Shown here one piece after another: positions 1 to 64,000 of a stretch of DNA of 64,000 nt (position 1 is its first letter; the number at the start of each line of letters is the position of its first letter). The stretch comes from an uncultured Prevotellaceae bacterium (GTDB lineage: Bacteria; Bacteroidota; Bacteroidia; Bacteroidales; Bacteroidaceae), in the NCBI GenBank assembly GCA_902786565.1, contig CADACW010000001.1, positions 55,151 to 119,150 of the forward strand, written 5' to 3'. Made by a program: the position numbers and the translations under genes. Below the pieces are notes generated by a model. It had not been told where the DNA came from and made no database searches. It saw nothing but the letters and a program-made list of their open reading frames with translations.

Positions 1-2
1 TC

Positions 3-908
3 AACAACAAAATCTGGAACGCTTTCCGCCTTGTCAAGGGCTGGCAGGTAGCCGACGGTTCCGTATGTTGCGATACCATCGCAACAAACAAGACCGCCAT
101 CGCCTGGATGGACGCCAAACTGCGACAGGCCGACGCCGAACTGAAAGATCACTTCTCGAAATACCGCATCAACGACGCCCTGATGACCGTCTACAAACTG
201 TTTTGGGACGAGTTCTCGCAGTGGTACTTGGAAATGGTCAAGCCGGCATACATCGACGGCAAGCAACAGCCCCTCGACCGCGAGACCTATGATGCCACAC
301 TGCGCTTCTTCGAGACGCTGCTGAAGATGCTCCACCCCTTCATGCCCTTCATCACCGAGGAGTTGTGGCAGGCACTCTACGAACGCAAGGCCGGCGAGAG
401 CATCATGCGCGACCAGCTGGCGCTGGGCCAACTGACCGCCGCCGAAGAGCAGCTCATTGCCGACATTGAGCAGGTGAAGCAGGTGGTTGGCGGTGTGCGC
501 ACAGTGCGTAGCCAAAAAAATATCGCTCCGAAGGAACGCCTTCAGTTACAGGCCATTAGCCGCAACTGCTTCGAGCAATACAACGACATCATTCTGAAGA
601 TGGCCGGACTCTCAGCCATCAACGTTGTAGAGCAGAAAGACCCCACCGCCAGTACCTTTATGGTGGGCACCGACGAGTTTGCCGTTCCCCTTGGCGACCT
701 CATCGACGTGAAGGCCGAAATTGAGAAGATGGAGGCCCAGCTTAAGCACCTTGAAGGTTTCCTGATGGGTGTGCAAAAGAAGCTCTCCAACGAGCGTTTC
801 GTGGCCAATGCCCCTGAAGCAGTTGTAGCTTTGGAACGTAAGAAACGAAGCGACGCCGAGGAAAAGATAGCCTCGCTCCGCGAAAGTCTGGCAGCCCTTA
901 AAAAATAA
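3..908 (+). CDS. valS: Valyl-tRNA synthetase, C-terminal part (gene begins before the window)
   Basis: The frame is open from base 3 (NNKIWNAFRL, a class I anticodon-binding-domain motif). It also has FWDEFSQWYLE, LLKMLHPFMPFITEELW and the C-terminal coiled arm KLSNERFVANAPEAVV. Confidence 0.95.
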   Translation, partial: NNKIWNAFRLVKGWQVADGSVCCDTIATNKTAIAWMDAKLRQADAELKDHFSKYRINDALMTVYKLFWDEFSQWYLEMVKPAYIDGKQQPLDRETYDATLRFFETLLKMLHPFMPFITEELWQALYERKAGESIMRDQLALGQLTAAEEQLIADIEQVKQVVGGVRTVRSQKNIAPKERLQLQAISRNCFEQYNDIILKMAGLSAINVVEQKDPTASTFMVGTDEFAVPLGDLIDVKAEIEKMEAQLKHLEGFLMGVQKKLSNERFVANAPEAVVALERKKRSDAEEKIASLRESLAALKK

Positions 909-917
909 TACTATACG

Positions 918-2618
918 ATGGGATCATTCCAATGGCTTTCTGCCCTCTTCACCAATACCACGTCGGTGGCACACATAGCGCTTCTCTACGCCATTGTGAT
1001 TGCCGTCGGCGTCTATTTGGGTAAAATCAAGATACTGGGCATTTCACTTGGCGTTACCTTTGTGCTCTTTGCGGGCATTGTCGTCGGCCACATCTTCCAT
1101 TTCTACGGAATGGAGGCTGCCCCGACCAACATTCTGACGTTTATTCAGGACTTCGGCCTCATCCTCTTTGTCTTTATGATTGGTTTGCAGGTGGGTCCTG
1201 GCTTCTTTGAGAGCTTCGGCAAGGCGGGCATCAAGCTCAACGGCCTGGCCGCCTCAGCCATCATGCTCAATATCCTCGTGATGTTCGCCTGCTATTACAT
1301 CTTCTTCGATACCAGCGACCCGACAACGCTGCCCATGATGGTGGGCACGCTCTACGGCGCAGTGACCAACACGCCCGGTCTGGGTGCTGCCAACGAGGCC
1401 CTGACATCGGTCTTCGGGACCAACGCCCCACAGATTGCCTCGGCCTACGCCTGCGCCTATCCGCTCGGTGTGCTGGGCATTATCGGTGCCATCATCCTGA
1501 CCCGCTACATCTGCAAAGTCCAGCTGGAGAAGGAGGAAGAGCGCCTGACGGCCATGGAGGAAACAAAAGCCAACAAGAAGCCCTTCAAGATGCACTTGGA
1601 GGTAACCAACAAGTACCTTGAAGGCAAGACGCTGCTGCAGGTGCACAACTTCCTGAACCGCGACTTTGTCGTGTCACGCTTGGTCCACAACGGCGAGTTG
1701 TGCATCCCTAACCGCGACACCATTTTCCATTTGGGCGACCAGATGCTTATAGTGTGTGCCGAGGCCGACCACGAGGCCATCATGGCTTTCATCGGCCCGA
1801 TGATTGACATTGACTTTGAGCAGCAGGACCAGCCGCTCGTGTCGAAGCGCATCCTCATAACCAACCCTGAAATCAACGGTAAGTCGATGGCTTCGATGCA
1901 CTTCTCCAGCGTCTACGGTGTGAACGTCACCCGCCTCACCCGCCATGGCATCGACCTCTTTGCCTCTGCCGGCCTGCCCCTCCAGGTGGGCGACAAGATT
2001 ATGGTTGTGGGCCCTGAGGATGCCGTTGACCGTGTGGCCACCAAGATGGGCAACAGCGTGAAGCGCCTGAATGCTCCCAACATCGCCACCATCTTCGTGG
2101 GCATTTTCCTCGGCATCATCTTCGGCTCGCTTCCCTTCATTCCGGGCATGCCTCTGATGAAACTGGGCATTGCCGGCGGTCCGCTCATCGTGGCCATCCT
2201 CATTGGCCGCTATGGCTATAAGCTCCGCCTCGTCACCTACACCACCACCTCGGCCAACATGATGTTGCGCGAGATAGGACTGGCGCTATTCCTTGCCTCG
2301 GTGGGCATCAAGGCGGGTGCGGGCTTCTTCGAAACCGTGATGGAAGGCGACGGCCTGCTCTATGTGCTGACGGGCTTCCTCATCACCGTCATACCTATTC
2401 TTATAATAGGCCCATTGGCTCGCTGGAAGTTCAATTTCAACTATTTCACCATCGCTGGTATGCTGGCAGGCACCTACACCGACCCGCCCGCACTGGCCTA
2501 TTCAAACAGCATCTGCTCGCGTGAGGCACCGGCCTTGGGCTACTCCACTGTGTACCCGTTCTCGATGTTCCTACGCATCCTGACCGCACAGCTCATCGTG
2601 CTGTTCTTCTGCGGATAA
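918..2618 (+). CDS. AspT/YidE/YbjL-family putative exchanger with two TrkA-C domains
   Basis: Two hydrophobic blocks with the duplicated motifs [12 protein letters not shown] and [10 protein letters not shown] flank a soluble RCK-C region. This is the YidE/YbjL layout. Confidence 0.85.
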
Positions 2619-2657
2619 ACACTCTATAAAATATTATTAATACACGTAATTTAAACA

Positions 2658-3680
2658 ATGAACCACCTAAAACCCCTGCTGGCAGGACTGCTGCTAACCG
2701 CCTCGGGCACGATGTTCGGCCAAGGTGCCAAAAACATCGTCATCAGTGAGGTGCTGACCAACAACACCGCCAGTATCCAGGATGAGTTTGGACGGCGCGA
2801 GGCATGGATAGAGTTGGAGAACGTCTCGTTCACCACCTACAACGTGCGCGGTATGTTCATCACGACCGACCGTCGCGTGCTCGACAAGAGCCTCAGTGCT
2901 CCCGACCGCATCAAACTCATGCGTATGATTCCCAGTGGCGAAGACCGGACACAAATTGGCGGCCGCCACCATCTGCTGCTCTTCGCCAACAGCAACCCCG
3001 CTGACGGCAAGTTGCATCTTGCCCTCAACATTCCGATGTCGGAACCCGTTTGGATTGCTCTCTACAACGGCAATGGTGTCGAGCTGATTGACTCAGTGAC
3101 GGTCCCCGCCCTGTCGGCCGACCATTCGTATGCCCGCGTGAAAGGCAGCTGGAGCGTGAAAGCCCCTGAAGCCGTCACCCCCTGCATCGAGAACACCATC
3201 GAAGCCAGTGCATCCAAGATTGACCAGTTCAAGGAGCGCGACCCCTACGGGTTTGCCATGGCCCTGATGGCTATGGGCATTGTGTTCCTCTGTTTGGCTC
3301 TGCTCTGGATTTTCTTCACACTCTTCGGTATGGTGATGCGCCATCTTGACACCGCCAAGAAAGTGGCCAACGCACAGCCCATCAAGCCCATCACCAAAAC
3401 GGTGGAGAAGACAGTCGAGATGGCACACAAAACGGGCAACATCATGCAAGAGGGACTTGACAAGAAGGGTATCGACCTGGAGGTCTATATGGCCGTCATC
3501 GGCATGGCCCTGAAACAGTACGAGGACGACGTGCACGACGTGGAGAGCGGTGTCATAACCATCAAGCCCAAAGACACCGGCTGGGACGATGAATACAGTC
3601 AGATGACGCATCTGCACGACCCGTTCCTCCCCAGCGACCACAATGCCCCGCGCATCCCCACAACCCCAGAACTTCATTAA
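2658..3680 (+). CDS. Na+-translocating decarboxylase gamma/delta subunit (OadG-like) with an N-terminal lamin-tail-like domain
   Basis: Signal peptide, then IVISEVLTNN...AWIELEN (LTD-like), then a single TM helix MGIVFLCLALLWIFF, then the OadG-type tail AVIGMALKQY...VHDVESGVITIK. It lies directly upstream of the biotin carrier and beta subunit. Confidence 0.75.
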   Translation: MNHLKPLLAGLLLTASGTMFGQGAKNIVISEVLTNNTASIQDEFGRREAWIELENVSFTTYNVRGMFITTDRRVLDKSLSAPDRIKLMRMIPSGEDRTQIGGRHHLLLFANSNPADGKLHLALNIPMSEPVWIALYNGNGVELIDSVTVPALSADHSYARVKGSWSVKAPEAVTPCIENTIEASASKIDQFKERDPYGFAMALMAMGIVFLCLALLWIFFTLFGMVMRHLDTAKKVANAQPIKPITKTVEKTVEMAHKTGNIMQEGLDKKGIDLEVYMAVIGMALKQYEDDVHDVESGVITIKPKDTGWDDEYSQMTHLHDPFLPSDHNAPRIPTTPELH

Positions 3681-3720
3681 ATGAAGAATGTGATAACGAG
3701 ATAACGAAAAAAAAATCGAG

Positions 3721-4185
3721 ATGAATACCTATAAATATAAAGTGAAAGGCGTGGACTACGAAGTGGAAATCGCCGAAGTAGAAGGCAACATTGCCAAAGT
3801 GAACGTCAACGGCATTCCGTTTGAGCTGGAGCTGCAGAAGCCCATCAACGCTGCCAAGCATCCGACAATGAACAAGCCCAAGGTGGAAATTCCCCGCCCC
3901 GCCGCAGCTGCACCCGCACCCGCCAGTCCAGCCCCCGCTGCCGCTCCCGCCGCAGCCGCAGCCGCTGGTGCCGGCAATGCCCTGAAGGCCCCGCTGCCCG
4001 GCACCGTCACAGAAGTGAAGGTCCAGGTGGGTCAGACCATAGCCGTAGGCGACACCGTGCTGGTGCTTGAGGCCATGAAGATGCAGAACAACATCGAGTC
4101 TGACTATGCCGGTCAGGTCACCTCTGTCCTCGTCAAGCCAGGCGACACCGTCATGGAGGGTGCTGTGCTGCTGACTATCGCATAA
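3721..4185 (+). CDS. Biotin carboxyl carrier subunit
   Basis: Biotinylation motif LEAMKMQN and an Ala/Pro-rich linker. Confidence 0.95.
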   Translation: MNTYKYKVKGVDYEVEIAEVEGNIAKVNVNGIPFELELQKPINAAKHPTMNKPKVEIPRPAAAAPAPASPAPAAAPAAAAAAGAGNALKAPLPGTVTEVKVQVGQTIAVGDTVLVLEAMKMQNNIESDYAGQVTSVLVKPGDTVMEGAVLLTIA

Positions 4186-4199
4186 TTGAAGATTGATAA

Positions 4200-5366
4200 A
4201 TGAAGATTGACGTTATGTGGCAATTCATTATAAATAATTTCAACGAGTTTCTTACCTACACCGGTTTTGCCAATGCCGAGGTGGGAAACCTCATTATGAT
4301 TTTGGTGGGAGGCCTGTTCATCTATCTTGCCATCAAGAAAGACTTTGAGCCGCTCCTGCTTGTGCCCATCGGACTGGGCATCATCCTGGGCAATATCCCC
4401 TTCCGTGGCGACGCCGGCCTGGAGATTGGCCTCTACGAGGACAACTCCGTGCTGAACATTTTCTATCAAGGTGTGCGCCAAGGCTGGTACCCTCCGCTCA
4501 TATTCCTTGGCATTGGTGCCATGACCGACTTCACCGCCCTGCTGGCCAACCCTAAGCTGATGCTTATCGGTGCTGCCGCCCAGTTCGGTATCTTCGGTGC
4601 CTACATGATAGCACTGGCATTAGGCTTTGAGCCCAACCAGGCAGCCGGTATCGCCATCATCGGTGGTGCCGACGGCCCCACGGCCATCTTCCTCTCGTCG
4701 AAGCTGTCGCCAAACCTGATGGGTGCCATTGCCGTGTGTGCCTACAGCTACATGGCCCTTGTGCCGCTCATCCAGCCCCCCATCATGCGACTGCTCACCA
4801 CCGAGAAGGAGCGTGTCATCAAGATGAAGCCCTCGCGTCAGGTCAGCCAGACCGAGCGCATCCTCTTCCCCATCATCGGACTGCTCATCACGACCTTCAT
4901 CGTGCCCTCTGCCCTACCCTTGCTGGGCATGCTGTTCTTTGGCAATCTGCTGAAAGAGAGTGGTAAGACCACCCGACTGGCCAAGACTGCCGGTGCTGCG
5001 CTGAACGACATTGTGGTGATGCTGCTGGGTCTCACCGTGGGCTGCTCCACTCAGGCCAGCGAGTTCCTCACGCTCAACACCGTGTTCATCTTTGCCATCG
5101 GTGCCTTCGCCTTTGCCATTGCCACGGCCAGCGGCGTGCTGTTCGTTAAGATTATGAATTTGTTCCTTCCCAAAGACAAGAAAATCAACCCGCTCATCGG
5201 CAATGCCGGCGTCTCCGCCGTGCCAATGGCCGCCCGTATCAGTCATAATATGGGATTGGAGTACGACCGCCACAACTTCCTCCTCATGCACGCCATGGGC
5301 CCCAATGTGGCAGGCGTCATCGGTTCGGCAGTGGCCGCCGGTGCTTTGCTCGGCTTCCTGTCGTAG
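4200..5366 (+). CDS. oadB: Na+-translocating decarboxylase beta subunit (OadB/MmdB/GcdB family)
   Basis: Signature IGIIGGADGPTAIF-like motif (AIIGGADGPTAIF), plus GAMTDF, SAVPMAAR and MGPNVAGVIGS. Highly hydrophobic. Confidence 0.92.
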   Translation: MKIDVMWQFIINNFNEFLTYTGFANAEVGNLIMILVGGLFIYLAIKKDFEPLLLVPIGLGIILGNIPFRGDAGLEIGLYEDNSVLNIFYQGVRQGWYPPLIFLGIGAMTDFTALLANPKLMLIGAAAQFGIFGAYMIALALGFEPNQAAGIAIIGGADGPTAIFLSSKLSPNLMGAIAVCAYSYMALVPLIQPPIMRLLTTEKERVIKMKPSRQVSQTERILFPIIGLLITTFIVPSALPLLGMLFFGNLLKESGKTTRLAKTAGAALNDIVVMLLGLTVGCSTQASEFLTLNTVFIFAIGAFAFAIATASGVLFVKIMNLFLPKDKKINPLIGNAGVSAVPMAARISHNMGLEYDRHNFLLMHAMGPNVAGVIGSAVAAGALLGFLS

Positions 5367-5373
5367 AAATCTG

Positions 5374-6198
5374 TCAAGAAGCGTCAGCCGCATCTTCTTC
5401 CTTGCGGCTGCGCTCTTCTTCCATCAGCTGGAAGTCTTTCTTCTTCAACACAAACGAATTGGAAAGATACTTTTCCCTGACTATCTTATTCTCAGCTAAT
5501 TGTTCGGGCGTACCCTCAAAGAGGATGCGCCCTTCAAATAGCAGATAGGCACGGTCGGTGATGCAGAGCGTCTCTTGCACGTTGTGGTCGGTAATCAGAA
5601 TGCCAATATTGCGGTATTTCAGCCTCCACACAATCTGCTGAATGTCTTCTACGGCAATGGGGTCCACACCGGCAAAAGGCTCGTCGAGCATGATGAACTT
5701 CGGCTCGATGGCCAGACAGCGTGCTATCTCCGTACGCCGGCGCTCACCGCCCGAGAGCTGGTCACCCTTGTTCTTGCGCACCTTCTGCAGTCGGAACTCA
5801 CTTATCAGGCTCTCCAGCTTCTCCAGCTGATACTGGCGTGGCTTGCCCGTCATCTCCAGCACCGAAAGGATATTGTCCTCAACACTCATCTTGCGGAAGA
5901 CCGAGGCCTCCTGTGCCAGATAGCCAATGCCGGCCCTTGCCCGCTTGTAGACGGGATAGTCGGTCACCTCTTGGTCGCCCAGATAGATATGTCCGCCATT
6001 GGGCAGCACCAGGCCCGTGGTCATATAGAACGATGTGGTCTTGCCGGCACCGTTAGGCCCAAGCAGTCCTACAATCTCACCTTGGCGCACGTTGAAACTC
6101 ACGTCGTTCACCACTGTGCGCTTGCCATAGCGTTTCACCAGTCCTTCACTGCGCAGCACAATGCTCTCTTCGGCGGGTGTGTTCTGTATCTCTTCCAT
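5374..6198 (-). CDS. lptB: LPS export ABC transporter ATP-binding protein
   Basis: Walker A GPNGAGKT, signature [27 protein letters not shown]. Start placed at the ATG at 6198 because a TAATTTTG promoter element at 6223-6230 lies inside the longer ORF. Confidence 0.92.
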
Positions 6199-6222
6199 TG
6201 CTTCTGTTTCCTTATTTTGCTG

Positions 6223-6230
6223 CAAAATTA
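6223..6230 (-). promoter_or_regulatory. Bacteroidetes sigma-A -7 element for lptB
   Basis: CAAAATTA on the + strand reads TAATTTTG on the - strand (TAnnTTTG), 25 bp upstream of the ATG. Confidence 0.6.
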
Positions 6231-6437
6231 ATAAAAAACCTCCCACAATTCATTTGCTGCCACCATATTTTAGGTTTAAATAACATTACCAGGTACTGAA
6301 AAATTAATTAATCTTCACTCATTAAACGAATGTAAATTTGCCAGCACCACTCGCAAACGGAATTTAAAGGGGATTCCCCAAGTGTTAAAATGAAAGAAAA
6401 ATAGCCGACAAATTGTCAGTATTAGGAATTTTGCCTT

Positions 6438-6445
6438 TATATTTG
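6438..6445 (+). promoter_or_regulatory. Bacteroidetes -7 element for degP
   Basis: TATATTTG, 45 bp upstream of the ATG at 6490. A second match, TAAATTTG, is at 6333-6340. Confidence 0.55.
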
Positions 6446-6489
6446 CAACAACGATTTCCAAACGTATCAGAATCATTAACAAACACAGT

Positions 6490-7998
6490 ATGGATATGAA
6501 AAAGATTGTAAATTTCGTGACACCGGCCCTCAGCGTGGCCGCTATCGTTTTCTCCGTTGCAGCCTTCAACACCACTTGTGCTGCCACCCACTCGCCGTCG
6601 TCGGCTCCTGAGACAGCCGCCGTGGCCTCTATGCCCGCCGTGCAGCCTGTCGACCTGACATCTGCCGCCGACAAGGCCCTGCCCTCTGTCGTTCATATTA
6701 AATATGTACAGAACTCGAAAATACAGACCGTAGAGGTTCAGACCGACCCCTTCGAGGATTTCTTCAGCGACCCCTTCGGCGGCTTCTTCGGCCGTGGACA
6801 GCGCGGTCAGGGTGGCACCCGCAAGCAGCAGGTGCAGACCCCTAAGCGCACGGCTACAGGCAGTGGCGTGATTATCTCGACCGACGGCTACATCGTGACC
6901 AACAACCACGTGGTGGACGGCGCTGACGAGCTGACTGTCACATTGTCAGACAACAAGGAATACTCCGCCCGCATCATCGGTGCCGACAAGACCACCGACC
7001 TGGCCCTCATCAAGATTGACGGCAAGCAGCTGCCCGCCATCAAGATTGCCAACTCCGACGATGTGAAGGTGGGCGAATGGGTGCTGGCCATCGGCAACCC
7101 GCTCGGACTGAACAATACCGTGACAGCTGGCATCATCTCGGCCAAGGCCCGCACACTGGGCGCCAATGGCGTGGAGAGTTTCATCCAGACCGATGCCGCC
7201 ATCAACGCCGGTAACTCGGGCGGCGCACTGGTCAATGCCAACGGCGAGCTGGTGGGCATCAACGCTATGCTCTACTCGCAGACAGGCTCCTACAGCGGCT
7301 ACGGCTTTGCCATCCCCACGGCCATGATGAACAAGGTGGTGGATGACCTGAAGCAGTACGGCACCGTGCAGCGCGCCATGATCGGCATCAGCGGCACCGA
7401 CGTGAAGAACTATGTGGACAGCGAGAAGGACAAGGGCAACGAGGTGGACCTGGGCACCATGGAGGGCATCTATGTGGCCGAGATTGTTGAGAACAGCGCC
7501 GCCGAAGATGCCGGCATCGAGAAGGGCGACGTCATCACCGAGGTTGATGGCCAGAAGGTACAGAAGTTTGGCGACCTCTCAGGCATCATTGCCCAGAAGC
7601 GTCCTGGCGACAAGGTGAAACTGACCTACCTGCACAACAAGAAGAAGCAGACCAAGGAGGTGATGCTGCGCAACGAGCAGGGCAACACCAAGGTGGTGAA
7701 GAACGCCGACCTCGACGTGCTGGGAGCTGACTTCCGCGAGGTGACCAAGGCCCAAAAGGAGCAATTGGAAATCAACTATGGATTGGAGGTCATCAAGGTG
7801 AATGCCGGCAAGATGAAGGAGGCTGGTGTGCCCAAGGGATTCATCATCCAGCGTGTGAACGACGAGTCCATGAAGACCGTGGAAGACCTGCAGCAGGCCG
7901 TCAAGGATGCCAGCACGTCGAAGGAGCCGGTGCTCATCATCCGCGGCATATTCCCCACCGGCAAGACAGGCTACTTCGTAGTGCAGCTCACTGATTAG
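6490..7998 (+). CDS. degP: HtrA/DegP (Do family) serine protease with two PDZ domains
   Basis: Catalytic-triad motifs TNNHVV, TDLALIKI and GNSGG, plus FIQTDAAIN and two C-terminal PDZ-like repeats. Confidence 0.93.
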   Translation: MDMKKIVNFVTPALSVAAIVFSVAAFNTTCAATHSPSSAPETAAVASMPAVQPVDLTSAADKALPSVVHIKYVQNSKIQTVEVQTDPFEDFFSDPFGGFFGRGQRGQGGTRKQQVQTPKRTATGSGVIISTDGYIVTNNHVVDGADELTVTLSDNKEYSARIIGADKTTDLALIKIDGKQLPAIKIANSDDVKVGEWVLAIGNPLGLNNTVTAGIISAKARTLGANGVESFIQTDAAINAGNSGGALVNANGELVGINAMLYSQTGSYSGYGFAIPTAMMNKVVDDLKQYGTVQRAMIGISGTDVKNYVDSEKDKGNEVDLGTMEGIYVAEIVENSAAEDAGIEKGDVITEVDGQKVQKFGDLSGIIAQKRPGDKVKLTYLHNKKKQTKEVMLRNEQGNTKVVKNADLDVLGADFREVTKAQKEQLEINYGLEVIKVNAGKMKEAGVPKGFIIQRVNDESMKTVEDLQQAVKDASTSKEPVLIIRGIFPTGKTGYFVVQLTD

Positions 7999-8010
7999 CA
8001 ATTTAAAATG

Positions 8011-8082
8011 AAGAATTTAGAGTTATCGCCTGCGGCGAGTAAGAATTAAGAATCACCCTGCGCAGCATAACTCTAAATTCTT
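8011..8082. terminator. Long inverted repeat between convergent degP and hflX
   Basis: AAGAATTTAGAGTTAT (8011-8026) pairs perfectly with ATAACTCTAAATTCTT (8067-8082). The loop contains an inner CGCCTGCGGCG hairpin. Confidence 0.6.
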
Positions 8083-9328
8083 AATCCTCTATTGTGTAGA
8101 GGAAGTCGTTGTAAGGATATTTTTGGACGTGAAGTTTGCGCACCATGCTGTAAAGTGTGGTGCGCAACTCGTCTATGTTCTGCCGTTCACGTGCGGAAAT
8201 AAAGAGACAGTCGCCGTTCATCCTTGCCATCCACGTCTGCTTCAGGTCGTCCAGCGAGATATTCTCTTTCGTGGGAGCGGTCAGGTCGTCCTCGTCCTGG
8301 GGCGTCCATCGGTAGGCGTCTATCTTGTTGAAGACCACCATCGACGGTGTCTCCTGGCAGCCCAGTTCGGCCAGTGTCTGCTCCACCACCCTGATTTGTT
8401 CCTCAAAGTCGGGATGGCTGATGTCCACCACGTGCACCAGCATGTCGGCCTCGCGCACCTCGTCGAGCGTGCTTTTAAACGACTCCACGAGGTCTGAGGG
8501 CAGCTTGCGGATGAAGCCCACGGTGTCTGCCAGCAGGAAAGGCAGGTTCTCGATGGTCACCTTGCGCACGGTGGTGTCGAGAGTGGCAAAAAGTTTGTTT
8601 TCGGCAAAGACATTGCTCTTCGAGAGCAGGTTCATCAGCGTCGACTTGCCCACGTTGGTATAGCCCACCAGCGCCACGCGGATCAGTCTGCCGCGGCTCT
8701 TGCGCTGCGTGGTCTTCTGCTGGTCAATCTCGGCCAGTCGCTGCTTGAGCAGGGTGATGCGGTGCAGGATGATACGGCGGTCCATCTCCAACTGCGTCTC
8801 GCCGGGTCCGCGCAGACCCACGGTGCCCTTGCCGCCACCACCGCCGCTGCCGCCACCTTGGCGCTCCAAGTGGGTCCACAGCCGTTGCAGGCGCGGCAGC
8901 ATGTAGCGGTGCTGGGCCAGCTCCACTTGGGCTTTGGCCTCGGCTGTCTGCGCCCGCATGGCAAAGATGTCGAGAATCAGGCTGGTGCGGTCCAGTATCT
9001 TCACTTGCAGTTCCTTCTCGATGTTGCGCAACTGCTTGGCCGTCAGCTCATCGTCGAAGATGACCATGCCCACAGGCTCTTCAGCGTCTTCACACTGCTT
9101 GATGTACTCTCTGATTTCCTGCAGTTTGCCGCTACCCACATAGGTCACACTGCTGGGTCCGCCCACGCGCTGGGTGAACCGCCTCACGGTGTGAGCCCCG
9201 GCTGTGTCGGCCAGAAACTCCAGTTCGTCCAGATACTCCTTCGTCTTCGCCTCGTCCTGGTTGGGCGTTATCAGGCCAACGAGCACCGCCGTCTCGGCCT
9301 TTGCTTCGGATATGATAAATTCCTTCAT
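8081..9328 (-). CDS. hflX: Ribosome-splitting GTPase HflX
   Basis: ILDIFAMRAQTAEAKAQVELAQ, GPGETQLEMDRR, G1 VGYTNVGKST, LFATLDTT, DTVGFI and NKID. A CAAAATTA promoter match lies at 9354-9361. Confidence 0.96.
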   Translation of the reverse strand: MKEFIISEAKAETAVLVGLITPNQDEAKTKEYLDELEFLADTAGAHTVRRFTQRVGGPSSVTYVGSGKLQEIREYIKQCEDAEEPVGMVIFDDELTAKQLRNIEKELQVKILDRTSLILDIFAMRAQTAEAKAQVELAQHRYMLPRLQRLWTHLERQGGGSGGGGGKGTVGLRGPGETQLEMDRRIILHRITLLKQRLAEIDQQKTTQRKSRGRLIRVALVGYTNVGKSTLMNLLSKSNVFAENKLFATLDTTVRKVTIENLPFLLADTVGFIRKLPSDLVESFKSTLDEVREADMLVHVVDISHPDFEEQIRVVEQTLAELGCQETPSMVVFNKIDAYRWTPQDEDDLTAPTKENISLDDLKQTWMARMNGDCLFISARERQNIDELRTTLYSMVRKLHVQKYPYNDFLYTIED

Positions 9329-9412
9329 ACAACTCTTAAATCATTAGGAGCTGCAAAATTAGGCATTTTTCCCGACATACAAGCCTGTTGGGCGGAAAAA
9401 ATTTGTGTCAGG

Positions 9413-11257
9413 CTATCTGACGACCTTCCTGCCGTTCACGATGTAGAGGCCCTTCTGGGGGTGCGTCACCCGGCGGCCCTGCAGGTCGTAGACGTAAGCA
9501 TCACTGCCAGTCGAGGCAAGCTTGTTGCCGGCAATACTTGTCGTGGTCGCGCCGGTGTACTGGCCTATGAACAGGATGACGCCCGTCGACTGCTCGCTGA
9601 TGATGTAAAGGAAAGGACGGTCGGCACGGAAGGTGACCTGCCGCGGCATGGCCCCAGTCGCCTCGCCTACGATGGTGACAGCGGCGGCCTCGGTGCCCTG
9701 CTCGTTGACTTCAATCTTGGCCACTTGCTTCATCATTTCGATGTAGATGTTCGCGCCCTGAATATCCTCTACGAGATTGGTGAAGTCGGCCTCATACGGA
9801 CTGAAGGCCGTTGGCATGCCCAGTTCCATCATAGTCGTCCTCAAATCGATGCTGGAATCGGTCTTGAAGCGGGGCAGCATCAAGTCTACGTCGCAAGTCG
9901 TGCCCCACATCTGCCAGTTCTTCCCGTCCAGGCTCCCTACCAGATCGGCCAGTGTCTTGCCTTCGCGGGGCAGGAGCACCTGCATATTGTAGGTGCGATT
10001 GCCGTATGGCAGGGTGACAGACTGGCAGAGTTCGTTCTCGGCATAGACCAACATCTCGTTCTTGCTCATCATCGGCACGAGCTCGCCGCCATTGAAGGGC
10101 GCCTCGTGCGTGTTTTCAGGCTTGAAGGGGTCGGTCCACGCGCCCTTGAAATAGATGGCGTTGAGCAGATAGCTCACGGCCAGTGGGTTGAAATCATTCT
10201 CACTGAGCACCTCCTTGATCATGCCTGCGGTGTGGTCGCTGGCCCATTTGTTGATGACGTTGCGCGTCTGTCCGTCGCGGAAGTCGCGGGCCTGCGGGTT
10301 GGCAGTATAGTACTGGCTGGCCTTTTGAGTGAACTCTGGCTTGAGCTGCCACCCCAAGCCCTCATTGACGAACATGGTGTTGGAAATGAGCACATTGGTG
10401 GTCTGGTCGTAAAGGCGGGTTCCTGCCAGTTCCTGCTTCAGTTTCTGGCAGAAGGCGTTCTGGCCGTCCACATCGCCGAAGCCCAGCACCTGGCCTATCT
10501 CCTGCTGCGTCTGCCCCGCCGCGCCATTGTTGAGCATGCCCAGTGCGTAGGTGACGCTGAGTGGCGACAGGACGAGGCTTGACTCGCCGCGTGTCTTGCG
10601 GAAGAGGTCGAAGGCGAAGTCGTTGTTCTGCTCCACCAGCTGCTTCTCCTTCTGCGTCAGCTCTATGTACTTGGGGTCAAAGAACTGGCTGGCCTCAAAC
10701 CAGATGCCGCCGCCGCTCACCCCCGCAAACGACTCGTAGTCGCAGATGCAGGGGGGTACCGTCTCCAGCTGATAGTGCACCAGCCCCTTTCCGGCCATCC
10801 CCACGCCCTCTACGCCAAGCATCCCGTTCCAGTTGTGGCGGTGTAGCAGCCGTCCGTTAATGTTGACCACATCGACGAAAGCCGCGATTTCCGGCCACGG
10901 GCCTGGGTAGTGCATACAGGTATAGTCGCAAATCATAAAGTCTTTCTTGTCGCCCTCGTAGTCGTACTGCCACACCAGCCCTTCCTCGTCCTCGCGGAAG
11001 GCACCGTAGTAGCGGTGGTTGCCATTCCAGTCGCCACGGTACATCTTCATATACTGTCTGCCGTCAATGACCGTGTCGCCCTGCAACTTGTAATAGACCA
11101 TCCATTGCGTCTCCTTGGGCGAGTCGCTCTCCTGATCTTCAAAGTGGTGATAGACATACTCCCACATCTTCCCTTGCACCAGCATGGGCTGTCGTGCACT
11201 CTCTGCGCTGGCGTTCATCGTGGCTGCCAGCAGGGCCAAAACCAATAACTTTTTCAT
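9413..11257 (-). CDS. Secreted serpin with an N-terminal extension and a T9SS-type C-terminal domain
   Basis: Signal peptide MKKLLVLALLAATMNASA. Serpin motifs NNDFAFDLF, SPLSVTYALGML, NAIYFKGAW, hinge EQGTEAAAVT and FRADRPFLYII. Tail YDLQGRRV...KGLYIVNGRKVV. Promoter match at 11392-11399. Confidence 0.9.
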   Translation of the reverse strand: MKKLLVLALLAATMNASAESARQPMLVQGKMWEYVYHHFEDQESDSPKETQWMVYYKLQGDTVIDGRQYMKMYRGDWNGNHRYYGAFREDEEGLVWQYDYEGDKKDFMICDYTCMHYPGPWPEIAAFVDVVNINGRLLHRHNWNGMLGVEGVGMAGKGLVHYQLETVPPCICDYESFAGVSGGGIWFEASQFFDPKYIELTQKEKQLVEQNNDFAFDLFRKTRGESSLVLSPLSVTYALGMLNNGAAGQTQQEIGQVLGFGDVDGQNAFCQKLKQELAGTRLYDQTTNVLISNTMFVNEGLGWQLKPEFTQKASQYYTANPQARDFRDGQTRNVINKWASDHTAGMIKEVLSENDFNPLAVSYLLNAIYFKGAWTDPFKPENTHEAPFNGGELVPMMSKNEMLVYAENELCQSVTLPYGNRTYNMQVLLPREGKTLADLVGSLDGKNWQMWGTTCDVDLMLPRFKTDSSIDLRTTMMELGMPTAFSPYEADFTNLVEDIQGANIYIEMMKQVAKIEVNEQGTEAAAVTIVGEATGAMPRQVTFRADRPFLYIISEQSTGVILFIGQYTGATTTSIAGNKLASTGSDAYVYDLQGRRVTHPQKGLYIVNGRKVVR

Positions 11258-11530
11258 AGCATTTATCCGTTTAGTTGTTTTCAAGTTCTTCTATTCTTAT
11301 GAATACCAAAGCAGTCAAAATACTGCATCACAACCCCAATGTTTAACATATTTTAAATATGGTCACATAAAGACATAAGTCCTCTGAACTGCAAAATTAC
11401 AAATTTTCCTGCACATTTTGACCTCTGATGAACAAATTTTCACGCCAAACACAGAAATTCTTTTCAAATTCTGCCGTTAAGTCGTGAAGACAGGTCCGGC
11501 CAAACTTGACAGGCCTTCCAGCCTAAGCTG

Positions 11531-11551
11531 GAGATAAGTGCCACTTATCTC
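11531..11551. repeat. Single copy of the 21-bp palindrome GAGATAAGTG-C-CACTTATCTC
   Basis: Identical to the first unit of the arrays at 24554 and, inverted, at 55896-55916. Confidence 0.9.
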
Positions 11552-11739
11552 GCAAATTCTCGAGAGAATTTAAGAGTTTGGACGGTTCTTTCTCAGCGTA
11601 TGGTCGGAGGTGTTGTCAAGTTTGCACGGCCCTTCCTCAGAGAAACCCCCGGCGTGTTTATGAAAGAAATGGCGAAGGAGCCGAATTGGGTCGGCGGAAA
11701 AAAAAGGATGAAAAGTTTCCTCATTTCGGCAAAAATGCT

Positions 11740-11747
11740 TACCTTTG
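11740..11747 (+). promoter_or_regulatory. -7 promoter element for rnpB
   Basis: TACCTTTG ends 7 nt before the P1 helix start at 11754. Confidence 0.8.
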
Positions 11748-11753
11748 CAGACT

Positions 11754-12165
11754 GGAAAGCACTGCCACGGTCTGCCGCTGGCCCCGCTCCGTGCATGAAT
11801 TCTTATGCCTACGGGGAGGGGCGGGAGGAAAGTCCGGGCAGCAGAGGGCGCTCCACTTCCGAAAATAGAAGCAGTTGGCGACAGCTGGATATGGGAGAAG
11901 AGAACGACCGCCCGGCCAGTCCGGGTAAGGGTGAGAAGGTGGTGTAAGAGACCACCAGCCGGCGGGTGATCGTCGGGCTGTTCCATCTGGAGGCTGCAAG
12001 TTCATGTAAACCATCGCCATGCAAGGGTTGCCCGCCCGATTCCGCCCCGGCGGTTGCGATGGAGGGTAGAACGCTGGAGACGTGCGGCGACGCACGTAGT
12101 AGATAAATGGCAGACACTGGCAGCAATGCCAGCACAGAACCCGGCTTACAGGGGCAGTGCTTTCC
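11754..12165 (+). ncRNA. rnpB: RNase P RNA (type A)
   Basis: Universal GAGGAAAGTCC at 11825-11835 and ACAGAACCCGGCTTA at 12134-12148. Closing helix GGAAAGCACTGCC / GGCAGTGCTTTCC, followed by a T-tract. Confidence 0.97.
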
Positions 12166-12196
12166 TTTTTTTAAATTGATATTTGAGGATTGAAGA

Positions 12197-13525
12197 TTGA
12201 AGGTTAAGGAGCTGAAAGAGTTTTTCCAGGTGGGCATCTGGCGGGTGGACGACGACGAGCTGCCGCCCGTGCGCCGACTGCTGTATGCCGTTGTGAAGAC
12301 GGCCTATCTGGCCATTCGCTTCTTCACCACCAAGCGGGTGCTGACGCAGGCCTCGGCCCTGACCTACAGCACACTGCTGGCCATCGTGCCCATCCTGGCC
12401 GTGGTGTTTGCCATTGCCCGCGGCTTCGGCTATAATAAATATATAGAGGTATGGTTTCGCGACGCCTTCTCGTCGCAGCCCCAGGTGGCCGAGGTGATGA
12501 TTGGCTTCGTCAACAGCTATCTGGTCCACACGCGGAGCGGCATCTTCCTGGGCGTGGGCCTGGTGTTCATGCTCTACACGGTGCTGATGCTGGTGAACAA
12601 TATCGAGCTGACCTTCAACGAGATATGGCAGGTGAAGAAGAAGCGCAGCATCTTCCGCACCATCACCGACTATCTGGCCATGTTCTTCCTCTTCCCCATC
12701 CTGATAGTCGTCTCGTCGGGCATCAGCCTGTTTCTGGCCACGGTGGCCAAGTCGCTGCCCGACTTTCTGCTGCTGGGGCCGGCAGTGAGGAAGCTCATCG
12801 ACCTGTCGCCCTACGTGCTCATGTCGCTGCTCTTCATCGGCCTCTACGTCTTCATGCCCAACACCCATGTGCGGGTGCGCAACGCCATCGTGCCGGGCAT
12901 CCTGTCGGGCATCGCCATGCAGCTGCTGCAGTTTGTCTACATCCACTCGCAGATATGGGTGACGGGCTACAACGCCATCTACGGCTCGTTTGCAGCCCTG
13001 CCGCTGTTCATGCTGTGGCTGCAGCTGTCGTGGACCATCTGCCTCTTCGGTGCCGAGCTGACCTACACGTCGCAAAACCTTGACTACTACGACTATAACG
13101 CCACAACCGACGACATCAGCCACCGCTACCAGCTGATGATCAGCGCCCTGCTGATGTCGCGCATCTGCCGCCGGTTTGCCGACGGGCGCAAGGCGCCCAC
13201 CGCCGACGACCTGCGACAGGAGACGGGCGTGCCCATCCGCATAGTCAACGACCTGCTCTTCCGGCTGATGGAGGCCCGCATGCTCATTGAGGTGTCGCCC
13301 GACGAGAAGGGCGACGCATCGACCTTCGTGCCAGCTGAAAGTTTGGACAACCTGAACGTGGGCGTAATGATTGACCGCCTGGAGGCGCAGGGCCGCTGGC
13401 AGCTGGAGCTGCCCGTGGCCGGACTGATGACCGCCGAATGGGCCAAGGCCATACAGCTGCGCTCGGACTTCCTGCGGCAGTTGCGAGCCATCCGGCTGGA
13501 GCAACTACAGAGAATTGAAAATTGA
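12197..13525 (+). CDS. YihY/virulence factor BrkB family membrane protein
   Basis: ASALTYSTLLAIVP, FNEIWQVK, YNAIYGSFAALPLFMLWLQLSWTICLFGAE. The TTG start is uncertain. Confidence 0.9.
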   Translation: MKVKELKEFFQVGIWRVDDDELPPVRRLLYAVVKTAYLAIRFFTTKRVLTQASALTYSTLLAIVPILAVVFAIARGFGYNKYIEVWFRDAFSSQPQVAEVMIGFVNSYLVHTRSGIFLGVGLVFMLYTVLMLVNNIELTFNEIWQVKKKRSIFRTITDYLAMFFLFPILIVVSSGISLFLATVAKSLPDFLLLGPAVRKLIDLSPYVLMSLLFIGLYVFMPNTHVRVRNAIVPGILSGIAMQLLQFVYIHSQIWVTGYNAIYGSFAALPLFMLWLQLSWTICLFGAELTYTSQNLDYYDYNATTDDISHRYQLMISALLMSRICRRFADGRKAPTADDLRQETGVPIRIVNDLLFRLMEARMLIEVSPDEKGDASTFVPAESLDNLNVGVMIDRLEAQGRWQLELPVAGLMTAEWAKAIQLRSDFLRQLRAIRLEQLQRIEN

Positions 13526-13591
13526 AAATTGAAAATTGAAAATCGAAAATCGAAAATTGAAAATTGAAAATTGAGAATTGAAAATTGAAAA
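13510..13591 (+). repeat. Heptamer tandem repeat (GA[A/G]AAT[T/C]) x11.7
   Basis: Counted directly: 11 full units at 13510-13586 plus a partial unit. It spans the yihY stop codon and the translation-initiation region of the next gene. Confidence 0.95.
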
Positions 13592-13595
13592 AGAT

Positions 13596-14606
13596 ATGAA
13601 ACTACTGAGACTGATGGCGGCAATGGCCGTCGTGCTGCTGTGCACAGCGGCTACTACCGAGAAGACTACAACCATCTTCATCATCGGCGACTCTACGGCT
13701 GCCAACAAAGACATTTCCAACGGCAAGCAGGAGCGCGGATGGGGCATGGCGCTGCAATGCTACTTCGACGACAACATCCGCGTGGACAACCATGCCGTGA
13801 ACGGTCGCTCGTCGCTGAGTTTCATCAACGAGGGCCGGTGGGACAAGGTGCTGGAGCGCCTGCGCCCCGGCGACTACGTCATCATACAGTTTGGCCACAA
13901 CGACGAGAAGCCCAAGGCCGACCGGCACACCGACCCCGGCTCGACCTTCGACTACAACCTGGCAAAATATGTGCGCGAGACCCGCGAAAAGGGCGGCATA
14001 CCGGTGCTGATGAACTGTGTGGTGCGCCGCAACTTCTTCGTCAGAGCCCCTGAGAACGATGACGACGAGAAGCTGCGCACCACGACCTTCAAGGACGGTG
14101 TGAAGATGGTGGAGGGCGACTCACTCATCGACACCCACGGACTCTACCGGGTGGCTCCCCGCGACGTGGCCCGCCGCATGAACGTCCATTTCATCGACGC
14201 CAACCAGATAACCCACGACCTGGAGCAGGGCCTGGGCACCGAGGCGTCGAAGGGTCTGCACATGTGGTTCCTGCCCGGCCAGGAGCCCAGCGTGCCCGAC
14301 GGCCGCCAGGACAACACCCACTACAATGTCTATGGTGCCCACGTGGTGGCACGGCTGCTGGCCGACGCTCTCTGCAACGAGATTCCTGTGCTGCGCAAAT
14401 ACCGCACCGAGGCCGATTTCACCGTAGACCGTCAGGGGCGCGGCGACTATATGGACCTGCAGCAGGCCGTAGATGCCGCCCTGTTGCGCTCCAACGCCGA
14501 AACCACCATCCAGATTCTGGGCGGACAGTGGACAAAGCCCCAGCTGCCCAAGAAGAGCCGCATCAAGTTCGTCTTGCGCGAAGGGGCGACTTTTGTTCAG
14601 AGATAA
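13596..14606 (+). CDS. Rhamnogalacturonan/pectin acetylesterase (SGNH, CE12-like) with a short pectinesterase-like C-terminal stub
   Basis: Signal peptide, then SGNH blocks IGDST, NHAVNGRSS, QFGHND and DNTHY. Tail VDRQGRGDYMDLQQAVDAA resembles a CE8 N-terminus. Confidence 0.85.
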   Translation: MKLLRLMAAMAVVLLCTAATTEKTTTIFIIGDSTAANKDISNGKQERGWGMALQCYFDDNIRVDNHAVNGRSSLSFINEGRWDKVLERLRPGDYVIIQFGHNDEKPKADRHTDPGSTFDYNLAKYVRETREKGGIPVLMNCVVRRNFFVRAPENDDDEKLRTTTFKDGVKMVEGDSLIDTHGLYRVAPRDVARRMNVHFIDANQITHDLEQGLGTEASKGLHMWFLPGQEPSVPDGRQDNTHYNVYGAHVVARLLADALCNEIPVLRKYRTEADFTVDRQGRGDYMDLQQAVDAALLRSNAETTIQILGGQWTKPQLPKKSRIKFVLREGATFVQR

Positions 14607-14610
14607 AAAC

Positions 14611-15924
14611 ATGAAAGGTGGTTTGTTGGCTTTGTCACCTTTGTTGGTGTTTGTCGTCCTCTATTTGCTGACCAGCATAGTGGCGGGCGACTTCTACCGG
14701 GTGCCCATCACGGTGGCGTTTCTGGCCGCCTCGGTCTATGCCATCGTGCTGCCCCTGCTGCCGGCTCTGCTGCCGGGACGGAAGCGCACGCGCTGGACTG
14801 CCCTGCGCCAACGGCTCGACGTGTTCAGCCGTGGGGCTGGCAACCTACAGATGATGCTGATGGTGTGGATATTCGTGCTGGCCGGCGCCTTCGCCAACAC
14901 TGCCCGCGCCATGGGCAGCGTCGACGCCACGGTCAGCCTCACGCTGGCCGTCATCCCGCCACAGATGCTGCTGGCGGGCCTCTTTGCCGCCGCCTGCTTC
15001 ATATCGCTCAGCATCGGCACATCGGTGGGCACCATCGTGGCACTCACCCCGATAGCCGCCGGCGTGGCCCAGCAGACGGGCGCCGAGGCGGCACTGGTGG
15101 CCGCCGTGGTGGTGGGCGGCTCGTTCTTCGGCGACAACCTCTCGTTCATCAGCGACACCACCATCATTGCCACGCAGACGCAGGGCTGCCGTCAGAGCGA
15201 CAAGTTCCGCGTCAACTCGTTCATCGTCATTCCCGCCGCCGTCATCATCCTGCTGGTCTATGTGTGGATGGGGCGTGGCATCAGCGTGCCCACCGACACC
15301 GGCCAGGTGCAGTTCTGGCTCGTGCTGCCCTATCTGGCCGTGCTCGCCACCGCCATCCTGGGCCTCCACGTGATGGGCGTGCTCACGCTGGGCATTGTGC
15401 TGACGGGCATCGTGGGCCTCTCCACCGGTGCCTTCGCCGACGTGTTCGCATGGATGCAGGCCATGGGCGACGGCATCGTCTCGATGGGCGAGCTCATCAT
15501 CATCACCATGATGGCCGGCGGACTGCTGGAGACGGTCAAGGAGCAGGGCGGCATCGACTTCATCATCACCCGCCTGACGCGCCATCTGCACGGCAAGCGC
15601 GGGGCCGAACTGGCCATCGGCATGCTGGTGGCCGTGGTCAACCTCTGCACTGCCAACAACACCGTGGCCATCATCACCGTGGGCGGCATTGCCCGGCAGA
15701 TAGGCGAGCGGTTCCAGCTGGACCCGCGCAAGTGCGCCTCGCTGCTCGACACATTCTCATGCACCGTGCAGGGGCTCATCCCCTACGGCGCACAGGTGCT
15801 GATGGCAGCCGGACTGGCGCAGCTCAACCCCGTGAGCATTGTGCCCTGGCTCTTCTACCCCTGGGCCATCGGCATCGCCGCCACCCTGGCCATCCTGCTG
15901 CGCTATCCACGCCGTTATTCATAA
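14611..15924 (+). CDS. NhaC-family Na+/H+ antiporter-like transporter
   Basis: FISLSIGTSVGTI, GGSFFGDNLSFISDTTI and LLDTFSC. ATG at 14611, 4 bp after the upstream stop. Confidence 0.85.
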   Translation: MKGGLLALSPLLVFVVLYLLTSIVAGDFYRVPITVAFLAASVYAIVLPLLPALLPGRKRTRWTALRQRLDVFSRGAGNLQMMLMVWIFVLAGAFANTARAMGSVDATVSLTLAVIPPQMLLAGLFAAACFISLSIGTSVGTIVALTPIAAGVAQQTGAEAALVAAVVVGGSFFGDNLSFISDTTIIATQTQGCRQSDKFRVNSFIVIPAAVIILLVYVWMGRGISVPTDTGQVQFWLVLPYLAVLATAILGLHVMGVLTLGIVLTGIVGLSTGAFADVFAWMQAMGDGIVSMGELIIITMMAGGLLETVKEQGGIDFIITRLTRHLHGKRGAELAIGMLVAVVNLCTANNTVAIITVGGIARQIGERFQLDPRKCASLLDTFSCTVQGLIPYGAQVLMAAGLAQLNPVSIVPWLFYPWAIGIAATLAILLRYPRRYS

Positions 15925-15936
15925 ACCTCCAAAGCA

Positions 15937-16755
15937 ATGAATATCATCACTCGCAATCTCTTCCGCCTGCTGCGTGCAGGGGTGTTCCACCGGCAGGAGC
16001 AGGTGGAGCCAATGTCGGCATGGAAATGGGACAAGGCGCTCGAGCTGGCCCTGCTGCACGGCGTGGAGGCCGAGACGTGGGAGGGCGTGAAATTGACGGA
16101 AAGCCAGCCTACGATGCACCTGACCGACCATCTGCACCGGCAGTGGGAGCAGAGCGCACACGACACTCACCACCAGGCTGCCGAAAACCGGCACATTGCC
16201 AACCCCCTGCTGGCCCGCAAACTGAAAAAGATGGAAGAGGAAGCGGCCACCACGCCCACCTACGCCCTGCTGCACCAGATGGTCGACGTGGCCCTCTGCC
16301 TCCTGTCGGCCGACCGCTGGGTACGCCCCCTGCTGGCTCTCGGTCTGATGCTTGAGGACGGCAGTCGCATAGACCGCGACCAGCTGCTGGCATGGACGGC
16401 ACAGCTCCGTCTTCAGCGCATGCTCCAGTTGGAGGGTGCCCTGCTGGTGGCCCTGCTCGGCATCGACGAGCAGCGGCTGCCCTTCGACCTGACCACCACC
16501 CTACCCCGCCGCGAGCGTATGGTGGAAGAAGTGGCGGCAACTATCTCCGCCACACGACACCAGTGGCAGTTCTACACAGAAGAAAGCGATGCCGCAGGCA
16601 ATGTGCAGCATCGCATCTTCGTCCATAACAGTAATGCTTCGGCCATGTTCTGGCAGGCCCGCCACTCCGCCCGCTACATGAAGTATTACCCCTCAGAGAG
16701 CATGGCCACCTTCTTCACCTCACTGGCCCAGTCGCTGACCAACATCGAGGAGTAA
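15937..16755 (+). CDS. Hypothetical protein, possibly a degenerate nucleotidyltransferase-family protein
   Basis: Clean ORF with host-like codon use. The N-terminus LFRLLRAG...WDKALELALLHGV recalls NTP_transf_5 proteins, but no GDID core is visible. Confidence 0.55.
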   Translation: MNIITRNLFRLLRAGVFHRQEQVEPMSAWKWDKALELALLHGVEAETWEGVKLTESQPTMHLTDHLHRQWEQSAHDTHHQAAENRHIANPLLARKLKKMEEEAATTPTYALLHQMVDVALCLLSADRWVRPLLALGLMLEDGSRIDRDQLLAWTAQLRLQRMLQLEGALLVALLGIDEQRLPFDLTTTLPRRERMVEEVAATISATRHQWQFYTEESDAAGNVQHRIFVHNSNASAMFWQARHSARYMKYYPSESMATFFTSLAQSLTNIEE

Positions 16756-16788
16756 GCACTGCTTAGTCCCCCCGATGATGCAGCGAAA

Positions 16789-17061
16789 CTACTTGTCATC
16801 GTAATGGCCGTAGGCCATAAGCACAAGAACCACTACCTCTGAGTCGTGAATCTCATAGACCAGCCGGTGTTTGTCTGTAATCTTGCGTCGCCACTGGCCT
16901 GCCCTATCGCCTGAGAGTTGCTTGGGCTTGCCTGTGCCTGTTTTTGGATGGTCCATCAGTTCACCTACAAGTTTGACCAGTTTCTTGTGGGCAGCAGGCT
17001 CGTCACGGCGAAGTCGCGCAATGTCTTCTTCCGCCTGTTTTGTGAAAGAAATATCATACAT
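16789..17061 (-). CDS. yoeB: Txe/YoeB family toxin
   Basis: GTGKPKQLSGDRAGQWRRKITDKHRLVYEI...GHYDDK matches the YoeB GxGKPExL...WSRRIxxxHRLVY...HY pattern. Confidence 0.9.
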   Translation of the reverse strand: MYDISFTKQAEEDIARLRRDEPAAHKKLVKLVGELMDHPKTGTGKPKQLSGDRAGQWRRKITDKHRLVYEIHDSEVVVLVLMAYGHYDDK

Positions 17062-17063
17062 AA

Positions 17064-17318
17064 TCAGAGCGAGTTAAGCCATCTGTTCATCTTATCTTTG
17101 TCAGAGAAACGGGTGTATTCACCTTGCTCATACTGCTTTTTCGATTCGTCTATGCGACGAAAGAATTCTTCCTTACTCATCAGTGTAGCGTCTTCTTTCT
17201 CTTTCACCAGCTTCTTGGCAAATCGGGTCAGCCGCTTCATCAGCGACTCATTGTCGGCTATGGCGCCAATGCTCTGCCAAAGCTCAGTGTTCATTGCGTT
17301 GAGTTGTAGTGCAGTCAT
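17064..17318 (-). CDS. Putative antitoxin of YoeB (not a canonical YefM)
   Basis: 84-aa ORF 2 bp upstream of the toxin. Its C-terminus EEFFRRIDESKKQYEQGEY is typical of RelE/YoeB-neutralising tails. Confidence 0.7.
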   Translation of the reverse strand: MTALQLNAMNTELWQSIGAIADNESLMKRLTRFAKKLVKEKEDATLMSKEEFFRRIDESKKQYEQGEYTRFSDKDKMNRWLNSL

Positions 17319-17341
17319 AATTACAATGTTTTTAAAGTGAT

Positions 17342-18817
17342 TTAGTAGCTGCGGGCAATGATGACGCGGTACTTGGCGGGCTTGCCGCTGACCATGTCAA
17401 CACCGGGGGTCTGCTCGTAGGCGAAGGGCACGCAGCGGATGGTGGCTTGCGTCTCCTCCTTGATCTGAGCCTCGGTCTCGGCAGTGCCGTCCCAGTGGCA
17501 GAGGAAGAAGCCTCCGTCCTTGACGCGCTCCTTGAACTCCTCGTAGTTGTCGCACTCGTAGACGTGCTCGTCGCGATACTTGCGGGCCTTCTCGAAGATG
17601 TTCTGCTGGATGTCGTCGAGCAGTTTCTCCACATGGTCCACAATGCCCTCCAAGGGGAGTGTCTCCTTCTCCAGGGTGTCGCGGCGCATCAGCTCGATGG
17701 TGCCGTTCTCCAGGTCGCGGGCACCGAGGACGAGGCGCACGGGCACACCCTTCAGCTCGTAGTCGGCAAACTTGAAGCCCGGCCGCTTGTTGTCGGCATC
17801 GTCGAACTTCACGCTGATGCCCTTCTTGCGCAGGCCCTCGATGATGGGAGCCACCTCGCGGTTGACAATCTCAATCTGCTCCGGCTTGTTGGCAATGGGG
17901 ATGATGACCACCTGTATGGGGGCGAGACGCGGGGGCAGCACCAGTCCGTTGTCGTCGCTGTGGGTCATGATCAGGGCACCAATCAGACGTGTGGACACGC
18001 CCCAGCTGGTGGCCCAGACATACTCCGGCTTGTTCTCCTTGTTAAGATAGGTGACGTCGAAAGCCTTGGCAAAATTCTGTCCGAGGAAGTGGCTGGTGCC
18101 GCTCTGCAGTGCCTTGCCGTCCTGCATCATGGCCTCGATGGTGTAGGTGTCGAGAGCACCGGCAAAGCGCTCGGTCTCGCTCTTCACGCCCTGCAACACG
18201 GGCACGGCCATCCAGTTCTCGGCAAAGTCGGCATAGACCTTCAGCATCTTCTGTGCCTCCTGCTCGGCCTCCTCGCGGGTGGCATGGGCGGTGTGTCCCT
18301 CCTGCCAGAGAAATTCGCTGGTGCGCAGGAAGGGGCGCGTGCGCATCTCCCAGCGCATCACGTTGCACCACTGGTTGCACATCAGGGGCAGGTCGCGCCA
18401 GGAGTGAATCCAGTTCTTATAGGTGTTCCAGATGATGGTCTCGCTGGTGGGGCGGATGATGAGCTCCTCCTCCAACTTGGCGGCAGGGTCTACCACCACG
18501 CCGCCGTCGGCAGCCTTCAGCCGGTAGTGGGTCACCACAGCACACTCCTTGGCAAAGCCCTCAACGTGCTCGGCCTCCCTTGAGAGAAACGACTTGGGGA
18601 TGAGCAGGGGAAAATAGGCATTCTGCGCGCCCGTCTCCTTGAACATGCGGTCCAGCTCGTGCTGCATCTTCTCCCAGATGGCATAGCCGTAGGGCTTGAT
18701 GACCATGCAACCACGCACGGCCGACTGCTCGGCCAGGTCGGCCTTGACCACCAGGTCGTTGTACCACTGACTGTAATTGTCAGCTCTCTTTGTCAAATCT
18801 TTCAGTTCTTTTGCCAT
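17342..18817 (-). CDS. proS: Prolyl-tRNA synthetase (eukaryote/archaea-like ProRS type)
   Basis: [55 protein letters not shown]-terminal IIARSY. Promoter match CAAAGGTA at 18859-18866. Confidence 0.97.
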
Positions 18818-18959
18818 TGTAATTAACAATTTTTATTGTTCTTAATCCAAATTTGGTGCAAAGGTACAAAATAAATCATAATTCATTATTCATTATTCGC
18901 AATTATTTTGTAACTTTGCAGCGATTTTAAAACGTTTAACCAATTTAAAAACTGAAATC

Positions 18960-19658
18960 ATGATGAAAATGAAAGTTGTTATCCTGTCGCTCTGCGCAGG
19001 AATCGTGATGGCCGGCTGCAACAATCTGGCCAAGGGCACAGCTATCGGTGCCGGTGGTGGCGCAGTGCTGGGAGCAGTGATAGGCAAGATTGCCGGCAAC
19101 ACGGCCGTTGGCGCTGCCATCGGTACTGCTGTTGGTGCTGGAGCCGGTGCGCTCATTGGCAAGCACATGGACAAGGTGAAAGCTCAGGCCCAAGCCGTGC
19201 AGAACGCACAGGTGGAGGGCGTGACCGACGCCAACGGACTGGCTGCCGTCAAGCTGACCTTCGATTCGGGCATCCTCTTCGCATCGGGCAAGTCGACGCT
19301 GACCACCAGCTCAAAGGCTGCTCTGAGCCAATGTGCTGAACTGCTGAAGACCAACACCGACTGCGACGTGGCCATTCAGGGATATACCGACAACGACCCA
19401 TGGAAGAACTCCACCGCCGAGCAGAGCGCACAGAAGAACCTGAACCTCTCGCAGCAGAGGGCACAGGCCGTGACCAACCAGCTGCTCGCCCTGGGCGTTC
19501 CCGCCACACAGATACGTGCCACCACAGGCTTTGGCGAGGCCAACCCCGTGGCTGACAACTCGACGGTTGCCGGCAAGGCCCAGAACCGCCGCGTGGAAAT
19601 CTACATGTATGCCGGTCAGGCCATGATCAACGCTGCCGAGCAGGGCACACTGAAGTAG
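18960..19658 (+). CDS. OmpA-family lipoprotein with a glycine zipper
   Basis: Lipobox MAGC, GAVLGAVIG/GAAIGTAVG zipper, FDSGILF, GYTD, LSQQRAQAV and NRRVEI. Promoter TAACTTTG at 18911-18918. Confidence 0.92.
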   Translation: MMKMKVVILSLCAGIVMAGCNNLAKGTAIGAGGGAVLGAVIGKIAGNTAVGAAIGTAVGAGAGALIGKHMDKVKAQAQAVQNAQVEGVTDANGLAAVKLTFDSGILFASGKSTLTTSSKAALSQCAELLKTNTDCDVAIQGYTDNDPWKNSTAEQSAQKNLNLSQQRAQAVTNQLLALGVPATQIRATTGFGEANPVADNSTVAGKAQNRRVEIYMYAGQAMINAAEQGTLK

Positions 19659-19662
19659 GATT

Positions 19663-20340
19663 GTGTTGCGACGTTTCCTATTATTCATACGCTGGACGGT
19701 GGGGCTGTTTTTCGGCTCCACCGTCATAGCAGTTATCGTGCTGCGTTTCTTGCCTGTCTACTTCACACCGCTCATGTTCATCAGGCTCTTCCAGAACGAC
19801 GAGGTCAAACTGAGCCACACCTGGGTGCCTCTGGAGGAAATGTCGGCCAAGATGCCATTGGCCGTGATGGCCAGCGAGGATGCCAAGTTCCTGGAGCACC
19901 ACGGATTCGACTTCGGGGCCATACAGAGTGCGGCCAAGCGCAACCGCGAACATCCGGAGAAGAACAAGCTGGGGGCCTCGACCATCTCGCAGCAGACGGC
20001 AAAGAACGTCTTCCTGTGGCCAGGACGCTCATGGTTGAGGAAAGGACTGGAGACCTACTTCACCGTACTCATCGAACTGTTTTGGACCAAGGACCGCATC
20101 ATCGAGGTCTACCTCAACTCCATCGAGATGGGAACGGGCATCTATGGCGTGGAAGCCGTGGCCCACGAGCACTTCGACTGCAAGGCCAGCGAACTCACCG
20201 CCGAAAACTGTGCCCTGATAGCTGCCACACTGCCCAATCCGCGCAAGTTCAGCTCGAAGCATCCAAGCAAATACATGCTGAAGCGCCAAAGCCAAATACT
20301 GAAGAACATGCGCTACTTGGAAAAAAATATTAATTACTAA
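19663..20340 (+). CDS. mtgA: Monofunctional peptidoglycan transglycosylase
   Basis: GT51 motifs ASEDAKF, GASTISQQTAKN, RKGLE, IIEVYLN and GIYGVEA. Confidence 0.93.
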   Translation: MLRRFLLFIRWTVGLFFGSTVIAVIVLRFLPVYFTPLMFIRLFQNDEVKLSHTWVPLEEMSAKMPLAVMASEDAKFLEHHGFDFGAIQSAAKRNREHPEKNKLGASTISQQTAKNVFLWPGRSWLRKGLETYFTVLIELFWTKDRIIEVYLNSIEMGTGIYGVEAVAHEHFDCKASELTAENCALIAATLPNPRKFSSKHPSKYMLKRQSQILKNMRYLEKNINY

Positions 20341-20363
20341 TTGCGAATTGCAAATTGTGAATT

Positions 20364-21302
20364 ATGAATTTCGTCACCATCGCCAACCTCACCCGTGAAA
20401 AGATACTCTATATGATTGAGATGGCCCAAGAGTTTGAGCGCCATCCCAATCGCGAACTGCTCAAAGGCAAGGTCGTGGCCACGCTCTTCTTCGAGCCCTC
20501 CACCCGCACCCGACTCTCATTCGAGACCGCCGCCAACCGCCTCGGCGCACGCGTCATCGGATTTGCCGACCCGAAAATCACCAGCGGCACCAAAGGCGAA
20601 ACGCTGAAGGACACCATCATGATGGTGGCCAACTATGCCGACGTCATCGTGATGCGCCACTTCATCGAGGGTGCAGCACAGTATGCCGCCGAAGTGTCGC
20701 CAGTGCCCATCGTCAATGCCGGAGACGGCGCCCACCAGCACCCCTCGCAGTGCATGCTCGACCTCTACAGCATATACAAGACCCAGGGCACACTGGAAAA
20801 CCTGAATATATATATGGTGGGCGACCTGAAGTACGGACGCACCGTCCACTCGCTGCTGATGGCCATGCGCCACTTCAACCCCACGTTCCACTTCGTCGCA
20901 CCCAAAGAGCTGGCCATGCCCAACGAGTACAAGCTCTACTGCAAGGAGCACGGCATCAAGTACCAGGAGCACACCGCCTTCAACGAGAAGGTCATACAGG
21001 ACGCCGACATCGTCTATATGACACGTGTGCAGAAAGAGCGCTTCTCCGACCTGATGGAATACGAGCGCGTGAAGAATGTCTACATCCTCAACAACGACAT
21101 GCTGCGACTGTCGAAGCCCAACATGAAGATATTGCACCCGCTGCCACGCGTCAACGAAATCTCATACGAGGTGGACGACAACCCACACGCCTACTACATC
21201 CAGCAGGCCGCCAACGGACTCTTTGCCCGCGAGGCCATCTTCGCCGACGTACTCGGCATTACGCTCAACGAAGTCAAAGCCGACAAAACCATCATCCCAT
21301 GA
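20364..21302 (+). CDS. pyrB: Aspartate carbamoyltransferase catalytic subunit
   Basis: [33 protein letters not shown] and HPLPR. Confidence 0.97.
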
Positions 21303-21745
21303 ACAAGAAAGAACGACTCGTTGCCGCCATCGAGCACGGCACAGTGATAGACCATATACCCGCCGCCAAAACCTATCAGGTGGCACAGCTGCTGGGACTC
21401 TTCGACCTGAAGACACCTGTCACCATCGGCATCAACTACCCCTCAATGAAGGTGGGAAACAAAGGCATCATCAAGGTCTCGGACAAGTTCTTCACCGACG
21501 ACGAAATATCGCGGCTGTCGGTGGTGGCGCCAAACGTCATCCTCAACATCATACGCGACTACGAAGTGGTGGAGAAGAAAACCGTAGAGACACCTGCCGA
21601 AATAAAAGGCATAGTGAAGTGCAACAACCCCAAGTGCATCACCAACAACGAACCGATGCAGACCCTCTTCCACGTTAACGGCAGCACACTCACCTGCCAC
21701 TACTGCGAGCGCGAGCAAGACATCAGCAAAGTAGAACTGGTGTGA
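21299..21745 (+). CDS. pyrI: Aspartate carbamoyltransferase regulatory subunit
   Basis: ATG overlaps the pyrB stop (ATGA). [14 protein letters not shown] and Zn ligands CNNPKCIT...CHYCE. Confidence 0.95.
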
Positions 21746-21773
21746 CCTCTTGACAGCATAAACCGCAACTGTT

Positions 21774-23321
21774 ATGCTCGTAAAATCATATTGCGCAGCC
21801 GTCAATGGACTGGAAGTGACCACAGTGACCGTGGAGGTCAGCATATCCCACGGCACATACTTCCACCTGACGGGACTGGCAGACACCGCCGTCAAGGAGA
21901 GCTACGACCGCATCAAGGCTGCACTGGCCAACACCGGCAACACCATACCTGTGGTCGACATCACCGTCAACCTCTCGCCTGCCGACATCAAGAAAGAAGG
22001 CTCCGGCTACGACCTGCCCATCGCCATCGCCCTACTTGCCGCTTGCGACAAGATGGATTGCAGTGCACTCGACAAGTATATGCTGGTGGGAGAGTTGAGC
22101 CTCGACGGTCAGCTTCAGCCCATACGTGGCGCCCTGCCCATCGCCATCCGTGCCCGGAAGGAGAAGTTCAAGGGGCTGATCGTGCCGCAGCAGAACATAC
22201 GCGAAGCCGCCGTCGTCAACCAGCTGGAGGTGTATGGCATGGAGTCTATCGTCGACGTCATCAGGTTTCTCAACGGCGACACCAGCTATCAGCCCACACA
22301 CATTGACACCCGCAAGGAGTTCTACGAGCAGCAGAACCAGTTTGAGTCCGACTTCTCCGACGTCCGTGGCCAGGAGAGCGTCAAGCGGGCACTGGAAGTG
22401 GCTGCCGCCGGAGGCCACAACCTCATCATGATTGGCCCGCCGGGGAGCGGCAAGTCCATGCTGGCCAAGCGGCTGCCCTCCATCCTGCCGCCCCTCTCGC
22501 TGGCCGAAAGCCTTGAGACCACCCAGATACACAGCGTGGCCGGCAAACTGGACCGCGACACCAGCCTCATCAGCCAGCGCCCCTTCCGCGCACCCCATCA
22601 CACCATCTCGCAAGTAGCACTCGTCGGCGGCGGCACCAATCCCCAGCCCGGCGAAATCAGCCTTGCCCACAATGGCGTGCTTTTTCTTGACGAGATGCCA
22701 GAGCTGAGTCGCTCTGTACTCGAAGTGCTTCGCCAACCTCTTGAAGACCGCAAAATCTGCATCAGCCGTGCCAAATACAACGTCGAATATCCCTGTTCCT
22801 TCATGCTGGTGGCCTCGATGAACCCCTGTCCCTGCGGCTACTATGGCGACCCCACACACCACTGCGTCTGTACCCCCGGCCAAATCCAGCGCTACATGAA
22901 CAAGATCAGCGGCCCCCTACTCGACCGCATCGACATCCACTGCGAGATACAGGCTGTGCCATTTGCCGATTTAAGCAAGATGCAGCCGGGAGAGCCAAGT
23001 GCTGTAATACGTGAAAGGGTTATAAAAGCAAGACAGATACAGGAAGCCCGCTTCAAGGACTTCAAGGGCATCCACTGCAACGCCCAGATGACAGAAAGGA
23101 TGCTCCATCAATTTGCTGAACCTGACGAAGCATCAATGGACATGTTACGCATGGCTATGGAGCGATTAAAGTTAAGTGCCCGCGCCTACAGCCGCATCCT
23201 CAAGGTGGCCCGCACCATTGCCGACCTCGCCGGCAGCGAGAAGGTCGAGACGATGCACATCGCCGAGGCCATCGGCTACCGCAACCTCGACCGCGGCGAC
23301 TGGGCAGAGAGAGGGATATAA
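21774..23321 (+). CDS. comM: YifB/ComM Mg-chelatase-like AAA+ ATPase
   Basis: VNLSPADIKKEGSGYDLPIA, Walker A GPPGSGKS, FRAPHHT, LAHNGVLFLDE, ISGPLLDRIDI and LSARAYSRILKVARTIADL. Confidence 0.93.
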   Translation: MLVKSYCAAVNGLEVTTVTVEVSISHGTYFHLTGLADTAVKESYDRIKAALANTGNTIPVVDITVNLSPADIKKEGSGYDLPIAIALLAACDKMDCSALDKYMLVGELSLDGQLQPIRGALPIAIRARKEKFKGLIVPQQNIREAAVVNQLEVYGMESIVDVIRFLNGDTSYQPTHIDTRKEFYEQQNQFESDFSDVRGQESVKRALEVAAAGGHNLIMIGPPGSGKSMLAKRLPSILPPLSLAESLETTQIHSVAGKLDRDTSLISQRPFRAPHHTISQVALVGGGTNPQPGEISLAHNGVLFLDEMPELSRSVLEVLRQPLEDRKICISRAKYNVEYPCSFMLVASMNPCPCGYYGDPTHHCVCTPGQIQRYMNKISGPLLDRIDIHCEIQAVPFADLSKMQPGEPSAVIRERVIKARQIQEARFKDFKGIHCNAQMTERMLHQFAEPDEASMDMLRMAMERLKLSARAYSRILKVARTIADLAGSEKVETMHIAEAIGYRNLDRGDWAERGI

Positions 23322-23352
23322 AGGAAAAGTAAATAATCAATAACTTATAACT

Positions 23353-23493
23353 GTGTCAAAACTTAATATCGACCAGAAATCTATCAAAGATCTATTTAGT
23401 GACAACAAGGCAGATTTTCTTATTCCTGACTATCAACGTCCTTACGCATGGCAGGAAAAAGAAGCTTATAAATTGGTATGGCAAACGAGATAG
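23353..23493 (+). pseudogene. N-terminal stub of a DUF262 (GmrSD-type) protein
   Basis: Translated by hand; it is below the ORF-track cutoff. GTG-SKLNIDQKSIKDLFSDNKADFLIPDYQRPYAWQEKEAYKLVWQTR*. IPDYQRPYAW is the DUF262 first motif. Confidence 0.75.
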
Positions 23494-24376
23494 AGAAAAG
23501 AAATGAGGCTTTCCTGATTTATCAGGACGACAACGGCATAGCACGGGTCAATGTGCGGTTCGAGGGAGAGGATGTGTGGCTGACAGCGGAACAACTGATG
23601 GAGCTATTCGACGCATCGCAGCAGGATGTGAGCTATCACATCAAGCAGATATACGCAGAGGGGGAACAGGACCCAGAACGAACTCACAAAAAATTTTTGT
23701 TAGTTCGACAGGAGGGAAACAGGAGTGTACGCAGACAGATGAGCCACTATAATCTGGACATGATTATCGCCGTGGGCTATCGTGTGAAGTCACAGGTAGC
23801 AACACGTTTCCGCCAATGGGCTCGAAGAGAAAAATCGGAAATTCCGATTTTTCTACGAAACCAACAAACTTATATAACCTCGACGTGATTATCTCTGTCG
23901 GCTATCGGGTGAAGTCTATTCAAGGTACCCGTTTCCGCCAATGGGCGACAGAACGGCTGCATGAGTATATCGTGAAAGGCTTTGCACTCGACGATGAACG
24001 ATTGAAGAACTTGGGCGGTGGCAGCTACTGGAAGGAACTGCTTGACCGCATTCGCGATATCCGTTCCTCTGAAAAGGTACTTTATCGTCAGGTGCTTGAC
24101 CTCTATGCCACCGCCGTTGATTACGATCCTCGCTCTGACACCTCAAAGCTATTCTTTAAGATTGTACAGAAATCATCTACACCAGAGCAGACGCGGAGAT
24201 GCCACACATGGGTTTGACCTCATGGAAGAATGCCCCTGATGGAAGCGTTCAGAAATCTGACACAATAATAGAATTCCGTATAGCACAAGACCGTGAATAT
24301 CTTTCTGACTTTTGACCAGGCAATCAAAAAGTGGCGTGAGAACGGACTATTCGATGACAAAAGCCAATTGTCATGA
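23478..24376 (+). pseudogene. Mosaic, fragmented RhuM-family (virulence RhuM) gene
   Basis: Fragments in different frames: VWLTAEQLMELF...YNLDMIIAVGYRVKS...FRQWA; YNLDVIISVGYRVKS...YWKELLDRIRDIRSSEK...FFKIVQ; IIYTRADAEMPHMGLTSWKNAPDG; RIAQDREYLSDF. They are separated by frameshifts and apparent deletions. Confidence 0.85.
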
Positions 24377-24539
24377 CAGGAATTAACAAACGAAAAGCGG
24401 ACCCTATAATCGCCAGCAGCAGATGGCAATAGATTTCGGCCTCACGGCAGAAGATAATTTTAAGACTATTTTAGATTCTTTCAACATTTGTCATAAGCAC
24501 CTTTGACCCCCATAAACGGGAAGCATAGTCAACCCTACG

Positions 24540-24617
24540 TTTACCCCCCCTTAGAGATAAGTGCCACTTATCTCGGAGATAAAAGGCACTTATCTCGGAG
24601 ATAAAAGGCACTTATCT
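24540..24617 (+). repeat. Left 78-bp inverted repeat (three 22-bp-period palindromic units)
   Basis: TTTACCCCCCCTTA, then GAGATAAGTGCCACTTATCTC-G-GAGATAAAAGGCACTTATCTC-G-GAGATAAAAGGCACTTATCT. This is the exact reverse complement of 55853-55930. Confidence 0.95.
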
Positions 24618-24635
24618 CTGAGACCCCTTTTAGGG

Positions 24636-24660
24636 GGGTGCCGCCGGCACCCTTTGTTTG
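24636..24660 (+). terminator. Possible intrinsic terminator
   Basis: GGGTGCC-GCC-GGCACCC followed by TTTGTTTG. Confidence 0.45.
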
Positions 24661-24739
24661 GCTGGGTTTGGACGCCATTATTCCGAAAAGCGGAATATAA
24701 AAAAAATGTGAAAAGTTTGGCTGTGTTCAAAAATAATAT

Positions 24740-24747
24740 TACCTTTG
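24740..24747 (+). promoter_or_regulatory. Sigma-A promoter for the T9SS cargo gene
   Basis: TACCTTTG with TTTG at 24716-24719 (-33 element). Confidence 0.75.
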
Positions 24748-24800
24748 TACGCTATAGAAATATATAACCTCTTTTATTTTACTAACTAAATTTTTTTATT

Positions 24801-27800
24801 ATGAGAAAACTTAAACTATTATGGCTGCCCTTGCCCTAACGGGGTGGGGTAACTTTGTGCTTGCGCAAACAGACGTGACAAGCACGTACATCACGAATGC
24901 CGGGTTTGACACTGAAAGCGATTTCCAGACAGGAAATGTTGCAACTGGCGATAGTAACCAACGTAAGGCAGTTACGAGTTGGAGCAATACTGGTGGTAAC
25001 ACCTATTCTACTGGTGCTGCTATTGGTTTCGGTACATCAGGACAGATTAATGGTGCCAATCTACCCAGTAACAATGCAGATGGTGCAACTACTGGCGGTG
25101 CTCTGTGTCTCAATGCAGCATGGAAGTCTCAAGTATGGTACTCACAAAACGTAACTTTTCCTGCAGGTAACTATGCCATGAAGTTTATGGTGAACAATGT
25201 AGGAAAGAACGAACAATTTGAAAAAGACCCAGTTATGTTCTCGTTCACGACAACAACTGGAGCAAGTTTTTCTGGTAACGTTCACTCTTATCCTGTCAAT
25301 ACTTGGACAGAACAGACTATTAACTTCGCCCTGGCTACCGAAACAGAAGGTACAATTAAAATTGGTTATAAGTCTACCAACACGGGGTCGGGCAACACTC
25401 CGAAACTTGTGGTTGACTATGTAAAGGCTTTTTACAACTCAAACTATAAGGAAACCCTCCAGTCGACCATCGACCGTGCTACAATTCTTAACGCACGTGC
25501 CTCTGACAGCGACCTTGCTGCTGCCATTACCACGGCTCAGGGTGTTCTCGATGGAGCTGATAACACCGTAGCTTATCAGGCAAACATTGATGAAGCAGTA
25601 ACAACGTTGCGTGCAGCTATCAGCACCGCACAGGCCAAAGTCGTCCTGCTCGAAGGAGAAAATATCACGTTCATATTAGAGAATGCTGACTTCGAGAGCA
25701 GCACACCCGTTACTGTTGGCATCACCACATACGACTACGATGCAGCCACGAACGGTACATCCTTCAGCCGTATGCAGATAGTTGAAGGCTGGACGATTGC
25801 TGAGAATGGCAATGGCAGGTCTGCCGGTATATTCAAGTTTGGAGAGAATTCTTTCTTGGGTAGTGTGGGCACACAATATCAAGCTCCCGCATCTGGCTCT
25901 GCTAGCGGAGAGGAAAAGGCTCTTGGTATCGTAGCAGTATGGCAAGCTTCGGCACAATATAAGCAGAACGTCACTCTGCCTGCAGGCAGCTATATTATCG
26001 AAGTGCCTGTTTACAACACCGCTGGTACCGCAGCATTTAAAAAGAACTTGATAGGCTTTGTGGAGAATGGCGGAACCGAGCATCTGGCTTCTGCCAAAAC
26101 ATACGCTACAGGCAGCTGGATAACAGAAAAAGTTATTTTTGAGCTCGAAAACGAGACATCGGGCTACATGTCTCTGGGTTATACTTCTGATAACAAAGGT
26201 TCTGGAGACATGCCCCACCTGTTTATTGACAACGTGAAGGTGACTTACACCTCGCCTATAGCAGCAGCATATCAGAAGTATCAAGTTGCCTTGGCAGCAG
26301 CTCAGGCAGCCATTGCCAATACTGACTACGACAATGTTACTGGCGATGAGCGCACCGCTCTGCAGAATGCCATTGATGCAACACCTGAGACCACAAAGGA
26401 GGGCTATAACAATGCCGCTGATGCTCTCGACGCAGCTCGTGAGACCTTTACAAACGCCAAGAGTGCATACGATGCCTTTGTTGCTGCAAAAGCAACTACC
26501 GTTCCCGACCTGGCCTATGCAGCAACCGCTAAGAAGACTGCTCTTGAAGAGGCCATTGCAGCTACTGCCACCACTGCAGCTGATGCTAACACGAAGGCTG
26601 CTGCCATCACTACCGACCTTCGCGCCTACTACGAGAGCCACGCTTTGGCTGAGGGTGTTGCTGGTGCTGTAAACATGACCGATAAAATTGTCAATGCCAA
26701 CGATCCTAAGGACAATGAAGGATGGACATGGACAGGCAACAAGAATAATCCTGCCAGCAATGAGTCTTGGACTGATGCCAACGGTACTAACGACCATTCT
26801 TACTTCGACGGTGGCAACTGGAACGGTACTTCATGGACAACGACCATGGAGCAGACTATTGAACTTCCCGCAGGTAAGTACCTGCTCACCGCCAAAGGAC
26901 GAGCCATGACCAGCACCACGCTTACGCTTTCAGTTGGCGAAGTAAATGTAGCTCTGCCCCATATCGGAAGTACCGGCAACGTGTTCGACCGTGGATGGGG
27001 TGACGCTTCTCTTGAATTTACCACCGATGGAACTGCTGCTACTATAAAGGTAACTGCTACTGCTGAACCTACTCATGAGTGGTTCTCTGTTTGTGACTTC
27101 CGTCTCGTACAGTTGGAGTTCAACAGCGATGCATACGCTTCTTCGGCAACTGACTATGCCGACATGAACACAGCCATCACCAACGCCGAGTCAAAAACGC
27201 TCGGTTTCGAGGCAGGTGAATATGCCCCATACCTGAACGTTGAAGCCCTGAAGGCTCTGGCCGAGGCCAAGAAAATAGACCAAGATGCCCAAAACACCAA
27301 TCTTAAAACAACCATCGCCTCGCTTGTTGAGGCCATTAAGACCTTGACAGCAAACACCGCAGAGGTTAATGCTGTAAATACTGCACTCTTTACCTCTGGC
27401 GATGTCACTGGCACCGGCTGGACGCAAACCCAGACTTGGGGCCAAGTCAAGGAAGATGTGTACTCTACCAGCAACGGCACCTTCACCTACGGTGAGGTTG
27501 CAGGCTTTGAAATGCCTCTGAAAGCCAATACAGTTTACAAGCTTACATTCAATCACAGAGCATGGGATGGAAGCAACGCTGAGAACGGCGGTACAGTGTC
27601 TGTGCTTTGTGGAGAGGACGGCCTTGCCGCAACATCTTTCACTGGCCAAGGAACAAATACTACACCTAAGACCGAGACCTTCTACTTCAAGACCGGTGCT
27701 GCTGGTAACTATGTGTTCACGCTCAATGCTCCGAAAGGTCGCCCCACCTTCGGCGGTGTGACCATCCTCAAGGCCGTGGCTGAAGACATCACTATTTCTG

Positions 27801-28405
27801 AGAACGCTACAGCTGCTCCCGCCGAGAATTACGCCAACGTGACGCTGACCCGCACGCTGAAGGCTGACATTTGGAACACATTCTCGGTTCCCTTCGACGC
27901 CGCTATTCCTACTGGATGGACGGTGAAGGAGTTCAACAGTGCAACTGACAATACGCTGAACTTCAAAGATGCATCCGAGATCAAGGCTGGCGTTCCCTAT
28001 CTGGTGAAGACTACAGCTAACGTAGCTAACCCCATCTTCAATGGTGTGATTGTGAAGGCTACCGAGGGTGAGACCATGGGCACGGGTGACTACAAGTTTG
28101 CTGCCCAGATCTTCAACAAGTCTCTGGCTACCGACGGCACCGTGGCTTATCTGGCTACCGACGGCACTATTAAAAAGCTCGCTTCTGGTGGTAGCATCAA
28201 GGGTCTGCGTGCTTACTTCATCGTTCCCGCAACTGCTGCACCTGCCCGTATCGTCTTCATCGACGGCGGCAGCACCACAGGCATTGAGAGCGTGGCAAGC
28301 GAAAACCAAAAGGCCGAGAACGGTGTCTACGACCTGCAGGGCCGCAGCGTGAAGGCCATGAAGAAGGGCCTGTACATCGTCAATGGCAAGAAAGTCGTGA
28401 AGTAA
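24801..28405 (+). CDS. Large secreted multi-module protein with a T9SS-type CTD; apparent -1 frameshift in the signal peptide
   Basis: Three repeated beta-sandwich modules (YITNAGFD, ILENADFE, KIVNAN; ...LPAGxY...) separated by Ala-rich helical spacers. Tail TTGIESV...YDLQGRSV...KKGLYIVNGKKVVK. The ATG at 24801 (MRKLKLL) is out of frame with the long ORF starting at 24821. Confidence 0.8.
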
Positions 28406-28433
28406 TAACCCATTTAAAATCAAATATAGAATT

Positions 28434-28631
28434 ATGAAAAAGATGCAATATCTTCAGCCACAAACCGAAGTGGTACTGATAAAGACAAACACCCATCTGC
28501 TTGATGCCTCACCCAATACAATTAAGGGTGATGCTGAGAACACAATTCTTGACACAGAGAAAATGGAAGAAGGCAATGGTGGCGATGCAGCCTCACGCCA
28601 CTCTCTCTGGGATGACGAAGAAGACTTCTAA
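28434..28631 (+). CDS. 65-aa peptide with an MKKxxYxxP leader-like N-terminus
   Basis: MKKMQYLQPQTEVV...LLDAS...SRHSLWDDEEDF, 28 bp after the T9SS cargo gene and preceded by an A-rich initiation region. Confidence 0.7.
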   Translation: MKKMQYLQPQTEVVLIKTNTHLLDASPNTIKGDAENTILDTEKMEEGNGGDAASRHSLWDDEEDF

Positions 28632-28673
28632 TCAGGCAGCTACATAGAGCTATCAGCCGTGTGCTGACAAACA

Positions 28674-28722
28674 ACTTTCAGGGCGCAGCTCCGTTGGTGG
28701 AGTCTGCGCCCTGAGTGTATGC
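28674..28722 (+). repeat. 49-bp direct repeat, copy 1 (bulged hairpin)
   Basis: ACTTTCAGGGCGCAGCTCCGTTGGTGGAGTCTGCGCCCTGAGTGTATGC, identical to 29211-29259. Confidence 0.95.
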
Positions 28723-28766
28723 ATAACTTTCCCGCCCTAAAATTTGGCGGTTCGGGAAATAGTTCG

Positions 28767-28774
28767 TATCTTTG
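28767..28774 (+). promoter_or_regulatory. Sigma-A promoter inside the repeat-bounded cassette
   Basis: TATCTTTG with TTTG at 28743-28746; ATG at 28798. Confidence 0.75.
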
Positions 28775-28797
28775 CAAGCGAATAAACTGTTTTTGCT

Positions 28798-28947
28798 ATG
28801 AAGGAAAAGATTTTTGAGGAAATGAATTCCTATCTTGACTCTGCAACTTCTGAGCAGTTGCTGGAAGACTTTGAGGAGATGAAGGCCCTTAAGGACGGGC
28901 CGATTGCTTCTGAATACACGGATGACGCTTGTCGTTTCGTGATGTAA
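28798..28947 (+). CDS. 49-aa acidic protein (not in the ORF track)
   Basis: Translated by hand: MKEKIFEEMNSYLDSATSEQLLEDFEEMKALKDGPIASEYTDDACRFVM*. It sits directly behind a consensus promoter. Confidence 0.6.
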   Translation: MKEKIFEEMNSYLDSATSEQLLEDFEEMKALKDGPIASEYTDDACRFVM

Positions 28948-28952
28948 CCAAG

Positions 28953-29198
28953 ATGCTTCAAGAAAAATTCAACTATCCGCAACTGACAGTATCTGCCGTT
29001 CTCAATGAAATGCGGAAACGCACAAGTTTTTCCAATACGGTAATCCGTGCTCGGTCTGAGCATTGGATACCAGGAAGTATGCATCTTCGGTTTGTCGATT
29101 ATGACAGGAGTTTTATGGTAATGCTGCCAGCAGTTCAGGTCTGTATTACTGACAGGAGTGTTATTAAAGAGTATAAGAAAATTTTTACCCAGCCTTAA
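28953..29198 (+). CDS. 81-aa hypothetical protein
   Basis: ATG 5 bp after the upstream stop: MLQEKFNYPQLTVSAVLNEMRKRTSF...IKEYKKIFTQP*. It ends 12 bp before repeat copy 2. Confidence 0.5.
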   Translation: MLQEKFNYPQLTVSAVLNEMRKRTSFSNTVIRARSEHWIPGSMHLRFVDYDRSFMVMLPAVQVCITDRSVIKEYKKIFTQP

Positions 29199-29210
29199 AC
29201 TTCTCCATAT

Positions 29211-29259
29211 ACTTTCAGGGCGCAGCTCCGTTGGTGGAGTCTGCGCCCTGAGTGTATGC
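29211..29259 (+). repeat. 49-bp direct repeat, copy 2
   Basis: Identical to 28674-28722. Confidence 0.95.
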
Positions 29260-29346
29260 CCTACTTTCTTAACTGAAAGGAATTGGAATAATTAGCCTGA
29301 ATTATTCACGGCAATTAATCTGTATGCCGCCAAGTCTTTCTTTTTT

Positions 29347-29431
29347 ACGCGAATTACCATGAATTAACCACGAATTTTTCATAAATAAAATATTAATGAT
29401 TCATTCGCGATTAATTATTGGTAATTCGCGT
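29347..29431. repeat. 13-bp inverted repeat with an AT-rich spacer, downstream of the GH128 gene
   Basis: ACGCGAATTACCA (29347-29359) / TGGTAATTCGCGT (29419-29431). Confidence 0.6.
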
Positions 29432-29491
29432 TTTTACAAAAAGAGATGCATTTTCTATGAATAATGTAGGTTAAATAAGTTCGTTCTTCTG

Positions 29492-32400
29492 TTATTCTGT
29501 CTTTATTTCTGGGCGGTACCCTGTCTTTCCGGCGATGATGTCGATAACGGTTGCTATGTCGGCCACATCGACGCGGATGTCGCCGTTGACGTCGGCTTTA
29601 TAGTGAGGGCTATGGTTCAACCCGGCCATGACGGTGATGATGGCTGCGATGTCGGCCACGTCGACGCGTCCGTCGCCGTTCACGTCGCCAAGCGTCTCGG
29701 TGGTGCCCAGCTCGTCCTGTACGCCGTGGATGACCATTGTGGGGCCTTCCCATGCGTCGAAGATGGTCATGCCCTCGGCCCTGATGATATAAGCACAGTA
29801 GTTGCCGGGTTTGTAACGCTCGTCGGCAGAGGCTATGCGGTGCCATTCGCCGTCGTCGAACAGCTGGTAGGTGCCAGCCGATGCCCATCCGATGTACTTG
29901 AAATAGCCGCGCAGACAGCCATCATCGTGCGATGGAATCGTGGCGGCCTGGCCTGAGGTGTAGAATGTGGCCTGCGGCAGTGCGGAGGAGACGACGTAGG
30001 GATGGCCGGCTACGGTCTCCGTCACCTGCTCAAGGCAGACACGGCTGTAGTCGCTTGTGAGGCCAGCTATGCGATAGACGTTCACGCCCTCTGGCACGCG
30101 GAAAGCGTATGGCAGACAGACGGTGGTCCAGCCCGACGGCGTGGGCGACTTCTTGAACAAGGGGTGGTAGAGCAGCCGGAAGTCGGTGGCGCACCACCAG
30201 CCTTCGCGCCGGTCGCCGGTGTTGTTGGCGGTGTCGTTGTTGCCATAGCGGCGCCAAGCATTGTCGGTGGCCCCGGCTTTGGAGCCCGTGAACCCGATGG
30301 TCAGTGCGCCACCCTCGGGCACATAGACGGGTGTGGTGGTGAGCGTCTGCCATGCTGACAGCGTGTTGGGAATGTCGAGATAGTCGCGGGTCAAGGCGGG
30401 GCTGACGGCTGTTGTCTCGTCGCCCTCGCCAGCGGTGATGAAGGCATGCTGGTCGCTCAGGCAATAGTGCTGCGTGGAGCCTTTGCACTCAAGCGAGTAG
30501 AGGCCCTCGGCCATGCCTGTGACCTGCTGCGTGACGGTCATGGTCTGTGCTGTGCCCTCGCTGCTGCTCAGTCCGCTCCACCAGGCGTTCCAGCAGGTGA
30601 GGTCCTGCTGCGTGGCCGTGCGCTGGTCGCCGCCGGTGTAGGAGCCCACCTTGGTCTGCCAGGCGGTCTCGTCATCGAAGGCGGGCGCGAGGGGCTGCTT
30701 GGCGGCCTCGGCCATGGTCAAGAAGTTGCCGAGAGCCTGCTGCAGCAGCGTCAGGGCACGGGCTATGTCGGCTGCGGTGCCGGCCGTGGCGGCCTGCTGC
30801 TCGGCGGCCAGCAGGTCTTCGCGCCCCTCGAAGAGCATGCCGTCGACGGCGGCAGCCACGGTGAGCAGCGAGTCGATGACGGACTTCTGCCGCAGGGCCG
30901 TCAGGGCAGCGTTGGTGGCCAGCTCGATGGCCTTGAGCGCAGCCTCGTCGGTGCCCGTCTGCCCAGAGACGGTCTGCATCAGTTCGGTGTTGAGCGCAGG
31001 CAGGCCGGTGTTGTATTGTGTGAACACTTGGGCCCGTCGGCGAGCCTGTGCCACACCGTCGGCAATGGCTTCCTGGCGGGTGTCGAAGAGTCGGTGCAGC
31101 TCAATGTCGCCTATCTGTGCCGTGGCAGCCAGCCATCTGAAGGCCAGCAGTGCCTCGTTGTTGGTGCCGCTGTTGAAGATGCCCTGACGGGTGGCCCAAT
31201 ATGAGCTGTTCTTCAGCGTGAGCCGGTTTTCGTCGGTGGTGTTGCCCTTGGTGCGGACATCCACCTTGACATAGTCGCCGAAGTTCTGTCCAGCCACCTG
31301 GAATAGGTAGTCCTGCCCGGGCTCTATGTCGAAGGCGGTCTTGAGCGCCCCAACATTGTCCTTGCCGTGATTGGAGAAGGCCTGCAGGAAATAGCCGTCG
31401 GTGAGCCGCTTGGGGAACACCTCGAACCAGGGCTGCGCGAGTGGGTTGCCCTGACCGTTGGTCCATCCGTGGAAGCCCATCTCGAAGTTGCCGTTGGCAA
31501 TGATATTGCCGCCGACGTAGCGTGTGCCGGCCTCGGTGACCACGGCCTCGCCGGCCTCCAGGTCTTCGCTGCTGTAGTAGTCGCGTCCGCTGAAGCTGCG
31601 TATGTGCAGACGATAGCGTGTGCCCTCGGTGTAGTCATCGTCGGTGATGATGTAGTCGGCCTCGGCATCCTGCGGGCGTATAGTCTGCCAGGTCTGCCAT
31701 CCGCCGCCGTGCTCCTTGCGCAGCACTTCCATGAGCTGGTTGTACTCGCCATCGTAGTCGTGCCAGGTGATGGTGGCCTTGCCGCCGTCGGTGCTGACGC
31801 GGAAGTCGCGGAACCCGCCGCGCATGGGCGGCGTGTTGGGCACCTTGCCGTAGCTGGCGTTGTAGCCCATGCCGGTGAGCTGCTTGGAATACCACTCGCC
31901 AGCGGGTGTCAGCGCATCATTGACGTAGAGCTTCGACTTTTCGCTACCCTCGCTGTTCCAGTAGAAATAGCGCTCTATGTAGCCCCAGTCGTTGAGCTTG
32001 GTGCAAATGGTCTTGACGGCCCACTCGTTGTCCCACTTCGTCTTGCCGCTCTCGAAGATGCCATTGCTGTTCCACGATGCACCCCATATCCACTCTGAAA
32101 TCCAGATGGGGCGCTTGTACTTGGCCTGCATGGCCGCAATGTTGCTGAAGGCGTCGACCACCCAGTAGCAGTGCAGGTCGACGATGTCGCACCGCCATCC
32201 GCGGGCGTCGATGCTGTCGAGGAAGGTCTTGATGAACCCGGAGCCGTCGCTGTAGTCGCTGCCGTCCCACGACGATGGCGAGCAGAGGCGCATACCGGTG
32301 CGCATGAGGTTCTGCCAGTTGTCGAGGATGGTGGCCAGCGACTGGGGTTTGTCGTCTGACGAGTTGCGGGGCTCGTTGTTGGTCTTCAGGTGGCAGGTCC

Positions 32401-33211
32401 AGGTGGCCTGTCCGCATTTGGCCGACGAGGGGTAGTCCTCATAGAGGTGGTTGGCCACACACTCTACATCGGGCCCCATGTCCTGCCCTTGGTCCCAGCC
32501 GTAGCAGCTGATGACGCCGAGCGCCTTGACGGCATCTGCATTTGTGCTGCTGGCCAGGCCTGCCTTGCCTGCGGTGTTCCACTTGAAGATGCGGTAGGAC
32601 GAGATGGTGCCGTCGAGCAGCTGTGGCAGCGTGGCCATCTCGAGGTCGGCATTGTTGGCAATGAAGCAACGCTGATAGCCATAGCCGCTCTTCTGTGTGG
32701 CGAAGGTCACCATATAGCCGCGCTTCAGGCGGAAGGAGCGTATGCGGTTGTTCAGTTTCTGGTCGGTGAGGGTGACCATGTAGCCGCCATCGTTCTCCAG
32801 TCCGAAGTCGCTGCTCTGCTCTCCGCCAAAGTTCTGCTCGCTATAGACGGTGAGGGGCTTGTCGGTCGAGGCGTAAGGGAGGATGATACAGCCGTGGGAG
32901 CCGTAGAGGCGCACCTGGCAGTTGACGCCATTGCGCGCTACAGCGCCCTTGATCCTGACTCGTGTGGGCAGCAGCGAGGCGATGGCCACCGAGGGCTTGG
33001 TGCGCTCCAGGATGAGCACGGCATGGTCGGTGTTGACGATGTCCACCAGTCCTTCACGGTCAAAGGGCGTATCGGTGTTCACGATGTAGTCTACATCGTC
33101 GGTAAGGGTAACGCTCTCGGCCACCTGGCTCACAGTGGTCTTGGTGTTTGCTGCGGCGGCGGGCAAAAGGAACAAGGCCACTGCGACAAGGATTAATAGT
33201 AGTCTTTTCAT
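29492..33211 (-). CDS. Multimodular GH128-like (Glyco_hydro_cc) glycoside hydrolase with beta/gamma-crystallin-like, FN3-like and CBM-like modules and a C-terminal dockerin-like domain
   Basis: SPI signal. Crystallin-type motifs TVYSEQNFGG / LNNRIRSF / DGTISSYR. GH-A motifs TNNEP, LCSPS, DLHCYW and PIWISEW. IIANGNFE module. Twin Ca-loop repeats GDVNGDGRVDVAD / ADVNGDIRVDVAD. Promoter match at 33259-33266. Confidence 0.75.
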   Translation of the reverse strand: MKRLLLILVAVALFLLPAAAANTKTTVSQVAESVTLTDDVDYIVNTDTPFDREGLVDIVNTDHAVLILERTKPSVAIASLLPTRVRIKGAVARNGVNCQVRLYGSHGCIILPYASTDKPLTVYSEQNFGGEQSSDFGLENDGGYMVTLTDQKLNNRIRSFRLKRGYMVTFATQKSGYGYQRCFIANNADLEMATLPQLLDGTISSYRIFKWNTAGKAGLASSTNADAVKALGVISCYGWDQGQDMGPDVECVANHLYEDYPSSAKCGQATWTCHLKTNNEPRNSSDDKPQSLATILDNWQNLMRTGMRLCSPSSWDGSDYSDGSGFIKTFLDSIDARGWRCDIVDLHCYWVVDAFSNIAAMQAKYKRPIWISEWIWGASWNSNGIFESGKTKWDNEWAVKTICTKLNDWGYIERYFYWNSEGSEKSKLYVNDALTPAGEWYSKQLTGMGYNASYGKVPNTPPMRGGFRDFRVSTDGGKATITWHDYDGEYNQLMEVLRKEHGGGWQTWQTIRPQDAEADYIITDDDYTEGTRYRLHIRSFSGRDYYSSEDLEAGEAVVTEAGTRYVGGNIIANGNFEMGFHGWTNGQGNPLAQPWFEVFPKRLTDGYFLQAFSNHGKDNVGALKTAFDIEPGQDYLFQVAGQNFGDYVKVDVRTKGNTTDENRLTLKNSSYWATRQGIFNSGTNNEALLAFRWLAATAQIGDIELHRLFDTRQEAIADGVAQARRRAQVFTQYNTGLPALNTELMQTVSGQTGTDEAALKAIELATNAALTALRQKSVIDSLLTVAAAVDGMLFEGREDLLAAEQQAATAGTAADIARALTLLQQALGNFLTMAEAAKQPLAPAFDDETAWQTKVGSYTGGDQRTATQQDLTCWNAWWSGLSSSEGTAQTMTVTQQVTGMAEGLYSLECKGSTQHYCLSDQHAFITAGEGDETTAVSPALTRDYLDIPNTLSAWQTLTTTPVYVPEGGALTIGFTGSKAGATDNAWRRYGNNDTANNTGDRREGWWCATDFRLLYHPLFKKSPTPSGWTTVCLPYAFRVPEGVNVYRIAGLTSDYSRVCLEQVTETVAGHPYVVSSALPQATFYTSGQAATIPSHDDGCLRGYFKYIGWASAGTYQLFDDGEWHRIASADERYKPGNYCAYIIRAEGMTIFDAWEGPTMVIHGVQDELGTTETLGDVNGDGRVDVADIAAIITVMAGLNHSPHYKADVNGDIRVDVADIATVIDIIAGKTGYRPEIKTE

Positions 33212-33447
33212 AAATGATTATTATTAGATGTTGCTGACTTGCTGTTCTGAAGAAAGTGCAAAGATAATCATTTTCCAATAAACGAAAGAGAATTTTCAAA
33301 GAAAAATAGCTGTCATGCCATCAAAACGGAGGATTCTGCTCATAAAGCGGCTTGTCTCACTAAAAAAACATAAAACTACATTCCACTCTTTTGCCTATTC
33401 AAAAGAAATACTTACCTTTAGCGTCAAATTCAAAAAAACACGTCGAT

Positions 33448-34212
33448 ATGACAAACGCTGTTGACGGCAATAAGGAGAATGAGATGCCCAGCATCTTCAG
33501 AAGCGTACCCAAGTGGCAAGATTTGCGTTTCTACCAGAAGTCGGTGGTGCTCTATCAGCTGACTTATTGCTTCTGTGAACGCTTTCTGCCTAAGCACGGC
33601 GACCGTACTGTGGACCAGATGGTGCAGGCCGCCCGCTCAGGCAAGCAGAACATTGTGGAAGGCTCTGAGGACGGCAAGACTTCTACAGCCATGGAGCTGA
33701 ACCTGCTGAACGTGGCTCGCTCCAGCATAGGCGAGTTGCGGCAGGACTACGAGGACTTCCTGGTGTCGCGGAAGTTGCCACAGTGGACACCTGCCGATCA
33801 GCGTTTCCAGCCAATGCAGAATTTCACCAAAAGTCACAATCAACTGGCCGACTACAAGCCTTACTTCCACCAGTGGACAGCCGAAGAGATGGCCAACGTG
33901 GCTCTGACGCTATGCTTTCAGGTGGACACCATGATGAACAAGTATCTGAAGAAGGTGGAAGAGATATTCGTGAAGGAAGGTGGTGTGAAAGAGCGTATGC
34001 ATAGAGCACGCACAGAATACCGCAAGCAGCAGGACGAGCGTCTGGCAGAGCTGGAGCGGAGGGTTCCTCAGTTAGAGCAGCAATTGCAGGCGGCCCAAAC
34101 AGAGGCCGCTCAATGGAAAGCAGCCTACGAGGACCTGAAGCAGCGTGCCCTGAAGGCTTATTACCGGCAGCAGGAGGAGATAAAGGCCCTGAAGCAGCAA
34201 TTAGGGGTGTAG
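33448..34212 (+). CDS. Four-helix-bundle protein (23S IVS-encoded family, 'suffix' type) with a coiled-coil tail
   Basis: WQDLRFYQKS...RTVDQMVQAARSGKQNIVEGS...LLNVARSSIGELRQDYEDFL...EEMANVALTL. It is on the strand opposite to the surrounding locus. Confidence 0.85.
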   Translation: MTNAVDGNKENEMPSIFRSVPKWQDLRFYQKSVVLYQLTYCFCERFLPKHGDRTVDQMVQAARSGKQNIVEGSEDGKTSTAMELNLLNVARSSIGELRQDYEDFLVSRKLPQWTPADQRFQPMQNFTKSHNQLADYKPYFHQWTAEEMANVALTLCFQVDTMMNKYLKKVEEIFVKEGGVKERMHRARTEYRKQQDERLAELERRVPQLEQQLQAAQTEAAQWKAAYEDLKQRALKAYYRQQEEIKALKQQLGV

Positions 34213-34217
34213 GGGGG

Positions 34218-34268
34218 CTATAGAGACTATAGAAGCTATAGAGACTATAGAAGCTATAGAGACTATAG
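34218..34268 (+). repeat. 9-mer tandem repeat alternating CTATAGAGA / CTATAGAAG
   Basis: Five full units plus CTATAG, counted directly. Confidence 0.9.
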
Positions 34269-34278
34269 TTGATGGCTT

Positions 34279-34320
34279 AAGCGATGTGCGGCACCCTTGG
34301 AGGGGTGCCGCACATCGCTT
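34279..34320. terminator. 18-bp perfect stem between convergent genes
   Basis: AAGCGATGTGCGGCACCC / GGGTGCCGCACATCGCTT, abutting the susD stop codon. Confidence 0.8.
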
Positions 34321-36213
34321 TTACTTCATTGGCAAATACCAATTCTTCTCGTCGAGCAGACTGACCTGTGGATTCTTGTAGGCCAGCTTGGCGGCGAGCC
34401 ACCGAGAACCGAAGTTGGCACCATAGGTACCGGCGACATTTTTGTGGCGGGCAATGCGGGTGAGGTCGCCAAAGCGGTTGCCCTCGAAGGCCAACTCAAG
34501 AGCCATCTCGTCGCAGATGATGTCCTCGACGGCATTGATGGTGTCCTGTTTGGAGAATTGAGAATTGAGAATTGAGAATTGAGCGTTCAGTTCGTCAAAC
34601 TTCTTCGCCACGATGCTGTCCAGCTGATAGGGCGAGAAAGCGCCCTGCGTGTAGTACGTGCCACGCGAATGGATGCCCCAGTTCTGAGCGAAGCCTTCCT
34701 TGTTCTCGTCGCTGAGGAAGGGTATGGTGGTGCGTAGCATCTGGTAGGTGGCGGGCTTGATGTAGCGTCCAGGCACGGCGAGGTCGGTGGAGTCGCCCTG
34801 AATGACGTAGGCAGTGAGGTCTTCGTTGATGCCATCCTTCAGTATGGCAAAGGCAGCATCGGGATAGCCCATGCGGTTGAGGGCCTCGGCCAGGCGCAGA
34901 TAGACGGTGGCCGTGCGGTAGATGGGGATATTGGCCGAGCTGAACTTGGTGAGCACGGCGTAGGTCTGCGCTGCCTGTGCGGCGGTGGCGGCGGTGGTCA
35001 CCTGGTGCATGGAGGCCAGCCGGCGCATGTCGCCAATCTCGGCAATGCGCACCTCGGTCTGGGCGTCGGTCTGCCCAGTGGGGGTGTAATAATAGTCCTG
35101 GCGGTCAGAGAGGGCGACATATGAGGGCGAGGCATCGACCTGCCGCTCCAACAGATAACGTGCATCCGACGAGGCTCCGCCACTGGTGGTGCTGTAGAAG
35201 TCGTAGCCGAAGATGCGTGGCAGGTCGGTGACGACGCCGCGCAGGCGGTTGGCGGCCAGGGGGATATAGGTCACGATGTCGTTGGTGGAGGTGGTGCTGA
35301 AGATGGAGGTCCAGGAGAAGCTGTTGCTGCCGATGGTGAAGTTGAGGGAGGTGGGCAGACGGTCGCCCAGCTGGTCGATGTAATTCATCGGGAGAATGTA
35401 AGCCTGACGCACCTGCCACTGGTTGTTGCGCAGGAAATTGAAGTAGCTGCGTGCAGCGCGCTCATACTGATGGGTCTCCAGAAAGAGGTCGCCGAGAACC
35501 ACATCGACAGGAATCATGGCATAGCGCGAGGTGACCGTCTTTTCGACGGGGTTGTCGCTATCGCTGCTGTTGAGCACACCGGCCGAGATGTTGCCATAGG
35601 TGGGAACGGGGGTGCCGCTATACTTGATGAGCTCTGGCACTAGTGCGTCGCAGATGCCCTGCAGGTCCTTCTGCTCGGTGACGCTGTTGGCATCGCCTAT
35701 GGAGACGAGCGGGTCGGTATAGAAAGGCACGGTGCCATAGTTCTTGCAGAGCTGAAGGTAAGCCCAAGCGCGCACAGCGAGTGCCTCGGCATATTCGGGT
35801 ATGGCCACCTTGCGGCTACCGGTGAGCAGGGTGGTGTCGCGATGTGCCAGATAGTAATTGCAGTTGTTGATGATGCGATAGTAGAGATAGGCAGAGTCGT
35901 ACTTGCAGGTGGCATCGGCCGAGAAGTCGGCCAGCCGGCGCAGGTCGGTCTCCGTATATTCGTTGGTGGCGGTAAGGTCGCCACGCATCTCTCCCTGAAG
36001 CACATACTGGTCGGCCACCTGCTGGAGTCCCTTCAGTATGCCGAGCGTATAGAACATGGAGTCGGTCTTCTCGCTGAGTGAGGGGTCGAAGATCTGACGG
36101 TCGCTGTCGGTCTCGAACATGTCGGAACAGGAAGAAATGAGAAATGAGAAATGAGAAATGAGAAATGCTGCACACAGCATCCGCTTCACAGTCTTATTTG
36201 TTTTGGTAATCAT
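34321..36213 (-). CDS. susD: SusD/RagB-family lipoprotein (second pair)
   Basis: Lipobox ISSC, YYRIINNCNYYL, AEALAVRAWAYLQL, YLRLAEALN and ELAFEGNRFGDLTR. It follows a susC. Confidence 0.88.
   Translation of the reverse strand: MITKTNKTVKRMLCAAFLISHFSFLISSCSDMFETDSDRQIFDPSLSEKTDSMFYTLGILKGLQQVADQYVLQGEMRGDLTATNEYTETDLRRLADFSADATCKYDSAYLYYRIINNCNYYLAHRDTTLLTGSRKVAIPEYAEALAVRAWAYLQLCKNYGTVPFYTDPLVSIGDANSVTEQKDLQGICDALVPELIKYSGTPVPTYGNISAGVLNSSDSDNPVEKTVTSRYAMIPVDVVLGDLFLETHQYERAARSYFNFLRNNQWQVRQAYILPMNYIDQLGDRLPTSLNFTIGSNSFSWTSIFSTTSTNDIVTYIPLAANRLRGVVTDLPRIFGYDFYSTTSGGASSDARYLLERQVDASPSYVALSDRQDYYYTPTGQTDAQTEVRIAEIGDMRRLASMHQVTTAATAAQAAQTYAVLTKFSSANIPIYRTATVYLRLAEALNRMGYPDAAFAILKDGINEDLTAYVIQGDSTDLAVPGRYIKPATYQMLRTTIPFLSDENKEGFAQNWGIHSRGTYYTQGAFSPYQLDSIVAKKFDELNAQFSILNSQFSKQDTINAVEDIICDEMALELAFEGNRFGDLTRIARHKNVAGTYGANFGSRWLAAKLAYKNPQVSLLDEKNWYLPMK
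34553..34580. repeat. (GAGAATT)x4 inside the susD coding sequence
   Basis: Encodes QFSILNSQFS near the C-terminus. Confidence 0.9.
36134..36167. repeat. (GAAATGA)x4.9 encoding the signal-peptide core of SusD
   Basis: Perfect heptamer run encoding FLISHFSFLISS. Confidence 0.95.
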
Positions 36214-36243
36214 AACTGTTATCTATTAACTAAAAACTATGAA

Positions 36244-39200
36244 TTATAGATTGATTTTCACACCGAGGGTGAAGGCACGGCCCTGGGCCACATTGCCGGC
36301 ATCGATGCCCTGAGAGAGCACACTGTTGGCCACGGAGAACTCCGGGTCGGCACCGAGATAGTGGGTCACGGTGAAGAGGTTGTTGGCCTCGGCCCACACG
36401 GCCAGTCCGGGCAGCCATGAAAGGTTTACAGGCAGGTCGTAGTTCAGACGGAGGGTCTTAAGGCGCAGATAGGAGCCATCCTCAATCCAACGGTCGCTGA
36501 AGCGCGAGTTGCCCATGGGGTCGCCGTAGCTGATGCGCGGCATGTCGGTGTGCTGGCCCTCTGTGCGCCAACGGTTGGTCATGGCGGTGGTCTGGTTGTA
36601 GAAGTTGTTGCCGCCTTCGAGCACGCTGCGCTGATAGTTGAACACATCGTTGCCCAAAGAGTAGTTGAAGCCGATGTGCAGGGTCAGCCGCTTGTAGGTG
36701 AGAGTTGCAAAAATGTTGCCGTAGATGTCTGGGTTGGGGTCGCCAATGACGGTACGGTCGGCAATGCCAATCTCACCGTCGTTGTTGAGGTCGACAAAGC
36801 GGATGTCTCCGGCACGGAAATACTGTCTGGCACCCGTCTCATCTATGAGGTAAAGGCGTGAGGCTTGAGAAGCCTCGGCATCGGAGGCAAAGACGCCATC
36901 GGTCTTATAGCCATAGAACAGGCCTACGGGCCGACCAACGATGGTGGCGACATTATCGGTGCCATAGATGGACGAGGTGTAGCCCTGTGCCGTGGGCTTT
37001 CCGTCGTAATAGATTCGGCTGTCGTTGGGCAGCGACGTCACCTTGTTCTTGTAGTGGCCCATAGAGGCACCCACCTCAAGCGTGACGTTACGGGTGACGA
37101 GGGGCTTGGCGGTGACGGTCAGTTCGAAACCGGTGTTGGTGAGCGAACCGCCGTTGCTCCAGTAGTTGTTGATGCCAGCCACGGGGTTGTCGAAACTCTT
37201 CAACGTCAGCAGGTTGGAAGTGTGGTGCCAGAAGAAATTGAAGTCGAGGCCCAGCCGGTTGTTGAGCATGAAGCTCTTCAGGCCCACGTTGAACTTGTTG
37301 GTGTGCTCCCAGGTGATTTCCTCGTTGCCGATGTTGTTGAGCTGTGCCGCCGTAGACTTATAGAGGTACTTGGACACTCCGAATGAAGTGCGGGCAGCGT
37401 AGTTGTTGATGTCGTCGTTGCCACTGAGGTCCCATCCGCCCCTGATGAGCAGATAGTTGATGGTCTGCGGGTTGACACCGATGAGCTTCTGGAACCAAGG
37501 CTCGTTGGTAAGCACCCATCCCACCTGCACACTGGGGAAGAGTCCCCACTGCACCCCTGCGAGCTTGATGCCGCCCTTGGCCTCCTTGCCGAAGCGGCTG
37601 CTGGTCTCCATGGCGAGCGATGCCTGGAGGAAATAGCGGTTGCGGTAGTTGTAGTCGGCATTGGCATACCAGGCCATATTGCGCCATGAGTCGTCGGCGC
37701 CAGTAGCCTCGATGAAGTCCATGTTGGCCGAAATGTTTGGTGTCTTGTCGTTGGCAGCAGTGGCGTATTGTCCCTGCGGCTCATTGTCGTCGTAGGCAAA
37801 AGAGGTGTAGCGCATGCCCCCGAAGAGGTTGAGGGATGAGCGTTCCGTCTTCAGGCTCCAGTTGAGACGGGTGTCGGAAGAGATGCTCGTCTCCTTGGAG
37901 AACATGGACATGGCCAGGTTCTGCACACGGCCTACGCCATCGATGAGGAAGGTGGGCATGCCATCGGTGGGACGATAGTAGCGCTGCGAGATGCGGTCGA
38001 GAGTGTAGCTGAATGTCTCGGTGAGCGACAGGTTGTCGTTGAACTCGAAGCGCGGTGCGATGACGGCATTGAAATGGGTCATCTCGGCACGGTTCTTGTT
38101 GATGGCTGAGCCATTGGCCAGAAGTGCCGTGGGATTGCCCAGGGTGAGGTCCTCGTTGAGTACGGTCAGGAAGTCATCGGCCTCGGAGAGGGTTGACGAC
38201 AGCTGCTGTGTCACATTGTTATATGTATAAGGATTGAGGAACGGTGCCTTGATGAGGGCCAGCAGAGTTGGCGACGAGACGGGAGCCGAGTTGAAATTCT
38301 CAGGTGCACCGTTGTCGAAGACGTCGCGATTCACCTTCGTATAGCTCATGTCGAAGCGTGTGGTGAGGCGCCTGATCACGTTGATATCTGTGTTGAAGCG
38401 CACGTTCAGACGGTCGAATCCATTCTTGCGTGCCGTGCTCTGGCCGTCGGTATAGCCCAAAGAGAGATTGTACATGCCCACGTTGTCGCCACCCTGCACA
38501 TTGATGTTGTAGTTCTGCGTCATGGCGGTGTGGTAGACTTGCTTGCCCCAGTCGGTCTCGTTATGGAACTTTGTGTAATAGTACTTCTGAGGGTCGTCCA
38601 CCAGGAACTTGAATGTCTGCGGGTCGGTGTAGTTGCTGATGCCGGGATAGGTGCCCAGCATCTCTGAAGCATACAGGCGATACTGTGCTGCATCCATCAC
38701 TGAGGGCAGAGTGGGCTTTAGCGAGACACCGATGCCGATGTTGGCATCGATGCGGGTAGCCATGGAGCGGCCTCGTTTCGTCTCAATGAGCACCACACCG
38801 TTGCCACCCTTGGCACCGTAGAGGGCAGTGGCGTTTTTCAGCACGGTGACCTTCTCGATGTCTTCCGGGTTGATGTTGAGCAACAGGTTGGTGTAGTCGC
38901 CATAGTGCAGGGCAGTGCGTGTCTGCTGCATGTCCTGAATCACGCCGTCGATGACAATCAGCGGCTGGGCGTTGGCCGTGAGTGAGTTCAGGCCACGCAC
39001 AAACATGGCAGCGCCATAGCCGGGGCCTCCGCTGCGGGTGATGGCCCTCACATCGCCACCCAGTTCGCTCTCAATATCGGTCTCGATGGTCTGCGACGTG
39101 GTTTTGCGCATGGTGGCTGTGGCTGCAGCGGTGACATCTGTGCCTTTGTCGTACATGGAGCGGAACTTGTCGGGCAGCATCTCAATGCTCAGTGATGAGG

Positions 39201-39543
39201 GGTGAGCAGTGAGGGCCGAAGGGATGGCCACTTGCAACGACAAGAACTCAGGGGCATGGACATACAGCGCAGTAGCTGCTGTGGGCACCTTGATGATGAA
39301 CGAGCCGTCGTCGCCAGTCATCGCCGTATAGTTGTCGTAGCCTAAGGCTTGCACAATGACGCCGGGCAGAGGAGCCTTCGTGGCAGCGTCGATGCACGTT
39401 CCGCTGACTTCCATGGTGGGATAGACAGGGCCTCTCTTAACTGGCAGCTTTCTTGCTACTATAGTTTCCTCTTCATCGTCCTGCGCCAAAACCGTGGAGC
39501 TGAACGAGAGAGACAAAATGACAAATAATAAACTTATCCTCAT
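36244..39543 (-). CDS. susC: SusC/RagA TonB-dependent transporter (second pair)
   Basis: [58 protein letters not shown], C-terminal LGVKINL. Confidence 0.92.
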   Translation of the reverse strand: [1099 protein letters not shown]

Positions 39544-39598
39544 ATTCGATTGAAATGATAAATGACAATTGATAAATGATAAACTTCAGGAATCGAAG

Positions 39599-41335
39599 CT
39601 ATTCGCGGTCGTATTTGTAGTCAGGATGCTCCTTCAGGTGGTCGTCAAGCTCCTTTGGCCTGAGAATGATGCAGTCTATGCGAAGTGTGCGGTCATACTG
39701 ACTGGACAGTGCATTGGTGACATTGCTGCGGAAACGCATATAGGGATAATAGCGACCAGTCTCGACGAAAGCAACGGGGAAAGTGAATTCGCCGAGAAAG
39801 AGGGTGTCGATGCGCGTTGGGTCGTTTTCAAAGAAGTTACTGTTGGCGGCCGTATTGCGCATACGTTTCTCCTGGCTCTTGCCTTTGGCATCGGCATAGC
39901 CGATATCGACAACCATGCGGTTGGGCAGGGCCACGGCATTGGGATTGGTGATATTGGCAGGCACGAAGACGGCATAGACGTTGTAGGTGGCAGAGCGCAC
40001 GCCTGAGAGGTAGAAATCCACCTCAGGATTGGTGTTCGACGCGCTGGGCTGTACCTGCAGATAGCGCCCTTTGGAAATGATGCCAGCAATGGCTGGGTTC
40101 TGCGCACTCTCCGAGACGCGGACGCTGACAGGCTCGCCGGCGGTGTTGAAATAGTTGGCCACCATCGAGCCTTCGGCCTCTTGGCGAAGCTCGGGATTCC
40201 ACGATGTCCAGGGACGCATGCGCAAGCTGTCGGTGACCCACACAGCGCCATTGCTCTTGTCGACACGACGGGCACCCTCAAAGAGCAGGGCAGCATCTTC
40301 AGCATAAACCTTGGAATTGGTGGTGCTGACGAGAGAGTCGCACTGCAGGCGCTGGCCTTCAGCCAAAGCGCCCAGCCGGGAATTGTCGTAAACATTGTTG
40401 CTGTAGAACAGGTCGCGCAGAAGCATGACATTCACCAATGAGTCCTGCAGCCGCTCAGCATCCTTCAGATAGACAACGGTGACTTTCTTTTCGCCGACGG
40501 TGGTGGAGGTATTCTCCATAAACTCAAACTGAGGCGCGTAATTATAGAAAGCCTTGATTTGATTGCGGGCCTTGGCCCAGGCCTCGTTGGTGGGCAGTAT
40601 CATAGTGTAGTTGCTGTCCTCGCGATTGATATAGGCCCTGTTGCGTATGTAGAGTTCGTTGTGCTCGTAGAACACAGAATCGAGGTAAGTCTGCTCGCCA
40701 TTAAGCACCGGCCCCGGCACACTCTTCTGCTCGTTGAGTTCGCGGGTGTCGAAGCTGTGGAAATAGTCGCTGATGGAGTCGAGGGGATAGGTCTCGCTAT
40801 TGAGCGACTCGTAGATGTTGGGCAGGAAGGGGATTTTACCTCTCAGGACATGTATGGTGCCGTTTTTCGCAGCCAGGTTGGGCTGAGTGACATCGATGTC
40901 CTGCATCTGATAGGAGCCGTTGCCGCGGAAGTTCATCAGCTTCTCGTTGAGCATATAGATGTTCTCCTGCAGGGCGCCGGATGCCGGGTAGTTGCTGCGC
41001 GCAATGTGGTTCTGGACGAACTGCTTCTGCAGCCGCTCGCTGTTTTCGGTGCGCAAGGCATCGTAGTCGAAGGTGCCGTCGAGTGGAGCCCAGACGGTGT
41101 AGGTCTGCGAGGCAGAGAGCACCGCGTCATAGTCTGTCTGACGGAGCAGGTTTGCAAACTGCGACAGCTGGCCGTTGTTTTCAATATTCTCCCACAACGT
41201 CTGCTGCTGGGTGGCCGTCACATGCGTGTCAGCATCGAAGTGGTCGTCCCAATCGGAGCAGGAAGAGGTGAGAAGTGAAGTGAGAAGTGCAGTGCACAGC
41301 ACACCAGTCACATTCTTGTTTATCTTAGTAATCAT
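39599..41335 (-). CDS. Fasciclin (FAS1) domain lipoprotein
   Basis: Lipobox TSSC, H1 motif YTVWAPLDGTF and H2 motif AKNGTIHVL, then a C-terminal beta-sandwich. Confidence 0.8.
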   Translation of the reverse strand: MITKINKNVTGVLCTALLTSLLTSSCSDWDDHFDADTHVTATQQQTLWENIENNGQLSQFANLLRQTDYDAVLSASQTYTVWAPLDGTFDYDALRTENSERLQKQFVQNHIARSNYPASGALQENIYMLNEKLMNFRGNGSYQMQDIDVTQPNLAAKNGTIHVLRGKIPFLPNIYESLNSETYPLDSISDYFHSFDTRELNEQKSVPGPVLNGEQTYLDSVFYEHNELYIRNRAYINREDSNYTMILPTNEAWAKARNQIKAFYNYAPQFEFMENTSTTVGEKKVTVVYLKDAERLQDSLVNVMLLRDLFYSNNVYDNSRLGALAEGQRLQCDSLVSTTNSKVYAEDAALLFEGARRVDKSNGAVWVTDSLRMRPWTSWNPELRQEAEGSMVANYFNTAGEPVSVRVSESAQNPAIAGIISKGRYLQVQPSASNTNPEVDFYLSGVRSATYNVYAVFVPANITNPNAVALPNRMVVDIGYADAKGKSQEKRMRNTAANSNFFENDPTRIDTLFLGEFTFPVAFVETGRYYPYMRFRSNVTNALSSQYDRTLRIDCIILRPKELDDHLKEHPDYKYDRE

Positions 41336-41372
41336 AATCCTTAGTTCTTGATTCTATATTTTCGTAAGCATC

Positions 41373-43436
41373 TTAATACATGTCTTCAGCATAGATGGTG
41401 TTATTGTAGATGTTCTCAGGGCAGAACTCTATGTAGTCGAGGTGGAACTGTGCTCCAGTGTTGTCGGGCAGCACGGTCTTGAAGCGGAGCCAGTATTCTC
41501 CCTGCTCAAAGTTCTGCTTGGCAATGATTCGCCGCAGGTCCTCGCGGTTGGAGCGGGCCACAGTGGAGCCGTTGGGGCCGAGGGTGTAGTAGAGCGGGCC
41601 ACGCATATAGCCGAGGTTGTGCATATTGTTGTCGCTCTCCACACCACGGTCGTCAGTAACGGTCCAGAGGCACCATCCGGTGCGGGTGTCGGGTGTTCCG
41701 TCGCTGTTGTTGGCCGGGACGAATCGCATGTCGAGCGGGATGTCAAGGGCCTCCATCGTGGTCTGGTCATTGCTGCGTCCGAGGTAGAACTGCAGCATGC
41801 CGCGTGCGCCGTTGGCAGTATAGCCGATTCGCAGCTCGTAGGTGCCGTCGGGCACTGGCGGCAGGCGCATGGCGAAGTCGTAGGCTCCGACGCAGAGGAA
41901 CTCGTCGCCCTCGTAGTTGGACCAAGCACCATCGTCGGGAGCGAGGTAACGGAGCTGTGTGTCGTCGCCGTTATAGACGGTGAGGTGGTCGAAGTAGTTG
42001 CTGGGGAAGCGCACTCGGCTGAAGTCGCCGCCATCGACGTGGGCCTTGATTTCGGCAACGGTCATGCCGCGTATGCCATTGGACATCATCTCACCGAGGA
42101 GCGATGTGTCGTCGAAGCGGAGCCGCTCGTTGAGCGCTCCCTGGGGCACGTCGGCGTTATAGACGAGGAGGCCGTTGAGCGGATGGATATAGCCATTGGC
42201 GGCGGCCACCTGACTGTTCTGCCCGGCAAGTTCGACACCCTCGAAGAGCACGGTGTGCATGGCGTTGGTTCCGAGCTCGGCCACACGGTCAGTGAGCGAG
42301 TTGTTGGCCGTCCAGCGGTTGAGCAGACGCTTGCCGCTGTTGCGGGTCAGCTTTATCAAGGTATAGGGAAGCATGGTCTCATAATACTCGCAGAGTGTGA
42401 CCTTCGACACCTGGTTGTAGTCGTAGACGAGCTTGTTCCAGGGCACCTTGTACTGCACGAGGTGATATCGCACGAACATGTTGAGCACGTTCCAGGGGTT
42501 CTCGTAGTCGCGGCCGGTGCTGACTTCGATATTGTTACGGCGTGCATAGTCGTACCATCCGCTGCCCTCGTCGGCACAGGCGGCATATTGCTCGGCGGCA
42601 TATTTTGCCAAATCGTCAATGCCATTGATGCCGTTGGCTTTGAACACTTCGTCGGTCTCGGCAAAGACGGTGTAGCCCAGCTCGCACTTTTCAGGCACCC
42701 AGTAGGTGGTCTCATTGGTCACCTCCTTGATGTCGGTCTTCTGCTGGAGGGTGAGTGAGTCGGCCAGCCCGGTGACTTTCAGGGCGTTTGAGAAAATGGT
42801 GAAGAGGTCGGGATGGCTCTCCATCTCGCCAGCCACGAGGAGATTGGAGCGTGTGATGACGTGGTTCAACTCGTGCAGCACGCCGTTCTCAAGCTCGTTG
42901 TCCATGCTGGTGACGAGTGCGGCACGGCTAATGACGACCTGTCCGGAGACGGAGTCGATACTGGTGTTGATGTCGCGGCCCAGCAGCGTCTTGATGGTCA
43001 TGCCATTGCCCATATTCACGCCCATCACCTTTGTGTTGAGCAGATGGAAGAGTGCAATGTCTTCGCAGAGCGAGTCGGTGAGCCCCTCCAGTCCCCGTGC
43101 CGTCATGCCGTTGTGGGGCAGGTCTATGTTGGTGTTATCATCGTAGAGGCTGTCTATGTAGTTGGTCACGGCATCGTTGGTCGGTGCGAAGCAGGTGTAG
43201 GTGCCATAGGCGGAAAGAATCTTGTCGTAGCCTATGCGCGAGAGGATGTAGTTGAAAGAGCTGAACTGCTCGCTGCGGTTGGAGAGATAGTCCTCGATGG
43301 TCTCACCGGTGAAGGTGTACAGGTTGGACTCGTCAATGTCCTCGGAGCAGGAAGAAACGAGAAACGAGAAATGAGAAATGAGAAATGCCGCGCACGCCAC
43401 ACTCCATTTCACTCTTTGGTTTATCTTGGTAATCAT
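41373..43436 (-). CDS. Lipoprotein with two FAS1 domains and a C-terminal beta-sandwich
   Basis: Lipobox VSSC. YTCFAPTNDAV...ENGVLHELNHVI and YTVFAETDEVF...ANGYIHPLNGLL. Confidence 0.82.
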   Translation of the reverse strand: MITKINQRVKWSVACAAFLISHFSFLVSSCSEDIDESNLYTFTGETIEDYLSNRSEQFSSFNYILSRIGYDKILSAYGTYTCFAPTNDAVTNYIDSLYDDNTNIDLPHNGMTARGLEGLTDSLCEDIALFHLLNTKVMGVNMGNGMTIKTLLGRDINTSIDSVSGQVVISRAALVTSMDNELENGVLHELNHVITRSNLLVAGEMESHPDLFTIFSNALKVTGLADSLTLQQKTDIKEVTNETTYWVPEKCELGYTVFAETDEVFKANGINGIDDLAKYAAEQYAACADEGSGWYDYARRNNIEVSTGRDYENPWNVLNMFVRYHLVQYKVPWNKLVYDYNQVSKVTLCEYYETMLPYTLIKLTRNSGKRLLNRWTANNSLTDRVAELGTNAMHTVLFEGVELAGQNSQVAAANGYIHPLNGLLVYNADVPQGALNERLRFDDTSLLGEMMSNGIRGMTVAEIKAHVDGGDFSRVRFPSNYFDHLTVYNGDDTQLRYLAPDDGAWSNYEGDEFLCVGAYDFAMRLPPVPDGTYELRIGYTANGARGMLQFYLGRSNDQTTMEALDIPLDMRFVPANNSDGTPDTRTGWCLWTVTDDRGVESDNNMHNLGYMRGPLYYTLGPNGSTVARSNREDLRRIIAKQNFEQGEYWLRFKTVLPDNTGAQFHLDYIEFCPENIYNNTIYAEDMY
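43354..43387. repeat. (GAAA[C/T]GA)x4.9 encoding the signal-peptide core of a FAS1 lipoprotein
   Basis: Same length (34 bp) and register as 36134-36167; encodes FLISHFSFLVSS. Confidence 0.92.
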
Positions 43437-43462
43437 AACAATGAACTATTAACTGTAAACTA

Positions 43463-45262
43463 TTAATTCTTTGAGGTGCTCTTCTCCTGCACATAGACGG
43501 GGTTCTGCTTCAGGAGACGATTGACCTTGGTCTCGCTTTCGAGGATGGGCCAATAGAGGTAAGGCTCTGACTTGAGTTTGTAGCTGACGGCATCGCCCTC
43601 TCCGCCTTCGCCATATTTCCTGATGATGAACTTGAGCATCTGGGGGTAGAGTTCAGGCCAACTGTTGGAGTCAGCCAGCAGCTGGTTGATGTCCACGCCC
43701 TGCATGTGCCGGTAGCTGTAGCGCATAAGGTCGAACCAGCGTTTGCCCTCAAAGCAGAGCTCGCGTTCACGCTCTGCCAGGACAAGCAGTTCGATGGCAC
43801 TCTTGGTGTTGTAGTCTTCATACTTCAGTGTGTCCTTGGCAGTCATAATCATCGAGCGCTTGTTGACAGCCTGAACCAGGTCGAAAGCCTGCTTGAGGCG
43901 GTCTTGGTCTTCGTCGCCGGAGGAAAGGGCTTCCAAAGCCTCGGCCTTCATCAGAAGCAGATCGGTAAGGCGGTAGACAATCCAGTTCTGCCGGAATTCT
44001 TCGAAGGCACGCGAGTTGGACTTTGTGTCGCCAGTGGTGCGTGTCAAGATGTCGGTGATGACGCCCGTGGAAATCATCTTGCGCACGCTGAGTTGCTGGG
44101 CCTCCTCGTTGTTGGCCTCGTAGACATTGTTCCAGAACCGATAGTCGTTGCGCGAGACGTAGACCTTCTGCCCCTGGGTGGTGTTGGCATTTTCAGCCAC
44201 CGTGTTGAAAATCTGCGAGGCCATCAGGATGGACGTGGTCTTATGGTCGTCCTTGGTACCAGACTGGTAGTAGTAGTTCTCCAACGTGGTGTTGGAGTTG
44301 TTCTTGCCGTTATACTGCCACTCCAGAATGCTCTCATGTGAGTTGCCTTGATTGGTGGAGAAGATGGTGGTAAAGGCCATGTCACCGTCTTCGAGATGAT
44401 ATTTGTCTGTCTCTCTGCTGCTGCTCACGCCGGCGCTGTGGTTCAGATTATAATAGTTGTCTTTGGCCTCGACCACCTTGTCCACATAGTTGACCACCTG
44501 CTCGTAGTCGCTGCTGCTATGGGTCATCGAGGCTCTCCACAGATAGATGTCGGCCAGGATGGCATCGACGGCATCGCGGGTGATATATCCCCAGTTGCGC
44601 CAGTCGTTGTAGCCGTAGGCTCCCGACTTCATGACGTACTTCTCGGCCTCTTGGAGGTCGTCGATGCACTGCTGCAGCACCACGCCGGGAGCGCTTTGGG
44701 CAACGGTCATATCCTGGCTGTCGTCCTCGAAAGACTGCTCGGTGAAGGGCACGTCGCGGAAGGCGCGTACGAGGTAGAAATAGCACAGAGAGCGAAGTGC
44801 CAACATCTGTGCGCGGACGGTCTGATAGTCGCCCTCGGTAAACTCTGGGTCTTCGGCCATCACGTCGGTGGCATGGTTAAGAACGATGTTGCAGTTGTTG
44901 ATGACCTTGTAGAACGAGGCCCACGAATTGAATCGGTTTGTAGGCAGCAGGTTGACGGCGCTGATGTTGTCGAGCGTATAGTCGCTGTAGTCGGTGAGCT
45001 TCACCAGCTCGTCGCTGCGGTAGGCTCCCCAAATGATAGACCTCTCCTGAATGTCGCCGCTGAGCATGCTCAGGTAGCAGCCGTTGACCATCTCGTCGAC
45101 GTCTGCCTTTTTCTTCCAGAAGTCGGTGCCTACGGTGCGGTCGGTGGGATAGATGGTTAGGAAGTCGGTACAGCTGTTCAGGGTGATTGCGGCTGCAAGG
45201 ATGCTGCAGGGAATCAGACTGGCAGTGAAGCTTTTTCTTATCTTATTAGCCATAGTTATCAT
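43463..45262 (-). CDS. susD: SusD/RagB-family lipoprotein (first pair)
   Basis: Lipobox LNSC, FYKVINNCNIVL, LRSLCYFYLVRAFRDVP, YRLTDLLLMKAEA and ERERELCFEGKRWFDLMR. The start is ambiguous (45268, 45262 or 45253). Confidence 0.9.
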   Translation of the reverse strand: MITMANKIRKSFTASLIPCSILAAAITLNSCTDFLTIYPTDRTVGTDFWKKKADVDEMVNGCYLSMLSGDIQERSIIWGAYRSDELVKLTDYSDYTLDNISAVNLLPTNRFNSWASFYKVINNCNIVLNHATDVMAEDPEFTEGDYQTVRAQMLALRSLCYFYLVRAFRDVPFTEQSFEDDSQDMTVAQSAPGVVLQQCIDDLQEAEKYVMKSGAYGYNDWRNWGYITRDAVDAILADIYLWRASMTHSSSDYEQVVNYVDKVVEAKDNYYNLNHSAGVSSSRETDKYHLEDGDMAFTTIFSTNQGNSHESILEWQYNGKNNSNTTLENYYYQSGTKDDHKTTSILMASQIFNTVAENANTTQGQKVYVSRNDYRFWNNVYEANNEEAQQLSVRKMISTGVITDILTRTTGDTKSNSRAFEEFRQNWIVYRLTDLLLMKAEALEALSSGDEDQDRLKQAFDLVQAVNKRSMIMTAKDTLKYEDYNTKSAIELLVLAERERELCFEGKRWFDLMRYSYRHMQGVDINQLLADSNSWPELYPQMLKFIIRKYGEGGEGDAVSYKLKSEPYLYWPILESETKVNRLLKQNPVYVQEKSTSKN

Positions 45263-45317
45263 ATTCATAAGATTTGAGTGTTGTAAGTTGAGATTTGATG
45301 TGTCACTCATGACTCGG

Positions 45318-48300
45318 TTAGAATCCCACTTGGATATTGAGCGTCATTGACTTGGAGCGTGGCGTCTGCGAGTTGTCGTAGGCAATGCCCCAGGAACCGG
45401 GTGCGTGCTCGGGGTCGGTGCCGCTATAGGTGCTCCAGACGAAGAGGTTCTGGCCGGAGAGGCTCAGCGTGAGCCGTCGAAGCCCGAGGGGCTTGAGCAT
45501 CTTCTGCTTGAACGAGTAGGACAGCTGGATGTAGCTCATGCGCACAAAGGAGGCATCCTCCACGTAGCGGTCGCTGCCGAGCCAGTTGTAGCCAGTGTCG
45601 AACATGGCACGTGGTATCTCGGTGACGTCGCCGTTCTTGCGCCAGCGCCAGTTGACGGCAGAGCTTTGGTTGTAGGCATTGAACATCTCTTCGAGGCCCA
45701 TCTTTGCCGCGTTGACAATCTTGATGCCCTGACGGTAGCTGAAGCTGGTTCTGAGAGACCAGTCGGAATACTGCAGGTTGAAGCCGAAGCCTCCATTCAG
45801 ATGGGGGTTGGAGTTGCCGAGGTAGACAATGTCGAGCGAGTTGATCTGTCCGTCGTTGTTCACGTCGTCATAGATGGCATCACCGCCCTGGAACCTGTAG
45901 GTGGAAGAGCCGCTGGCACTATTGAAGTTGTAGACCATGCGGATGGGCATTCCCTTGGAGTCCATCATCACATTTCCCTCGTTGTCGATGGCGATGGGAG
46001 CCGTCTTGCCAGAGGCGAGGAAGGTGTTGTTGATATAGTCACGCAGCTGTTCGCCGGTCCAGTTGTTGCGGTTCTTCATATTAGTCAGGTATTCGTAGGT
46101 GTACTGGTAGACGCCCTTGTAGCGCAATCCGTAGATGGAGCCGAGGGGGTTGCCCTTCTGAATACGGTTCAGATACTGGCCGCGCTTGCTGGAGTCCCAC
46201 TCGCTGTTGATGCTTTCGAGGGTGCTTTCGTCCATATCGACAATCTCGTTGAAGTTTTGCGAGATGTTGAAGTTGGCGCTCAGTGAGAACTTGCCTATCT
46301 TGATGAGCTTGTTGAGGTTCACATTCAGCTCCCAACCCTTGTTGGTCATCTCGCCCACATTGGCCCATGAGAGCGACGAGAATCCTGCCGTGGAGGGGAT
46401 GCGTACACCCGACATCAGCAGGTCTTTGGTGCGCTTGAAATAGTAGTTGAAGTCGCCGGTGATGCGGTCGTTGAGGAATCCGAAGTCACCACCAATATTA
46501 TACTGTGTGGTACGTTCCCATTTCAGTTCGTTCAGCTGCAGACCCTCCAAATAGGTGACGCTCTTGGTGTCGGAGATGCTGCCGTAGACACCGCTGGTGT
46601 TGTACTTGGCATACTGCAGATACTGCGAGCCGGGCTGACGGCCTACAATACCCCACGATGGACGGAAGGAGAGCATAGACAGCCATTTCTTCGACCAATT
46701 CATGAAAGGCTCGTCGCTGATGTTCCATCGAGCGGAGACGCCGGGGAACCATCCCCATTTCTTAGAGTCGCCGAACTTAGTGGTACCGTCAGCGCGCATG
46801 GAGAAGTCAAGGGCATATTTTGACTTGTAGGAGAAGTGGCCGGAATAGGTCATCGACATGTTGCGCCACTGCCCGTTGCCCGTGCTCATGGTTTCGAGCT
46901 GCGTGTCGACGGTAGGCGACGTGGTGCCGCTGGGCGCATTCTTGTTGGCCACGGTCTGGCTGTTGTCGTTGCCGGTGGTCATCTCCCATCGGGCCAGCAT
47001 GGTGGCATAGAAATCCTCATTTTTAAAATGGGGATTAAACGTCAAAGTGTGGCGAGTGGTGAAGGCGAGCGAGTTGTAGTCGTAGACCTGCGAGCGGTTA
47101 TAATTCTCGTTCTGCCAGCCATCGGTAGCCAGAGAGCCCGGCCAGTACTTAGGCTCGCTCTTTGAGAAGATGTCCATATAGACCAGTCCTGTGTAGTTGA
47201 GCTGTGTCTTATGGTCATCCTTGCCCAGGAGATAGTAGTCGATACGCATTTCGGGCGAGATACGGTAGGTATGCTCCTTACGCCACGCCAACTCGGCAAT
47301 GGCCACGGGGTTGCCCAAAGACCGGATGCTGCCCAACTGCTTAGACGAGGTGCCTGCTGCCGACGAACCTGCCTCATTGCTGGCACCTTCGGGGAGCATG
47401 ATGTAATACTCGCCGGTGTTCGAACCGTCGGCGTTCTGCCGATAGACGCTCATGTTCGGAGCCATCTGCTGGGCGCGGCCCAGGATTCTGTCGTCGTAGT
47501 TGCGGTTGTTGCTGGTATAGGTCAGCGGGAAGGTGGTGCGGAAGGTGATGCGGTCGGACACAAAGTAGTCCAAGGCCAGCTTTGTGGAGAAGCGGTCCAG
47601 GGTCTGCTTGATGATGGTGCCGTTCTGGTGGTCATAACCGGCGGAGACGCGGAAGTTGGCCTTCTCGCCACCACCGGTGATTGTGACGTAGTGGTACTGC
47701 GAGATGCCCAGCTGCTGCACTTCGTCCACCCAGTCGGTGTTGTTGTTCCAGTTTTCAAACTCGGCCCAGGAGCGGTTGTAGTTGATCTCGTTGATGTTGG
47801 TCGTTGCCGATACTGCCTGTGCGGGATTGTAATACATCTCCTTCAGCATCATGGTGTAGTCGTCGCCGTTCAGCAGATTGTAGCCCTTTGGCTGCCACGA
47901 TGCCTGCAGGCGCAGCGAGTAGTCCACACGGGTGGCACCGCGTGCGCCGCGCTTGGTGCGGATGGAGATGACACCGTTAGCACCACGCGAACCCCAGATG
48001 GCTGTGGCAGCAGCATCCTTCAGCACGTCGATGGCCTCGATGTCGGAAGGGTTGACGGAGAGCAGCGAGGCGTATGTCTCCTCGTTGGCGTTCTGGAAGT
48101 CGAAGTTCTCGTCGGGGTTGTCAAAGATATTGCCATCGACGACGATGAGCGGCTCTGCACTGCCGTTGATACTGGTGACACCACGGAGGCGCATCGACGT
48201 TCCGGCACCGAGGTTACCTGAGTTGGACACAATGTCAAGACCGGCTATCTGGCCCTGCAGGGCTTCGTCGGCAGAGGTGAAGGCGAGACCTTCCACCTGC

Positions 48301-48704
48301 GACATATTGAATGTCTGTGCTGCCACCGACACCTCACGCTCGGGAATGGCGAGGCCACCACTGTTGAACTTTTTCTTGGCGGTGACGGTGACCTCCTTTA
48401 TCTGGGTGGCATCCTGCAGCTTCACATTGAAGGAGGTGCGGGTGCCGATGGGCAGTGTCACGGTCTTGTAGCCCACGTAACTGACGCGGAGCTTGTTCTT
48501 AGTGTTCTTCACCGACATGGTGAAGTTTCCGTTGAAGTCTGTCTGCGCGTTGGAAACAATACGATTGTTGCCGTCTATCTCCACCACGTTACACATCATC
48601 ACCGGCCCCATCTCGTCGGTGACGGTTCCCGACACGCGGGCTGTCTGCGCTACGCTTACCAGCCAGGAACTGCAAAGGAACAATATACTTAGTAGTATTC
48701 GCAT
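45318..48704 (-). CDS. susC: SusC/RagA TonB-dependent transporter (first pair)
   Basis: N-terminal CarboxypepD_reg-like domain, EPLIVVDG, VNPSDIEAIDVLKDAAATAIWGSRGANGVI, SDRYVEDASFVR, C-terminal IQVGF. Confidence 0.95.
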   Translation of the reverse strand: MRILLSILFLCSSWLVSVAQTARVSGTVTDEMGPVMMCNVVEIDGNNRIVSNAQTDFNGNFTMSVKNTKNKLRVSYVGYKTVTLPIGTRTSFNVKLQDATQIKEVTVTAKKKFNSGGLAIPEREVSVAAQTFNMSQVEGLAFTSADEALQGQIAGLDIVSNSGNLGAGTSMRLRGVTSINGSAEPLIVVDGNIFDNPDENFDFQNANEETYASLLSVNPSDIEAIDVLKDAAATAIWGSRGANGVISIRTKRGARGATRVDYSLRLQASWQPKGYNLLNGDDYTMMLKEMYYNPAQAVSATTNINEINYNRSWAEFENWNNNTDWVDEVQQLGISQYHYVTITGGGEKANFRVSAGYDHQNGTIIKQTLDRFSTKLALDYFVSDRITFRTTFPLTYTSNNRNYDDRILGRAQQMAPNMSVYRQNADGSNTGEYYIMLPEGASNEAGSSAAGTSSKQLGSIRSLGNPVAIAELAWRKEHTYRISPEMRIDYYLLGKDDHKTQLNYTGLVYMDIFSKSEPKYWPGSLATDGWQNENYNRSQVYDYNSLAFTTRHTLTFNPHFKNEDFYATMLARWEMTTGNDNSQTVANKNAPSGTTSPTVDTQLETMSTGNGQWRNMSMTYSGHFSYKSKYALDFSMRADGTTKFGDSKKWGWFPGVSARWNISDEPFMNWSKKWLSMLSFRPSWGIVGRQPGSQYLQYAKYNTSGVYGSISDTKSVTYLEGLQLNELKWERTTQYNIGGDFGFLNDRITGDFNYYFKRTKDLLMSGVRIPSTAGFSSLSWANVGEMTNKGWELNVNLNKLIKIGKFSLSANFNISQNFNEIVDMDESTLESINSEWDSSKRGQYLNRIQKGNPLGSIYGLRYKGVYQYTYEYLTNMKNRNNWTGEQLRDYINNTFLASGKTAPIAIDNEGNVMMDSKGMPIRMVYNFNSASGSSTYRFQGGDAIYDDVNNDGQINSLDIVYLGNSNPHLNGGFGFNLQYSDWSLRTSFSYRQGIKIVNAAKMGLEEMFNAYNQSSAVNWRWRKNGDVTEIPRAMFDTGYNWLGSDRYVEDASFVRMSYIQLSYSFKQKMLKPLGLRRLTLSLSGQNLFVWSTYSGTDPEHAPGSWGIAYDNSQTPRSKSMTLNIQVGF

Positions 48705-48747
48705 TTGACTAATTGACTTTTTACTATTATACTATTTTACTATTATG

Positions 48748-48798
48748 CCATTTTACTATCATTCTATTAGCCGTAACCATCGTCTAATAGTAAAATGG
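48748..48798. other. Stem-loop in the intergenic region upstream of susC
   Basis: CCATTTTACTAT (48748-48759) / ATAGTAAAATGG (48787-48798), next to an 8-bp-period TACTATT run. Confidence 0.55.
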
Positions 48799-48799
48799 T

Positions 48800-51706
48800 T
48801 CATTCGCCCGATTCAGCAATTGGGTCGTAACGACGGTAGAGCTTCTCGTCGTACAGCCGACGGTAGGCAGCCAGCTTCTGACGGGCGTTGCTGCCAGTCC
48901 AGAGGGCGTCGTAACGGTCGGTGTCGCTATGTGTGGAGAAGGGCGTGCTGATTTGGTGCACCACAGCGAAGGAAGAGGTGTTGATGGCGTGGGTGCTCTT
49001 GTTGAGCACATAGTCACGTGCCATCCTGTTCACCACTTTCGTCGTGCTGGCGGCATCAATCTCTATCTGGTGGCCGCGCTTGTCGGTCACGGTAATCCGC
49101 CCGCTGCCACCACCTACATTGAGTTTCACTCGTATGCCGAGGGTGTCGCTGCAGGCTGTGGGATAGGCGCCGGCATCGACGACATTGTCGGCATATACGC
49201 TGTTGTCCTGGAAATGGTAACGTATGAAGGCATTGATTTCCTCCACCATGGCAAGGGCCTTGTTGCGGGCAGCCTCAACCTCCTCGCTGATGCTGCCGGC
49301 GGCACGCTGCTCCTCAAGCAAATCGTTGTACTGGTCGTAGAGCGCCTTGATGTCGCTCCAGCGGGGCAGTCCGCGGTCGTAGGCCAGCTTCATGGCGTCG
49401 TTGTCGGGAGCATAGACTGTATAGTTGTAGGAGTTGAAGTAGTTCACGTTGTCGGTGAGTCCTCCCTTTGCAGCGAAGGTGTGATAGGCATCCATGCGTT
49501 TCTTGTTGGTCACGCTGTTCACCTCGGCCAACTTGTCGCTGGCGAATCCCATAATGTCGTCCATGTCAAAGTCGCTGCAGAGGGCGAGGAACTCCGAGAA
49601 GCGGTCTTCGTCTGCCTGGAGCACACTGAGCACCGACTGCTGCGGGGCCTGTATCACACGGTCAATGGCATAGGCAGTGCCGTTCTTCTGGTTATAGACC
49701 TGGGTGATGTTCGACATCGGGATTTGCGACTCGCCGCCTACGGCTATCTGGGCACCGCTGGCCACGACACCACCGTTGAAGTAGACCTCGCCGCCATGCT
49801 TGGTCTTGTAATAGCGGTTGGCACCGAGTTTCTCTCCCTTGGGGAGCACTATGGTATGGTAGTTAAGGATATCGGTGAGCTGCGAGCGGAAACTGGCCGT
49901 CGGCACCATGCCGATGGAATCGCCCACCTCACCGGTCAGCGGGTCGTACTTCCATTGCGAACAGTAGACGTATGGAGAGCGCGGCGAGTAGTAGAACTTC
50001 AGGGCTCGGGGCTGGTCTTCTCCCAAATATGCCGGGTCTACATAGAAGCGCTGGAAAGCATCGTCGGTGGGGATGAAGAAAGCGTAGTTGGCGCTCATGG
50101 CCAGCAGGTAGGCATAGTAGTTCAGACCCAGGCTCAAGGGCGACGACGAGGCGCTGCCGTCGTGCACAGCCACGTTCATCACACGCATGTTGCTGCTCAG
50201 TGTCACCGGGGCTGAGACGGCGATGAGCGAAGGCGGTGCGAACATCTTGTTGAGCATATAAGCCACGCCGTTGTTGGCTATCTTCACATCGTAGGTGCCA
50301 TCGCTCTTGCGGTTGAGCACGTCAAGTGAAAGGCCCATGGGATCGCTGGCCTCGTCCATCACATGGCCGAACTTTGAGGGCACCGTTCCCACAAACGAGG
50401 TCTGCATGAGGTTGTTCACCAGCTGCTGCACGTTCTGCAGGGGGATGGAGTCGATGTTTTCGGCCAGATGGTCGGCGGTGTTGGGTTGTTTGCCGAAGGT
50501 GTTGATCAGGAACTCTCCCTCGCCACCGGGCAGGAAATAGTGCTGCAGAGCCTCGTCGGTGGGCACGAAGATGGCAGCAATGTCGGTGCTGGCACTGGCC
50601 GTACCGTTCTGTCCGAAGGTGTTCCATCCTGGGTCGAACTTCAGCTTGTACTGTGCCGGTGTGCCGTTGGGGTCGTATGACAGGGCTGCCTGTCCTTGCG
50701 ACAGTTCGCTCATATAGCGTTTCTGGAAGATGCTGTCAATCAGTTCCAAACCGTTGGCTTGTGCGTAGTCATTATAGTTATTGGTAGTTGCAGCATTATA
50801 ATAAGGTGCAGAGAATCGGTCGATCATACGGCTGAAGAGGTTGCTCTCACCACTGGTGCGAATGACCTCGGCCAGGTTTCCGGGAGACAGCAACACATCC
50901 TGCATCTGATGAATGTAGCCGTTCTTGCAGGTCACGTCGGCGTGGATGATCTTGTTGCGGAAGATGTAGGCCGAGTGCTGCGTGGCGTCGTAGGGCGAGC
51001 CGGTGAGCACCTCGAAGTCGCTGACGCCACCCTCGGTGGCCACCTGGGTGGAAATGTTGTTGGCCGTCATTTGCTCCTCGGTGAAGTGCACCATCATGGG
51101 CCTGGTGGCATCCATCACGAAATGTATGCCCTTGTCGGCATACTTGGCCCAGTAGCTGTTGTTCTGCGGCAGCTGGTCGATGCCCCGCATATGGGTGATG
51201 GTGTCGATGACGTTGGCACCGGTGGTGTGTTTCAGGGCTTGGCCCTGGGTCACGGCGGTGCTTCCGTTGCTGATGTTCGAGAGCATCTCCACAAGGAGTG
51301 CGTTGTCGAGCATGGAGCCATAGAGCAACTGGCGTTTCATGGCCGGAGTGAGGTCCTCGTACTTAGTGACGCCCCAGGAGTTGTTTTGGAAGAATCGCTC
51401 GAAGGCTTCGTCGTTGGCGGGGAACACCGTCTTCGAACCAGTCTTTCCGAGGGTTTCGGCGTAGTTCAGGTCGTCAATGAGGCGTACATAGTTTTTGAAG
51501 GTTCCCTCCAGCACTTCGCCAGCATCGCTGTTCAAGCCCTCCGGAGTGCTGAGGGCCTCGTAGATGCTGCCTCCGAGCCAGGCGGGATAGTTGTCCTCGT
51601 CGTCCAGATGGTAGTCGTCGGTGCAGGCAGTGACACCGCAGAGGGCAACGGCTGCTATAGAGGTTAGCAGTCTCTCTCGTGCCAAACAAAGATAATGTCT
51701 ATTCAT
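48800..51706 (-). CDS. Large multi-FAS1 lipoprotein
   Basis: Lipobox VTAC. Repeated FAS1 motifs TVFPANDEAF, CKNGYIHQM, AIFVPTDEAL, AFFIPTDDAF, KNGTAYAIDRVI and YTVYAPDNDAM. Confidence 0.82.
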   Translation of the reverse strand: MNRHYLCLARERLLTSIAAVALCGVTACTDDYHLDDEDNYPAWLGGSIYEALSTPEGLNSDAGEVLEGTFKNYVRLIDDLNYAETLGKTGSKTVFPANDEAFERFFQNNSWGVTKYEDLTPAMKRQLLYGSMLDNALLVEMLSNISNGSTAVTQGQALKHTTGANVIDTITHMRGIDQLPQNNSYWAKYADKGIHFVMDATRPMMVHFTEEQMTANNISTQVATEGGVSDFEVLTGSPYDATQHSAYIFRNKIIHADVTCKNGYIHQMQDVLLSPGNLAEVIRTSGESNLFSRMIDRFSAPYYNAATTNNYNDYAQANGLELIDSIFQKRYMSELSQGQAALSYDPNGTPAQYKLKFDPGWNTFGQNGTASASTDIAAIFVPTDEALQHYFLPGGEGEFLINTFGKQPNTADHLAENIDSIPLQNVQQLVNNLMQTSFVGTVPSKFGHVMDEASDPMGLSLDVLNRKSDGTYDVKIANNGVAYMLNKMFAPPSLIAVSAPVTLSSNMRVMNVAVHDGSASSSPLSLGLNYYAYLLAMSANYAFFIPTDDAFQRFYVDPAYLGEDQPRALKFYYSPRSPYVYCSQWKYDPLTGEVGDSIGMVPTASFRSQLTDILNYHTIVLPKGEKLGANRYYKTKHGGEVYFNGGVVASGAQIAVGGESQIPMSNITQVYNQKNGTAYAIDRVIQAPQQSVLSVLQADEDRFSEFLALCSDFDMDDIMGFASDKLAEVNSVTNKKRMDAYHTFAAKGGLTDNVNYFNSYNYTVYAPDNDAMKLAYDRGLPRWSDIKALYDQYNDLLEEQRAAGSISEEVEAARNKALAMVEEINAFIRYHFQDNSVYADNVVDAGAYPTACSDTLGIRVKLNVGGGSGRITVTDKRGHQIEIDAASTTKVVNRMARDYVLNKSTHAINTSSFAVVHQISTPFSTHSDTDRYDALWTGSNARQKLAAYRRLYDEKLYRRYDPIAESGE

Positions 51707-51977
51707 AAGGTATGTTTTATTTCTACTCCATTTAAAGTTAACATATATATAATGGTGAAGCCAGTATGACTTTCAGTGATTTCGATTTTGGGGCCGACCC
51801 AGTGTGCCGGCAAATGACCTGTCAACACGTATCGCCATTAATCGTCAAGGCAATTGCGTGGCAGGAAAAGAAGAAGGCGGATTCCAATAGAGTCATCGAC
51901 AAACAGATGCGTTGGCGAGTTGACCTGATTGGAATCCGTCTTCATTCTCTAAGTAGTTTCAGATTTGAATGTTAACA

Positions 51978-54900
51978 TTAGAAATTTGCTCTTCTTGATT
52001 TGGAAGCCATGATGGTGAGAACGGCAGAGATGTCGGCTACGTCGACAGTATTGTCATTGTTCACGTCGGCCTGCTCAATACTGGTTTTCGAGGTGTCGCC
52101 AGACATCACCGTCAGGATGCTCGAGATATCGGCCACATCAGTACTGCCGTCGCCATTGACGTCACCATTCATCTCGCCCTCGCCAAGCGGTCCGGGCCAA
52201 CCCTCGTTGTTGCCAAGCTCGACAAGGGTGAGGGTCCAGCCACCCACGCTGTACCAGTTGCCGGCAAACACCTTCTCGGTCTGCAGCTCCTCGCTACCAG
52301 TGGCGGTTCCGATAAGCAGCTGATGGTTGTCCACCACTACATTGACGAGCTCCTGGTGCTGGAAGCCACGGCCATTGCCGCTGTTGGCACCATAGATGCT
52401 GGAATAGTAGGCATAAGTGGGATCGTCTTCAGCCAGTCCGCCTTCAATCTTTGCCTTTGCCTCTTCCCAGATGGGACCATGAGTGTCGCTGGCCACCTGC
52501 TCTACGCCTTCGTCGTCAATCCATGTGTTCATAGGAATCTCGGTGAAGGTCTTCACGCCGTCCTCTGCGGGAGCGGTGAACACGTAGGCACCCTCGGCCG
52601 GTGTGCGGGTATAGACGCCCACGGTGTAGGTTCCGTTGGGCAGACCAGTCACGAGCTGCGTGGCGATATAGCCCACGAGGCCGTTGGCATTGTAGCTGTC
52701 GAAATAGCGTGTGCCGCTGCCGTCGAACCACTGTCCGCCGCCAGTGTTGGTGTTACCGTTACCCTTGTTGAAGGTCCATCCATCCTCAGCCTCGGCATTG
52801 GGGTTCTTGATGAAGGCAGTATAGTCGGTAGCGCCCTCAGTCTCCCAGATGAGCTGCTTGTTGGCGTCGAAGATGACAGCCGTCAGTTCGGCAACAAAAG
52901 CGTTCACAGTTTCAGCGTCCTTCATCTCGCTCATCAGGGCTTCCTTCTGCTTGGCCATCAGCTCCTCAATGCTGGTCTTGGCGGTGCCTTCAGAAGCGGC
53001 GGCCACGGCGGCGGCATTGTTGTAAGCGGGAACGTATGTGTTGACGTAGTTCTTCAGCAGGTTCACGCGAGCATCAATATCCTTGTAGGTAGCCTCAGAG
53101 CCGGTGAGCCAGATGTAGGTCTGCTCATAGGCATACTGGACAATCTCCTTGGCGGCGCCATACTCGTCGCCCTCAAGGGCGGCGGCCACGGTGGGCAGGG
53201 TCTTGCCGTCCATCATATACTCCTCGTACTTAGCCTCACTGGCCTTTGCCTCGTCCATAGCGTTGCTCAGAGCTGTGAGCGACTCGATGTCAGAGCTGTT
53301 GGCGGCATTGGCTGCGGCCTCCAGAGCGGCCTTGTCGGCAGCAAAGTGCATAGTGGCGGCCAGAGCCTTGGCATCGGCAACGGTCTGGTTGACAACCTGG
53401 TCGAGTGCACCGGGAGCGGCCTCGCCGAGATACCACAGTTTGAAATTGGTGGCGCAGAACCATCCGGCAGAAGCATTGCCATTGCCGGTACCCTCGGCAC
53501 CGATGGTGAGCTTGCCGTCGATGACGAGCACCTTGTCGCTGGTCAGCGTCTCCCAGCCGTCAGCATCCCATCCCTCAATGGTCATCACGGGCGACTCGCT
53601 CTTCTGGACAGTACTCTTGGCGAAGGTGTGCTGGTTGGTGATGTAGCCAGCCTGGGTGATCATGTCGGCCGACACCTTATAGAGACCGTTAGGCAGGCCG
53701 GTGAGGTCCTGGCTGATGCTCACGGTCTGGGTGAAGCCGCTGGCCCAAGCGTTCCAGCAGGTCAGGCCCTGAGTGTAGTTGGTGCGCTGGTCGCCGCTGG
53801 TGAAGCTGCCCATGTACCATCCGTCACTGGTCAGGTACTGGCTGGGATCTTCCACATCGTAGGTGTAGCCTTCTGCGGCATTGCCCTTAGGCTCGTACTG
53901 AGGCTGGATGAACCACGGGTTCTTCACGAGGTAGGTCCAGTCGGCGGGACTCTCCTCGCTTGCCGTCTGCGACTGATAGTAGGCCAGGATGGCTGCCTCA
54001 ATCTGTGCGACAAGCCCCATCAGGGTGTCGGCATTGCCATTTCCCCTTGAGCCAGTGAGCTCCTCGTATTTGGTCATAAGGTCATTCAGGCCGGGGAAGT
54101 TGGTAGTGCTCAACAGGTTGTCAATCTTGGCCAGGGCGGCATCGATGGCGTCCACCTGGGCAATGGCCTGCTGGAATTTAGCAATGTCGGCATTGGCCTT
54201 CTTCAGTGCTGTGGTCATGCTTTCCACGGTGCCGCCAATCTCGCCGTCAATCTCGGTGATGCAGTCGCTCATTTCCGACACGAGTCCGCTCAGACCCAGG
54301 TCAGAGGCCTGGGTGATGAGTTCGTTGATGTCGCCAATAGCGGCAGAGAGGTCGCTGCTGAGCAGTTCCTCCTCGTCAGCCTCACCAATCTTGTAGAGCT
54401 TGATGCCGTCGATGCAGAGGAAGGGGTTGCTGCCCGAACCGCCAGACGACTCAAAGCCGAACTCCATGGTAAAGTCGGCCGTGGGGGTGAACTCGATGGT
54501 ATGCTTGGTCCACTCAGTGTTGCTAAAACCTGTCTCATCGGCCCAGACATCCTTGCGGCAGGTCACCTTTGAGAGGTTCTTACCGTTGGTTCCAGAGGGG
54601 TTGACGTTGATGGCCCAATACTCCAGACGATACTGTGCGCAGGGCAGGTCGACCGTCTGCTTGTAGACAGCACGTCCGCCCCAACCGGCACGCATATAGA
54701 CAAAGCCGACATTGTCAGAGCCGCTGGCCACATCAGGGCGAGAGGGGGTCTCAAGGAAGGTGGTACCATTGTCGGCAATGGGTATTGCCTGTGACTCCAA
54801 ATCATAGGGTATCGTTCCAAAATACACCCATTCGCACTTAGGATAGTCCTGATTGGTCTCGATGGTCCATCCACTGACTTGTCCGATAAAGCCGTTGACA

Positions 54901-55169
54901 GCTTTTTCCCACAGACCGTCAGCTCTGGGCTTGCCATCACATGTGCCATCGGGGTGGGCATATACAGTCTTGTCTTCTGCTTCCCACGCAAAACTACGGC
55001 CTATTTTGGTCGTATTTTTCACAATTTCCTTCATCGAGCCATCCGCCTGGAAGGTGAGGTCCTGGTCGAAACCCGCATTGGCAATGAGGTGGGTCACGTC
55101 CTCTTCAGTCTGTGCCAGCATAGGAACTGCCATAAACGCACTGACTGCAAATAGTAATAGTCTCTTCAT
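51978..55169 (-). CDS. Secreted multi-module protein with a C-terminal dockerin-like domain; no catalytic domain recognised
   Basis: SPI signal. Three modules (LIANAGFD, LVKNPWF, FIKNPNAE; LPNGxY) with helical spacers. Twin Ca-loops GDVNGDGSTDVAD / ADVNNDNTVDVAD. Promoter match at 55238-55245. Confidence 0.8.
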   Translation of the reverse strand: MKRLLLFAVSAFMAVPMLAQTEEDVTHLIANAGFDQDLTFQADGSMKEIVKNTTKIGRSFAWEAEDKTVYAHPDGTCDGKPRADGLWEKAVNGFIGQVSGWTIETNQDYPKCEWVYFGTIPYDLESQAIPIADNGTTFLETPSRPDVASGSDNVGFVYMRAGWGGRAVYKQTVDLPCAQYRLEYWAINVNPSGTNGKNLSKVTCRKDVWADETGFSNTEWTKHTIEFTPTADFTMEFGFESSGGSGSNPFLCIDGIKLYKIGEADEEELLSSDLSAAIGDINELITQASDLGLSGLVSEMSDCITEIDGEIGGTVESMTTALKKANADIAKFQQAIAQVDAIDAALAKIDNLLSTTNFPGLNDLMTKYEELTGSRGNGNADTLMGLVAQIEAAILAYYQSQTASEESPADWTYLVKNPWFIQPQYEPKGNAAEGYTYDVEDPSQYLTSDGWYMGSFTSGDQRTNYTQGLTCWNAWASGFTQTVSISQDLTGLPNGLYKVSADMITQAGYITNQHTFAKSTVQKSESPVMTIEGWDADGWETLTSDKVLVIDGKLTIGAEGTGNGNASAGWFCATNFKLWYLGEAAPGALDQVVNQTVADAKALAATMHFAADKAALEAAANAANSSDIESLTALSNAMDEAKASEAKYEEYMMDGKTLPTVAAALEGDEYGAAKEIVQYAYEQTYIWLTGSEATYKDIDARVNLLKNYVNTYVPAYNNAAAVAAASEGTAKTSIEELMAKQKEALMSEMKDAETVNAFVAELTAVIFDANKQLIWETEGATDYTAFIKNPNAEAEDGWTFNKGNGNTNTGGGQWFDGSGTRYFDSYNANGLVGYIATQLVTGLPNGTYTVGVYTRTPAEGAYVFTAPAEDGVKTFTEIPMNTWIDDEGVEQVASDTHGPIWEEAKAKIEGGLAEDDPTYAYYSSIYGANSGNGRGFQHQELVNVVVDNHQLLIGTATGSEELQTEKVFAGNWYSVGGWTLTLVELGNNEGWPGPLGEGEMNGDVNGDGSTDVADISSILTVMSGDTSKTSIEQADVNNDNTVDVADISAVLTIMASKSRRANF

Positions 55170-55289
55170 GTTGAAAAAGAAATTAAGTTAGTAAATAAAT
55201 ATATATGTATTTTAGTTAGCATCTGTAAATAGCGCGTCAAAATTACTACTTTTTCACAAAAGGGCAGGGGGTGAAATTCGTATTTCTTG

Positions 55290-55661
55290 CTATCCCCCTG
55301 AAAATTCCCCTCCTGACGCATCTTGGTCGGTAGTGTTCATTTTCGCCAAAAATTCCGTTGGCAGCATACCCGTCTTTCGGCGGAAGAGCGTGCGGAAATG
55401 CTTGGGGTCGCCAATGCCGCAACTCTCGGCCACTGCCCTCACGGTGCCGGCGCCGGCGGTGAATTTGGCAATGGACAGGCTTATCTTATAGTCGTTGACA
55501 AACTCCTGAACGGACATTCCCGTGACTTCCCTCAGCCGCTTGTACAGACTGGAATGGCTCATGGCGAGCGCATAGGCCATCGTGCCAACCTTGAAATCGG
55601 GGTTCGTCAGGTTGGCTTCCACCACGTCGGTGCATCGTTTCAGAAATTCCTCGTTGGTCAT
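55290..55661 (-). CDS. Stand-alone AraC-type DNA-binding domain (HTCS output-domain-like)
   Basis: EEFLKRCTDVVEANLTNPDF...LAMSHSSLYKRLREVTGMS...VAESCGIGDPKHFRTLFRRKTGMLPTEF. Promoter match at 55758-55765. Confidence 0.85.
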   Translation of the reverse strand: MTNEEFLKRCTDVVEANLTNPDFKVGTMAYALAMSHSSLYKRLREVTGMSVQEFVNDYKISLSIAKFTAGAGTVRAVAESCGIGDPKHFRTLFRRKTGMLPTEFLAKMNTTDQDASGGEFSGG

Positions 55662-55852
55662 TCGTCAGTACGGTCAGGTCAATTCCTGCCCGCCCGGAGG
55701 CAGGACTGGGATGGCTTTCACCACAGATGTTCAGATTATAAGTTTAACAACAGACTGCAAAGTTAGTCTTTTTCCTTTAAACATGAAAGAAAATACGGAA
55801 AAAATTGCTGATGAGGGGACAAAAAAATGTATTCCGCCCAGACCCCCAAAAT

Positions 55853-55930
55853 AGATAAGTGCCTTTTATCTCCGAGATAAGTGCCTTTTATCTCCGAGAT
55901 AAGTGGCACTTATCTCTAAGGGGGGGTAAA
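55853..55930 (-). repeat. Right 78-bp inverted repeat
   Basis: Exact reverse complement of 24540-24617. Confidence 0.95.
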
Positions 55931-55983
55931 GCGGGGTTGTGAACATAATTGCAAAAAAACTTGGCCAAGTCGGTTGTATTTTG

Positions 55984-55991
55984 TAATTTTG
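55984..55991 (+). promoter_or_regulatory. -7 element for the GH2 gene
   Basis: TAATTTTG, 38 bp upstream of the ATG at 56030. Confidence 0.7.
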
Positions 55992-56029
55992 CAGGCAGAA
56001 TTTACCAAACTACACATAACAATTAAATT

Positions 56030-59000
56030 ATGAAGAAACTACTGTTTTTGATAACGATGCTACTATCGCTTACAGCGGTGTGGGCCACAGAGCGCCAAAA
56101 GTTGAACTTCAATGCCGGATGGCGACTGGCGGTGGGCGACATGGCCGATGCCAGCAAGCCTGACTTCGACGACCGGCGCTGGCAGCAGGTCACCCTACCC
56201 TACGCCTTCAACGGCGACGAGGCTTTCAAGAAAGACATTGTAGACCTGACCGACACCATCGTATGGTATCGCAAGACATTCAACCTGACCGCCAGCCAGC
56301 TGCAAGGCAAGGTGTTTGTTGAGTTTGAGGGAGCCCGACAGGGAGCCGACGTGTGGCTGAACGGCCAGAAGGTGGGATTCAGCGACAATGGCGTTATGGC
56401 CTTCGGATTCGACTTGACACCTTATTTAATAAAAGGACGGAACGTGATGGCCGTGCGATGCGACAACTCGTGGCAGTACCGCGACCGCACGCTGAACAGC
56501 CGCTACCAGTGGAACGACAAGAACTTCAACGCCAACTACGGCGGGCTGCCGAAGAATGTATTTCTGCACATCACCGGCAAGCTCTACCAGACGCTGCCCC
56601 TCTACTCCAACCTGGGCACCACGGGAACCTACGTCTATGCCACCAATTTCGACATAGCCGCCCGAAAGGCTACCATCCATACCGAGAGCCAAGTGAAAAA
56701 CGAGGACACGAAGGCCCGCACATTCACCCTGCAGACAGTGGTGAAAGACCTCGACGGCACTGTGCTGGCTGTTTTTGACAGCCAGCCCACCACCCTGCAA
56801 CCCGGCCAAACCGCCACCGTCACCGCCCAAAAGGCCGTAGAAGGCCTGCACTTCTGGTCGTGGGGCTACGGCTACCTGTACACCGTGGAGACCTGTCTTG
56901 CGGTCGGCGGTTCGCCCGCCGACAAGGTCGTCACCCGCACTGGTTTCCGCAAGACGGAGTTCCGCGACGGCAAGTTCTATCTGAACGACCGCTGCCTGAT
57001 GGTGCACGGCTATGCACAGCGCACCAGCAACGAGTGGCCCGGCACCGGACTGAGCGTGCCCGCATGGCTGAGCGACTACAGCAACGCGCTGATGGTGGAG
57101 AGCGGCGGCAACCTGGTGCGATGGATGCACGTATGCCCGTGGAAACAGGACATTGAGAGCTGTGACCGCGTGGGACTGATTCAGGCCATGCCTGCCGGCG
57201 ATGCCGAGAAGGACGTGGACGGCGCACGCTGGCAGCAGCGCACACAGCTGATGCGCGACGCTATCATCTACAACCGCAACAACCCCAGCATCATCTTCTA
57301 CGAGTGCGGCAACTTCCGTATCTCGAAGGAGCACATGGAGGAGATGAAGAAGATTCGCAACCAGTACGACCCCTACGGTGGGCGCGCCATAGGCAGCCGC
57401 GAGATGCTGGACCGCCCGGAGGCAGAGTATGGCGGCGAAATGCTCTACATAAACAAGAGCGCCACAAAGCCTATGTGGTCGATGGAGTACTATCGCGACG
57501 AGGGCCTTCGCAAGTACTGGGACGAATACAGCTACCCCTTCCACAAGGAGGGCGACGGCCCACTCTACCGAGGAGCACCGGCCCTGGACTACAACCACAA
57601 CATGGACCGGCTGGCCTGCGGCATGGTGGAGCGATGGCATGAGTACTGGCTGGAGCGCCCAGGCACCGGAAGGCGCGTCTCGTCGGGCGGCGTGAAGATA
57701 GTCTTCTCCGACACCAACACGCACCACCGCGGCGAGTCCAACTACCGCACCAGCGGCGTGGTGGATGCCATGCGTATTCCGAAAGATGCCTTCTATGCCC
57801 ACCAGGTGATGTGGGACGGATGGGTGTCGCCCGAAAAAGAGCGCACACACATCATAGGCCACTGGAACTATGGAGAAGGTGACAAGTCGGCAACCATAGA
57901 AAAGCCCGTCTACGTGGTGTCGACAGGCGACGAGGTGGAACTGTTTCTCAACGGCAAGAGCCTGGGCAAGGGCGAGCGCACATTCCAGTGGCTCTTCACC
58001 TGGCCCAAAGTGAAGTTCGAGCCTGGCACCCTTGTGGCGAAAGCCTTCCGGGCAGGCAACGGCTCCGTAGCTGCCAGCACCGACACGCTCGTCACCGCCG
58101 GCGAACCTTACGAACTGAAACTCACCGCCATGCAAAACCCGGAGGGCTTCCGCGCCGACGGGGCCGACATGGCTCTCATACAGGTAGAGGTGGTAGACAA
58201 GCAGGGCCGACGCTGCCCCCTGGACAACCGCATGGTGAACTTCCACGTGAACGGCGAGGTGCGCTGGGTGGGAGGCATAGCCACACGCGACAACAAGAAG
58301 TTCCAGATAGACGACCCGAACCCCGACAAGAAACTGCTCGACTCGGCCAACAAGAAGAACCTCTCCGACAACTATGTGGGCCACGAGTCGCTGCCCGTGG
58401 AGTGCGGCGTCAACCGCGTGCTGCTGCGCTCTACCACCACCCCCGGACTCATAGAGATTGCCGTGCAGGCCGACGGCGTGAAGCCTGCCTACCTCAATCT
58501 CAACACGCGGGCTCCGGAGGCCAATCCCCTACCCTCGCTGACGCTGAAGCCCAGTCTGGTGCGCGGCGAGACACCCTCGACGCCCTCATACGCCGACACG
58601 CGGGTGAGCGTAGGCATAGTCAGCATCAAGACGGGCAGCAACCCCGACGACGCAAAGAACAGCATCGACGACAACGAACTGACTGAATGGAAGAGCGACG
58701 GCGAGCGCGAGAACGCCTGGGTGACCTACAAGCTGGAGCGCAAGGCGGCCATAGCCGAGATAACGCTGAAGCTGACGGGATGGCGGCAGAAGTGCTATCC
58801 GTTGGAGGTCTATGCCGGCAAGAAGAAGGTGTGGGAGGGCATCACCCCCGCCACGTTGGGCTACGTCCACCTGAACATTGCACAGCCCGTGCCCGCCAAG
58901 GAACTGACCATCAAGATGGTAGGCCCGGCCCAGGACAGCAAGAAATTCGGAACGGTGAAGGAACTGGCCGGTGGCGTGGCCAACGAAATGGACCGCATGA

Positions 59001-59065
59001 AGAGTGCCAAGGGCAAGACCGAACTCCGCATAGTAGAGGCCGACCTGATGGAGAGACTGAAATAA
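56030..59065 (+). CDS. Glycoside hydrolase family 2 protein (DUF4982-type architecture)
   Basis: Signal peptide, FNAGWR, WYRKTF, FVEFEGARQGADVWLNG, TRTGFR, RNNPSIIFYECGN, HWNY...ELFLNGKSLG and C-terminal beta-sandwiches. Confidence 0.88.
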   Translation: MKKLLFLITMLLSLTAVWATERQKLNFNAGWRLAVGDMADASKPDFDDRRWQQVTLPYAFNGDEAFKKDIVDLTDTIVWYRKTFNLTASQLQGKVFVEFEGARQGADVWLNGQKVGFSDNGVMAFGFDLTPYLIKGRNVMAVRCDNSWQYRDRTLNSRYQWNDKNFNANYGGLPKNVFLHITGKLYQTLPLYSNLGTTGTYVYATNFDIAARKATIHTESQVKNEDTKARTFTLQTVVKDLDGTVLAVFDSQPTTLQPGQTATVTAQKAVEGLHFWSWGYGYLYTVETCLAVGGSPADKVVTRTGFRKTEFRDGKFYLNDRCLMVHGYAQRTSNEWPGTGLSVPAWLSDYSNALMVESGGNLVRWMHVCPWKQDIESCDRVGLIQAMPAGDAEKDVDGARWQQRTQLMRDAIIYNRNNPSIIFYECGNFRISKEHMEEMKKIRNQYDPYGGRAIGSREMLDRPEAEYGGEMLYINKSATKPMWSMEYYRDEGLRKYWDEYSYPFHKEGDGPLYRGAPALDYNHNMDRLACGMVERWHEYWLERPGTGRRVSSGGVKIVFSDTNTHHRGESNYRTSGVVDAMRIPKDAFYAHQVMWDGWVSPEKERTHIIGHWNYGEGDKSATIEKPVYVVSTGDEVELFLNGKSLGKGERTFQWLFTWPKVKFEPGTLVAKAFRAGNGSVAASTDTLVTAGEPYELKLTAMQNPEGFRADGADMALIQVEVVDKQGRRCPLDNRMVNFHVNGEVRWVGGIATRDNKKFQIDDPNPDKKLLDSANKKNLSDNYVGHESLPVECGVNRVLLRSTTTPGLIEIAVQADGVKPAYLNLNTRAPEANPLPSLTLKPSLVRGETPSTPSYADTRVSVGIVSIKTGSNPDDAKNSIDDNELTEWKSDGERENAWVTYKLERKAAIAEITLKLTGWRQKCYPLEVYAGKKKVWEGITPATLGYVHLNIAQPVPAKELTIKMVGPAQDSKKFGTVKELAGGVANEMDRMKSAKGKTELRIVEADLMERLK

Positions 59066-59071
59066 AAAACA

Positions 59072-59367
59072 AAAGACAACCTGAACAACTAAAACAACAT
59101 AATGCACAAGCAGAAAAGTTGTCCAAGTTGTTCAGGTTGTCTTCAAGAATAAAAAGACAACAAGAACAACTAAAACAACCTACTTGCAAAAGCAGAATAA
59201 AAGTTGTCCAAGTTGTTCAGGTTGTCTTCAATATAATACAACTAAGACAAGTTACTGCATAAGCAGAAAAGTTGTCAAAGTTGTTCAAGTTGTCTTCAAT
59301 ATAATACAACTAAGACAACTTACTGCACAAGCAGAAAAGTTGTCCAAGTTGTTCGGGTTGTCTTCAA
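59072..59367. repeat. Array of four ~37-bp repeats plus inverted partial copies between convergent GH2 and alaS
   Basis: GCAGAAAAGTTGTCCAAGTTGTTCAGGTTGTCTTCAA at 59110-59146, 59192-59231 (+3 bp), 59263-59299 and 59331-59367. Complementary AAGACAACCTGAACAACT arms precede units 1 and 2. Confidence 0.9.
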
Positions 59368-59376
59368 GAAAATATA

Positions 59377-62043
59377 CTACAGGTTGGCCAGTTCCAACAC
59401 CTTGTCTACAGCGGCACTCAGGCCGTCGACATTCTTACCGCCAGCCTGGGCAAAGTGAGGCTGACCGCCACCGCCACCCTGGATGAGCTTGGCGGCCTCG
59501 CGCACCAGCTGACCGGCATTCAGACCGTGGTCGGCCACCACATCGTCGCTCAGCATGATGGTGAGCTGGGGCTTATCGTTGGCCTCAGTGCCGAGCACAC
59601 AGAGTAGCGAACCGTCCACACTGGCACGAATCTTAAAGGCCAAATCCTTGGCGGCCTGAGGCTCCAAGAGCAGAACAGAGGTGATCACCTTGACACCACT
59701 CATCAGGCGGGCTTTCTCGACCAACTGCTTGGCCAGACGCTCCACAGCCTGGGCCTGGAACGTGTCTATCTGCTTCTTCATGGCATCGTGCTCCTCAATA
59801 TACTTCTGGATGACACCCTGCAAGTCCTTGGCATTGTTGAAGAACGACTTCACGGCCTTCAGCGTGTCCTCGATATTGTAGAGCAACTCCTCGCACTGCT
59901 TGCCCGTGCGGGCCTCGATGCGGCGGATGCCGGCGGCCACGCTGCTCTCAGAGACAATCTTGAAGAAGCCGATGCGACCGGTAGAGGTGGCGTGGATGCC
60001 ACCACACAACTCGCACGACGGACCAAAGCGCATGACGCGCACCTTGTCGCCATACTTCTCGCCAAAGAGGGCGATGGCACCCAGCTTCTTGGCCTCGTCC
60101 ATAGGCATGTCGCGATGCTCGTCGCGGGGCAGGTCTTGGCGAATCATATCGTTGACCATACGCTCCACCTCGCGCAGCTGTTCGTCGCTGACCTTCTCGA
60201 AGTGGGAGAAGTCGAAGCGCAGAACGTCGGGGCTGACAAACGAGCCCTTCTGCTCCACATGGTCGCCGAGCACCTGCTTCAGAGCGTAGTCCAACAGATG
60301 GGTGGCGGTGTGGTTGGCAGCGCTGGCGTCGCGCTTGTCGGTGTCGACGCAGGCCATAAACTGTGCCGTCGGGTCTTTGGGCAACTCCTTGACGATGTGC
60401 ACAGTCTGGCCGTTCTCGCGCTTGGAGTCGACAATCTCAACGGTCTCGTTCTCGCTGACAAGAACGCCCTGTTCGCCCACCTGGCCGCCCATCTCGCCAT
60501 AGAACGGCGTATAGTCGAGCACCAGTTCGTAGAACACATTCTTCTTCTGCGTCACTTTGCGATAGCGCAGGATGTGGCAGGTATACTCGCTGAAGTCGTA
60601 GCCCACGAACTGCTGTTCGCCTGTGGCCAGCTCTGTCCAGTCGCTGTTCTCCACGGCGGCGGCATTGCGGGCACGCTCCTTCTGCTTCTGCATCTCGACG
60701 TTAAACTGCTCTTCGTTGACGGTGAAGCCGTTTTCACGACAGATGAGTTCCGTCAGGTCGAGAGGGAAGCCGTAGGTGTCGAACAGGCGGAAAGCCTCAA
60801 CACCGCTCAACTCCTTCACGCCCTTGCTCCTCATCTCATCCATGGCCTTGTCAAGCATGGAGATACCTTTGTCGAGGGTGCGGAGGAAGCTGTCCTCCTC
60901 TTCCTTGATGACGCGGCCGATGAGCTGCTGCTGGGCCTTCAGTTCGGGGAAGGCATCGCCCATCTCCTCGACGAGGGTGGGCAGAAGCTTGTAGAGGAAG
61001 GCCTCTTTCTGGCCAAGGAAGGTGTAGGCATAGCGGACGGCACGGCGCAGAATGCGGCGGATAACGTAGCCGGCCTTGGCATTGCTGGGCAGCTGGCCAT
61101 CGGCAATTGAAAACGACACGGCACGCAGATGGTCGGCGCAGACGCGCATGGCCACATTGATTTGTTCTTGAGTTGACGATTGGGTCGATGAGTCAACTTC
61201 TTCCTCGAAGGTGACGTACTTTAAGCCTGTAATCTGCTGTTCGGCCTTGATGATGGGCTGGAACACGTCGGTGTCGTAATTGGAGTGCTTGCCCTGCATC
61301 ATGCGGACAAGGCGCTCGAAGCCCATACCCGTGTCGATGACGTTCATCGAGAGCTTCTCCAGCGAACCGTCGGCCTTGCGGTTGAACTGCATGAAGACCA
61401 GGTTCCAAATCTCGATGACCTGTGGGTCGTCCTGGTTCACCAGCTCGCGGCCGCTCTTGCCGCTGGCCTTGCGCTGTTCGGGCGTGCGGCTGTCGACGTG
61501 GATTTCCGAGCAGGGACCACAGGGGCCTGTATCGCCCATCTCCCAGAAGTTGTCGTGCTTGTTGCCGTTGATGATATGGTCCTCAGGCACGTGCTTGGCC
61601 CAATATTTGGCAGCCTCGTCGTCGCGGGGGATGTTCTCTTCAGGCGAGCCCTCGAACACGGTGACGTAGAGGTCTTCGGGGTTCAGTTTCAGCACATCGA
61701 CCAGATACTCCCAGGCCATATCGATGGCGCCCTCCTTGAAGTAGTCGCCAAACGACCAGTTGCCCAGCATCTCAAACATGGTGTGGTGGTAGGTGTCATG
61801 TCCCACCTCCTCCAGGTCGTTGTGCTTGCCGCTGACGCGCAGGCACTTCTGCGTGTCGGCACGGCGGCGCGGCTCAGGGTCGCGTGTGCCGAGGATAATG
61901 TCTTTCCACTGGTTCATGCCGGCGTTGGTAAACATCAGCGTCGGGTCGTCCTTAATCACCATCGGTGCCGAGGGCACGATGGCATGTCCTTTCGACTCAA
62001 AAAACTTTTTAAATGAGTCGCGGATTTCTTTTGCAGTCATCAT
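59377..62043 (-). CDS. alaS: Alanyl-tRNA synthetase
   Basis: [55 protein letters not shown] and [13 protein letters not shown]. Confidence 0.98.
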
Positions 62044-62120
62044 TGTTTTTTATAGTTGTTTCTTTTGCGTTATTACGTTATTGCGTTATCACGATTATCA
62101 TTATCACGACGGAATCCCCC

Positions 62121-62765
62121 TCAGAGCGACTCCACAAAGGAGCGGGTCAACTGGAAGGAACGGTCGGCAATGGTGTTCCAAAAGTCGTGATACTGAGAGG
62201 CATCGGTGTCGCGGAGAGGCATGTCGCTCACCGTGCGGAAGGAGATGAAGGGCACGCCGAGGACGTAGCACGTCTGGGCAATGGCACAGGACTCCATGTC
62301 GACGGCCAGGGCGTCAGGAAACTTGTCAACAATCTGGCGCATCTTCTCCTTGGAGTCGACAAACCAGTCGCCGGTGACGATGAGGCCCTGATGGATGGTG
62401 GCGCCGGAAGACGTCAGCTGCTCGCTCTTGCGCAACAGATAGGGGTCGGCCTGGAAACGGACGGGCAAGCCCTGCACCTGACCATATACCGTAGTGTCGT
62501 CGATGGCGCGGCCACAATAGACGTCGTGATAGCACAGCTCACGACTCACCACCACGTCCTGGATGTTGATGCCATCGCCATTGCCACCGGCACAACCGCT
62601 GGAAATGATACAGTCGGGGTGGAACTCGTAAATCATCCTCTGAGCACCCAAGGCGGCATTCACCTTGCCGATGCCACACTTCTGAACCAGCACTTCGCTG
62701 CCGTTAAACACCTGCTGCAACTGGTGCAGCTCCTTGTCCATAGCTACAATGATTCCAACTTTCAT
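62121..62765 (-). CDS. mtnN: 5'-methylthioadenosine/S-adenosylhomocysteine nucleosidase
   Basis: GIIVAMDKE, CGIGKVNAA, GLIVTGDWF, VDMESCAIAQ and FRTVSD. Confidence 0.93.
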   Translation of the reverse strand: MKVGIIVAMDKELHQLQQVFNGSEVLVQKCGIGKVNAALGAQRMIYEFHPDCIISSGCAGGNGDGINIQDVVVSRELCYHDVYCGRAIDDTTVYGQVQGLPVRFQADPYLLRKSEQLTSSGATIHQGLIVTGDWFVDSKEKMRQIVDKFPDALAVDMESCAIAQTCYVLGVPFISFRTVSDMPLRDTDASQYHDFWNTIADRSFQLTRSFVESL

Positions 62766-62782
62766 ATCGTCTGTCTAATTGT

Positions 62783-64000
62783 TTAGGATAAAGCGACTGT
62801 GAGACCAGCCATCACGATGCTGACCATAGACATCAGCTTGATGAGAATGTTGAGCGAGGGGCCGCTGGTGTCCTTGAACGGGTCGCCCACGGTGTCGCCG
62901 ACGATGGTGGCTTTGTGGGCGAAGGAGCCCTTGCCACCGAAGTTGCCCTCTTCAACCATCTTCTTGGCATTGTCCCAAGCACCACCGGCATTGGCCATAA
63001 AGACGGCCAGGGTGAAACCGCAGGCAAGGCCGCCGACAAGCAAACCGAGCACACCGGCCACACCAAGGACACAGCCTACAACGATGGGGATGGCAATGGC
63101 GAGAAGCGACGGGAATATCATCTCCTTCTGGGCGGCGCGGGTGGAAATCTCCACGCAGGAGCCGTAGTCGGGAGTGCCGGTACCCTCAAGGATGCCTTTG
63201 ATTTCGCGGAACTGACGGCGGACTTCCTCCACCATCTTCTGGGCGGCGCGGCCGACAGCCTCCATCGTGAGGCCGCAGAACAGGAAGGCAGCCATGCCAC
63301 CGATGAAGGTTCCAACGAGCACCTTGGGATTCATCAGCGTCACCTGGAAATAGTTCATAAAGTCGGGGATGGTGGCCTGGGCGGCATTGATGACCTCGCC
63401 CTTCAGGTTGGTAAGCGTCATGCCGGCACGCTCCATGGCAATCTTCACCTCTTCAATATAGGAGGCGAGCAGGGCCAGAGCGGTCAAGGCAGCCGAGCCG
63501 ATGGCGAAACCTTTGCCAGTGGCGGCGGTAGTGTTGCCCAGAGCGTCGAGGGCGTCGGTGCGATGACGCACGTCTTCGCCCAGATTGCTCATCTCTGCAT
63601 TGCCGCCAGCATTGTCGGCAATGGGGCCATAGGCGTCGGTGGCCAGAGTGATGCCCAAAGTGGAGAGCATGCCCACGGCGGCGATGCCGATGCCATAAAG
63701 GCCACGGGAAAGGGCCTCGGCAGAGAGGTCAGTGTTGAAGCCATTGGCGCAAAGATAGCTCAGCATAATGGCCACGCCAATGGTAACCACAGGGATGCAG
63801 GTGGAAATCATGCCTGTGCCGATACCCTTGATGATGACGGTGGCCGAACCTGTCAGGCCGGCTTCACTGATACGCTGCGTCGGCTTATAGGAATGGGAGG
63901 TGTAATACTCAGTAGCCTGTCCGATGATGACGCCTGCTGCCAGACCGGTAATCACTGAGAAGGAGAGGCCGAGCCAACCGTCAATCTGCAACAGGTAGAG
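62783..64000 (-). CDS. hppA: Membrane-bound cation-translocating pyrophosphatase, C-terminal part (gene begins beyond the window)
   Basis: [47 protein letters not shown] and [21 protein letters not shown]. Confidence 0.96.

Follow-up and report, generated by a model that had tools for sequence, protein, structure and literature searches.

The two large non-lipoprotein proteins of a polysaccharide utilisation locus (PUL) in a cattle-rumen Prevotella, here called B and J, end in predicted type-I dockerins at the junction where orthologues carry a short T9SS CTD. Genomes rich in such dockerins also appear to encode divergent cohesins, some of them on small proteins that themselves end in a short CTD. 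With a probability of about 0.65, we propose that covalent T9SS anchoring has been replaced in this lineage by cohesin-dockerin docking onto a T9SS-anchored cohesin. The candidate family of Prevotella dockerin partners, its link to the T9SS and the CTD-to-dockerin swap are identified here, and they would suggest that a Gram-negative gut bacterium displays proteins on its surface in the manner of a cellulosome.

The locus and its modular proteins

The window, that is, the whole stretch of 64,000 nucleotides that was analysed, contains a PUL with two SusC/SusD pairs, a GH128 and a GH2. The PUL core was delimited by Pfam matches, its gene order is kept in relatives, and J is the head gene. The features are as follows.

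24821-28405, plus strand: protein A (ORF, 1194 aa), with CBM-like beta modules, Ala-rich helical spacers, a beta domain and a short T9SS CTD
27797-28264, plus strand: pre-CTD beta domain of A (aa 993-1148), first half of a C-terminal cassette very common in Prevotella
28274-28402, plus strand: predicted short T9SS CTD of A, 43 aa (aa 1152-1194; TGIESV..NGVYDLQGRSV..KGLYIVNGKKVVK), by short-CTD profile
29492-33211, minus strand: protein B (1239 aa), with SPI signal, GH128, CBM4_9-like module, helical spacer, J-type module, beta domain and dockerin
29519-29692, minus strand: predicted type-I dockerin of B (aa 1174-1231), two F-hand repeats with V-A at positions 10-11 (PF00404)
29987-30136, minus strand: pre-dockerin beta domain of B, HMM-supported part (aa 1026-1075; cassette HMM)
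30167-30664, minus strand: B module homologous to J module 2, with GDQRT..CWNAW and WWCATDFRL (BLASTP, J module 2 profile)
31919-32380, minus strand: predicted GH128 catalytic core of B (aa 278-431), with NEP acid/base and SEW nucleophile motifs (phmmer)
34321-51706, minus strand: PUL core
34321-36213, minus strand: SusD (Pfam)
36244-39543, minus strand: SusC (Pfam)
39599-41335 and 41373-43436, minus strand: two FAS1 lipoproteins (Pfam)
43463-45310, minus strand: second SusD (Pfam)
45318-48704, minus strand: second SusC (Pfam)
48800-51706, minus strand: third FAS1 lipoprotein (Pfam)
51978-55169, minus strand: protein J (1063 aa), with SPI signal (AQ|T), three CBM-like modules with helical spacers between them, and dockerin
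51981-52166, minus strand: predicted type-I dockerin of J (aa 1002-1063), V-A in both repeats, conserved ..RRANF end (PF00404)
53415-53939, minus strand: J module 2 (aa 411-585), GDQRT..CWNAW / WFCATNFKL, common to B
54384-55106, minus strand: J module 1 (aa 22-262), homologous to A modules 1 and 2 (profile)
55290-55661, minus strand: AraC-type HTH ORF, 123 aa (Pfam)
56030-59065, plus strand: GH2-family glycosidase, divergent from the PUL (Pfam)

The coordinates and motifs listed in an earlier sequence-only reading are all present, including WNTFSVPF/AGVPYLV in A and WTTVCLPY/AGHPYVV in B. The ATG at 24801 that it gave as the start of A, however, lies in a different frame from the ORF, which begins at 24821. 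The MRKLKLL leader is out of frame in the window and A starts with MAALALTGWGNFVLAQ, without a charged n-region; homologues of A start MRKLKLF... For A, an RNA contig spans 24804-25228. In the dockerin lineage, A is conserved next to B in convergent orientation: an orthologue with 48% identity adjoins the B orthologue in the loci L002 and L072, and in RGIG5135 a B orthologue (83%) is found with its A neighbour.

The A-type C-terminal cassette is matched by 10,086 representative clusters at E<=1e-3, invariably at the extreme C-terminus. Its pre-CTD beta domain was modelled by AlphaFold2 with a pLDDT of 89. No Pfam family was found over this domain, and a PDB fold search gave no match (best E 0.03, TM<0.3); the domain is thus not cohesin-like. 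The tail that follows (T|GIESV..VYDLQGRSV..GLYIV..KKVVK) matches, with an E of 4e-13, a profile built from such short CTDs. Cleavage and glycosylation of short CTDs have been demonstrated by mass spectrometry in P. intermedia, where these tails are 43-55 aa long, lie at the extreme C-terminus and have a cleavage motif with Ile at +2, followed by motif B (Y..G and basic), motif D (GxY or GxN, then I) and motif E (K) (PMC11969387, Ye et al. 2025). The tails of A and of the J orthologues (GIExV..GIYTLxGxK..GLNIVV..KVLVK) fit in length, cleavage motif and the B, D and E motifs. The canonical seven-strand type A CTD families PF18962 and TIGR04183 gave no match at E<=10 on the A, J-orthologue or L001 tails, and PF18962 matched none of 72 cassette proteins. 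The claim that A ends in a CTD therefore stands for a CTD of the Prevotella short type, as judged by these motifs, but not for the canonical type A. By the same features A is predicted to be an ordinary T9SS cargo that retains the usual cassette. The organism is predicted to have a T9SS: on a 99.95%-identical contig, a PF17116 (T9SS_plug_1st) gene is found some 2 kb to the left of the window, and short CTDs are present on A and on a serpin.

Protein B matches the GH128 structures 6UAQ/6UFL with an E of 1e-10 (phmmer). Its NEP motif (aa 279-281) is aligned and Glu-373 corresponds to the residue mutated from E to Q in 6UFL. There is no direct Pfam match for PF11790 on B itself; the family is recorded on many B orthologues. 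These matches assign B to GH128, and it is predicted to be a beta-1,3-glucanase-type enzyme. The repeated module suggested to be common to A, B and J gave significant profile and BLASTP matches. GDQRT..LTCWNAW is found at 30581-30631 in B and 53745-53795 in J, and B 855-1015 is 36% identical to J 453-580 (E 6e-20, BLASTP). Profiles of J orthologues match A 76-204 (2e-10), A 356-474 (8e-8) and B 850-986 (9e-16) at Z=1e5, where no reversed-sequence decoy fell under E~10, indicating modules that are related beyond chance, though unevenly. The resemblance proposed between the beta domains preceding the tails of A and B holds in a weaker form. An HMM of the A domain matches B 1026-1075 with an E of about 1e-4, at the same place in nearly every B orthologue, so that the B domain appears to be a distant relative only.

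Exchange of dockerin and short CTD at one junction

PF00404 matches B with 34.1 bits (aa 1174-1224; 36.9 bits for the C-terminal fragment) and J with 24.1 bits (aa 1002-1050), the gathering cut-off being 22.9. All four Ca loops, DVNGDGRVDVAD and DVNGDIRVDVAD in B and DVNGDGSTDVAD and DVNNDNTVDVAD in J, follow the pattern D-x-N-x-D-x-x-x-D-V-A-D, with ligands at loop positions 1, 3, 5, 9 and 12, bearing out the V-A pair noted earlier at positions 10-11. Neither the Ca ligands nor the V-A pair vary among 23 aligned orthologue dockerins. By profile and motif, the C-termini of B and J are genuine type-I dockerins with intact predicted Ca ligands.

That the C-termini are interchangeable, as had been suggested within the window, is shown at the sequence level by the orthologues of J and B, which carry either a dockerin or a T9SS tail at one junction. 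Among the best 120 homologues of J, 110 end in a short CTD, nine in a dockerin and one in a dockerin followed by a cohesin-like X domain and a CTD; the tail junction 'GW.GP..' is identical in all forms, and in the tree the dockerin forms are a single clade nested among CTD forms. For B, a dockerin is present in 22 of 120 homologues, which fall into three or more clades; here the junction is 'W[DE]G.TM.I.G'. In the J and B orthologues the predicted site of PorU cleavage is at most a few residues away from the junction, and the tail type of the two proteins changes together within a genome.

Dockerin expansion and candidate divergent cohesins

A dockerin profile search gave at least 219 confirmed sites. 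The best 79 dockerin loci all come from only five rumen Prevotella MAGs and comprise 106 dockerin ORFs. In 93 of them the dockerin is at the very C-terminus, and SPI-type leaders predominate. Each of these few genomes has dozens of dockerins, of the V-A type, on passengers typical of T9SS cargo, which include BspA-LRR, peptidases (C10 and M6), GH43, a nuclease, and pectate and RG lyases.

As the sequence-only reading had stated, there is no cohesin in the window: PF00963 had no match in the ORFs of 1-13.5 kb and 23.4-63.8 kb, and HMMs of Prevotella cohesins found none in six frames at E<=1. Candidate cohesins were found elsewhere in two architectures, one an SPI signal peptide with one cohesin-like domain and a short CTD (about 225-235 aa, here called anchors) and the other an adaptor of two divergent cohesins and a dockerin. 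The first domain of the adaptor L063_1963_3915 matches PF00963 over positions 3-133 of 139 with 24.6 bits (GA 24.1) and an E of 3e-5, and four sister adaptor domains score 12-19 bits with the whole model covered; of 15 domains in all, only the first one of L063_1963_3915 passes the Pfam threshold. Pfam and PDB searches with the anchors alone gave no match. An HMM built from adaptors only matches the anchors at 1e-11 to 2e-6, and in hhalign the anchors align with the adaptor cohesins at 97.3% (E 2e-11, 124 columns) and the L001 X domain at 88.5%. The top PDB matches of the cohesin candidates are weak and are cohesins (5N5P, 1TYJ/2Y3N, and NagJ for the L001 X domain), and direct alignment to C. 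thermocellum cohesins by hhalign is likewise weak (3% probability). The prediction that the adaptor and anchor domains are divergent cohesins draws on one domain just over the Pfam cut-off and on this profile-profile chain, in which the anchors are linked to cohesins through the adaptors.

The 11 anchors have one architecture, and in six cases (in L062, L058, L088 and L089) the gene immediately upstream encodes a dockerin. A 230-aa anchor occurs near the PUL in a strain 98.6-99.0% identical to window positions 49313-64000, that is, not on the window's own DNA but about 1.1 kb past its right end and about 10 kb from J. It matches the anchor HMM at 1e-38, the adaptor cohesin HMM at 1.5e-6 and the short CTD at 5e-11, and it follows a 925-aa dockerin protein with V-S in the first repeat. 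The sequence-only reading had conceded that a standard cohesin scaffoldin elsewhere could explain the dockerins. With this anchor close to J in a ~99%-identical strain, cohesins elsewhere are essentially what was found, although not of the standard kind. Over about 1 Mb of loci there are one or two cohesins per protein at most, compared with dozens of dockerins. With so few cohesins per protein and cargo that is not cellulase-centred, the predicted system does not qualify as a cellulosome and would instead be a cohesin-dockerin display system.

A docking model, its alternatives and known systems

In most Prevotella, J and B are T9SS cargo with a short CTD of 43-55 aa. By analogy with P. intermedia, this tail would bind PorV and bring the protein through the T9SS translocon, and PorU would cut it off and join the new C-terminus to LPS. 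In the lineage of the window a type-I dockerin has taken the place of the tail at the cleavage-site junction. The small cohesin-CTD proteins would be exported by the T9SS and covalently attached to LPS. B, J and the other enzymes and binding proteins that carry a dockerin would then dock on these in a Ca-dependent manner, directly or via adaptors, and covalent anchoring protein by protein would give way to a modular, exchangeable display. The domains, the tail exchange, the genome-wide dockerin expansion, the homology to cohesins and the anchor gene beside the window are seen in the sequences; binding, surface location and passage of the dockerin-only proteins through the outer membrane are inferred. 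We know of no such route for dockerin-only proteins in Bacteroidota, and an essential step is therefore missing from the docking model.

The same gap favors the idea that the dockerin is itself an export or sorting tag, read by the T9SS or another outer-membrane route with no need of a cohesin, since dockerin-only proteins otherwise have no known outer-membrane translocation signal. The dockerin also occupies the exact place of the CTD and in 93 of 106 cases lies at the very C-terminus, and the passenger domains are typical of secreted or surface proteins. However, Firmicutes dockerins are C-terminal as well, and cohesin partners are encoded in the same genomes. In L001 and P0393-P0397, one and the same chain has a dockerin and, downstream of it, a cohesin-like domain and an ordinary short CTD, so that there the dockerin is a passenger rather than the signal. 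A helical, Ca-binding dockerin is also unlike the beta-strand CTD that binds PorV (PMC11969387), and we regard the export-tag explanation as unlikely. There is still less reason to expect that the dockerin forms stay in the periplasm or in vesicle lumens after loss of the CTD, the dockerin being a relic or having an unrelated Ca-binding role. In Bacteroidota, the periplasm is the default location of an SPI protein that lacks a CTD, but invariant Ca ligands and V-A pairs in 23 aligned dockerins, the dozens of dockerins that each genome has on passengers of adhesin or polymer-degrading type, and co-located cohesin genes all argue against such an end point.

The sequence-only reading had also offered a non-cohesin partner within the PUL, namely the FAS1 lipoproteins or SusD, and B and J are indeed encoded with three surface-type FAS1 lipoproteins in a window without a cohesin. 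The same FAS1 and SusC/D genes equally accompany CTD-type J and B in other lineages, however, most dockerin proteins of these genomes are encoded outside the B/J PUL, and divergent cohesins and cohesin-CTD proteins are encoded, which makes this partner highly improbable. Docking across species, onto cellulosomes or amylosomes of rumen Firmicutes (e.g. Ruminococcus) after lysis or vesicle release, would be in keeping with the Firmicutes-Bacteroidetes dockerin transfer inferred, and the few Bacteroidetes cohesins found, in a rumen metagenome study (PMC6487960). It appears equally remote, given that these genomes encode a cohesin family of their own, with T9SS tails specific to Prevotella, and that V-A dockerins show great uniformity within Prevotella.

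The proposed docking onto T9SS-anchored cohesins resembles the Firmicutes cellulosome and amylosome systems (R. flavefaciens ScaE, R. bromii, R. albus single-cohesin anchoring) in having type-I dockerins C-terminal on many secreted proteins, cohesins in small anchoring proteins and in dockerin-bearing adaptors, and an anchor tied covalently to the cell envelope via a sortase-type reaction, which for Prevotella is predicted. In contrast to those systems, the Prevotella host is a diderm Bacteroidota, in which components must cross the outer membrane, and anchoring is predicted to rely on a T9SS short CTD (PorU, LPS) instead of LPXTG or SLH. The Prevotella cohesins are also highly divergent, with at most two seen per protein, and the cargo is broad (adhesins, peptidases, nucleases, hemicellulases and pectinases) rather than a cellulase set. 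The C. perfringens NagJ cohesin and NagH FIVAR-dockerin likewise assemble non-cellulolytic glycosidases, with FIVAR-like helical spacers beside the modules (a weak Pfam FIVAR match is present in A), but as a secreted toxin complex of a Gram-positive host, with neither outer membrane nor T9SS. In the rumen itself, Bensoussan et al. 2017 classified 7.2% of metagenome dockerins as Prevotella-like; these orphan dockerins of rumen Prevotella and Bacteroides are the same kind of module from the same habitat, although almost no Bacteroidetes cohesins were found there and no Prevotella pair was tested (PMC6487960). The rumen Bacteroidales 'Ca. Paraporphyromonas polyenzymogenes' also has large multi-domain CAZymes that are T9SS-dependent and not lipoprotein-displayed, but its enzymes bear their own CTDs and a cohesin-dockerin layer is not described (PMC5831590). 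The short-CTD cargo of P. intermedia, for which no dockerin or cohesin is reported, has the same passenger types, namely LRR, peptidases and Fn3-type adhesins (PMC11969387), whereas in the rumen Prevotella the CTD is replaced on many cargo proteins and kept on the small cohesin proteins.

C-terminal tails of the PUL proteins

The window is a Bacteroidales chromosome segment whose sequence was matched by word-index look-ups in bovine gut and rumen metagenomes, and every named homologue was a 'Prevotella sp.' MAG protein. The genes considered here are arranged as follows.

51978-55169, minus strand: J, CBM-like modular protein at the head of the PUL, ending in a dockerin
After J, in minus-strand order: FAS1 lipoprotein, SusC, SusD, two more FAS1 lipoproteins, SusC, SusD
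33448-34212, plus strand: 23S-rRNA-intervening-sequence (23S-rRNA-IVP) family protein with a coiled-coil tail, between SusD and B
29492-33211, minus strand: B, GH128 protein ending in a dockerin
24821-28405, plus strand: A, predicted T9SS cargo protein convergent to B, ending in a beta domain and a short CTD

J is flanked by a GH2 gene and a small AraC-type ORF. This ORF (123 aa, 55290-55661, minus strand), which lies between J and the GH2 gene, consists of an AraC-type HTH (HTH_18) alone; it may act as a regulator by itself or be the leftover of a larger sensor-regulator, and is kept in a 99 % identical strain (contig L093). In a related genome (L002/L003) a GH16 glucanase gene occupies the position of the window's 23S-rRNA-IVP gene, between SusD and the B orthologue. 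Expression traces consisted of small metatranscriptome contigs over A and B only.

The motifs described in the sequence-only reading were all found in place. The dockerins that it assigned to the ends of B and J were borne out as type-I dockerins by a PF00404 check (34.1 bits for B and 24.1 bits for J, with a cut-off of 22.9), and V-A at Ca-loop positions 10-11 holds for all four loops, in which the Ca ligands are intact. The catalytic part of B matches GH128 crystal structures (E 1e-10), with the NEP motif and the nucleophile Glu aligned. A, B, and J do have a module in common, as had been proposed: residues 855-1015 of B and 453-580 of J are 36 % identical (E 6e-20), and J-module profiles gave two matches in A (2e-10 and 8e-8), one in B (9e-16), and zero decoy matches, at E-values scaled to a search of 100,000 sequences. 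The suggested similarity between the pre-dockerin domain of B and the pre-CTD domain of A was reproducible, but the kinship is a distant one. The CTD that had been assigned to A escapes the canonical models, as neither PF18962 nor TIGR04183 detects these tails, but it fits the short CTD of Prevotella.

In P. intermedia, 48 of 80 T9SS cargo proteins carry 'short CTDs' of 43–55 aa (Ye et al. 2025, PMC11969387). These consist of three strands and are cleaved at a PT/GI consensus with a conserved Ile, the cargo being glycosylated at the new C-terminus; motif B combines Y and G with a basic residue, motif D has an Ile after GxY or GxN, and motif E is a basic residue (PMC11969387). The tail of A reads T/GIESV..VYDLQGRSV..GLYIV..KKVVK and those of the J orthologues read GIExV..GIYTLxGxK..GLNIVV..KVLVK. 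Each described feature is matched, which identifies these tails, at the level of sequence, as Prevotella short CTDs. A profile of the 45-aa tails found matches confined to the extreme C-termini of a few crystallized rumen and gut enzymes (8BBL, 4KCA, and 7JVI). A PF17116 T9SS_plug_1st gene is present on contig L092 (5852-7099), which is 99.95 % identical to window 1-12618; it lies ~2–3 kb left of window position 1, directly upstream of valyl-tRNA synthetase, suggesting that the organism has a T9SS.

The beta domain and tail of A (27797-28402) form a generic cassette, with 10,086 clusters (defined at 50 % identity) at E<=1e-3, always at the very C-terminus and with adhesin-type passengers including BspA-LRR, Big_2, and Cleaved_Adhesin. 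The ~150-aa pre-CTD beta domain has no Pfam model. Its AlphaFold2 model is confident (pLDDT 89), and a Foldseek comparison with the PDB gave no fold match, cohesin or other. With no cohesin-like fold by Foldseek, and in a cassette generic to thousands of cargo proteins, the domain was rejected as a dockerin partner; it represents a very large uncharacterized family of >10,000 clusters.

Among the best 120 homologues of J, 110 carry a short CTD (50–59 % identical) and nine carry a dockerin (66–100 % identical), which starts a few residues from the same 'GW.GP' junction, the predicted PorU site. The remaining homologue, P0111, has a dockerin followed by a ~110-aa domain X and a short CTD. The nine dockerin forms are a single clade nested among the CTD forms, with P0111 apart. 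A dockerin is present in at least 22 of the 120 B homologues, distributed over a close clade (81–98 %), a distant clade (~48–50 %), and a few odd types, and in the others 'W[DE]G.TM.I.G' is followed by a short-CTD-like tail. The CTD-to-dockerin swap is real and recurrent. J and B also change tail together: in the P0007/P0125 genome, as in the window, both have a dockerin, and in L006, L007, and several contig-matched pairs both have a CTD. The conserved neighbor of B in genomes of the dockerin lineage is an A-like cassette protein. In the papers searched for dockerin or cohesin together with T9SS, Prevotella, or Bacteroidota, neither a CTD-to-dockerin swap nor a T9SS-tailed cohesin is described.

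Dockerin proteins and putative cohesin-like partners in rumen Prevotella

Searching species-representative genomes with a profile built from 23 V-A dockerins gave >219 confirmed sites, and the best 79 dockerin loci come from just five rumen Prevotella MAGs. These 79 loci contain 106 dockerin ORFs, most with SPI-type signal peptides and 93 with the dockerin at the extreme C-terminus; 57 of the 68 dockerin ORFs scanned passed Pfam Dockerin_1 at 1e-5. The passengers include BspA-type LRRs, C10 and M6 peptidases, GH43, pectate and rhamnogalacturonan lyases, CotH, and endonuclease I, a repertoire that is usual on T9SS cargo, and short-CTD proteins occur alongside the dockerin proteins. One of the MAGs of rumen Prevotella, RGIG5135, contains an 83 % orthologue of B. 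In a rumen metagenome study, Prevotella dockerins were left as orphans without explanation (PMC6487960). In some proteins (L034 3982-6633, L055 6398-9103, L084 1755-3056, L080 5872-6633, and L066 5791-6795) the dockerin is internal and is followed by a ~150–200-aa domain ending in ..VRPVR or ..VRPAR.

Two further types of protein are encoded in this setting. Four adaptors (369–1269 aa), found in the same dockerin loci, carry a tandem pair of ~140-aa domains ahead of a dockerin. One of these domains scored above the Pfam Cohesin gathering score (24.6 versus 24.1 bits, E 3e-5, model positions 3-133 of 139), four others reached 12–19 bits over the full model, and Cohesin was the commonest family match among the 15 domains scanned. 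The 11 anchors (223–235 aa) have an SPI signal ahead of a single ~160-aa domain and end in a short CTD; six are encoded directly after a dockerin gene, and some occur in tandem pairs. Since the anchors alone gave zero matches in Pfam and the PDB, their homology was established via the adaptor domains, to which they align with an hhalign probability of 97.3 % (E 2e-11, 124 columns); an adaptor-only HMM matches them at 1e-11 to 2e-6. Domain X of P0111 (L001) belongs to the same family (hhalign 88.5 %), and the weak best PDB matches of the adaptor and X domains were repeatedly cohesins (NagJ, 5N5P, and 1TYJ/2Y3N). An hhalign comparison of the Prevotella cohesin alignment with three C. thermocellum cohesins gave a probability of only 3 %. 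One borderline Pfam match together with the profile-profile links thus suggests that the anchor and adaptor domains are a divergent cohesin family. A word-indexed protein search with domain X returned 20 close fragments only and is no guide to its distribution. Three very large proteins (1488, 1246, and 1327 aa) encoded side by side in L001 (292-13083) carry a near-identical C-terminal cassette of dockerin, domain X, and short CTD, the dockerin having V-T at positions 10-11; in principle, such proteins could link up into chains on the surface.

As had been noted earlier, there is no cohesin within the window, either by Pfam or by the later-built Prevotella-specific profiles. Contigs encoding the window's own AlaRS were looked up, and one, L093, which is 98.6–99.0 % identical to window 49313-64000, extends beyond the right end. 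It encodes, after an H+-pyrophosphatase, a 230-aa anchor (window-equivalent ~65114-65806, minus strand) that matches the anchor profile at 1e-38 over its full length, the adaptor-cohesin profile at 1.5e-6, and the short-CTD profile at 5e-11. The gene before it encodes a 925-aa dockerin protein that has CBM-like modules and whose dockerin has V-S in the first repeat and V-A in the second; the two genes together span L093 3339-6930 (window-equivalent ~65114-68705, minus strand). The presence of this gene in a 99 %-identical strain indicates that the window's species has a cohesin-type T9SS-tailed protein ~10 kb from J. The window is a clean natural experiment: the same PUL proteins exist in two versions, one T9SS-tailed and one ending in a dockerin, and in the 99 % strain a cohesin-type protein that has a T9SS tail lies next door. 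Contigs of the window-bearing runs, compared with the RGIG5135 anchor locus at 80 % likeness, matched it only in short conserved stretches of dockerin and CTD.

Proposed docking on T9SS-tailed anchors and alternative explanations

Cohesin-dockerin assembly is seen as a Gram-positive (and fungal) strategy, and Bacteroidota are thought to depend on lipoprotein-based PULs and CTD-tagged T9SS cargo. Standard-model surveys place cohesins in Firmicutes only (e.g. PMC9177762). From the established domain identities, junction swap, concerted J/B switch, dockerin expansion, cohesin-family homology of the anchors, their short CTDs, and the proximity of an anchor gene to the window, we infer a different arrangement. 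By analogy with P. intermedia, the T9SS would export the anchors and PorU would attach them to LPS. The dockerin proteins, B and J among them, would bind these anchors in a Ca-dependent manner, either directly or via the two-cohesin adaptors, with per-protein covalent anchoring giving way to modular docking. Proteins tagged with a dockerin alone have no known outer-membrane signal. It is possible, at perhaps one chance in four, that they hitch-hike, binding the anchor cohesin in the periplasm and crossing the T9SS translocon as a folded complex, so that the pair would serve as both secretion adaptor and surface tether. The frequent pairing of dockerin and anchor genes is compatible with such periplasmic assembly and co-export. 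If true, this would be piggy-back type IX secretion, and cohesin-dockerin display would be known for the first time from a diderm bacterium.

The sequence-only reading had considered the dockerin either an export or anchoring tag in its own right or a module docking onto a non-cohesin partner, with FAS1 lipoproteins and SusD as candidates. The former is weakened by the proteins that carry a dockerin and a CTD in cis, and the latter by the occurrence of FAS1 and SusC/D in the lineages with CTD-type proteins as well. Retention of the dockerin forms in the periplasm fits poorly with dockerins that are conserved and present in many copies, and docking onto cohesins of other species has become less probable with the finding of Prevotella-specific cohesins. 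The proposed docking on T9SS-tailed anchors would resemble the cohesin-dockerin anchoring of Ruminococcus in its single anchoring cohesin and adaptors. In contrast to the cellulosome, the Prevotella system is without a multi-cohesin CBM-bearing scaffoldin, its dockerin cargo is not cellulase-centered, and its host is diderm, with the T9SS short CTD as the predicted anchoring signal. If docking on these anchors is correct, abundant rumen Prevotella would show enzymes, adhesins, and peptidases on an exchangeable T9SS-anchored plug-and-socket layer, and the prediction of extracellular proteins in their genomes would have to change. T9SS substrate recognition and co-export would become a concrete testable question, and a new orthogonal cohesin-dockerin pair of diderm origin would be available for engineering.

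Start of protein A, surrounding repeats, and a serpin

The start of A had been placed at 24801, where an ATG is indeed present but is out of frame with the long ORF, which starts at 24821. The signal-peptide start typical of the A family (MRKLKLF/L..., cf. P0241, P0244, and P0247) is found out of frame at 24801-24839 and meets a stop after 12 codons, and the long ORF from ATG 24821 reads MAALALTGWGNFVLAQ/TDV, without a charged n-region. Comparison with the homologues suggests that 1 nt was lost from a run of T (CTATT-ATGG). An RNA run and three independent DNA runs each gave contigs with this sequence, indicating that the frame break is not a one-off assembly error.

Upstream of A, three tandem 22-nt units at 24554-24623 form nested palindromes (GAGATAAAAGGCACTTATCTC). 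The assembler depth here is ~500–2000x versus ~32x in the flanks, and one contig path connects 24575 with 29293, which together point to a high-copy repeat element. The G+C content of the A region is lower (0.48 versus ~0.55). At 23478-23888 there is a fragment of a RhuM-family gene. The intergenic region between A and B contains a 58-nt direct repeat (28674-28731 and 29211-29268, 95 % identical) holding a G+C-rich hairpin (GGGCGCAG...CTGCGCCC), as well as a 41-nt AT-rich inverted repeat at 29347-29431. Elsewhere in the window, a serpin of ~620 aa (9413-11284, minus strand; PF00079 E 1e-91) has a Prevotella short T9SS CTD at its C-terminus (profile E 3e-7) and is thus predicted to be a T9SS-secreted protease inhibitor.

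Follow-up and report, generated by a model that had tools for sequence, protein, structure and literature searches.

A strain-variable cassette slot in a rumen Prevotella-like genome, with a probable CmdT-like toxin remnant set between two copies of an operon's terminator-type hairpin

Two small genes lying between identical bulged hairpins raise the question whether such hairpins serve as recombination sites of a mobile gene cassette, or whether they belong to the transcription units in which they are found. The locus is part of a 64-kb stretch of DNA from an uncultured Prevotellaceae bacterium (hereafter, the window). A first, sequence-only reading took it for a minimal mobile cassette with toxin-antitoxin-like gene order, moved by an enzyme acting in trans on hairpins of the kind known from integron attC sites and from IS200/IS605 and REP systems. 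The elements needed to follow the argument are these:

24821..28405, + strand: gene for a giant surface-type protein of 1194 aa, first gene of a conserved upstream operon, with a tail (...GLYIVNGKKVVK) that is conserved in relatives
28434..28631, + strand: 65-aa ORF (MKKMQYLQPQTEV...SLWDDEEDF), second gene of the operon, with conserved ends and a hypervariable middle
28674-28731, + strand: first repeat copy, R1, with its bulged hairpin at 28678-28714; resident terminator-type stem-loop of the upstream operon
28743..28774, + strand: predicted cassette promoter of Bacteroidetes type, as read from the sequence, with -33 TTTG at 28743-28746 and -7 TATCTTTG at 28767-28774
28798-28947, + strand: ORF1 remnant of 49 aa, made of codons 1-48 of the gene for an acidic protein of 77 aa plus one new codon
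28934..28941, + strand: deletion scar, one surviving copy of GTTTCGTG, from base-by-base comparison with the intact allele L150
28935..29198, + strand: ORF2 remnant, the C-terminal ~87 codons of the gene for a CmdT-like ADP-ribosyltransferase toxin of 171 aa whose N-terminal half is gone
29211-29268, + strand: second repeat copy, R2, with its hairpin at 29215-29251, beginning 12 nt past the ORF2 stop codon
29269..29291, + strand: right flank TTAACTGAAAGGAATTGGAATAATTAG of the resident sequence; in L147, the relative with an empty site, it comes after a single hairpin and an 11-nt spacer

R1 and R2 form a direct repeat of 58 nt (55/58 identical), the first 49 nt of which are identical and the copies of which start 537 nt apart; this part of the sequence-only reading, namely identical 49-nt repeats bounding a 537-bp unit, stands as it was made. 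The 37-nt hairpin, TCAGGGCGCAG-CTCC-GTTGGT-GGAG-T-CTGCGCCCTGA, occurs exactly twice in the 64 kb, against 0 copies expected from 100 shuffles, and the two copies are the sole long hairpin-bearing repeat pair of the window. Both fold at -32 to -35 kcal/mol (z -6.4 to -7.6) into an uninterrupted outer stem of 11-12 bp, a single bulged T on the 3' side and an inner stem of 4 bp; a U-tract is absent after R1 and R2 alike, and the one extrahelical T and the missing U-tract described beforehand are thus borne out by fold and sequence.

A pair of this kind might be the product of a loop in a de Bruijn graph, the chromosome having in reality one hairpin followed by unrelated sequence, and unitigs built at k=31 do break at the repeat in run X1 and others, leaving the graph by itself ambiguous. 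The probability of such an artefact is next to nil. A 5447-nt contig from runs X2/X3 spans both repeats, which it is able to do because one copy has one substitution there, a k141 contig with the intact allele (L150) spans them likewise, and L153 and L148 show the same two-repeat arrangement; an assembly loop is ruled out because the X2/X3 and L150 assemblies are independent. In the unitigs the 49-mer reaches roughly double the depth of single-copy sequence, as fits two copies per genome and not a dispersed family.

What the hairpin is can be read from the operon that it follows. Homologues of the 65-aa ORF (9 close ones, and 86 clusters at 50% identity among 1.84 billion representatives) always come after a giant protein whose C-terminal tail is shared, and always before a hairpin of this family. 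The whole arrangement of giant gene, small ORF and hairpin is found in the lineage of the window (L119, L124, L147, L148, L150) as well as in other lineages (L051, L122, L079, L130, L126, L127, L129, L131), the giant genes upstream of the small ORF being homologous in L051, L079, L126, L127, L129 and L130. A single homologous hairpin occupies the same position in L147, L079, L130, L126, L127, L129 and L131, most of these loci being solo. As for the tail of the giant protein, Pfam and NCBIfam returned no match to it at E<=0.01; by eye only, it resembles a T9SS signal.

In this family the G+C-rich stem-loop is placed 40-50 nt past the stop codon of the operon's last gene, and it is accompanied by a U-tract (a run of 4-6 T, a few bases past the stem) in 7 of the 11 lineages compared, namely L051 (first copy), L122, L079, L130, L126, L129 and L131; the tract is absent from both window copies and from L147, L119 and L150. 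Over the 11 lineages, 92% of cells are paired vs 86% in shuffles. The inner stem shows compensatory exchanges among GC, CG and AU, one outer pair changes from AU to UA, and several U-G wobbles occur on the sense strand; in the alignment, covariation and wobbles fit a structure kept in RNA, or in the + strand. The bulged base lies always on the 3' side, between outer and inner stems, while inner stem and loop are variable. The invariance of the outer stem is partly an effect of ascertainment, because 8 of the 11 aligned hairpins were retrieved by a pattern demanding that very stem. L051, L079 and the other Prevotella loci came, among the matches listed, from a scan of genome contigs with a loose hairpin pattern, which otherwise matched unrelated G+C-rich hairpins from many phyla. 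Rfam holds no family for the hairpin (chance sub-threshold matches only), and the exact 35-nt hairpin found no match in JGI metagenome contigs.

Judged by its relatives, then, the hairpin reads as the conserved terminator-type stem-loop of the operon made of the giant protein and the 65-aa ORF. It shares with intrinsic terminators its G+C-rich stem-loop past a stop codon, its compensatory and wobble changes on the sense strand, and a U-tract in most relatives; it differs from them by the missing U-tract of the window lineage, by an unusually conserved outer stem and by the fixed position of the bulge. The latter two features hint at a recognition that goes beyond mere termination.

As usually defined, the attC boxes of integrons read RYYYAAC (R'') and GTTRRRY (R'); neither box is found in the palindrome of the window, which ends ACTTTCAGGG...CCCTGAGTGT and has its sole GTT in the loop (GTTGGT). 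Together with the R' and R'' boxes, attC sites have a central spacer and extrahelical bases (PMC2727003). Here, an unpaired central spacer and a set of two or three extrahelical bases are absent, the hairpin having one bulged T and no internal spacer. Among its ORFs of >=150 aa, as scanned with Pfam, the window contains no integron integrase with an attI nearby, nor does it have an attC array (CALIN), its hairpin copies being two in 64 kb.

In IS200/IS605-type elements, their cargo-less derivatives (PATEs) and REP-RAYT systems, each end has a bulged subterminal hairpin, the two being oriented alike, and terminal inverted repeats are lacking. The cassette shares the same-orientation hairpins and the lack of terminal inverted repeats, but it differs in having two hairpin copies per genome at a single locus, with no TnpA or RAYT gene in the window; a Y1 HUH transposase (TnpA) was sought there and not found. 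Instead of the multi-copy state and the hairpin-free empty site of an IS200/IS605 element or PATE, there is an empty site, that of L147, which keeps one hairpin, and instead of the tens to hundreds of intergenic copies of a REP-like family there are 2 in 64 kb, and about 2 by depth. Membership in attC, IS200/IS605 or REP systems, to which the sequence-only reading had pointed, is accordingly not supported: the hairpin is a resident operon stem-loop, solo in most relatives, where it is tied to its locus after the small ORF. The opposite case, that of a common solo REP with no empty-site allele, is true in so far as the hairpin is mostly solo, but the hairpin is not a dispersed REP and an empty-site allele exists. 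A staggered-cut target-site duplication, an Xer/dif-type module and the footprint of a group IIC intron were rejected as well, given offsets of the repeat that are not constant, arms of excessive length and G+C content, and the lack of an intron.

Between the repeats, the promoter that had been claimed is present and is of Bacteroidetes type, and rumen metatranscriptomes show the unit to be transcribed by itself. The assignment of the promoter uses the Bacteroides sigma-A consensus; a generic sigma-70 scan did not detect this promoter. Three rumen metatranscriptome contigs of the deleted allele, covering 28800-29325 (X39), 28803-29220 (X40) and 28824-29211 (X41), all begin just past the predicted promoter and include neither R1 nor the promoter itself. 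Two of the three stop at the 5' edge of R2, at 29211 (X41) and 29220 (X40), while X39 reads through to 29325, these 3' limits being those of contigs and not of end-mapped reads. The contigs fit a unit that is transcribed separately, with the promoter and R2 as its limits, and their ends at R2 in 2 of 3 runs would be a further likeness to intrinsic terminators. Since the U-tract is absent from the window lineage, terminator activity there is something that I infer from the relatives and from these contig ends.

The genes of this unit turn out to be incomplete. ORF2 may start at the ATG at 28953 (28953-29198, 81 aa) or at the TTG at 28929 (89 aa), both being possible starts. The remnant matches the PADLOC profile PD-T4-9_A with an E of 1.8e-7, covering only positions 87-174 of the 187 of the profile, whereas the intact ORF2 of L150 (171 aa) matches positions 5-174 with an E of 4.3e-36. 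This intact form, in which a 77-aa ORF is followed by the 171-aa ORF, lies between the same repeats in L150, L148 and L119/L120, which are from other rumen samples; the longer, undeleted form of the cassette is also held in runs X6 and X17. Relative to L150, a segment of 369 bp (873-1241 in L150), flanked there by two copies of GTTTCGTG, is missing from the window, and this deletion form is carried by the window, L153 and X1/X2/X9/X10. Because of the deletion, the 49-aa ORF is a truncated 77-aa gene and the 81-aa ORF the C-terminal half of a toxin. On this comparison, both ORFs of the window are shortened leftovers of longer genes and not an intact pair. The deletion remnant is nevertheless still transcribed in the rumen.

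The two ORFs described by the sequence-only reading thus exist, but as deletion remnants by comparison with L150 they do not make up a working system of 49 and 81 aa; likewise, its toxin-antitoxin interpretation holds for the origin of the cargo, which derives from such a module as its PD-T4-9_A matches indicate, and fails for the pair as it now stands, broken. An exact look-up of the 81-aa product gave no match, and Pfam, NCBIfam and PHROGs gave none for the small ORFs, ORF1 included; the 77-aa form of ORF1 in L150 had no profile match either. ORF1 may be regarded as the putative antitoxin partner of the toxin, given its position and the conservation of the partnership. The intact cassette found no similar DNA in plasmid or phage collections.

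PD-T4-9 is the CmdTAC toxin-antitoxin-chaperone system of phage defence in E. coli (PMC9519451, PMC11618068), in which the catalytic Tyr of CmdT is residue 41 (PMC11618068) and the sequences of CmdA have been reported as widely variable. The large ORF of the cargo is a CmdT homologue, and a small upstream partner with an acidic, helical N-terminus is conserved along with it. The differences concern the gene order, which is T-A-C in CmdTAC and partner-(chaperone)-toxin here, the SecB-like chaperone gene, which is absent from the window and from L150, and the state of the window copy, whose toxin is without its catalytic N-terminal half and whose partner is without its C-terminus. In consequence of these two losses the window copy cannot act as CmdTAC does; the 369-bp deletion, in taking the C-terminus of the partner together with the catalytic half of the toxin, would have disarmed both at once. 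The chaperone is present in L132, a more distant, related Bacteroidales operon which is headed by an 80-aa homologue of ORF1 (44% identity), includes the toxin gene and a SecB-like gene matching PD-T4-9_C (E 1e-46), and has no hairpins; the cargo family therefore exists independently of the hairpins.

The slot in which the cargo lies varies from strain to strain. In L147, which is ~10% diverged, a single hairpin is followed by an 11-nt spacer and then by the sequence that in the window comes after R2, which makes of it an empty site. Relative to this site, the inserted DNA starts 11 nt after R1, and R2 is found at the 3' end of the insert itself; by alignment, the cassette is an insertion with respect to L147, and the 369-bp deletion between the two copies of GTTTCGTG came after it, both steps being read from the comparison of alleles. 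L124 (run X27, also X29) is near-identical to the window through R1 and the promoter, and from 28776 onward it has HigB/HigA instead, the boundary of the cargo swap lying past the promoter and not at the hairpin. The alleles of the slot are hence CmdTA-like (L150, L148, L119), the deletion form (window), HigBA (L124/X27/X29) and empty (L147). Runs X27/X29 also contain a hairpin which is 34/37 identical, stands after a higA-like 3' end, has a U-tract and flanks of a different sequence, and is not firmly linked to the L124 allele. At the P0018 and P0015 loci, HigB homologues occur in other contexts, with no copy of the slot's hairpin beside them.

In this rumen Prevotella-like genome, the region is a slot whose cassette varies with the strain while the sequence on either side is conserved, and the locus as a whole is a recombination mosaic. 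In the minimal mobile elements of Neisseria and in defence or toxin-antitoxin hotspots, alternative small cassettes occur between conserved core genes. The slot resembles them in that the same flanks enclose different cassettes (CmdTA-like, HigBA, none; Phd-like and HEPN/MNT pairs in L079/L130) with no attached recombinase; it differs from them by the duplicated terminator-type hairpin. Systems of this type are not known to enclose the cassette in two copies of a terminator hairpin from the flank, and the duplication is an extra, undescribed feature of an otherwise hotspot-like slot.

The duplication has a counterpart elsewhere. In L051, a Prevotella MAG from red deer, its own variant of the hairpin (inner stem CCGCA/TGCGG, same bulged T) is duplicated 1124 bp apart, and the two copies enclose a promoter and two genes unrelated to the cargo of the window. 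These genes have no match in Pfam, NCBIfam or PHROGs, and a PDB sequence search with the 164-aa protein gave nothing meaningful. From the window lineage and L051 together it follows that the duplication of the hairpin around inserted cargo has occurred at least twice. The limits of the repeat around the hairpin are not the same in the two cases, being -4/+17-19 nt in the window and -13/+3 nt in L051. The searches that the sequence-only reading had proposed, for variable cargo at the hairpin and for empty sites with one hairpin, are hence both answered in the affirmative, with HigBA behind the same hairpin in L124 and other genes within the variant of L051, and with L147, L079 and L130 as sites with one hairpin.

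Taken together, the locus is rather probably a decayed CmdT/CmdA-like (PD-T4-9) cassette in a variable slot, flanked by two copies of the terminator-type hairpin of the resident operon. R2 is likely the duplicated copy and would act as the terminator or insulator of the cassette. In this arrangement R1 would end the upstream operon, the promoter at 28743-28774 would drive the cargo, and R2 would end the latter before a convergent dockerin gene; with a second 58-bp hairpin segment past the stop codon of the cargo, the result would be an insulated promoter-to-terminator transcription unit. Insertion may have proceeded by recombination at the hairpin, hairpin-bearing DNA of the same species integrating in a Campbell-like or a site-specific manner, which would explain why the copies are identical within a genome and different between species. 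Any enzyme involved would be encoded outside the window, and the replacement of cargo between strains (CmdTA-like, HigBA, none) was probably brought about by homologous recombination in the conserved flanks. The junctions of L147, with the 11-nt spacer after R1, speak against a clean target duplication and against a clean crossover within the hairpin, bearing in mind that L147 is ~10% diverged.

A more specific proposal is that of the sequence-only reading, according to which an enzyme in trans, like an integron integrase or an HUH/Y1 transposase, recognises the single-stranded bulged hairpin, cuts the unit out as a circle and returns it to the chromosome at a different hairpin; the unit would measure 537 bp, originally 906 bp, and the hairpins would be attC-like sites derived from terminators. 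The presence/absence polymorphism and the single hairpin at the empty site are in keeping with it, and so is the recurrence in L051 with other cargo. Chromosomal integrons often carry toxin-antitoxin cassettes, and their attC copies are species-specific, as are the hairpins of the cassette, identical within a genome and differing between species. In both the window lineage and L051, moreover, a compact single cargo ends in an imperfect palindrome, R2, that abuts its stop codon, and the invariant outer stem, the extrahelical base on the 3' side and the variable inner stem and loop resemble the layout of attC (PMC2727003). The likeness, however, does not extend to the R'/R'' boxes, the unpaired central spacer or the number of bulges, one here rather than two or three. 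The cassette has its own promoter and forms no array, with one cassette per locus only, and the 64 kb contain no IntI gene; at the empty site, too, there is a hairpin, which serves as the terminator of an operon, and the U-G wobbles of the hairpin favour a structure at the level of RNA. The swap of cargo past the promoter (28776) and the different offsets of the repeat boundaries in the window lineage and L051 also tell against it. No integrase, transposase or HUH gene was found in the 64-kb window by Pfam scans of ORFs >=150 aa, the cassette was seen at this locus and at no other, and neither skip nor back joints indicative of excision or circles appeared in 14 runs, as searched in Logan unitigs, which break at the 49-nt repeat. 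Unitig depth, slightly higher in the cassette than in the flanks, was considered as a sign of extra copies or circles and rejected, for strain mixtures split the depth of the flanks. All in all, this mechanism seems distinctly unlikely.

Improbable too, though the least so among the alternatives, is that no hairpin-specific mechanism is at work. Toxin-antitoxin cassettes would then carry generic promoters and terminators belonging to the same families as those of the resident operon, R2 having been homogenised to R1 by short-tract gene conversion, or the unit having been put together by recombination at the short homologies that promoter cores and terminator stems offer. In metagenomes the promoter core (28739-28779) is indeed multi-copy, the same ten-base stem CAGGGCGCAG is found in hairpins after unrelated genes of other Prevotella genomes (L023, L033, L092), and the hairpin with other flanks in the HigBA-allele runs, as well as the mosaic nature of the whole locus, point the same way. 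Set against this is the extent of the identity beyond the hairpin, 17-19 nt on the 3' side of the stem in the window and 13 nt on its 5' side in L051; for this reason conversion between hairpins that are merely similar explains the data poorly. Perfect copies were reached in two independent lineages, the depth of the 49-mer speaks for two copies per genome and against a dispersed family, and the window has no other copy of the promoter core.

The duplication could also be a one-off accident of replication requiring no hairpin-specific enzyme, the fork stalling at the hairpin and the nascent strand copying cargo elsewhere before returning upstream and copying the hairpin anew. Template switching of this kind would agree with repeat boundaries that shift relative to the hairpin from one lineage to another, with a cargo joined tightly at its ORF ends, and with the microhomology-mediated deletion of 369 bp at the same locus; yet the 11-nt spacer that follows R1 has no second copy behind R2, the vicinity yielded no donor copy of the cargo, and two independent rare events would be needed, one in the window lineage and one in L051. 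It is hence highly improbable.

No described mechanism is known to explain how inserted cargo comes to lie between exact copies of the terminator-type hairpin of an operon, and the duplication has been seen in two lineages of Prevotella that differ both in the variant of the hairpin and in the genes enclosed. Should gene conversion or template switching account for it, it would merely be a curiosity of palindrome instability. Should recombination at the hairpin account for it, it would link transcription terminators to the origin of attC sites, a long-standing question. That terminator-derived bulged hairpins serve as attC-like sites for a trans-encoded enzyme, in an undescribed cassette system of rumen Prevotella, is a long shot; under such a hairpin-directed system, self-expressed toxin-antitoxin or defence cassettes may be gained and lost at the 3' ends of operons, the resident hairpin being duplicated each time.

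There is nothing unusual about the cargo as such, which is a disarmed toxin from a known defence family in a variable toxin-antitoxin hotspot; as such, the locus offers a clean natural example of a defence module neutralised by a single microhomology deletion. Other toxin-antitoxin pairs are found further downstream of the single-hairpin loci L079 and L130, which belong to another species: one consists of a Phd-like gene with an unassigned partner, the other of a HEPN gene with a nucleotidyltransferase gene (HEPN/MNT, by eye).

The region 3' of the operon that encodes the giant protein and the small ORF behind it is a general toxin-antitoxin (TA) or defence hotspot. In contigs of relatives, other small modules, each with its own promoter, lie 3' of solo hairpins, that is, of the single terminator-type stem-loop of the operon; the second and third were identified by eye:

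L079, 2743-3302: Phd-like ORF and 98-aa ORF
L130, 8195-9186, reverse strand: HEPN and nucleotidyltransferase
L127, 1200-2045, reverse strand: Rpn/YhgA-like nuclease

Upstream of the giant gene, a low-GC stretch of the window (23353-24217) holds gene fragments: one that is, by eye, a DUF262-like N-terminus, and two partial RhuM-family ORFs having a 74-nt repeat in common (23748-23821 and 23873-23946). Taken together with the decayed cassette between the hairpin repeats, these fragments mark out the interval 23.3-29.5 kb as a variable island in which genes of defence type have decayed.

Adjoining the terminator is an AT-rich element:

Window, 29292 to about 29470: AT-rich element containing a 41-nt inverted repeat (29347-29431)

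In rumen metagenomes its depth is 10-20 times the local value, and it occupies the same position in L150, the intact cassette allele, and in L152, L079 and L130, while L147, the empty site, has no copy at the corresponding position. It resembles a MITE or some other multi-copy intergenic element. The cassette's promoter core (28739-28779) has matches of 85% or more in at least 10 other contigs of each metagenome; these span 34-41 nt and break off sharply at the -33 and -7 boxes. A second copy is absent from the 64-kb window.

The small ORFs form a family of 56-71 aa with the pattern MKK.QY.QP...VWDDEE.., always preceded by a giant protein with the C-terminus ...GLYI.NGKK..K; its members include:

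Window, 28434-28631
L051, 6145-6342
L079, 1881-2075
L129, 5033-5224

Both termini are conserved and the middle is hypervariable among near-identical strains; the family comprises 86 clusters at 50% identity, none of which carries any annotation. As for the giant gene, the start expected from relatives, the ATG at 24803 (MRKLKLL...), lies in a different reading frame from the long ORF beginning at 24821 (window 24803-24830), reflecting either a signal-peptide frameshift or a sequencing error.

Elsewhere in the window, intergenic tandem heptamer repeats (GAAAATT, GAGAATT, GAGAAAT) occur at 13496-13605, 34539-34592, 36125-36178 and 43345-43384, two of the four tracts being upstream of SusC/SusD-like gene pairs, and a tandem array of four 68-nt units (59109-59397) separates a GH2-family gene from an alanyl-tRNA synthetase gene. 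A bacterial class A RNase P RNA is found at 11759-12164 (182.7 bits).

Follow-up and report, generated by a model that had tools for sequence, protein, structure and literature searches.

Heptamer repeats encode the hydrophobic cores of lipoprotein signal peptides in a polysaccharide utilisation locus of an uncultured rumen Prevotella

Three lipoproteins of an uncultured rumen Prevotella carry signal peptides whose hydrophobic core derives from a heptamer repeat. We consider it probable that these are ordinary lipoprotein signal peptides with an h-region taken from a lineage-wide class of heptamer repeats, that the module has been shared between genes by conversion, that selection holds the arrays at five units, and that they do not act as a frequent ON/OFF switch. 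The signal-peptide arrays appear to be a stable side product of gene conversion and of a tendency to repeats throughout the genome.

The stretch of DNA that we analysed, here called the window, is 64,000 nucleotides long. The genes concerned lie on its minus strand:

34321-36213, minus strand: SusD2, a SusD/RagB-family surface lipoprotein of 630 aa (ORF and Pfam SusD_RagB match)
36244-39543, minus strand: SusC-like TonB-dependent transporter, the upstream partner of SusD2 (Pfam Plug and TonB_dep_Rec_b-barrel matches)
39599-41335, minus strand: FAS1-C, a fasciclin-domain lipoprotein of 578 aa (Pfam Fasciclin match)
41373-43436, minus strand: FAS1-B, a fasciclin-domain lipoprotein of 687 aa (Pfam Fasciclin match)

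The locus is a polysaccharide utilisation locus (PUL) for sugar uptake. By the Pfam matches, a TonB-dependent transporter adjoins a SusD-family gene and accessory lipoproteins are present; the conspecific SusD2 protein MBR6320032.1 carries the name RagB/SusD [Prevotella sp.], and syntenic loci hold a GH16 and a dockerin-bearing glycoside hydrolase downstream. SusD2, FAS1-B and FAS1-C are co-oriented within a single operon-like cluster. The paired SusC and SusD genes, the accessory lipoproteins, and the S and acidic residues after the lipobox cysteine are shared with the SusC/SusD PULs of Bacteroidota (PMC5080379). The locus is otherwise usual, but a repeat-coded h-region is undescribed for PUL lipoproteins.

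The translations of the three lipoproteins agree exactly with the strings given in an earlier note on this DNA (MITKTNKTVKRMLCAAFLISHFSFLISSC, MITKINQRVKWSVACAAFLISHFSFLVSSC and MITKINKNVTGVLCTALLTSLLTSSC). All three signal peptides begin with MITK and end at a lipobox cysteine:

36127-36213, minus strand: SusD2 signal peptide, M1 to C29, with a basic n-region, the h-region AAFLISHFSFLI, the lipobox ISSC and the acidic stretch SDMFETDSD (translation)
41258-41335, minus strand: FAS1-C signal peptide, M1 to C26, of the MITKIN...SSC module type, with a decayed array at 41264-41294 (TRF, translation and alignment)
43347-43436, minus strand: FAS1-B signal peptide, M1 to C30, with the lipobox VSSC, followed by SEDIDES (translation)

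The SusD2 peptide divides into MITKTNKTVKR, MLCAAFLISHFSFLI, SSC and SDMFETDSD, each part with counterparts in FAS1-B and FAS1-C. The mean hydropathy of its h-region is 1.79, and the values across the three genes are 1.5-1.8. The layout is that of a type II signal peptide with an export signal: a basic n-region, a hydrophobic h-region, a lipobox with the invariant cysteine, and polar and then acidic residues. The lipoprotein export signal of Bacteroidota consists of S with acidic residues next (PMC5080379), which the stretch after the SusD2 cysteine fits. Judged from the sequence, the three are likely ordinary, functional type II (lipoprotein) signal peptides on surface-exposed proteins, which would be lipidated and exported.

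The h-regions of SusD2 and FAS1-B coincide with two heptamer arrays:

36133-36167, minus strand: perfect (TTTCTCA)5 array in SusD2 on the sense strand, AGAAATG on the plus strand (TRF, 5.0 copies, 100%)
43353-43387, minus strand: five-unit array in FAS1-B, three units of TTTCTCA and then two of TTTCTCG (TRF, 5.0 copies, 96%)

The FAS1-B array is two substitutions from a perfect (TTTCTCA)5, and its two adjacent TTTCTCG units resemble a unit duplication. Both arrays stand in the identical codon register (GCA TTT CTC ATT...), occupying codons 16-27 in SusD2 and 17-28 in FAS1-B. The earlier note had described shared starts and heptamer-coded hydrophobic cores in all three lipoproteins, with a degenerate array in the third, and the translations and TRF agree with it. 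The common register also stands, whereas the reported run length of 34 bp does not, both runs being 35 bp in TRF. The unit length is not divisible by 3; since 7 and 3 are coprime, each frame yields the same cyclic peptide FLISHFS, and the statement that the heptamer is hydrophobic in all three frames is true by arithmetic. Repeated replacement of the h-region by repeat arrays is supported among the orthologues, where 15 of 92 distinct signal-peptide DNAs contain a perfect period-7 run, with seven different units. The hydrophobic core was rightly called repeat-derived, but "de novo signal peptides" overstates the case: the h-region is replaced, whereas the n-region and lipobox pre-exist. In two further Prevotella species, the GldN signal peptide likewise has its core made of this array, written there as (GAGAAAT)n.

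Period 7 is enriched well beyond these genes and, in the window, far above what chance would give. Counting perfect runs ≥19 nt long, we found seven with period 7 there (block shuffles, 0.0) and none with any other period from 3 to 12. Orthologous loci from the rumen (554 kb) contain 45 period-7 arrays and 0-5 arrays for each other period; in 386 kb of more distant loci of the human-gut type, there are 3 period-7 arrays. The common units all contain TGA on the purine-rich strand, and the general unit is TGA plus 4 nt, AT-rich; the h-region would be encoded by a member of this class. Read on the purine-rich strand, an array has a stop in each of the three frames. The pyrimidine-rich strand lacks stops, is T-rich at codon position 2, and reads F/L/I/S/H in any register. 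Arrays in the purine-rich orientation overlap stop codons or precede starts by 0-45 nt; those in the pyrimidine-rich orientation are located 33-140 nt into ORFs. Because the latter are hydrophobic in any register, they would be tolerated in coding DNA almost only in the signal-peptide core, where hydrophobicity alone matters, or in surface loops. Two arrays of the window lie just ahead of start codons:

13513-13591, plus strand: (AATTGAA)11 array in purine-rich orientation, overlapping the stop of one ORF and ending 4 nt short of the ATG of the following gene (TRF)
39553-39583, minus strand: (TTTATCA)-type array directly upstream of the SusC start codon (TRF)

Upstream arrays like (AATTGAA)n ATT ATG, as at 13513-13591, were also found in loci L143, L161 and L167. 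The array of the signal peptides, as (GAGAAAT)n, is present in at least 120 loci of many species, mainly intergenic and often in inverted pairs. In rumen metagenomes the depth is 560-3466 over the array and 3-50 on its flanks, which indicates a very high copy number.

Among the long simple-sequence repeats of bacteria, those with a heptanucleotide unit are the most common (Mrázek 2007, cited in PMC4692102). TAACTGA heptamers are found ahead of start codons, have stops in all frames and show 7-nt indels between strains, Bacteroidetes included (PMC4679880). Period 7 is over-represented here as it is in the TAACTGA arrays of Beggiatoaceae, Cyanobacteria and some Bacteroidetes, the cyanobacterial short tandemly repeated repetitive sequences (STRR) and the GGGAATC repeats of Xanthomonas (PMC4679880; PMC4692102). 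As in the TAACTGA/STRR type, the arrays here are mostly intergenic and before start codons, with stops in all frames, inverted pairs and 7-nt indels. In contrast to that type, the units form a family (TGA plus 4 nt) and not one sequence, and the reverse-orientation copies are signal-peptide cores, whereas those papers note intragenic copies as rare. Rumen Prevotella was absent from the papers that our literature searches found.

The position of many same-class arrays directly before start codons raises a nucleic-acid-level role, with the peptide as a passenger. An unstructured pyrimidine-rich start region could aid the translation of Bacteroidota, which goes without a Shine-Dalgarno sequence, or the heptamer array could bind a protein. 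A translational function has been proposed for the TAACTGA repeats (PMC4679880), the array is unpaired in the predicted fold, and an inverted array pair brackets the start codon in L123-type loci. However, the 5' region is no less structured than shuffles (z=0.84), the signal-peptide arrays are oriented opposite to the upstream arrays, and most orthologues have no array at all. We know of no protein that binds these heptamer arrays, and we regard such a role as very unlikely.

The likeness of SusD2 and FAS1-B continues upstream of their start codons, where the spacers are composed of degenerate heptamers:

36214-36246, minus strand: 33-nt spacer from the SusC stop to the SusD2 start, TTCATAG, TTTTTAG, TTAATAG and ATAACAG (alignment; homologous to the FAS1-B spacer)
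43437-43469, minus strand: FAS1-B upstream spacer, TTAATAG, TTTACAG, TTAATAG and TTCATTG (alignment; homologous to the SusD2 spacer)

Three stretches are similar between the two genes: the upstream 33 nt (25/33 identical, equalled in 10 of 2000 shuffles), the n-region (35/51, equalled in 0 of 2000) and the array with the lipobox (45/50, also 0 of 2000). The related locus L203 has a cleaner (TTCATAG)n at the position of the SusD2 spacer. A paralogous signal module on unrelated mature proteins (SusD-like and fasciclin), as the earlier note proposed, is supported by similarity over the spacer, n-region and array. Signal peptides of the SusD2 and FAS1-B families resemble each other more inside one genome than from genome to genome: their same-genome similarity is 31.5 versus 22.0±2.2 (permutation p=8.5e-4), and in 5 of 23 genomes the best signal-peptide match of a gene is its own-genome partner. 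The n- and h-regions are a mosaic among the three genes of locus L162, and a GRGLGVGLL core is common to the genes of L160; within-genome excess similarity is also seen for non-repeat signal-peptide types (L126, L136, L160 and L162). The SusD2 of the window has an n-region as in its L203 orthologue (…KWMLCAAF) but the array unit of FAS1-B, and the sister species L212 has the TTTCTCA array in FAS1-B only. Orthologues of FAS1-C that are >90% identical in the mature part bear an unrelated signal peptide, MIINGINKLCAWKAG...

We propose that SusD2, FAS1-B and FAS1-C owe their identical unit, register and flanks to exchange among the 5' modules of adjacent lipoprotein genes, by recombination or gene conversion. 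The most likely event would be the copying of a short tract, the array with the lipobox, from FAS1-B to SusD2. Convergence without recombination, in which slippage bias and the hydrophobicity constraint make a favoured heptamer expand independently in three h-regions, seems rather unlikely to us. The similarity reaches beyond the array into the n-region and upstream spacer, the codon register and both flanking junctions are identical, the excess within genomes extends to non-repeat types, and the FAS1-C signal peptide is wholly unlike those of its close orthologues. Independent expansion of one unit in two genes is possible in principle, seven different units did arise in orthologous signal peptides, and the array also occurs in unrelated proteins, even of other phyla (GldN, a Sulfurovum signal peptide and a Thermoguttaceae lipoprotein). 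The vsp/vpma families of Mycoplasma resemble the present genes in having a conserved 5' untranslated region and signal-peptide module on otherwise unrelated lipoprotein genes (PMC2268961). There, Xer1 uses the shared 5' module for site-specific inversion onto a single promoter, whereas the genes here are co-oriented, and no recombinase, inverted module or promoter cassette was seen at this locus.

The number of units is constant between populations. The SusD2 array is identical, with five units, in the window and 7 independent assemblies, and all 9 full-length conspecific SusD2 protein variants share one signal-peptide sequence and a length of 630 aa. The FAS1-B array is unchanged in length in 3 more assemblies, FAS1-B itself has a constant length in 6 protein variants, and no indel in the array was found in contigs from 8 public runs of 8 studies; this population evidence consists throughout of consensus assemblies or contigs, in which minor alleles are hidden. 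FAS1-B in the sister species loci L212 and L214 has the perfect five-unit array. None of 132 orthologous loci (85 SusD2-type and 47 FAS1-B-type) has an out-of-frame allele. A given array type keeps its length across species 60-90% identical, and point substitutions do build up in the signal-peptide arrays (L202, FAS1-B and interrupted arrays). The arrays may be kept at five units by selection, both for the reading frame and for the length of the signal peptide. N-terminally truncated SusD proteins were considered as frameshift alleles and rejected, as they are contig ends or gene-caller start choices.

Slippage was seen at a second array of SusD2:

34553-34583, minus strand: (CAATTCT)4.4 array in SusD2, in the loop ...NAQFSILNSQFSK... 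just ahead of the conserved C-terminal helices (TRF, 100%; translation)

Both the unit sequence and the unit number vary at this position among orthologues. L203 has 2 and L212 has 5 units of AACTCTC, a three-unit difference that is in frame, and L211 lacks one of the ACTCATC units of L205, which results in a frameshift and a 556 aa product. Close relatives thus differ in 7-nt length steps at the internal array, and such steps were unseen at the signal-peptide arrays. The L211 allele indicates that slippage to a null allele of the SusD2 gene family is possible in this lineage.

The earlier note had read the signal-peptide arrays as allowing independent ON/OFF switching of the lipoproteins. In such a contingency locus, slipped-strand events that add or remove one or two 7-bp units would toggle SusD2 and FAS1-B independently, at a rate too low or too strongly counter-selected to appear in consensus assemblies. 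The design, a non-triplet unit within the 5' coding region, is like the CTCTT repeats in the leader peptide of Neisseria opa (PMC3960869). Simulated changes of ±1 or ±2 units leave ORFs of 29-134 aa, whereas the frame survives changes of ±3 units (SusD2, 623/637 aa; FAS1-B, 680/694 aa), and the frameshift at the internal array of a close relative also speaks for this reading. The SusD2 array is perfect; keeping 35 bp perfect is hard without ongoing homogenisation, which suggests recent expansion or continuing slippage and turnover, and counts against a stable array. However, the 8 assemblies, 15 conspecific protein variants and 8 public runs contain no length variant, and the 132 in-frame loci include about 15 distinct array-bearing signal peptides. 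Across species the arrays keep their length while substitutions accumulate, and five units are short for a high switching rate. In classical contingency loci, OFF alleles are common among strains. The earlier note had named an invariant unit number, within and between populations, as the outcome that would refute the switch, and between populations the number proved invariant. Independent ON/OFF switching of the lipoproteins is unsupported, and we consider this reading unlikely. The opa (CTCTT)n and Helicobacter pylori oipA (CT)n repeats are similar in that a non-triplet repeat codes a hydrophobic signal-peptide part of a surface protein (PMC3960869; PMC10564699), and a change of one unit would likewise frameshift the mature protein here in silico. 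In both systems, strains and also cells of one culture vary in unit number (for opa at about 1e-3 per generation), and OFF alleles are frequent. In contrast, each sequence seen here has five units and none is an OFF allele; the repeat unit measures 7 nt, and the bacterium is a commensal member of the Bacteroidota.

A stable by-product of repeats and gene conversion remains our preferred explanation for the signal-peptide arrays. It is unlikely that they and the internal SusD loop array are genuine low-frequency contingency sites, with the repeat generator and 5'-module conversion forming a system that makes and spreads signal-peptide cores. If this were true, rare cells with one unit more or fewer would lose single surface lipoproteins and retain their SusC transporters, which may serve as bet-hedging against phages, bacteriocins or host factors aimed at these lipoproteins. 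The one-unit-loss allele of L211 would then be the first glimpse of low-frequency contingency.

The window (G+C content of 55.7%) derives from an uncultured rumen Prevotella. Proteins of the same species bear names of the form 'MAG … [Prevotella sp.]', and every data set that contains them is a ruminant gut metagenome. The window carries a double Sus-like locus on the minus strand, in the gene order FAS1-A, SusC1, SusD1, FAS1-B, FAS1-C, SusC2, and SusD2.

Genes of the double Sus-like locus and heptamer arrays in its signal peptides (window coordinates)
48800-51706, minus strand, FAS1-A
45318-48704, minus strand, SusC1
43463-45310, minus strand, SusD1
41373-43436, minus strand, FAS1-B, fasciclin
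39599-41335, minus strand, FAS1-C
36244-39543, minus strand, SusC2
34321-36213, minus strand, SusD2, SusD-like
43353-43387, minus strand, FAS1-B signal-peptide array, five units with two A>G changes
41264-41294, minus strand, FAS1-C signal-peptide array, a decayed and shorter version
36133-36167, minus strand, SusD2 signal-peptide array, TTTCTCA in five perfect units, 35 bp

The surroundings of the locus contain other repeats and unusual genes. The large protein adjoining SusD2 (29492-33211) has a Dockerin_1 domain, to which the related loci L203 and L212 in other assemblies add Glyco_hydro_cc; a Dockerin_1 protein is unusual in a Prevotella polysaccharide utilisation locus (PUL). These relatives also have a GH16 gene between the dockerin protein and SusD2, which the window lacks at that place. 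Right after the hairpin terminator 3' of SusD2, an 18-nt unit (GCTATAGAGACTATAGAA) is repeated 2.9 times (34217-34268), adjoining a gene with a 23S_rRNA_IVP domain (33391-34212). Tandem repeats with units of 68-85 nt (59071-59374; 2-3 copies, 87-88% identity) sit between a gene ending at 59065 and one ending at 59377. Three tandem copies of a 22-nt unit, a near-perfect hairpin by itself (GAGATAAGTGCC/GGCACTTATCTC), are found at both 24554-24623 and 55853-55916. The two sites are mutually inverted, flank about 31 kb containing the Sus-like genes, and each lie about 110-200 nt 5' of a plus-strand gene. These hairpin repeats may be operator-like or terminator-like.

Translation reproduced exactly the N-termini that the earlier note had quoted for SusD2, FAS1-B, and FAS1-C. 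In all three, a basic n-region precedes a hydrophobic core and a lipobox (I/V/T)SSC, whose cysteine is followed by serine and acidic residues. This arrangement fits the surface-export signal of Bacteroidota lipoproteins, a motif described in PMC5080379, and by sequence the three N-termini are predicted lipoprotein signal peptides. Their cores are coded by TTTCTCA repeats on the sense strand, the FAS1-C repeat being degenerate as the note had described it. The likeness of SusD2 and FAS1-B reaches beyond the repeat. The array and lipobox are identical at 45 of 50 positions, the n-region at 35 of 51 (0 of 2000 shuffles), and the 33-nt upstream spacer, itself a degenerate heptamer array, at 25 of 33 (reached by 10 of 2000 shuffles). 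The mature proteins, SusD-like and fasciclin, are unrelated. The note's observation is confirmed. The proposals that unrelated lipoproteins share a paralogous signal peptide and that its hydrophobic core is repeat-derived are both supported, and the latter is a recurrent theme in rumen Prevotella. A concatenated query made up of signal peptides alone gave 3 weak matches, and a signal-peptide profile searched against 1.84 billion representatives gave 5 short proteins with E-values of 2e-6 to 1e-3. RNA folding of the 5' region indicated neither special structure nor lack of structure (z=0.84).

Orthologues keep the start of the mature protein conserved (CSDMFETDSDRQIFDP for SusD2; C(K/S)EDIDESNLYTF for FAS1-B), and their signal peptides are hypervariable even where protein identity exceeds 90%. 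Perfect period-7 runs of 17 nt or more are present in 15 of 92 distinct signal-peptide DNAs (0.01 in shuffles), with seven different units (TTTCTCA, TTCTTCA, TTTATCA, TTTATTA, TTCACTA, TTATTCA, and CTCCTGT). SusD2 and FAS1-B orthologues of different genomes repeatedly carry the same signal-peptide types, and the likeness between the two genes is higher within a genome (31.5) than between genomes (22.0±2.2; permutation p=8.5e-4), with L160 and L162 as striking cases. In the window, SusD2 retains the n-region of the L203 orthologue (…KWMLCAAF) and has the repeat unit of FAS1-B in place of TTCTTCA. In the sister species L212, TTTCTCA is confined to FAS1-B. FAS1-C carries the MITKIN… module, where orthologues whose mature parts match it at more than 90% identity carry MIINGINKLCAWKAG…. 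The simplest reading is that short-tract conversion occurred between 5' modules in the window species, with FAS1-B as the likely donor.

Another recurrent SusD signal-peptide type (…LLPLAGGGWVGVSC; L122, L153, L154, L164, and L205) is coded by a G+C-rich perfect hairpin, CCTCCCCCT-CGC-AGGGGGAGG, so signal-peptide cores also host repeat or hairpin elements other than heptamers. The contigs L212 and L213 are identical downstream and part ways 5' of FAS1-C (about 3550-3670), within a stretch of 22-nt repeats (ATGAGAAAAAGCCGTTCTTTCT). In place of the SusD1 and FAS1-B of L212, L213 carries ExbD/TonB/PBP genes. The divergence reflects either rearrangement or chimeric assembly at a promoter-like module that is repeated.

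The signal-peptide arrays belong to a repeat class found across the genome. Perfect runs of 19 nt or longer number 7 in the window for period 7, compared with 0 in shuffles, and none for the remaining periods between 3 and 12. The orthologous rumen loci (554 kb) contain 45 perfect arrays of period 7 and 0-5 of any other period; the more distant loci of human-gut type (386 kb) contain 3 of period 7. Besides several shorter arrays, the window has the following.

Further heptamer arrays in the window
13513-13591, (AATTGAA)11, at a gene junction, overlapping the stop codon of an ORF that ends at 13525
39553-39583, (TTTATCA)n, just 5' of the SusC2 start
34553-34583, (CAATTCT)4.4, perfect, inside SusD2, in the loop preceding the conserved C-terminal helices

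The (AATTGAA)11 array stops 4 nt short of an ATG at 13596, and the same unit lies directly 5' of the SusD start in L143, L161, and L167. The common units consist of TGA and four purine- or T-rich bases (TGAAAAT, TGAGAAT, TGAGAAA, TGAAGAA, TGATAAT, TGAAAGG, and TGAAAGT). The TGA-bearing strand has a stop in all three frames, and its arrays overlap stop codons or sit 0-45 nt before starts. The complementary strand is stop-free, and arrays in that orientation are located in signal peptides, 33-140 nt into ORFs. A species-level scan with (ATTTCTC)3 found at least 120 loci. The matches listed included many rumen Prevotellaceae as well as Planctomycetes, Acidobacteria, and others; the majority of those listed were outside long ORFs, several formed inverted pairs, and a few encoded the signal-peptide core of another protein, GldN of two Prevotella species among them. 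In rumen metagenomes, contig depth was 560-3466 over the array versus 3-50 on the flanks.

The class is already known in outline. In many bacteria, heptanucleotide repeats are the commonest kind of long simple-sequence repeat, with polymerase slippage as a proposed cause (Mrázek 2007, cited in PMC4692102). TAACTGA arrays that precede start codons, place stops in every frame, and vary among strains by 7-nt indels have been described in Beggiatoaceae, Cyanobacteria, and five Bacteroidetes (PMC4679880). Our literature searches returned no account of heptamer repeats in Prevotella signal peptides.

Two arrangements in related loci differ in form. L170 is unusually dense, with at least 12 arrays of (GTGAAAG)/(TTGAAAG), each of at most 48 nt, in 8.5 kb (11180-19618), some of them within a nominal 1344-aa ORF. 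In L123 (5173-5334; also L124, L149, and L197), a leader (TGAAGAA)3 and a signal-peptide (TTCTTCA)4 are inverted relative to each other and separated by about 110 nt, with the real start codon in between, and the gene caller extends the ORF through the pair (MKNEEF…). A long-range hairpin is possible there. Because of these loci, we looked for an inverted partner near the window's arrays and found none.

The earlier note had proposed that gain or loss of units switches the lipoproteins ON and OFF independently. In silico, changes of one or two units in either direction at the signal-peptide arrays leave ORFs of 29-134 aa, and changes of three keep the frame. Five units make up the SusD2 array both in the window and in 7 independent assemblies, one of which has an A>G substitution. 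All 9 conspecific full-length SusD2 variants are 630 aa with an identical signal peptide, and all 6 FAS1-B variants are 687 aa. Contigs from eight runs (eight studies) showed no inserted or deleted letters in the FAS1-B and FAS1-C arrays, and FAS1-B of the sister species has a perfect five-unit array. The signal peptide is in frame at 85/85 SusD2-type and 47/47 FAS1-B-type loci, and arrays of the same type keep a constant length across species while accumulating point interruptions. No allele with a gained or lost unit appeared among the assemblies, protein variants, contigs, or 132 orthologous loci. The note had held that a unit number invariant within and between populations would speak against switching; between populations, the number is indeed invariant, with five units everywhere at SusD2. 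None of the available sequences supports switching.

SusD proteins of 599-602 aa with a short N-terminus resembled OFF alleles and proved to be contig ends or gene-caller choices. The protein records P0002 and P0129 come from contigs that end within the array, and in P0134 and P0139 the gene caller skipped a signal peptide that is intact and in frame. Assemblies at k=31 (Logan contigs; L210 and three other contig records) break exactly inside the perfect 35-bp SusD2 array, and gene callers then report a 599-aa SusD from Met32, an artefact mimicking an OFF allele. A look-up of the window's own Met32-start SusD2 product gave no match.

Slippage nevertheless does occur in this lineage, as seen at the internal SusD2 array (34553-34583), whose unit sequence and number differ among relatives. 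L203 has two AACTCTC units and L212 five, a 21-bp in-frame difference. In L211, a single assembled contig, the array has exactly one ACTCATC unit fewer than in L205-L208, which shifts the frame of the final ~45 residues and leaves a product of 556 aa.

The case is best filed as joining two known things, heptanucleotide repeats and a repeat in a leader peptide, to which it adds that the code filters repeat orientation and that signal-peptide modules are exchanged. It cautions against taking a leader-peptide repeat of non-triplet unit length as enough evidence for phase variation. For annotation, array-bearing genes are mis-started at Met32 by gene callers, and for metagenome assembly, the arrays break short-k contigs. 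Heptamer slippage is a mutational habit of the genome that is filtered by the genetic code: one repeat strand is unable to code, and the other, which reads through in every frame as hydrophobic residues, comes to build signal-peptide cores. The locus exemplifies signal peptides that turn over like cassettes and are shared within a genome among unrelated PUL lipoproteins whose mature proteins are conserved, which bears on the evolution of secretion signals.
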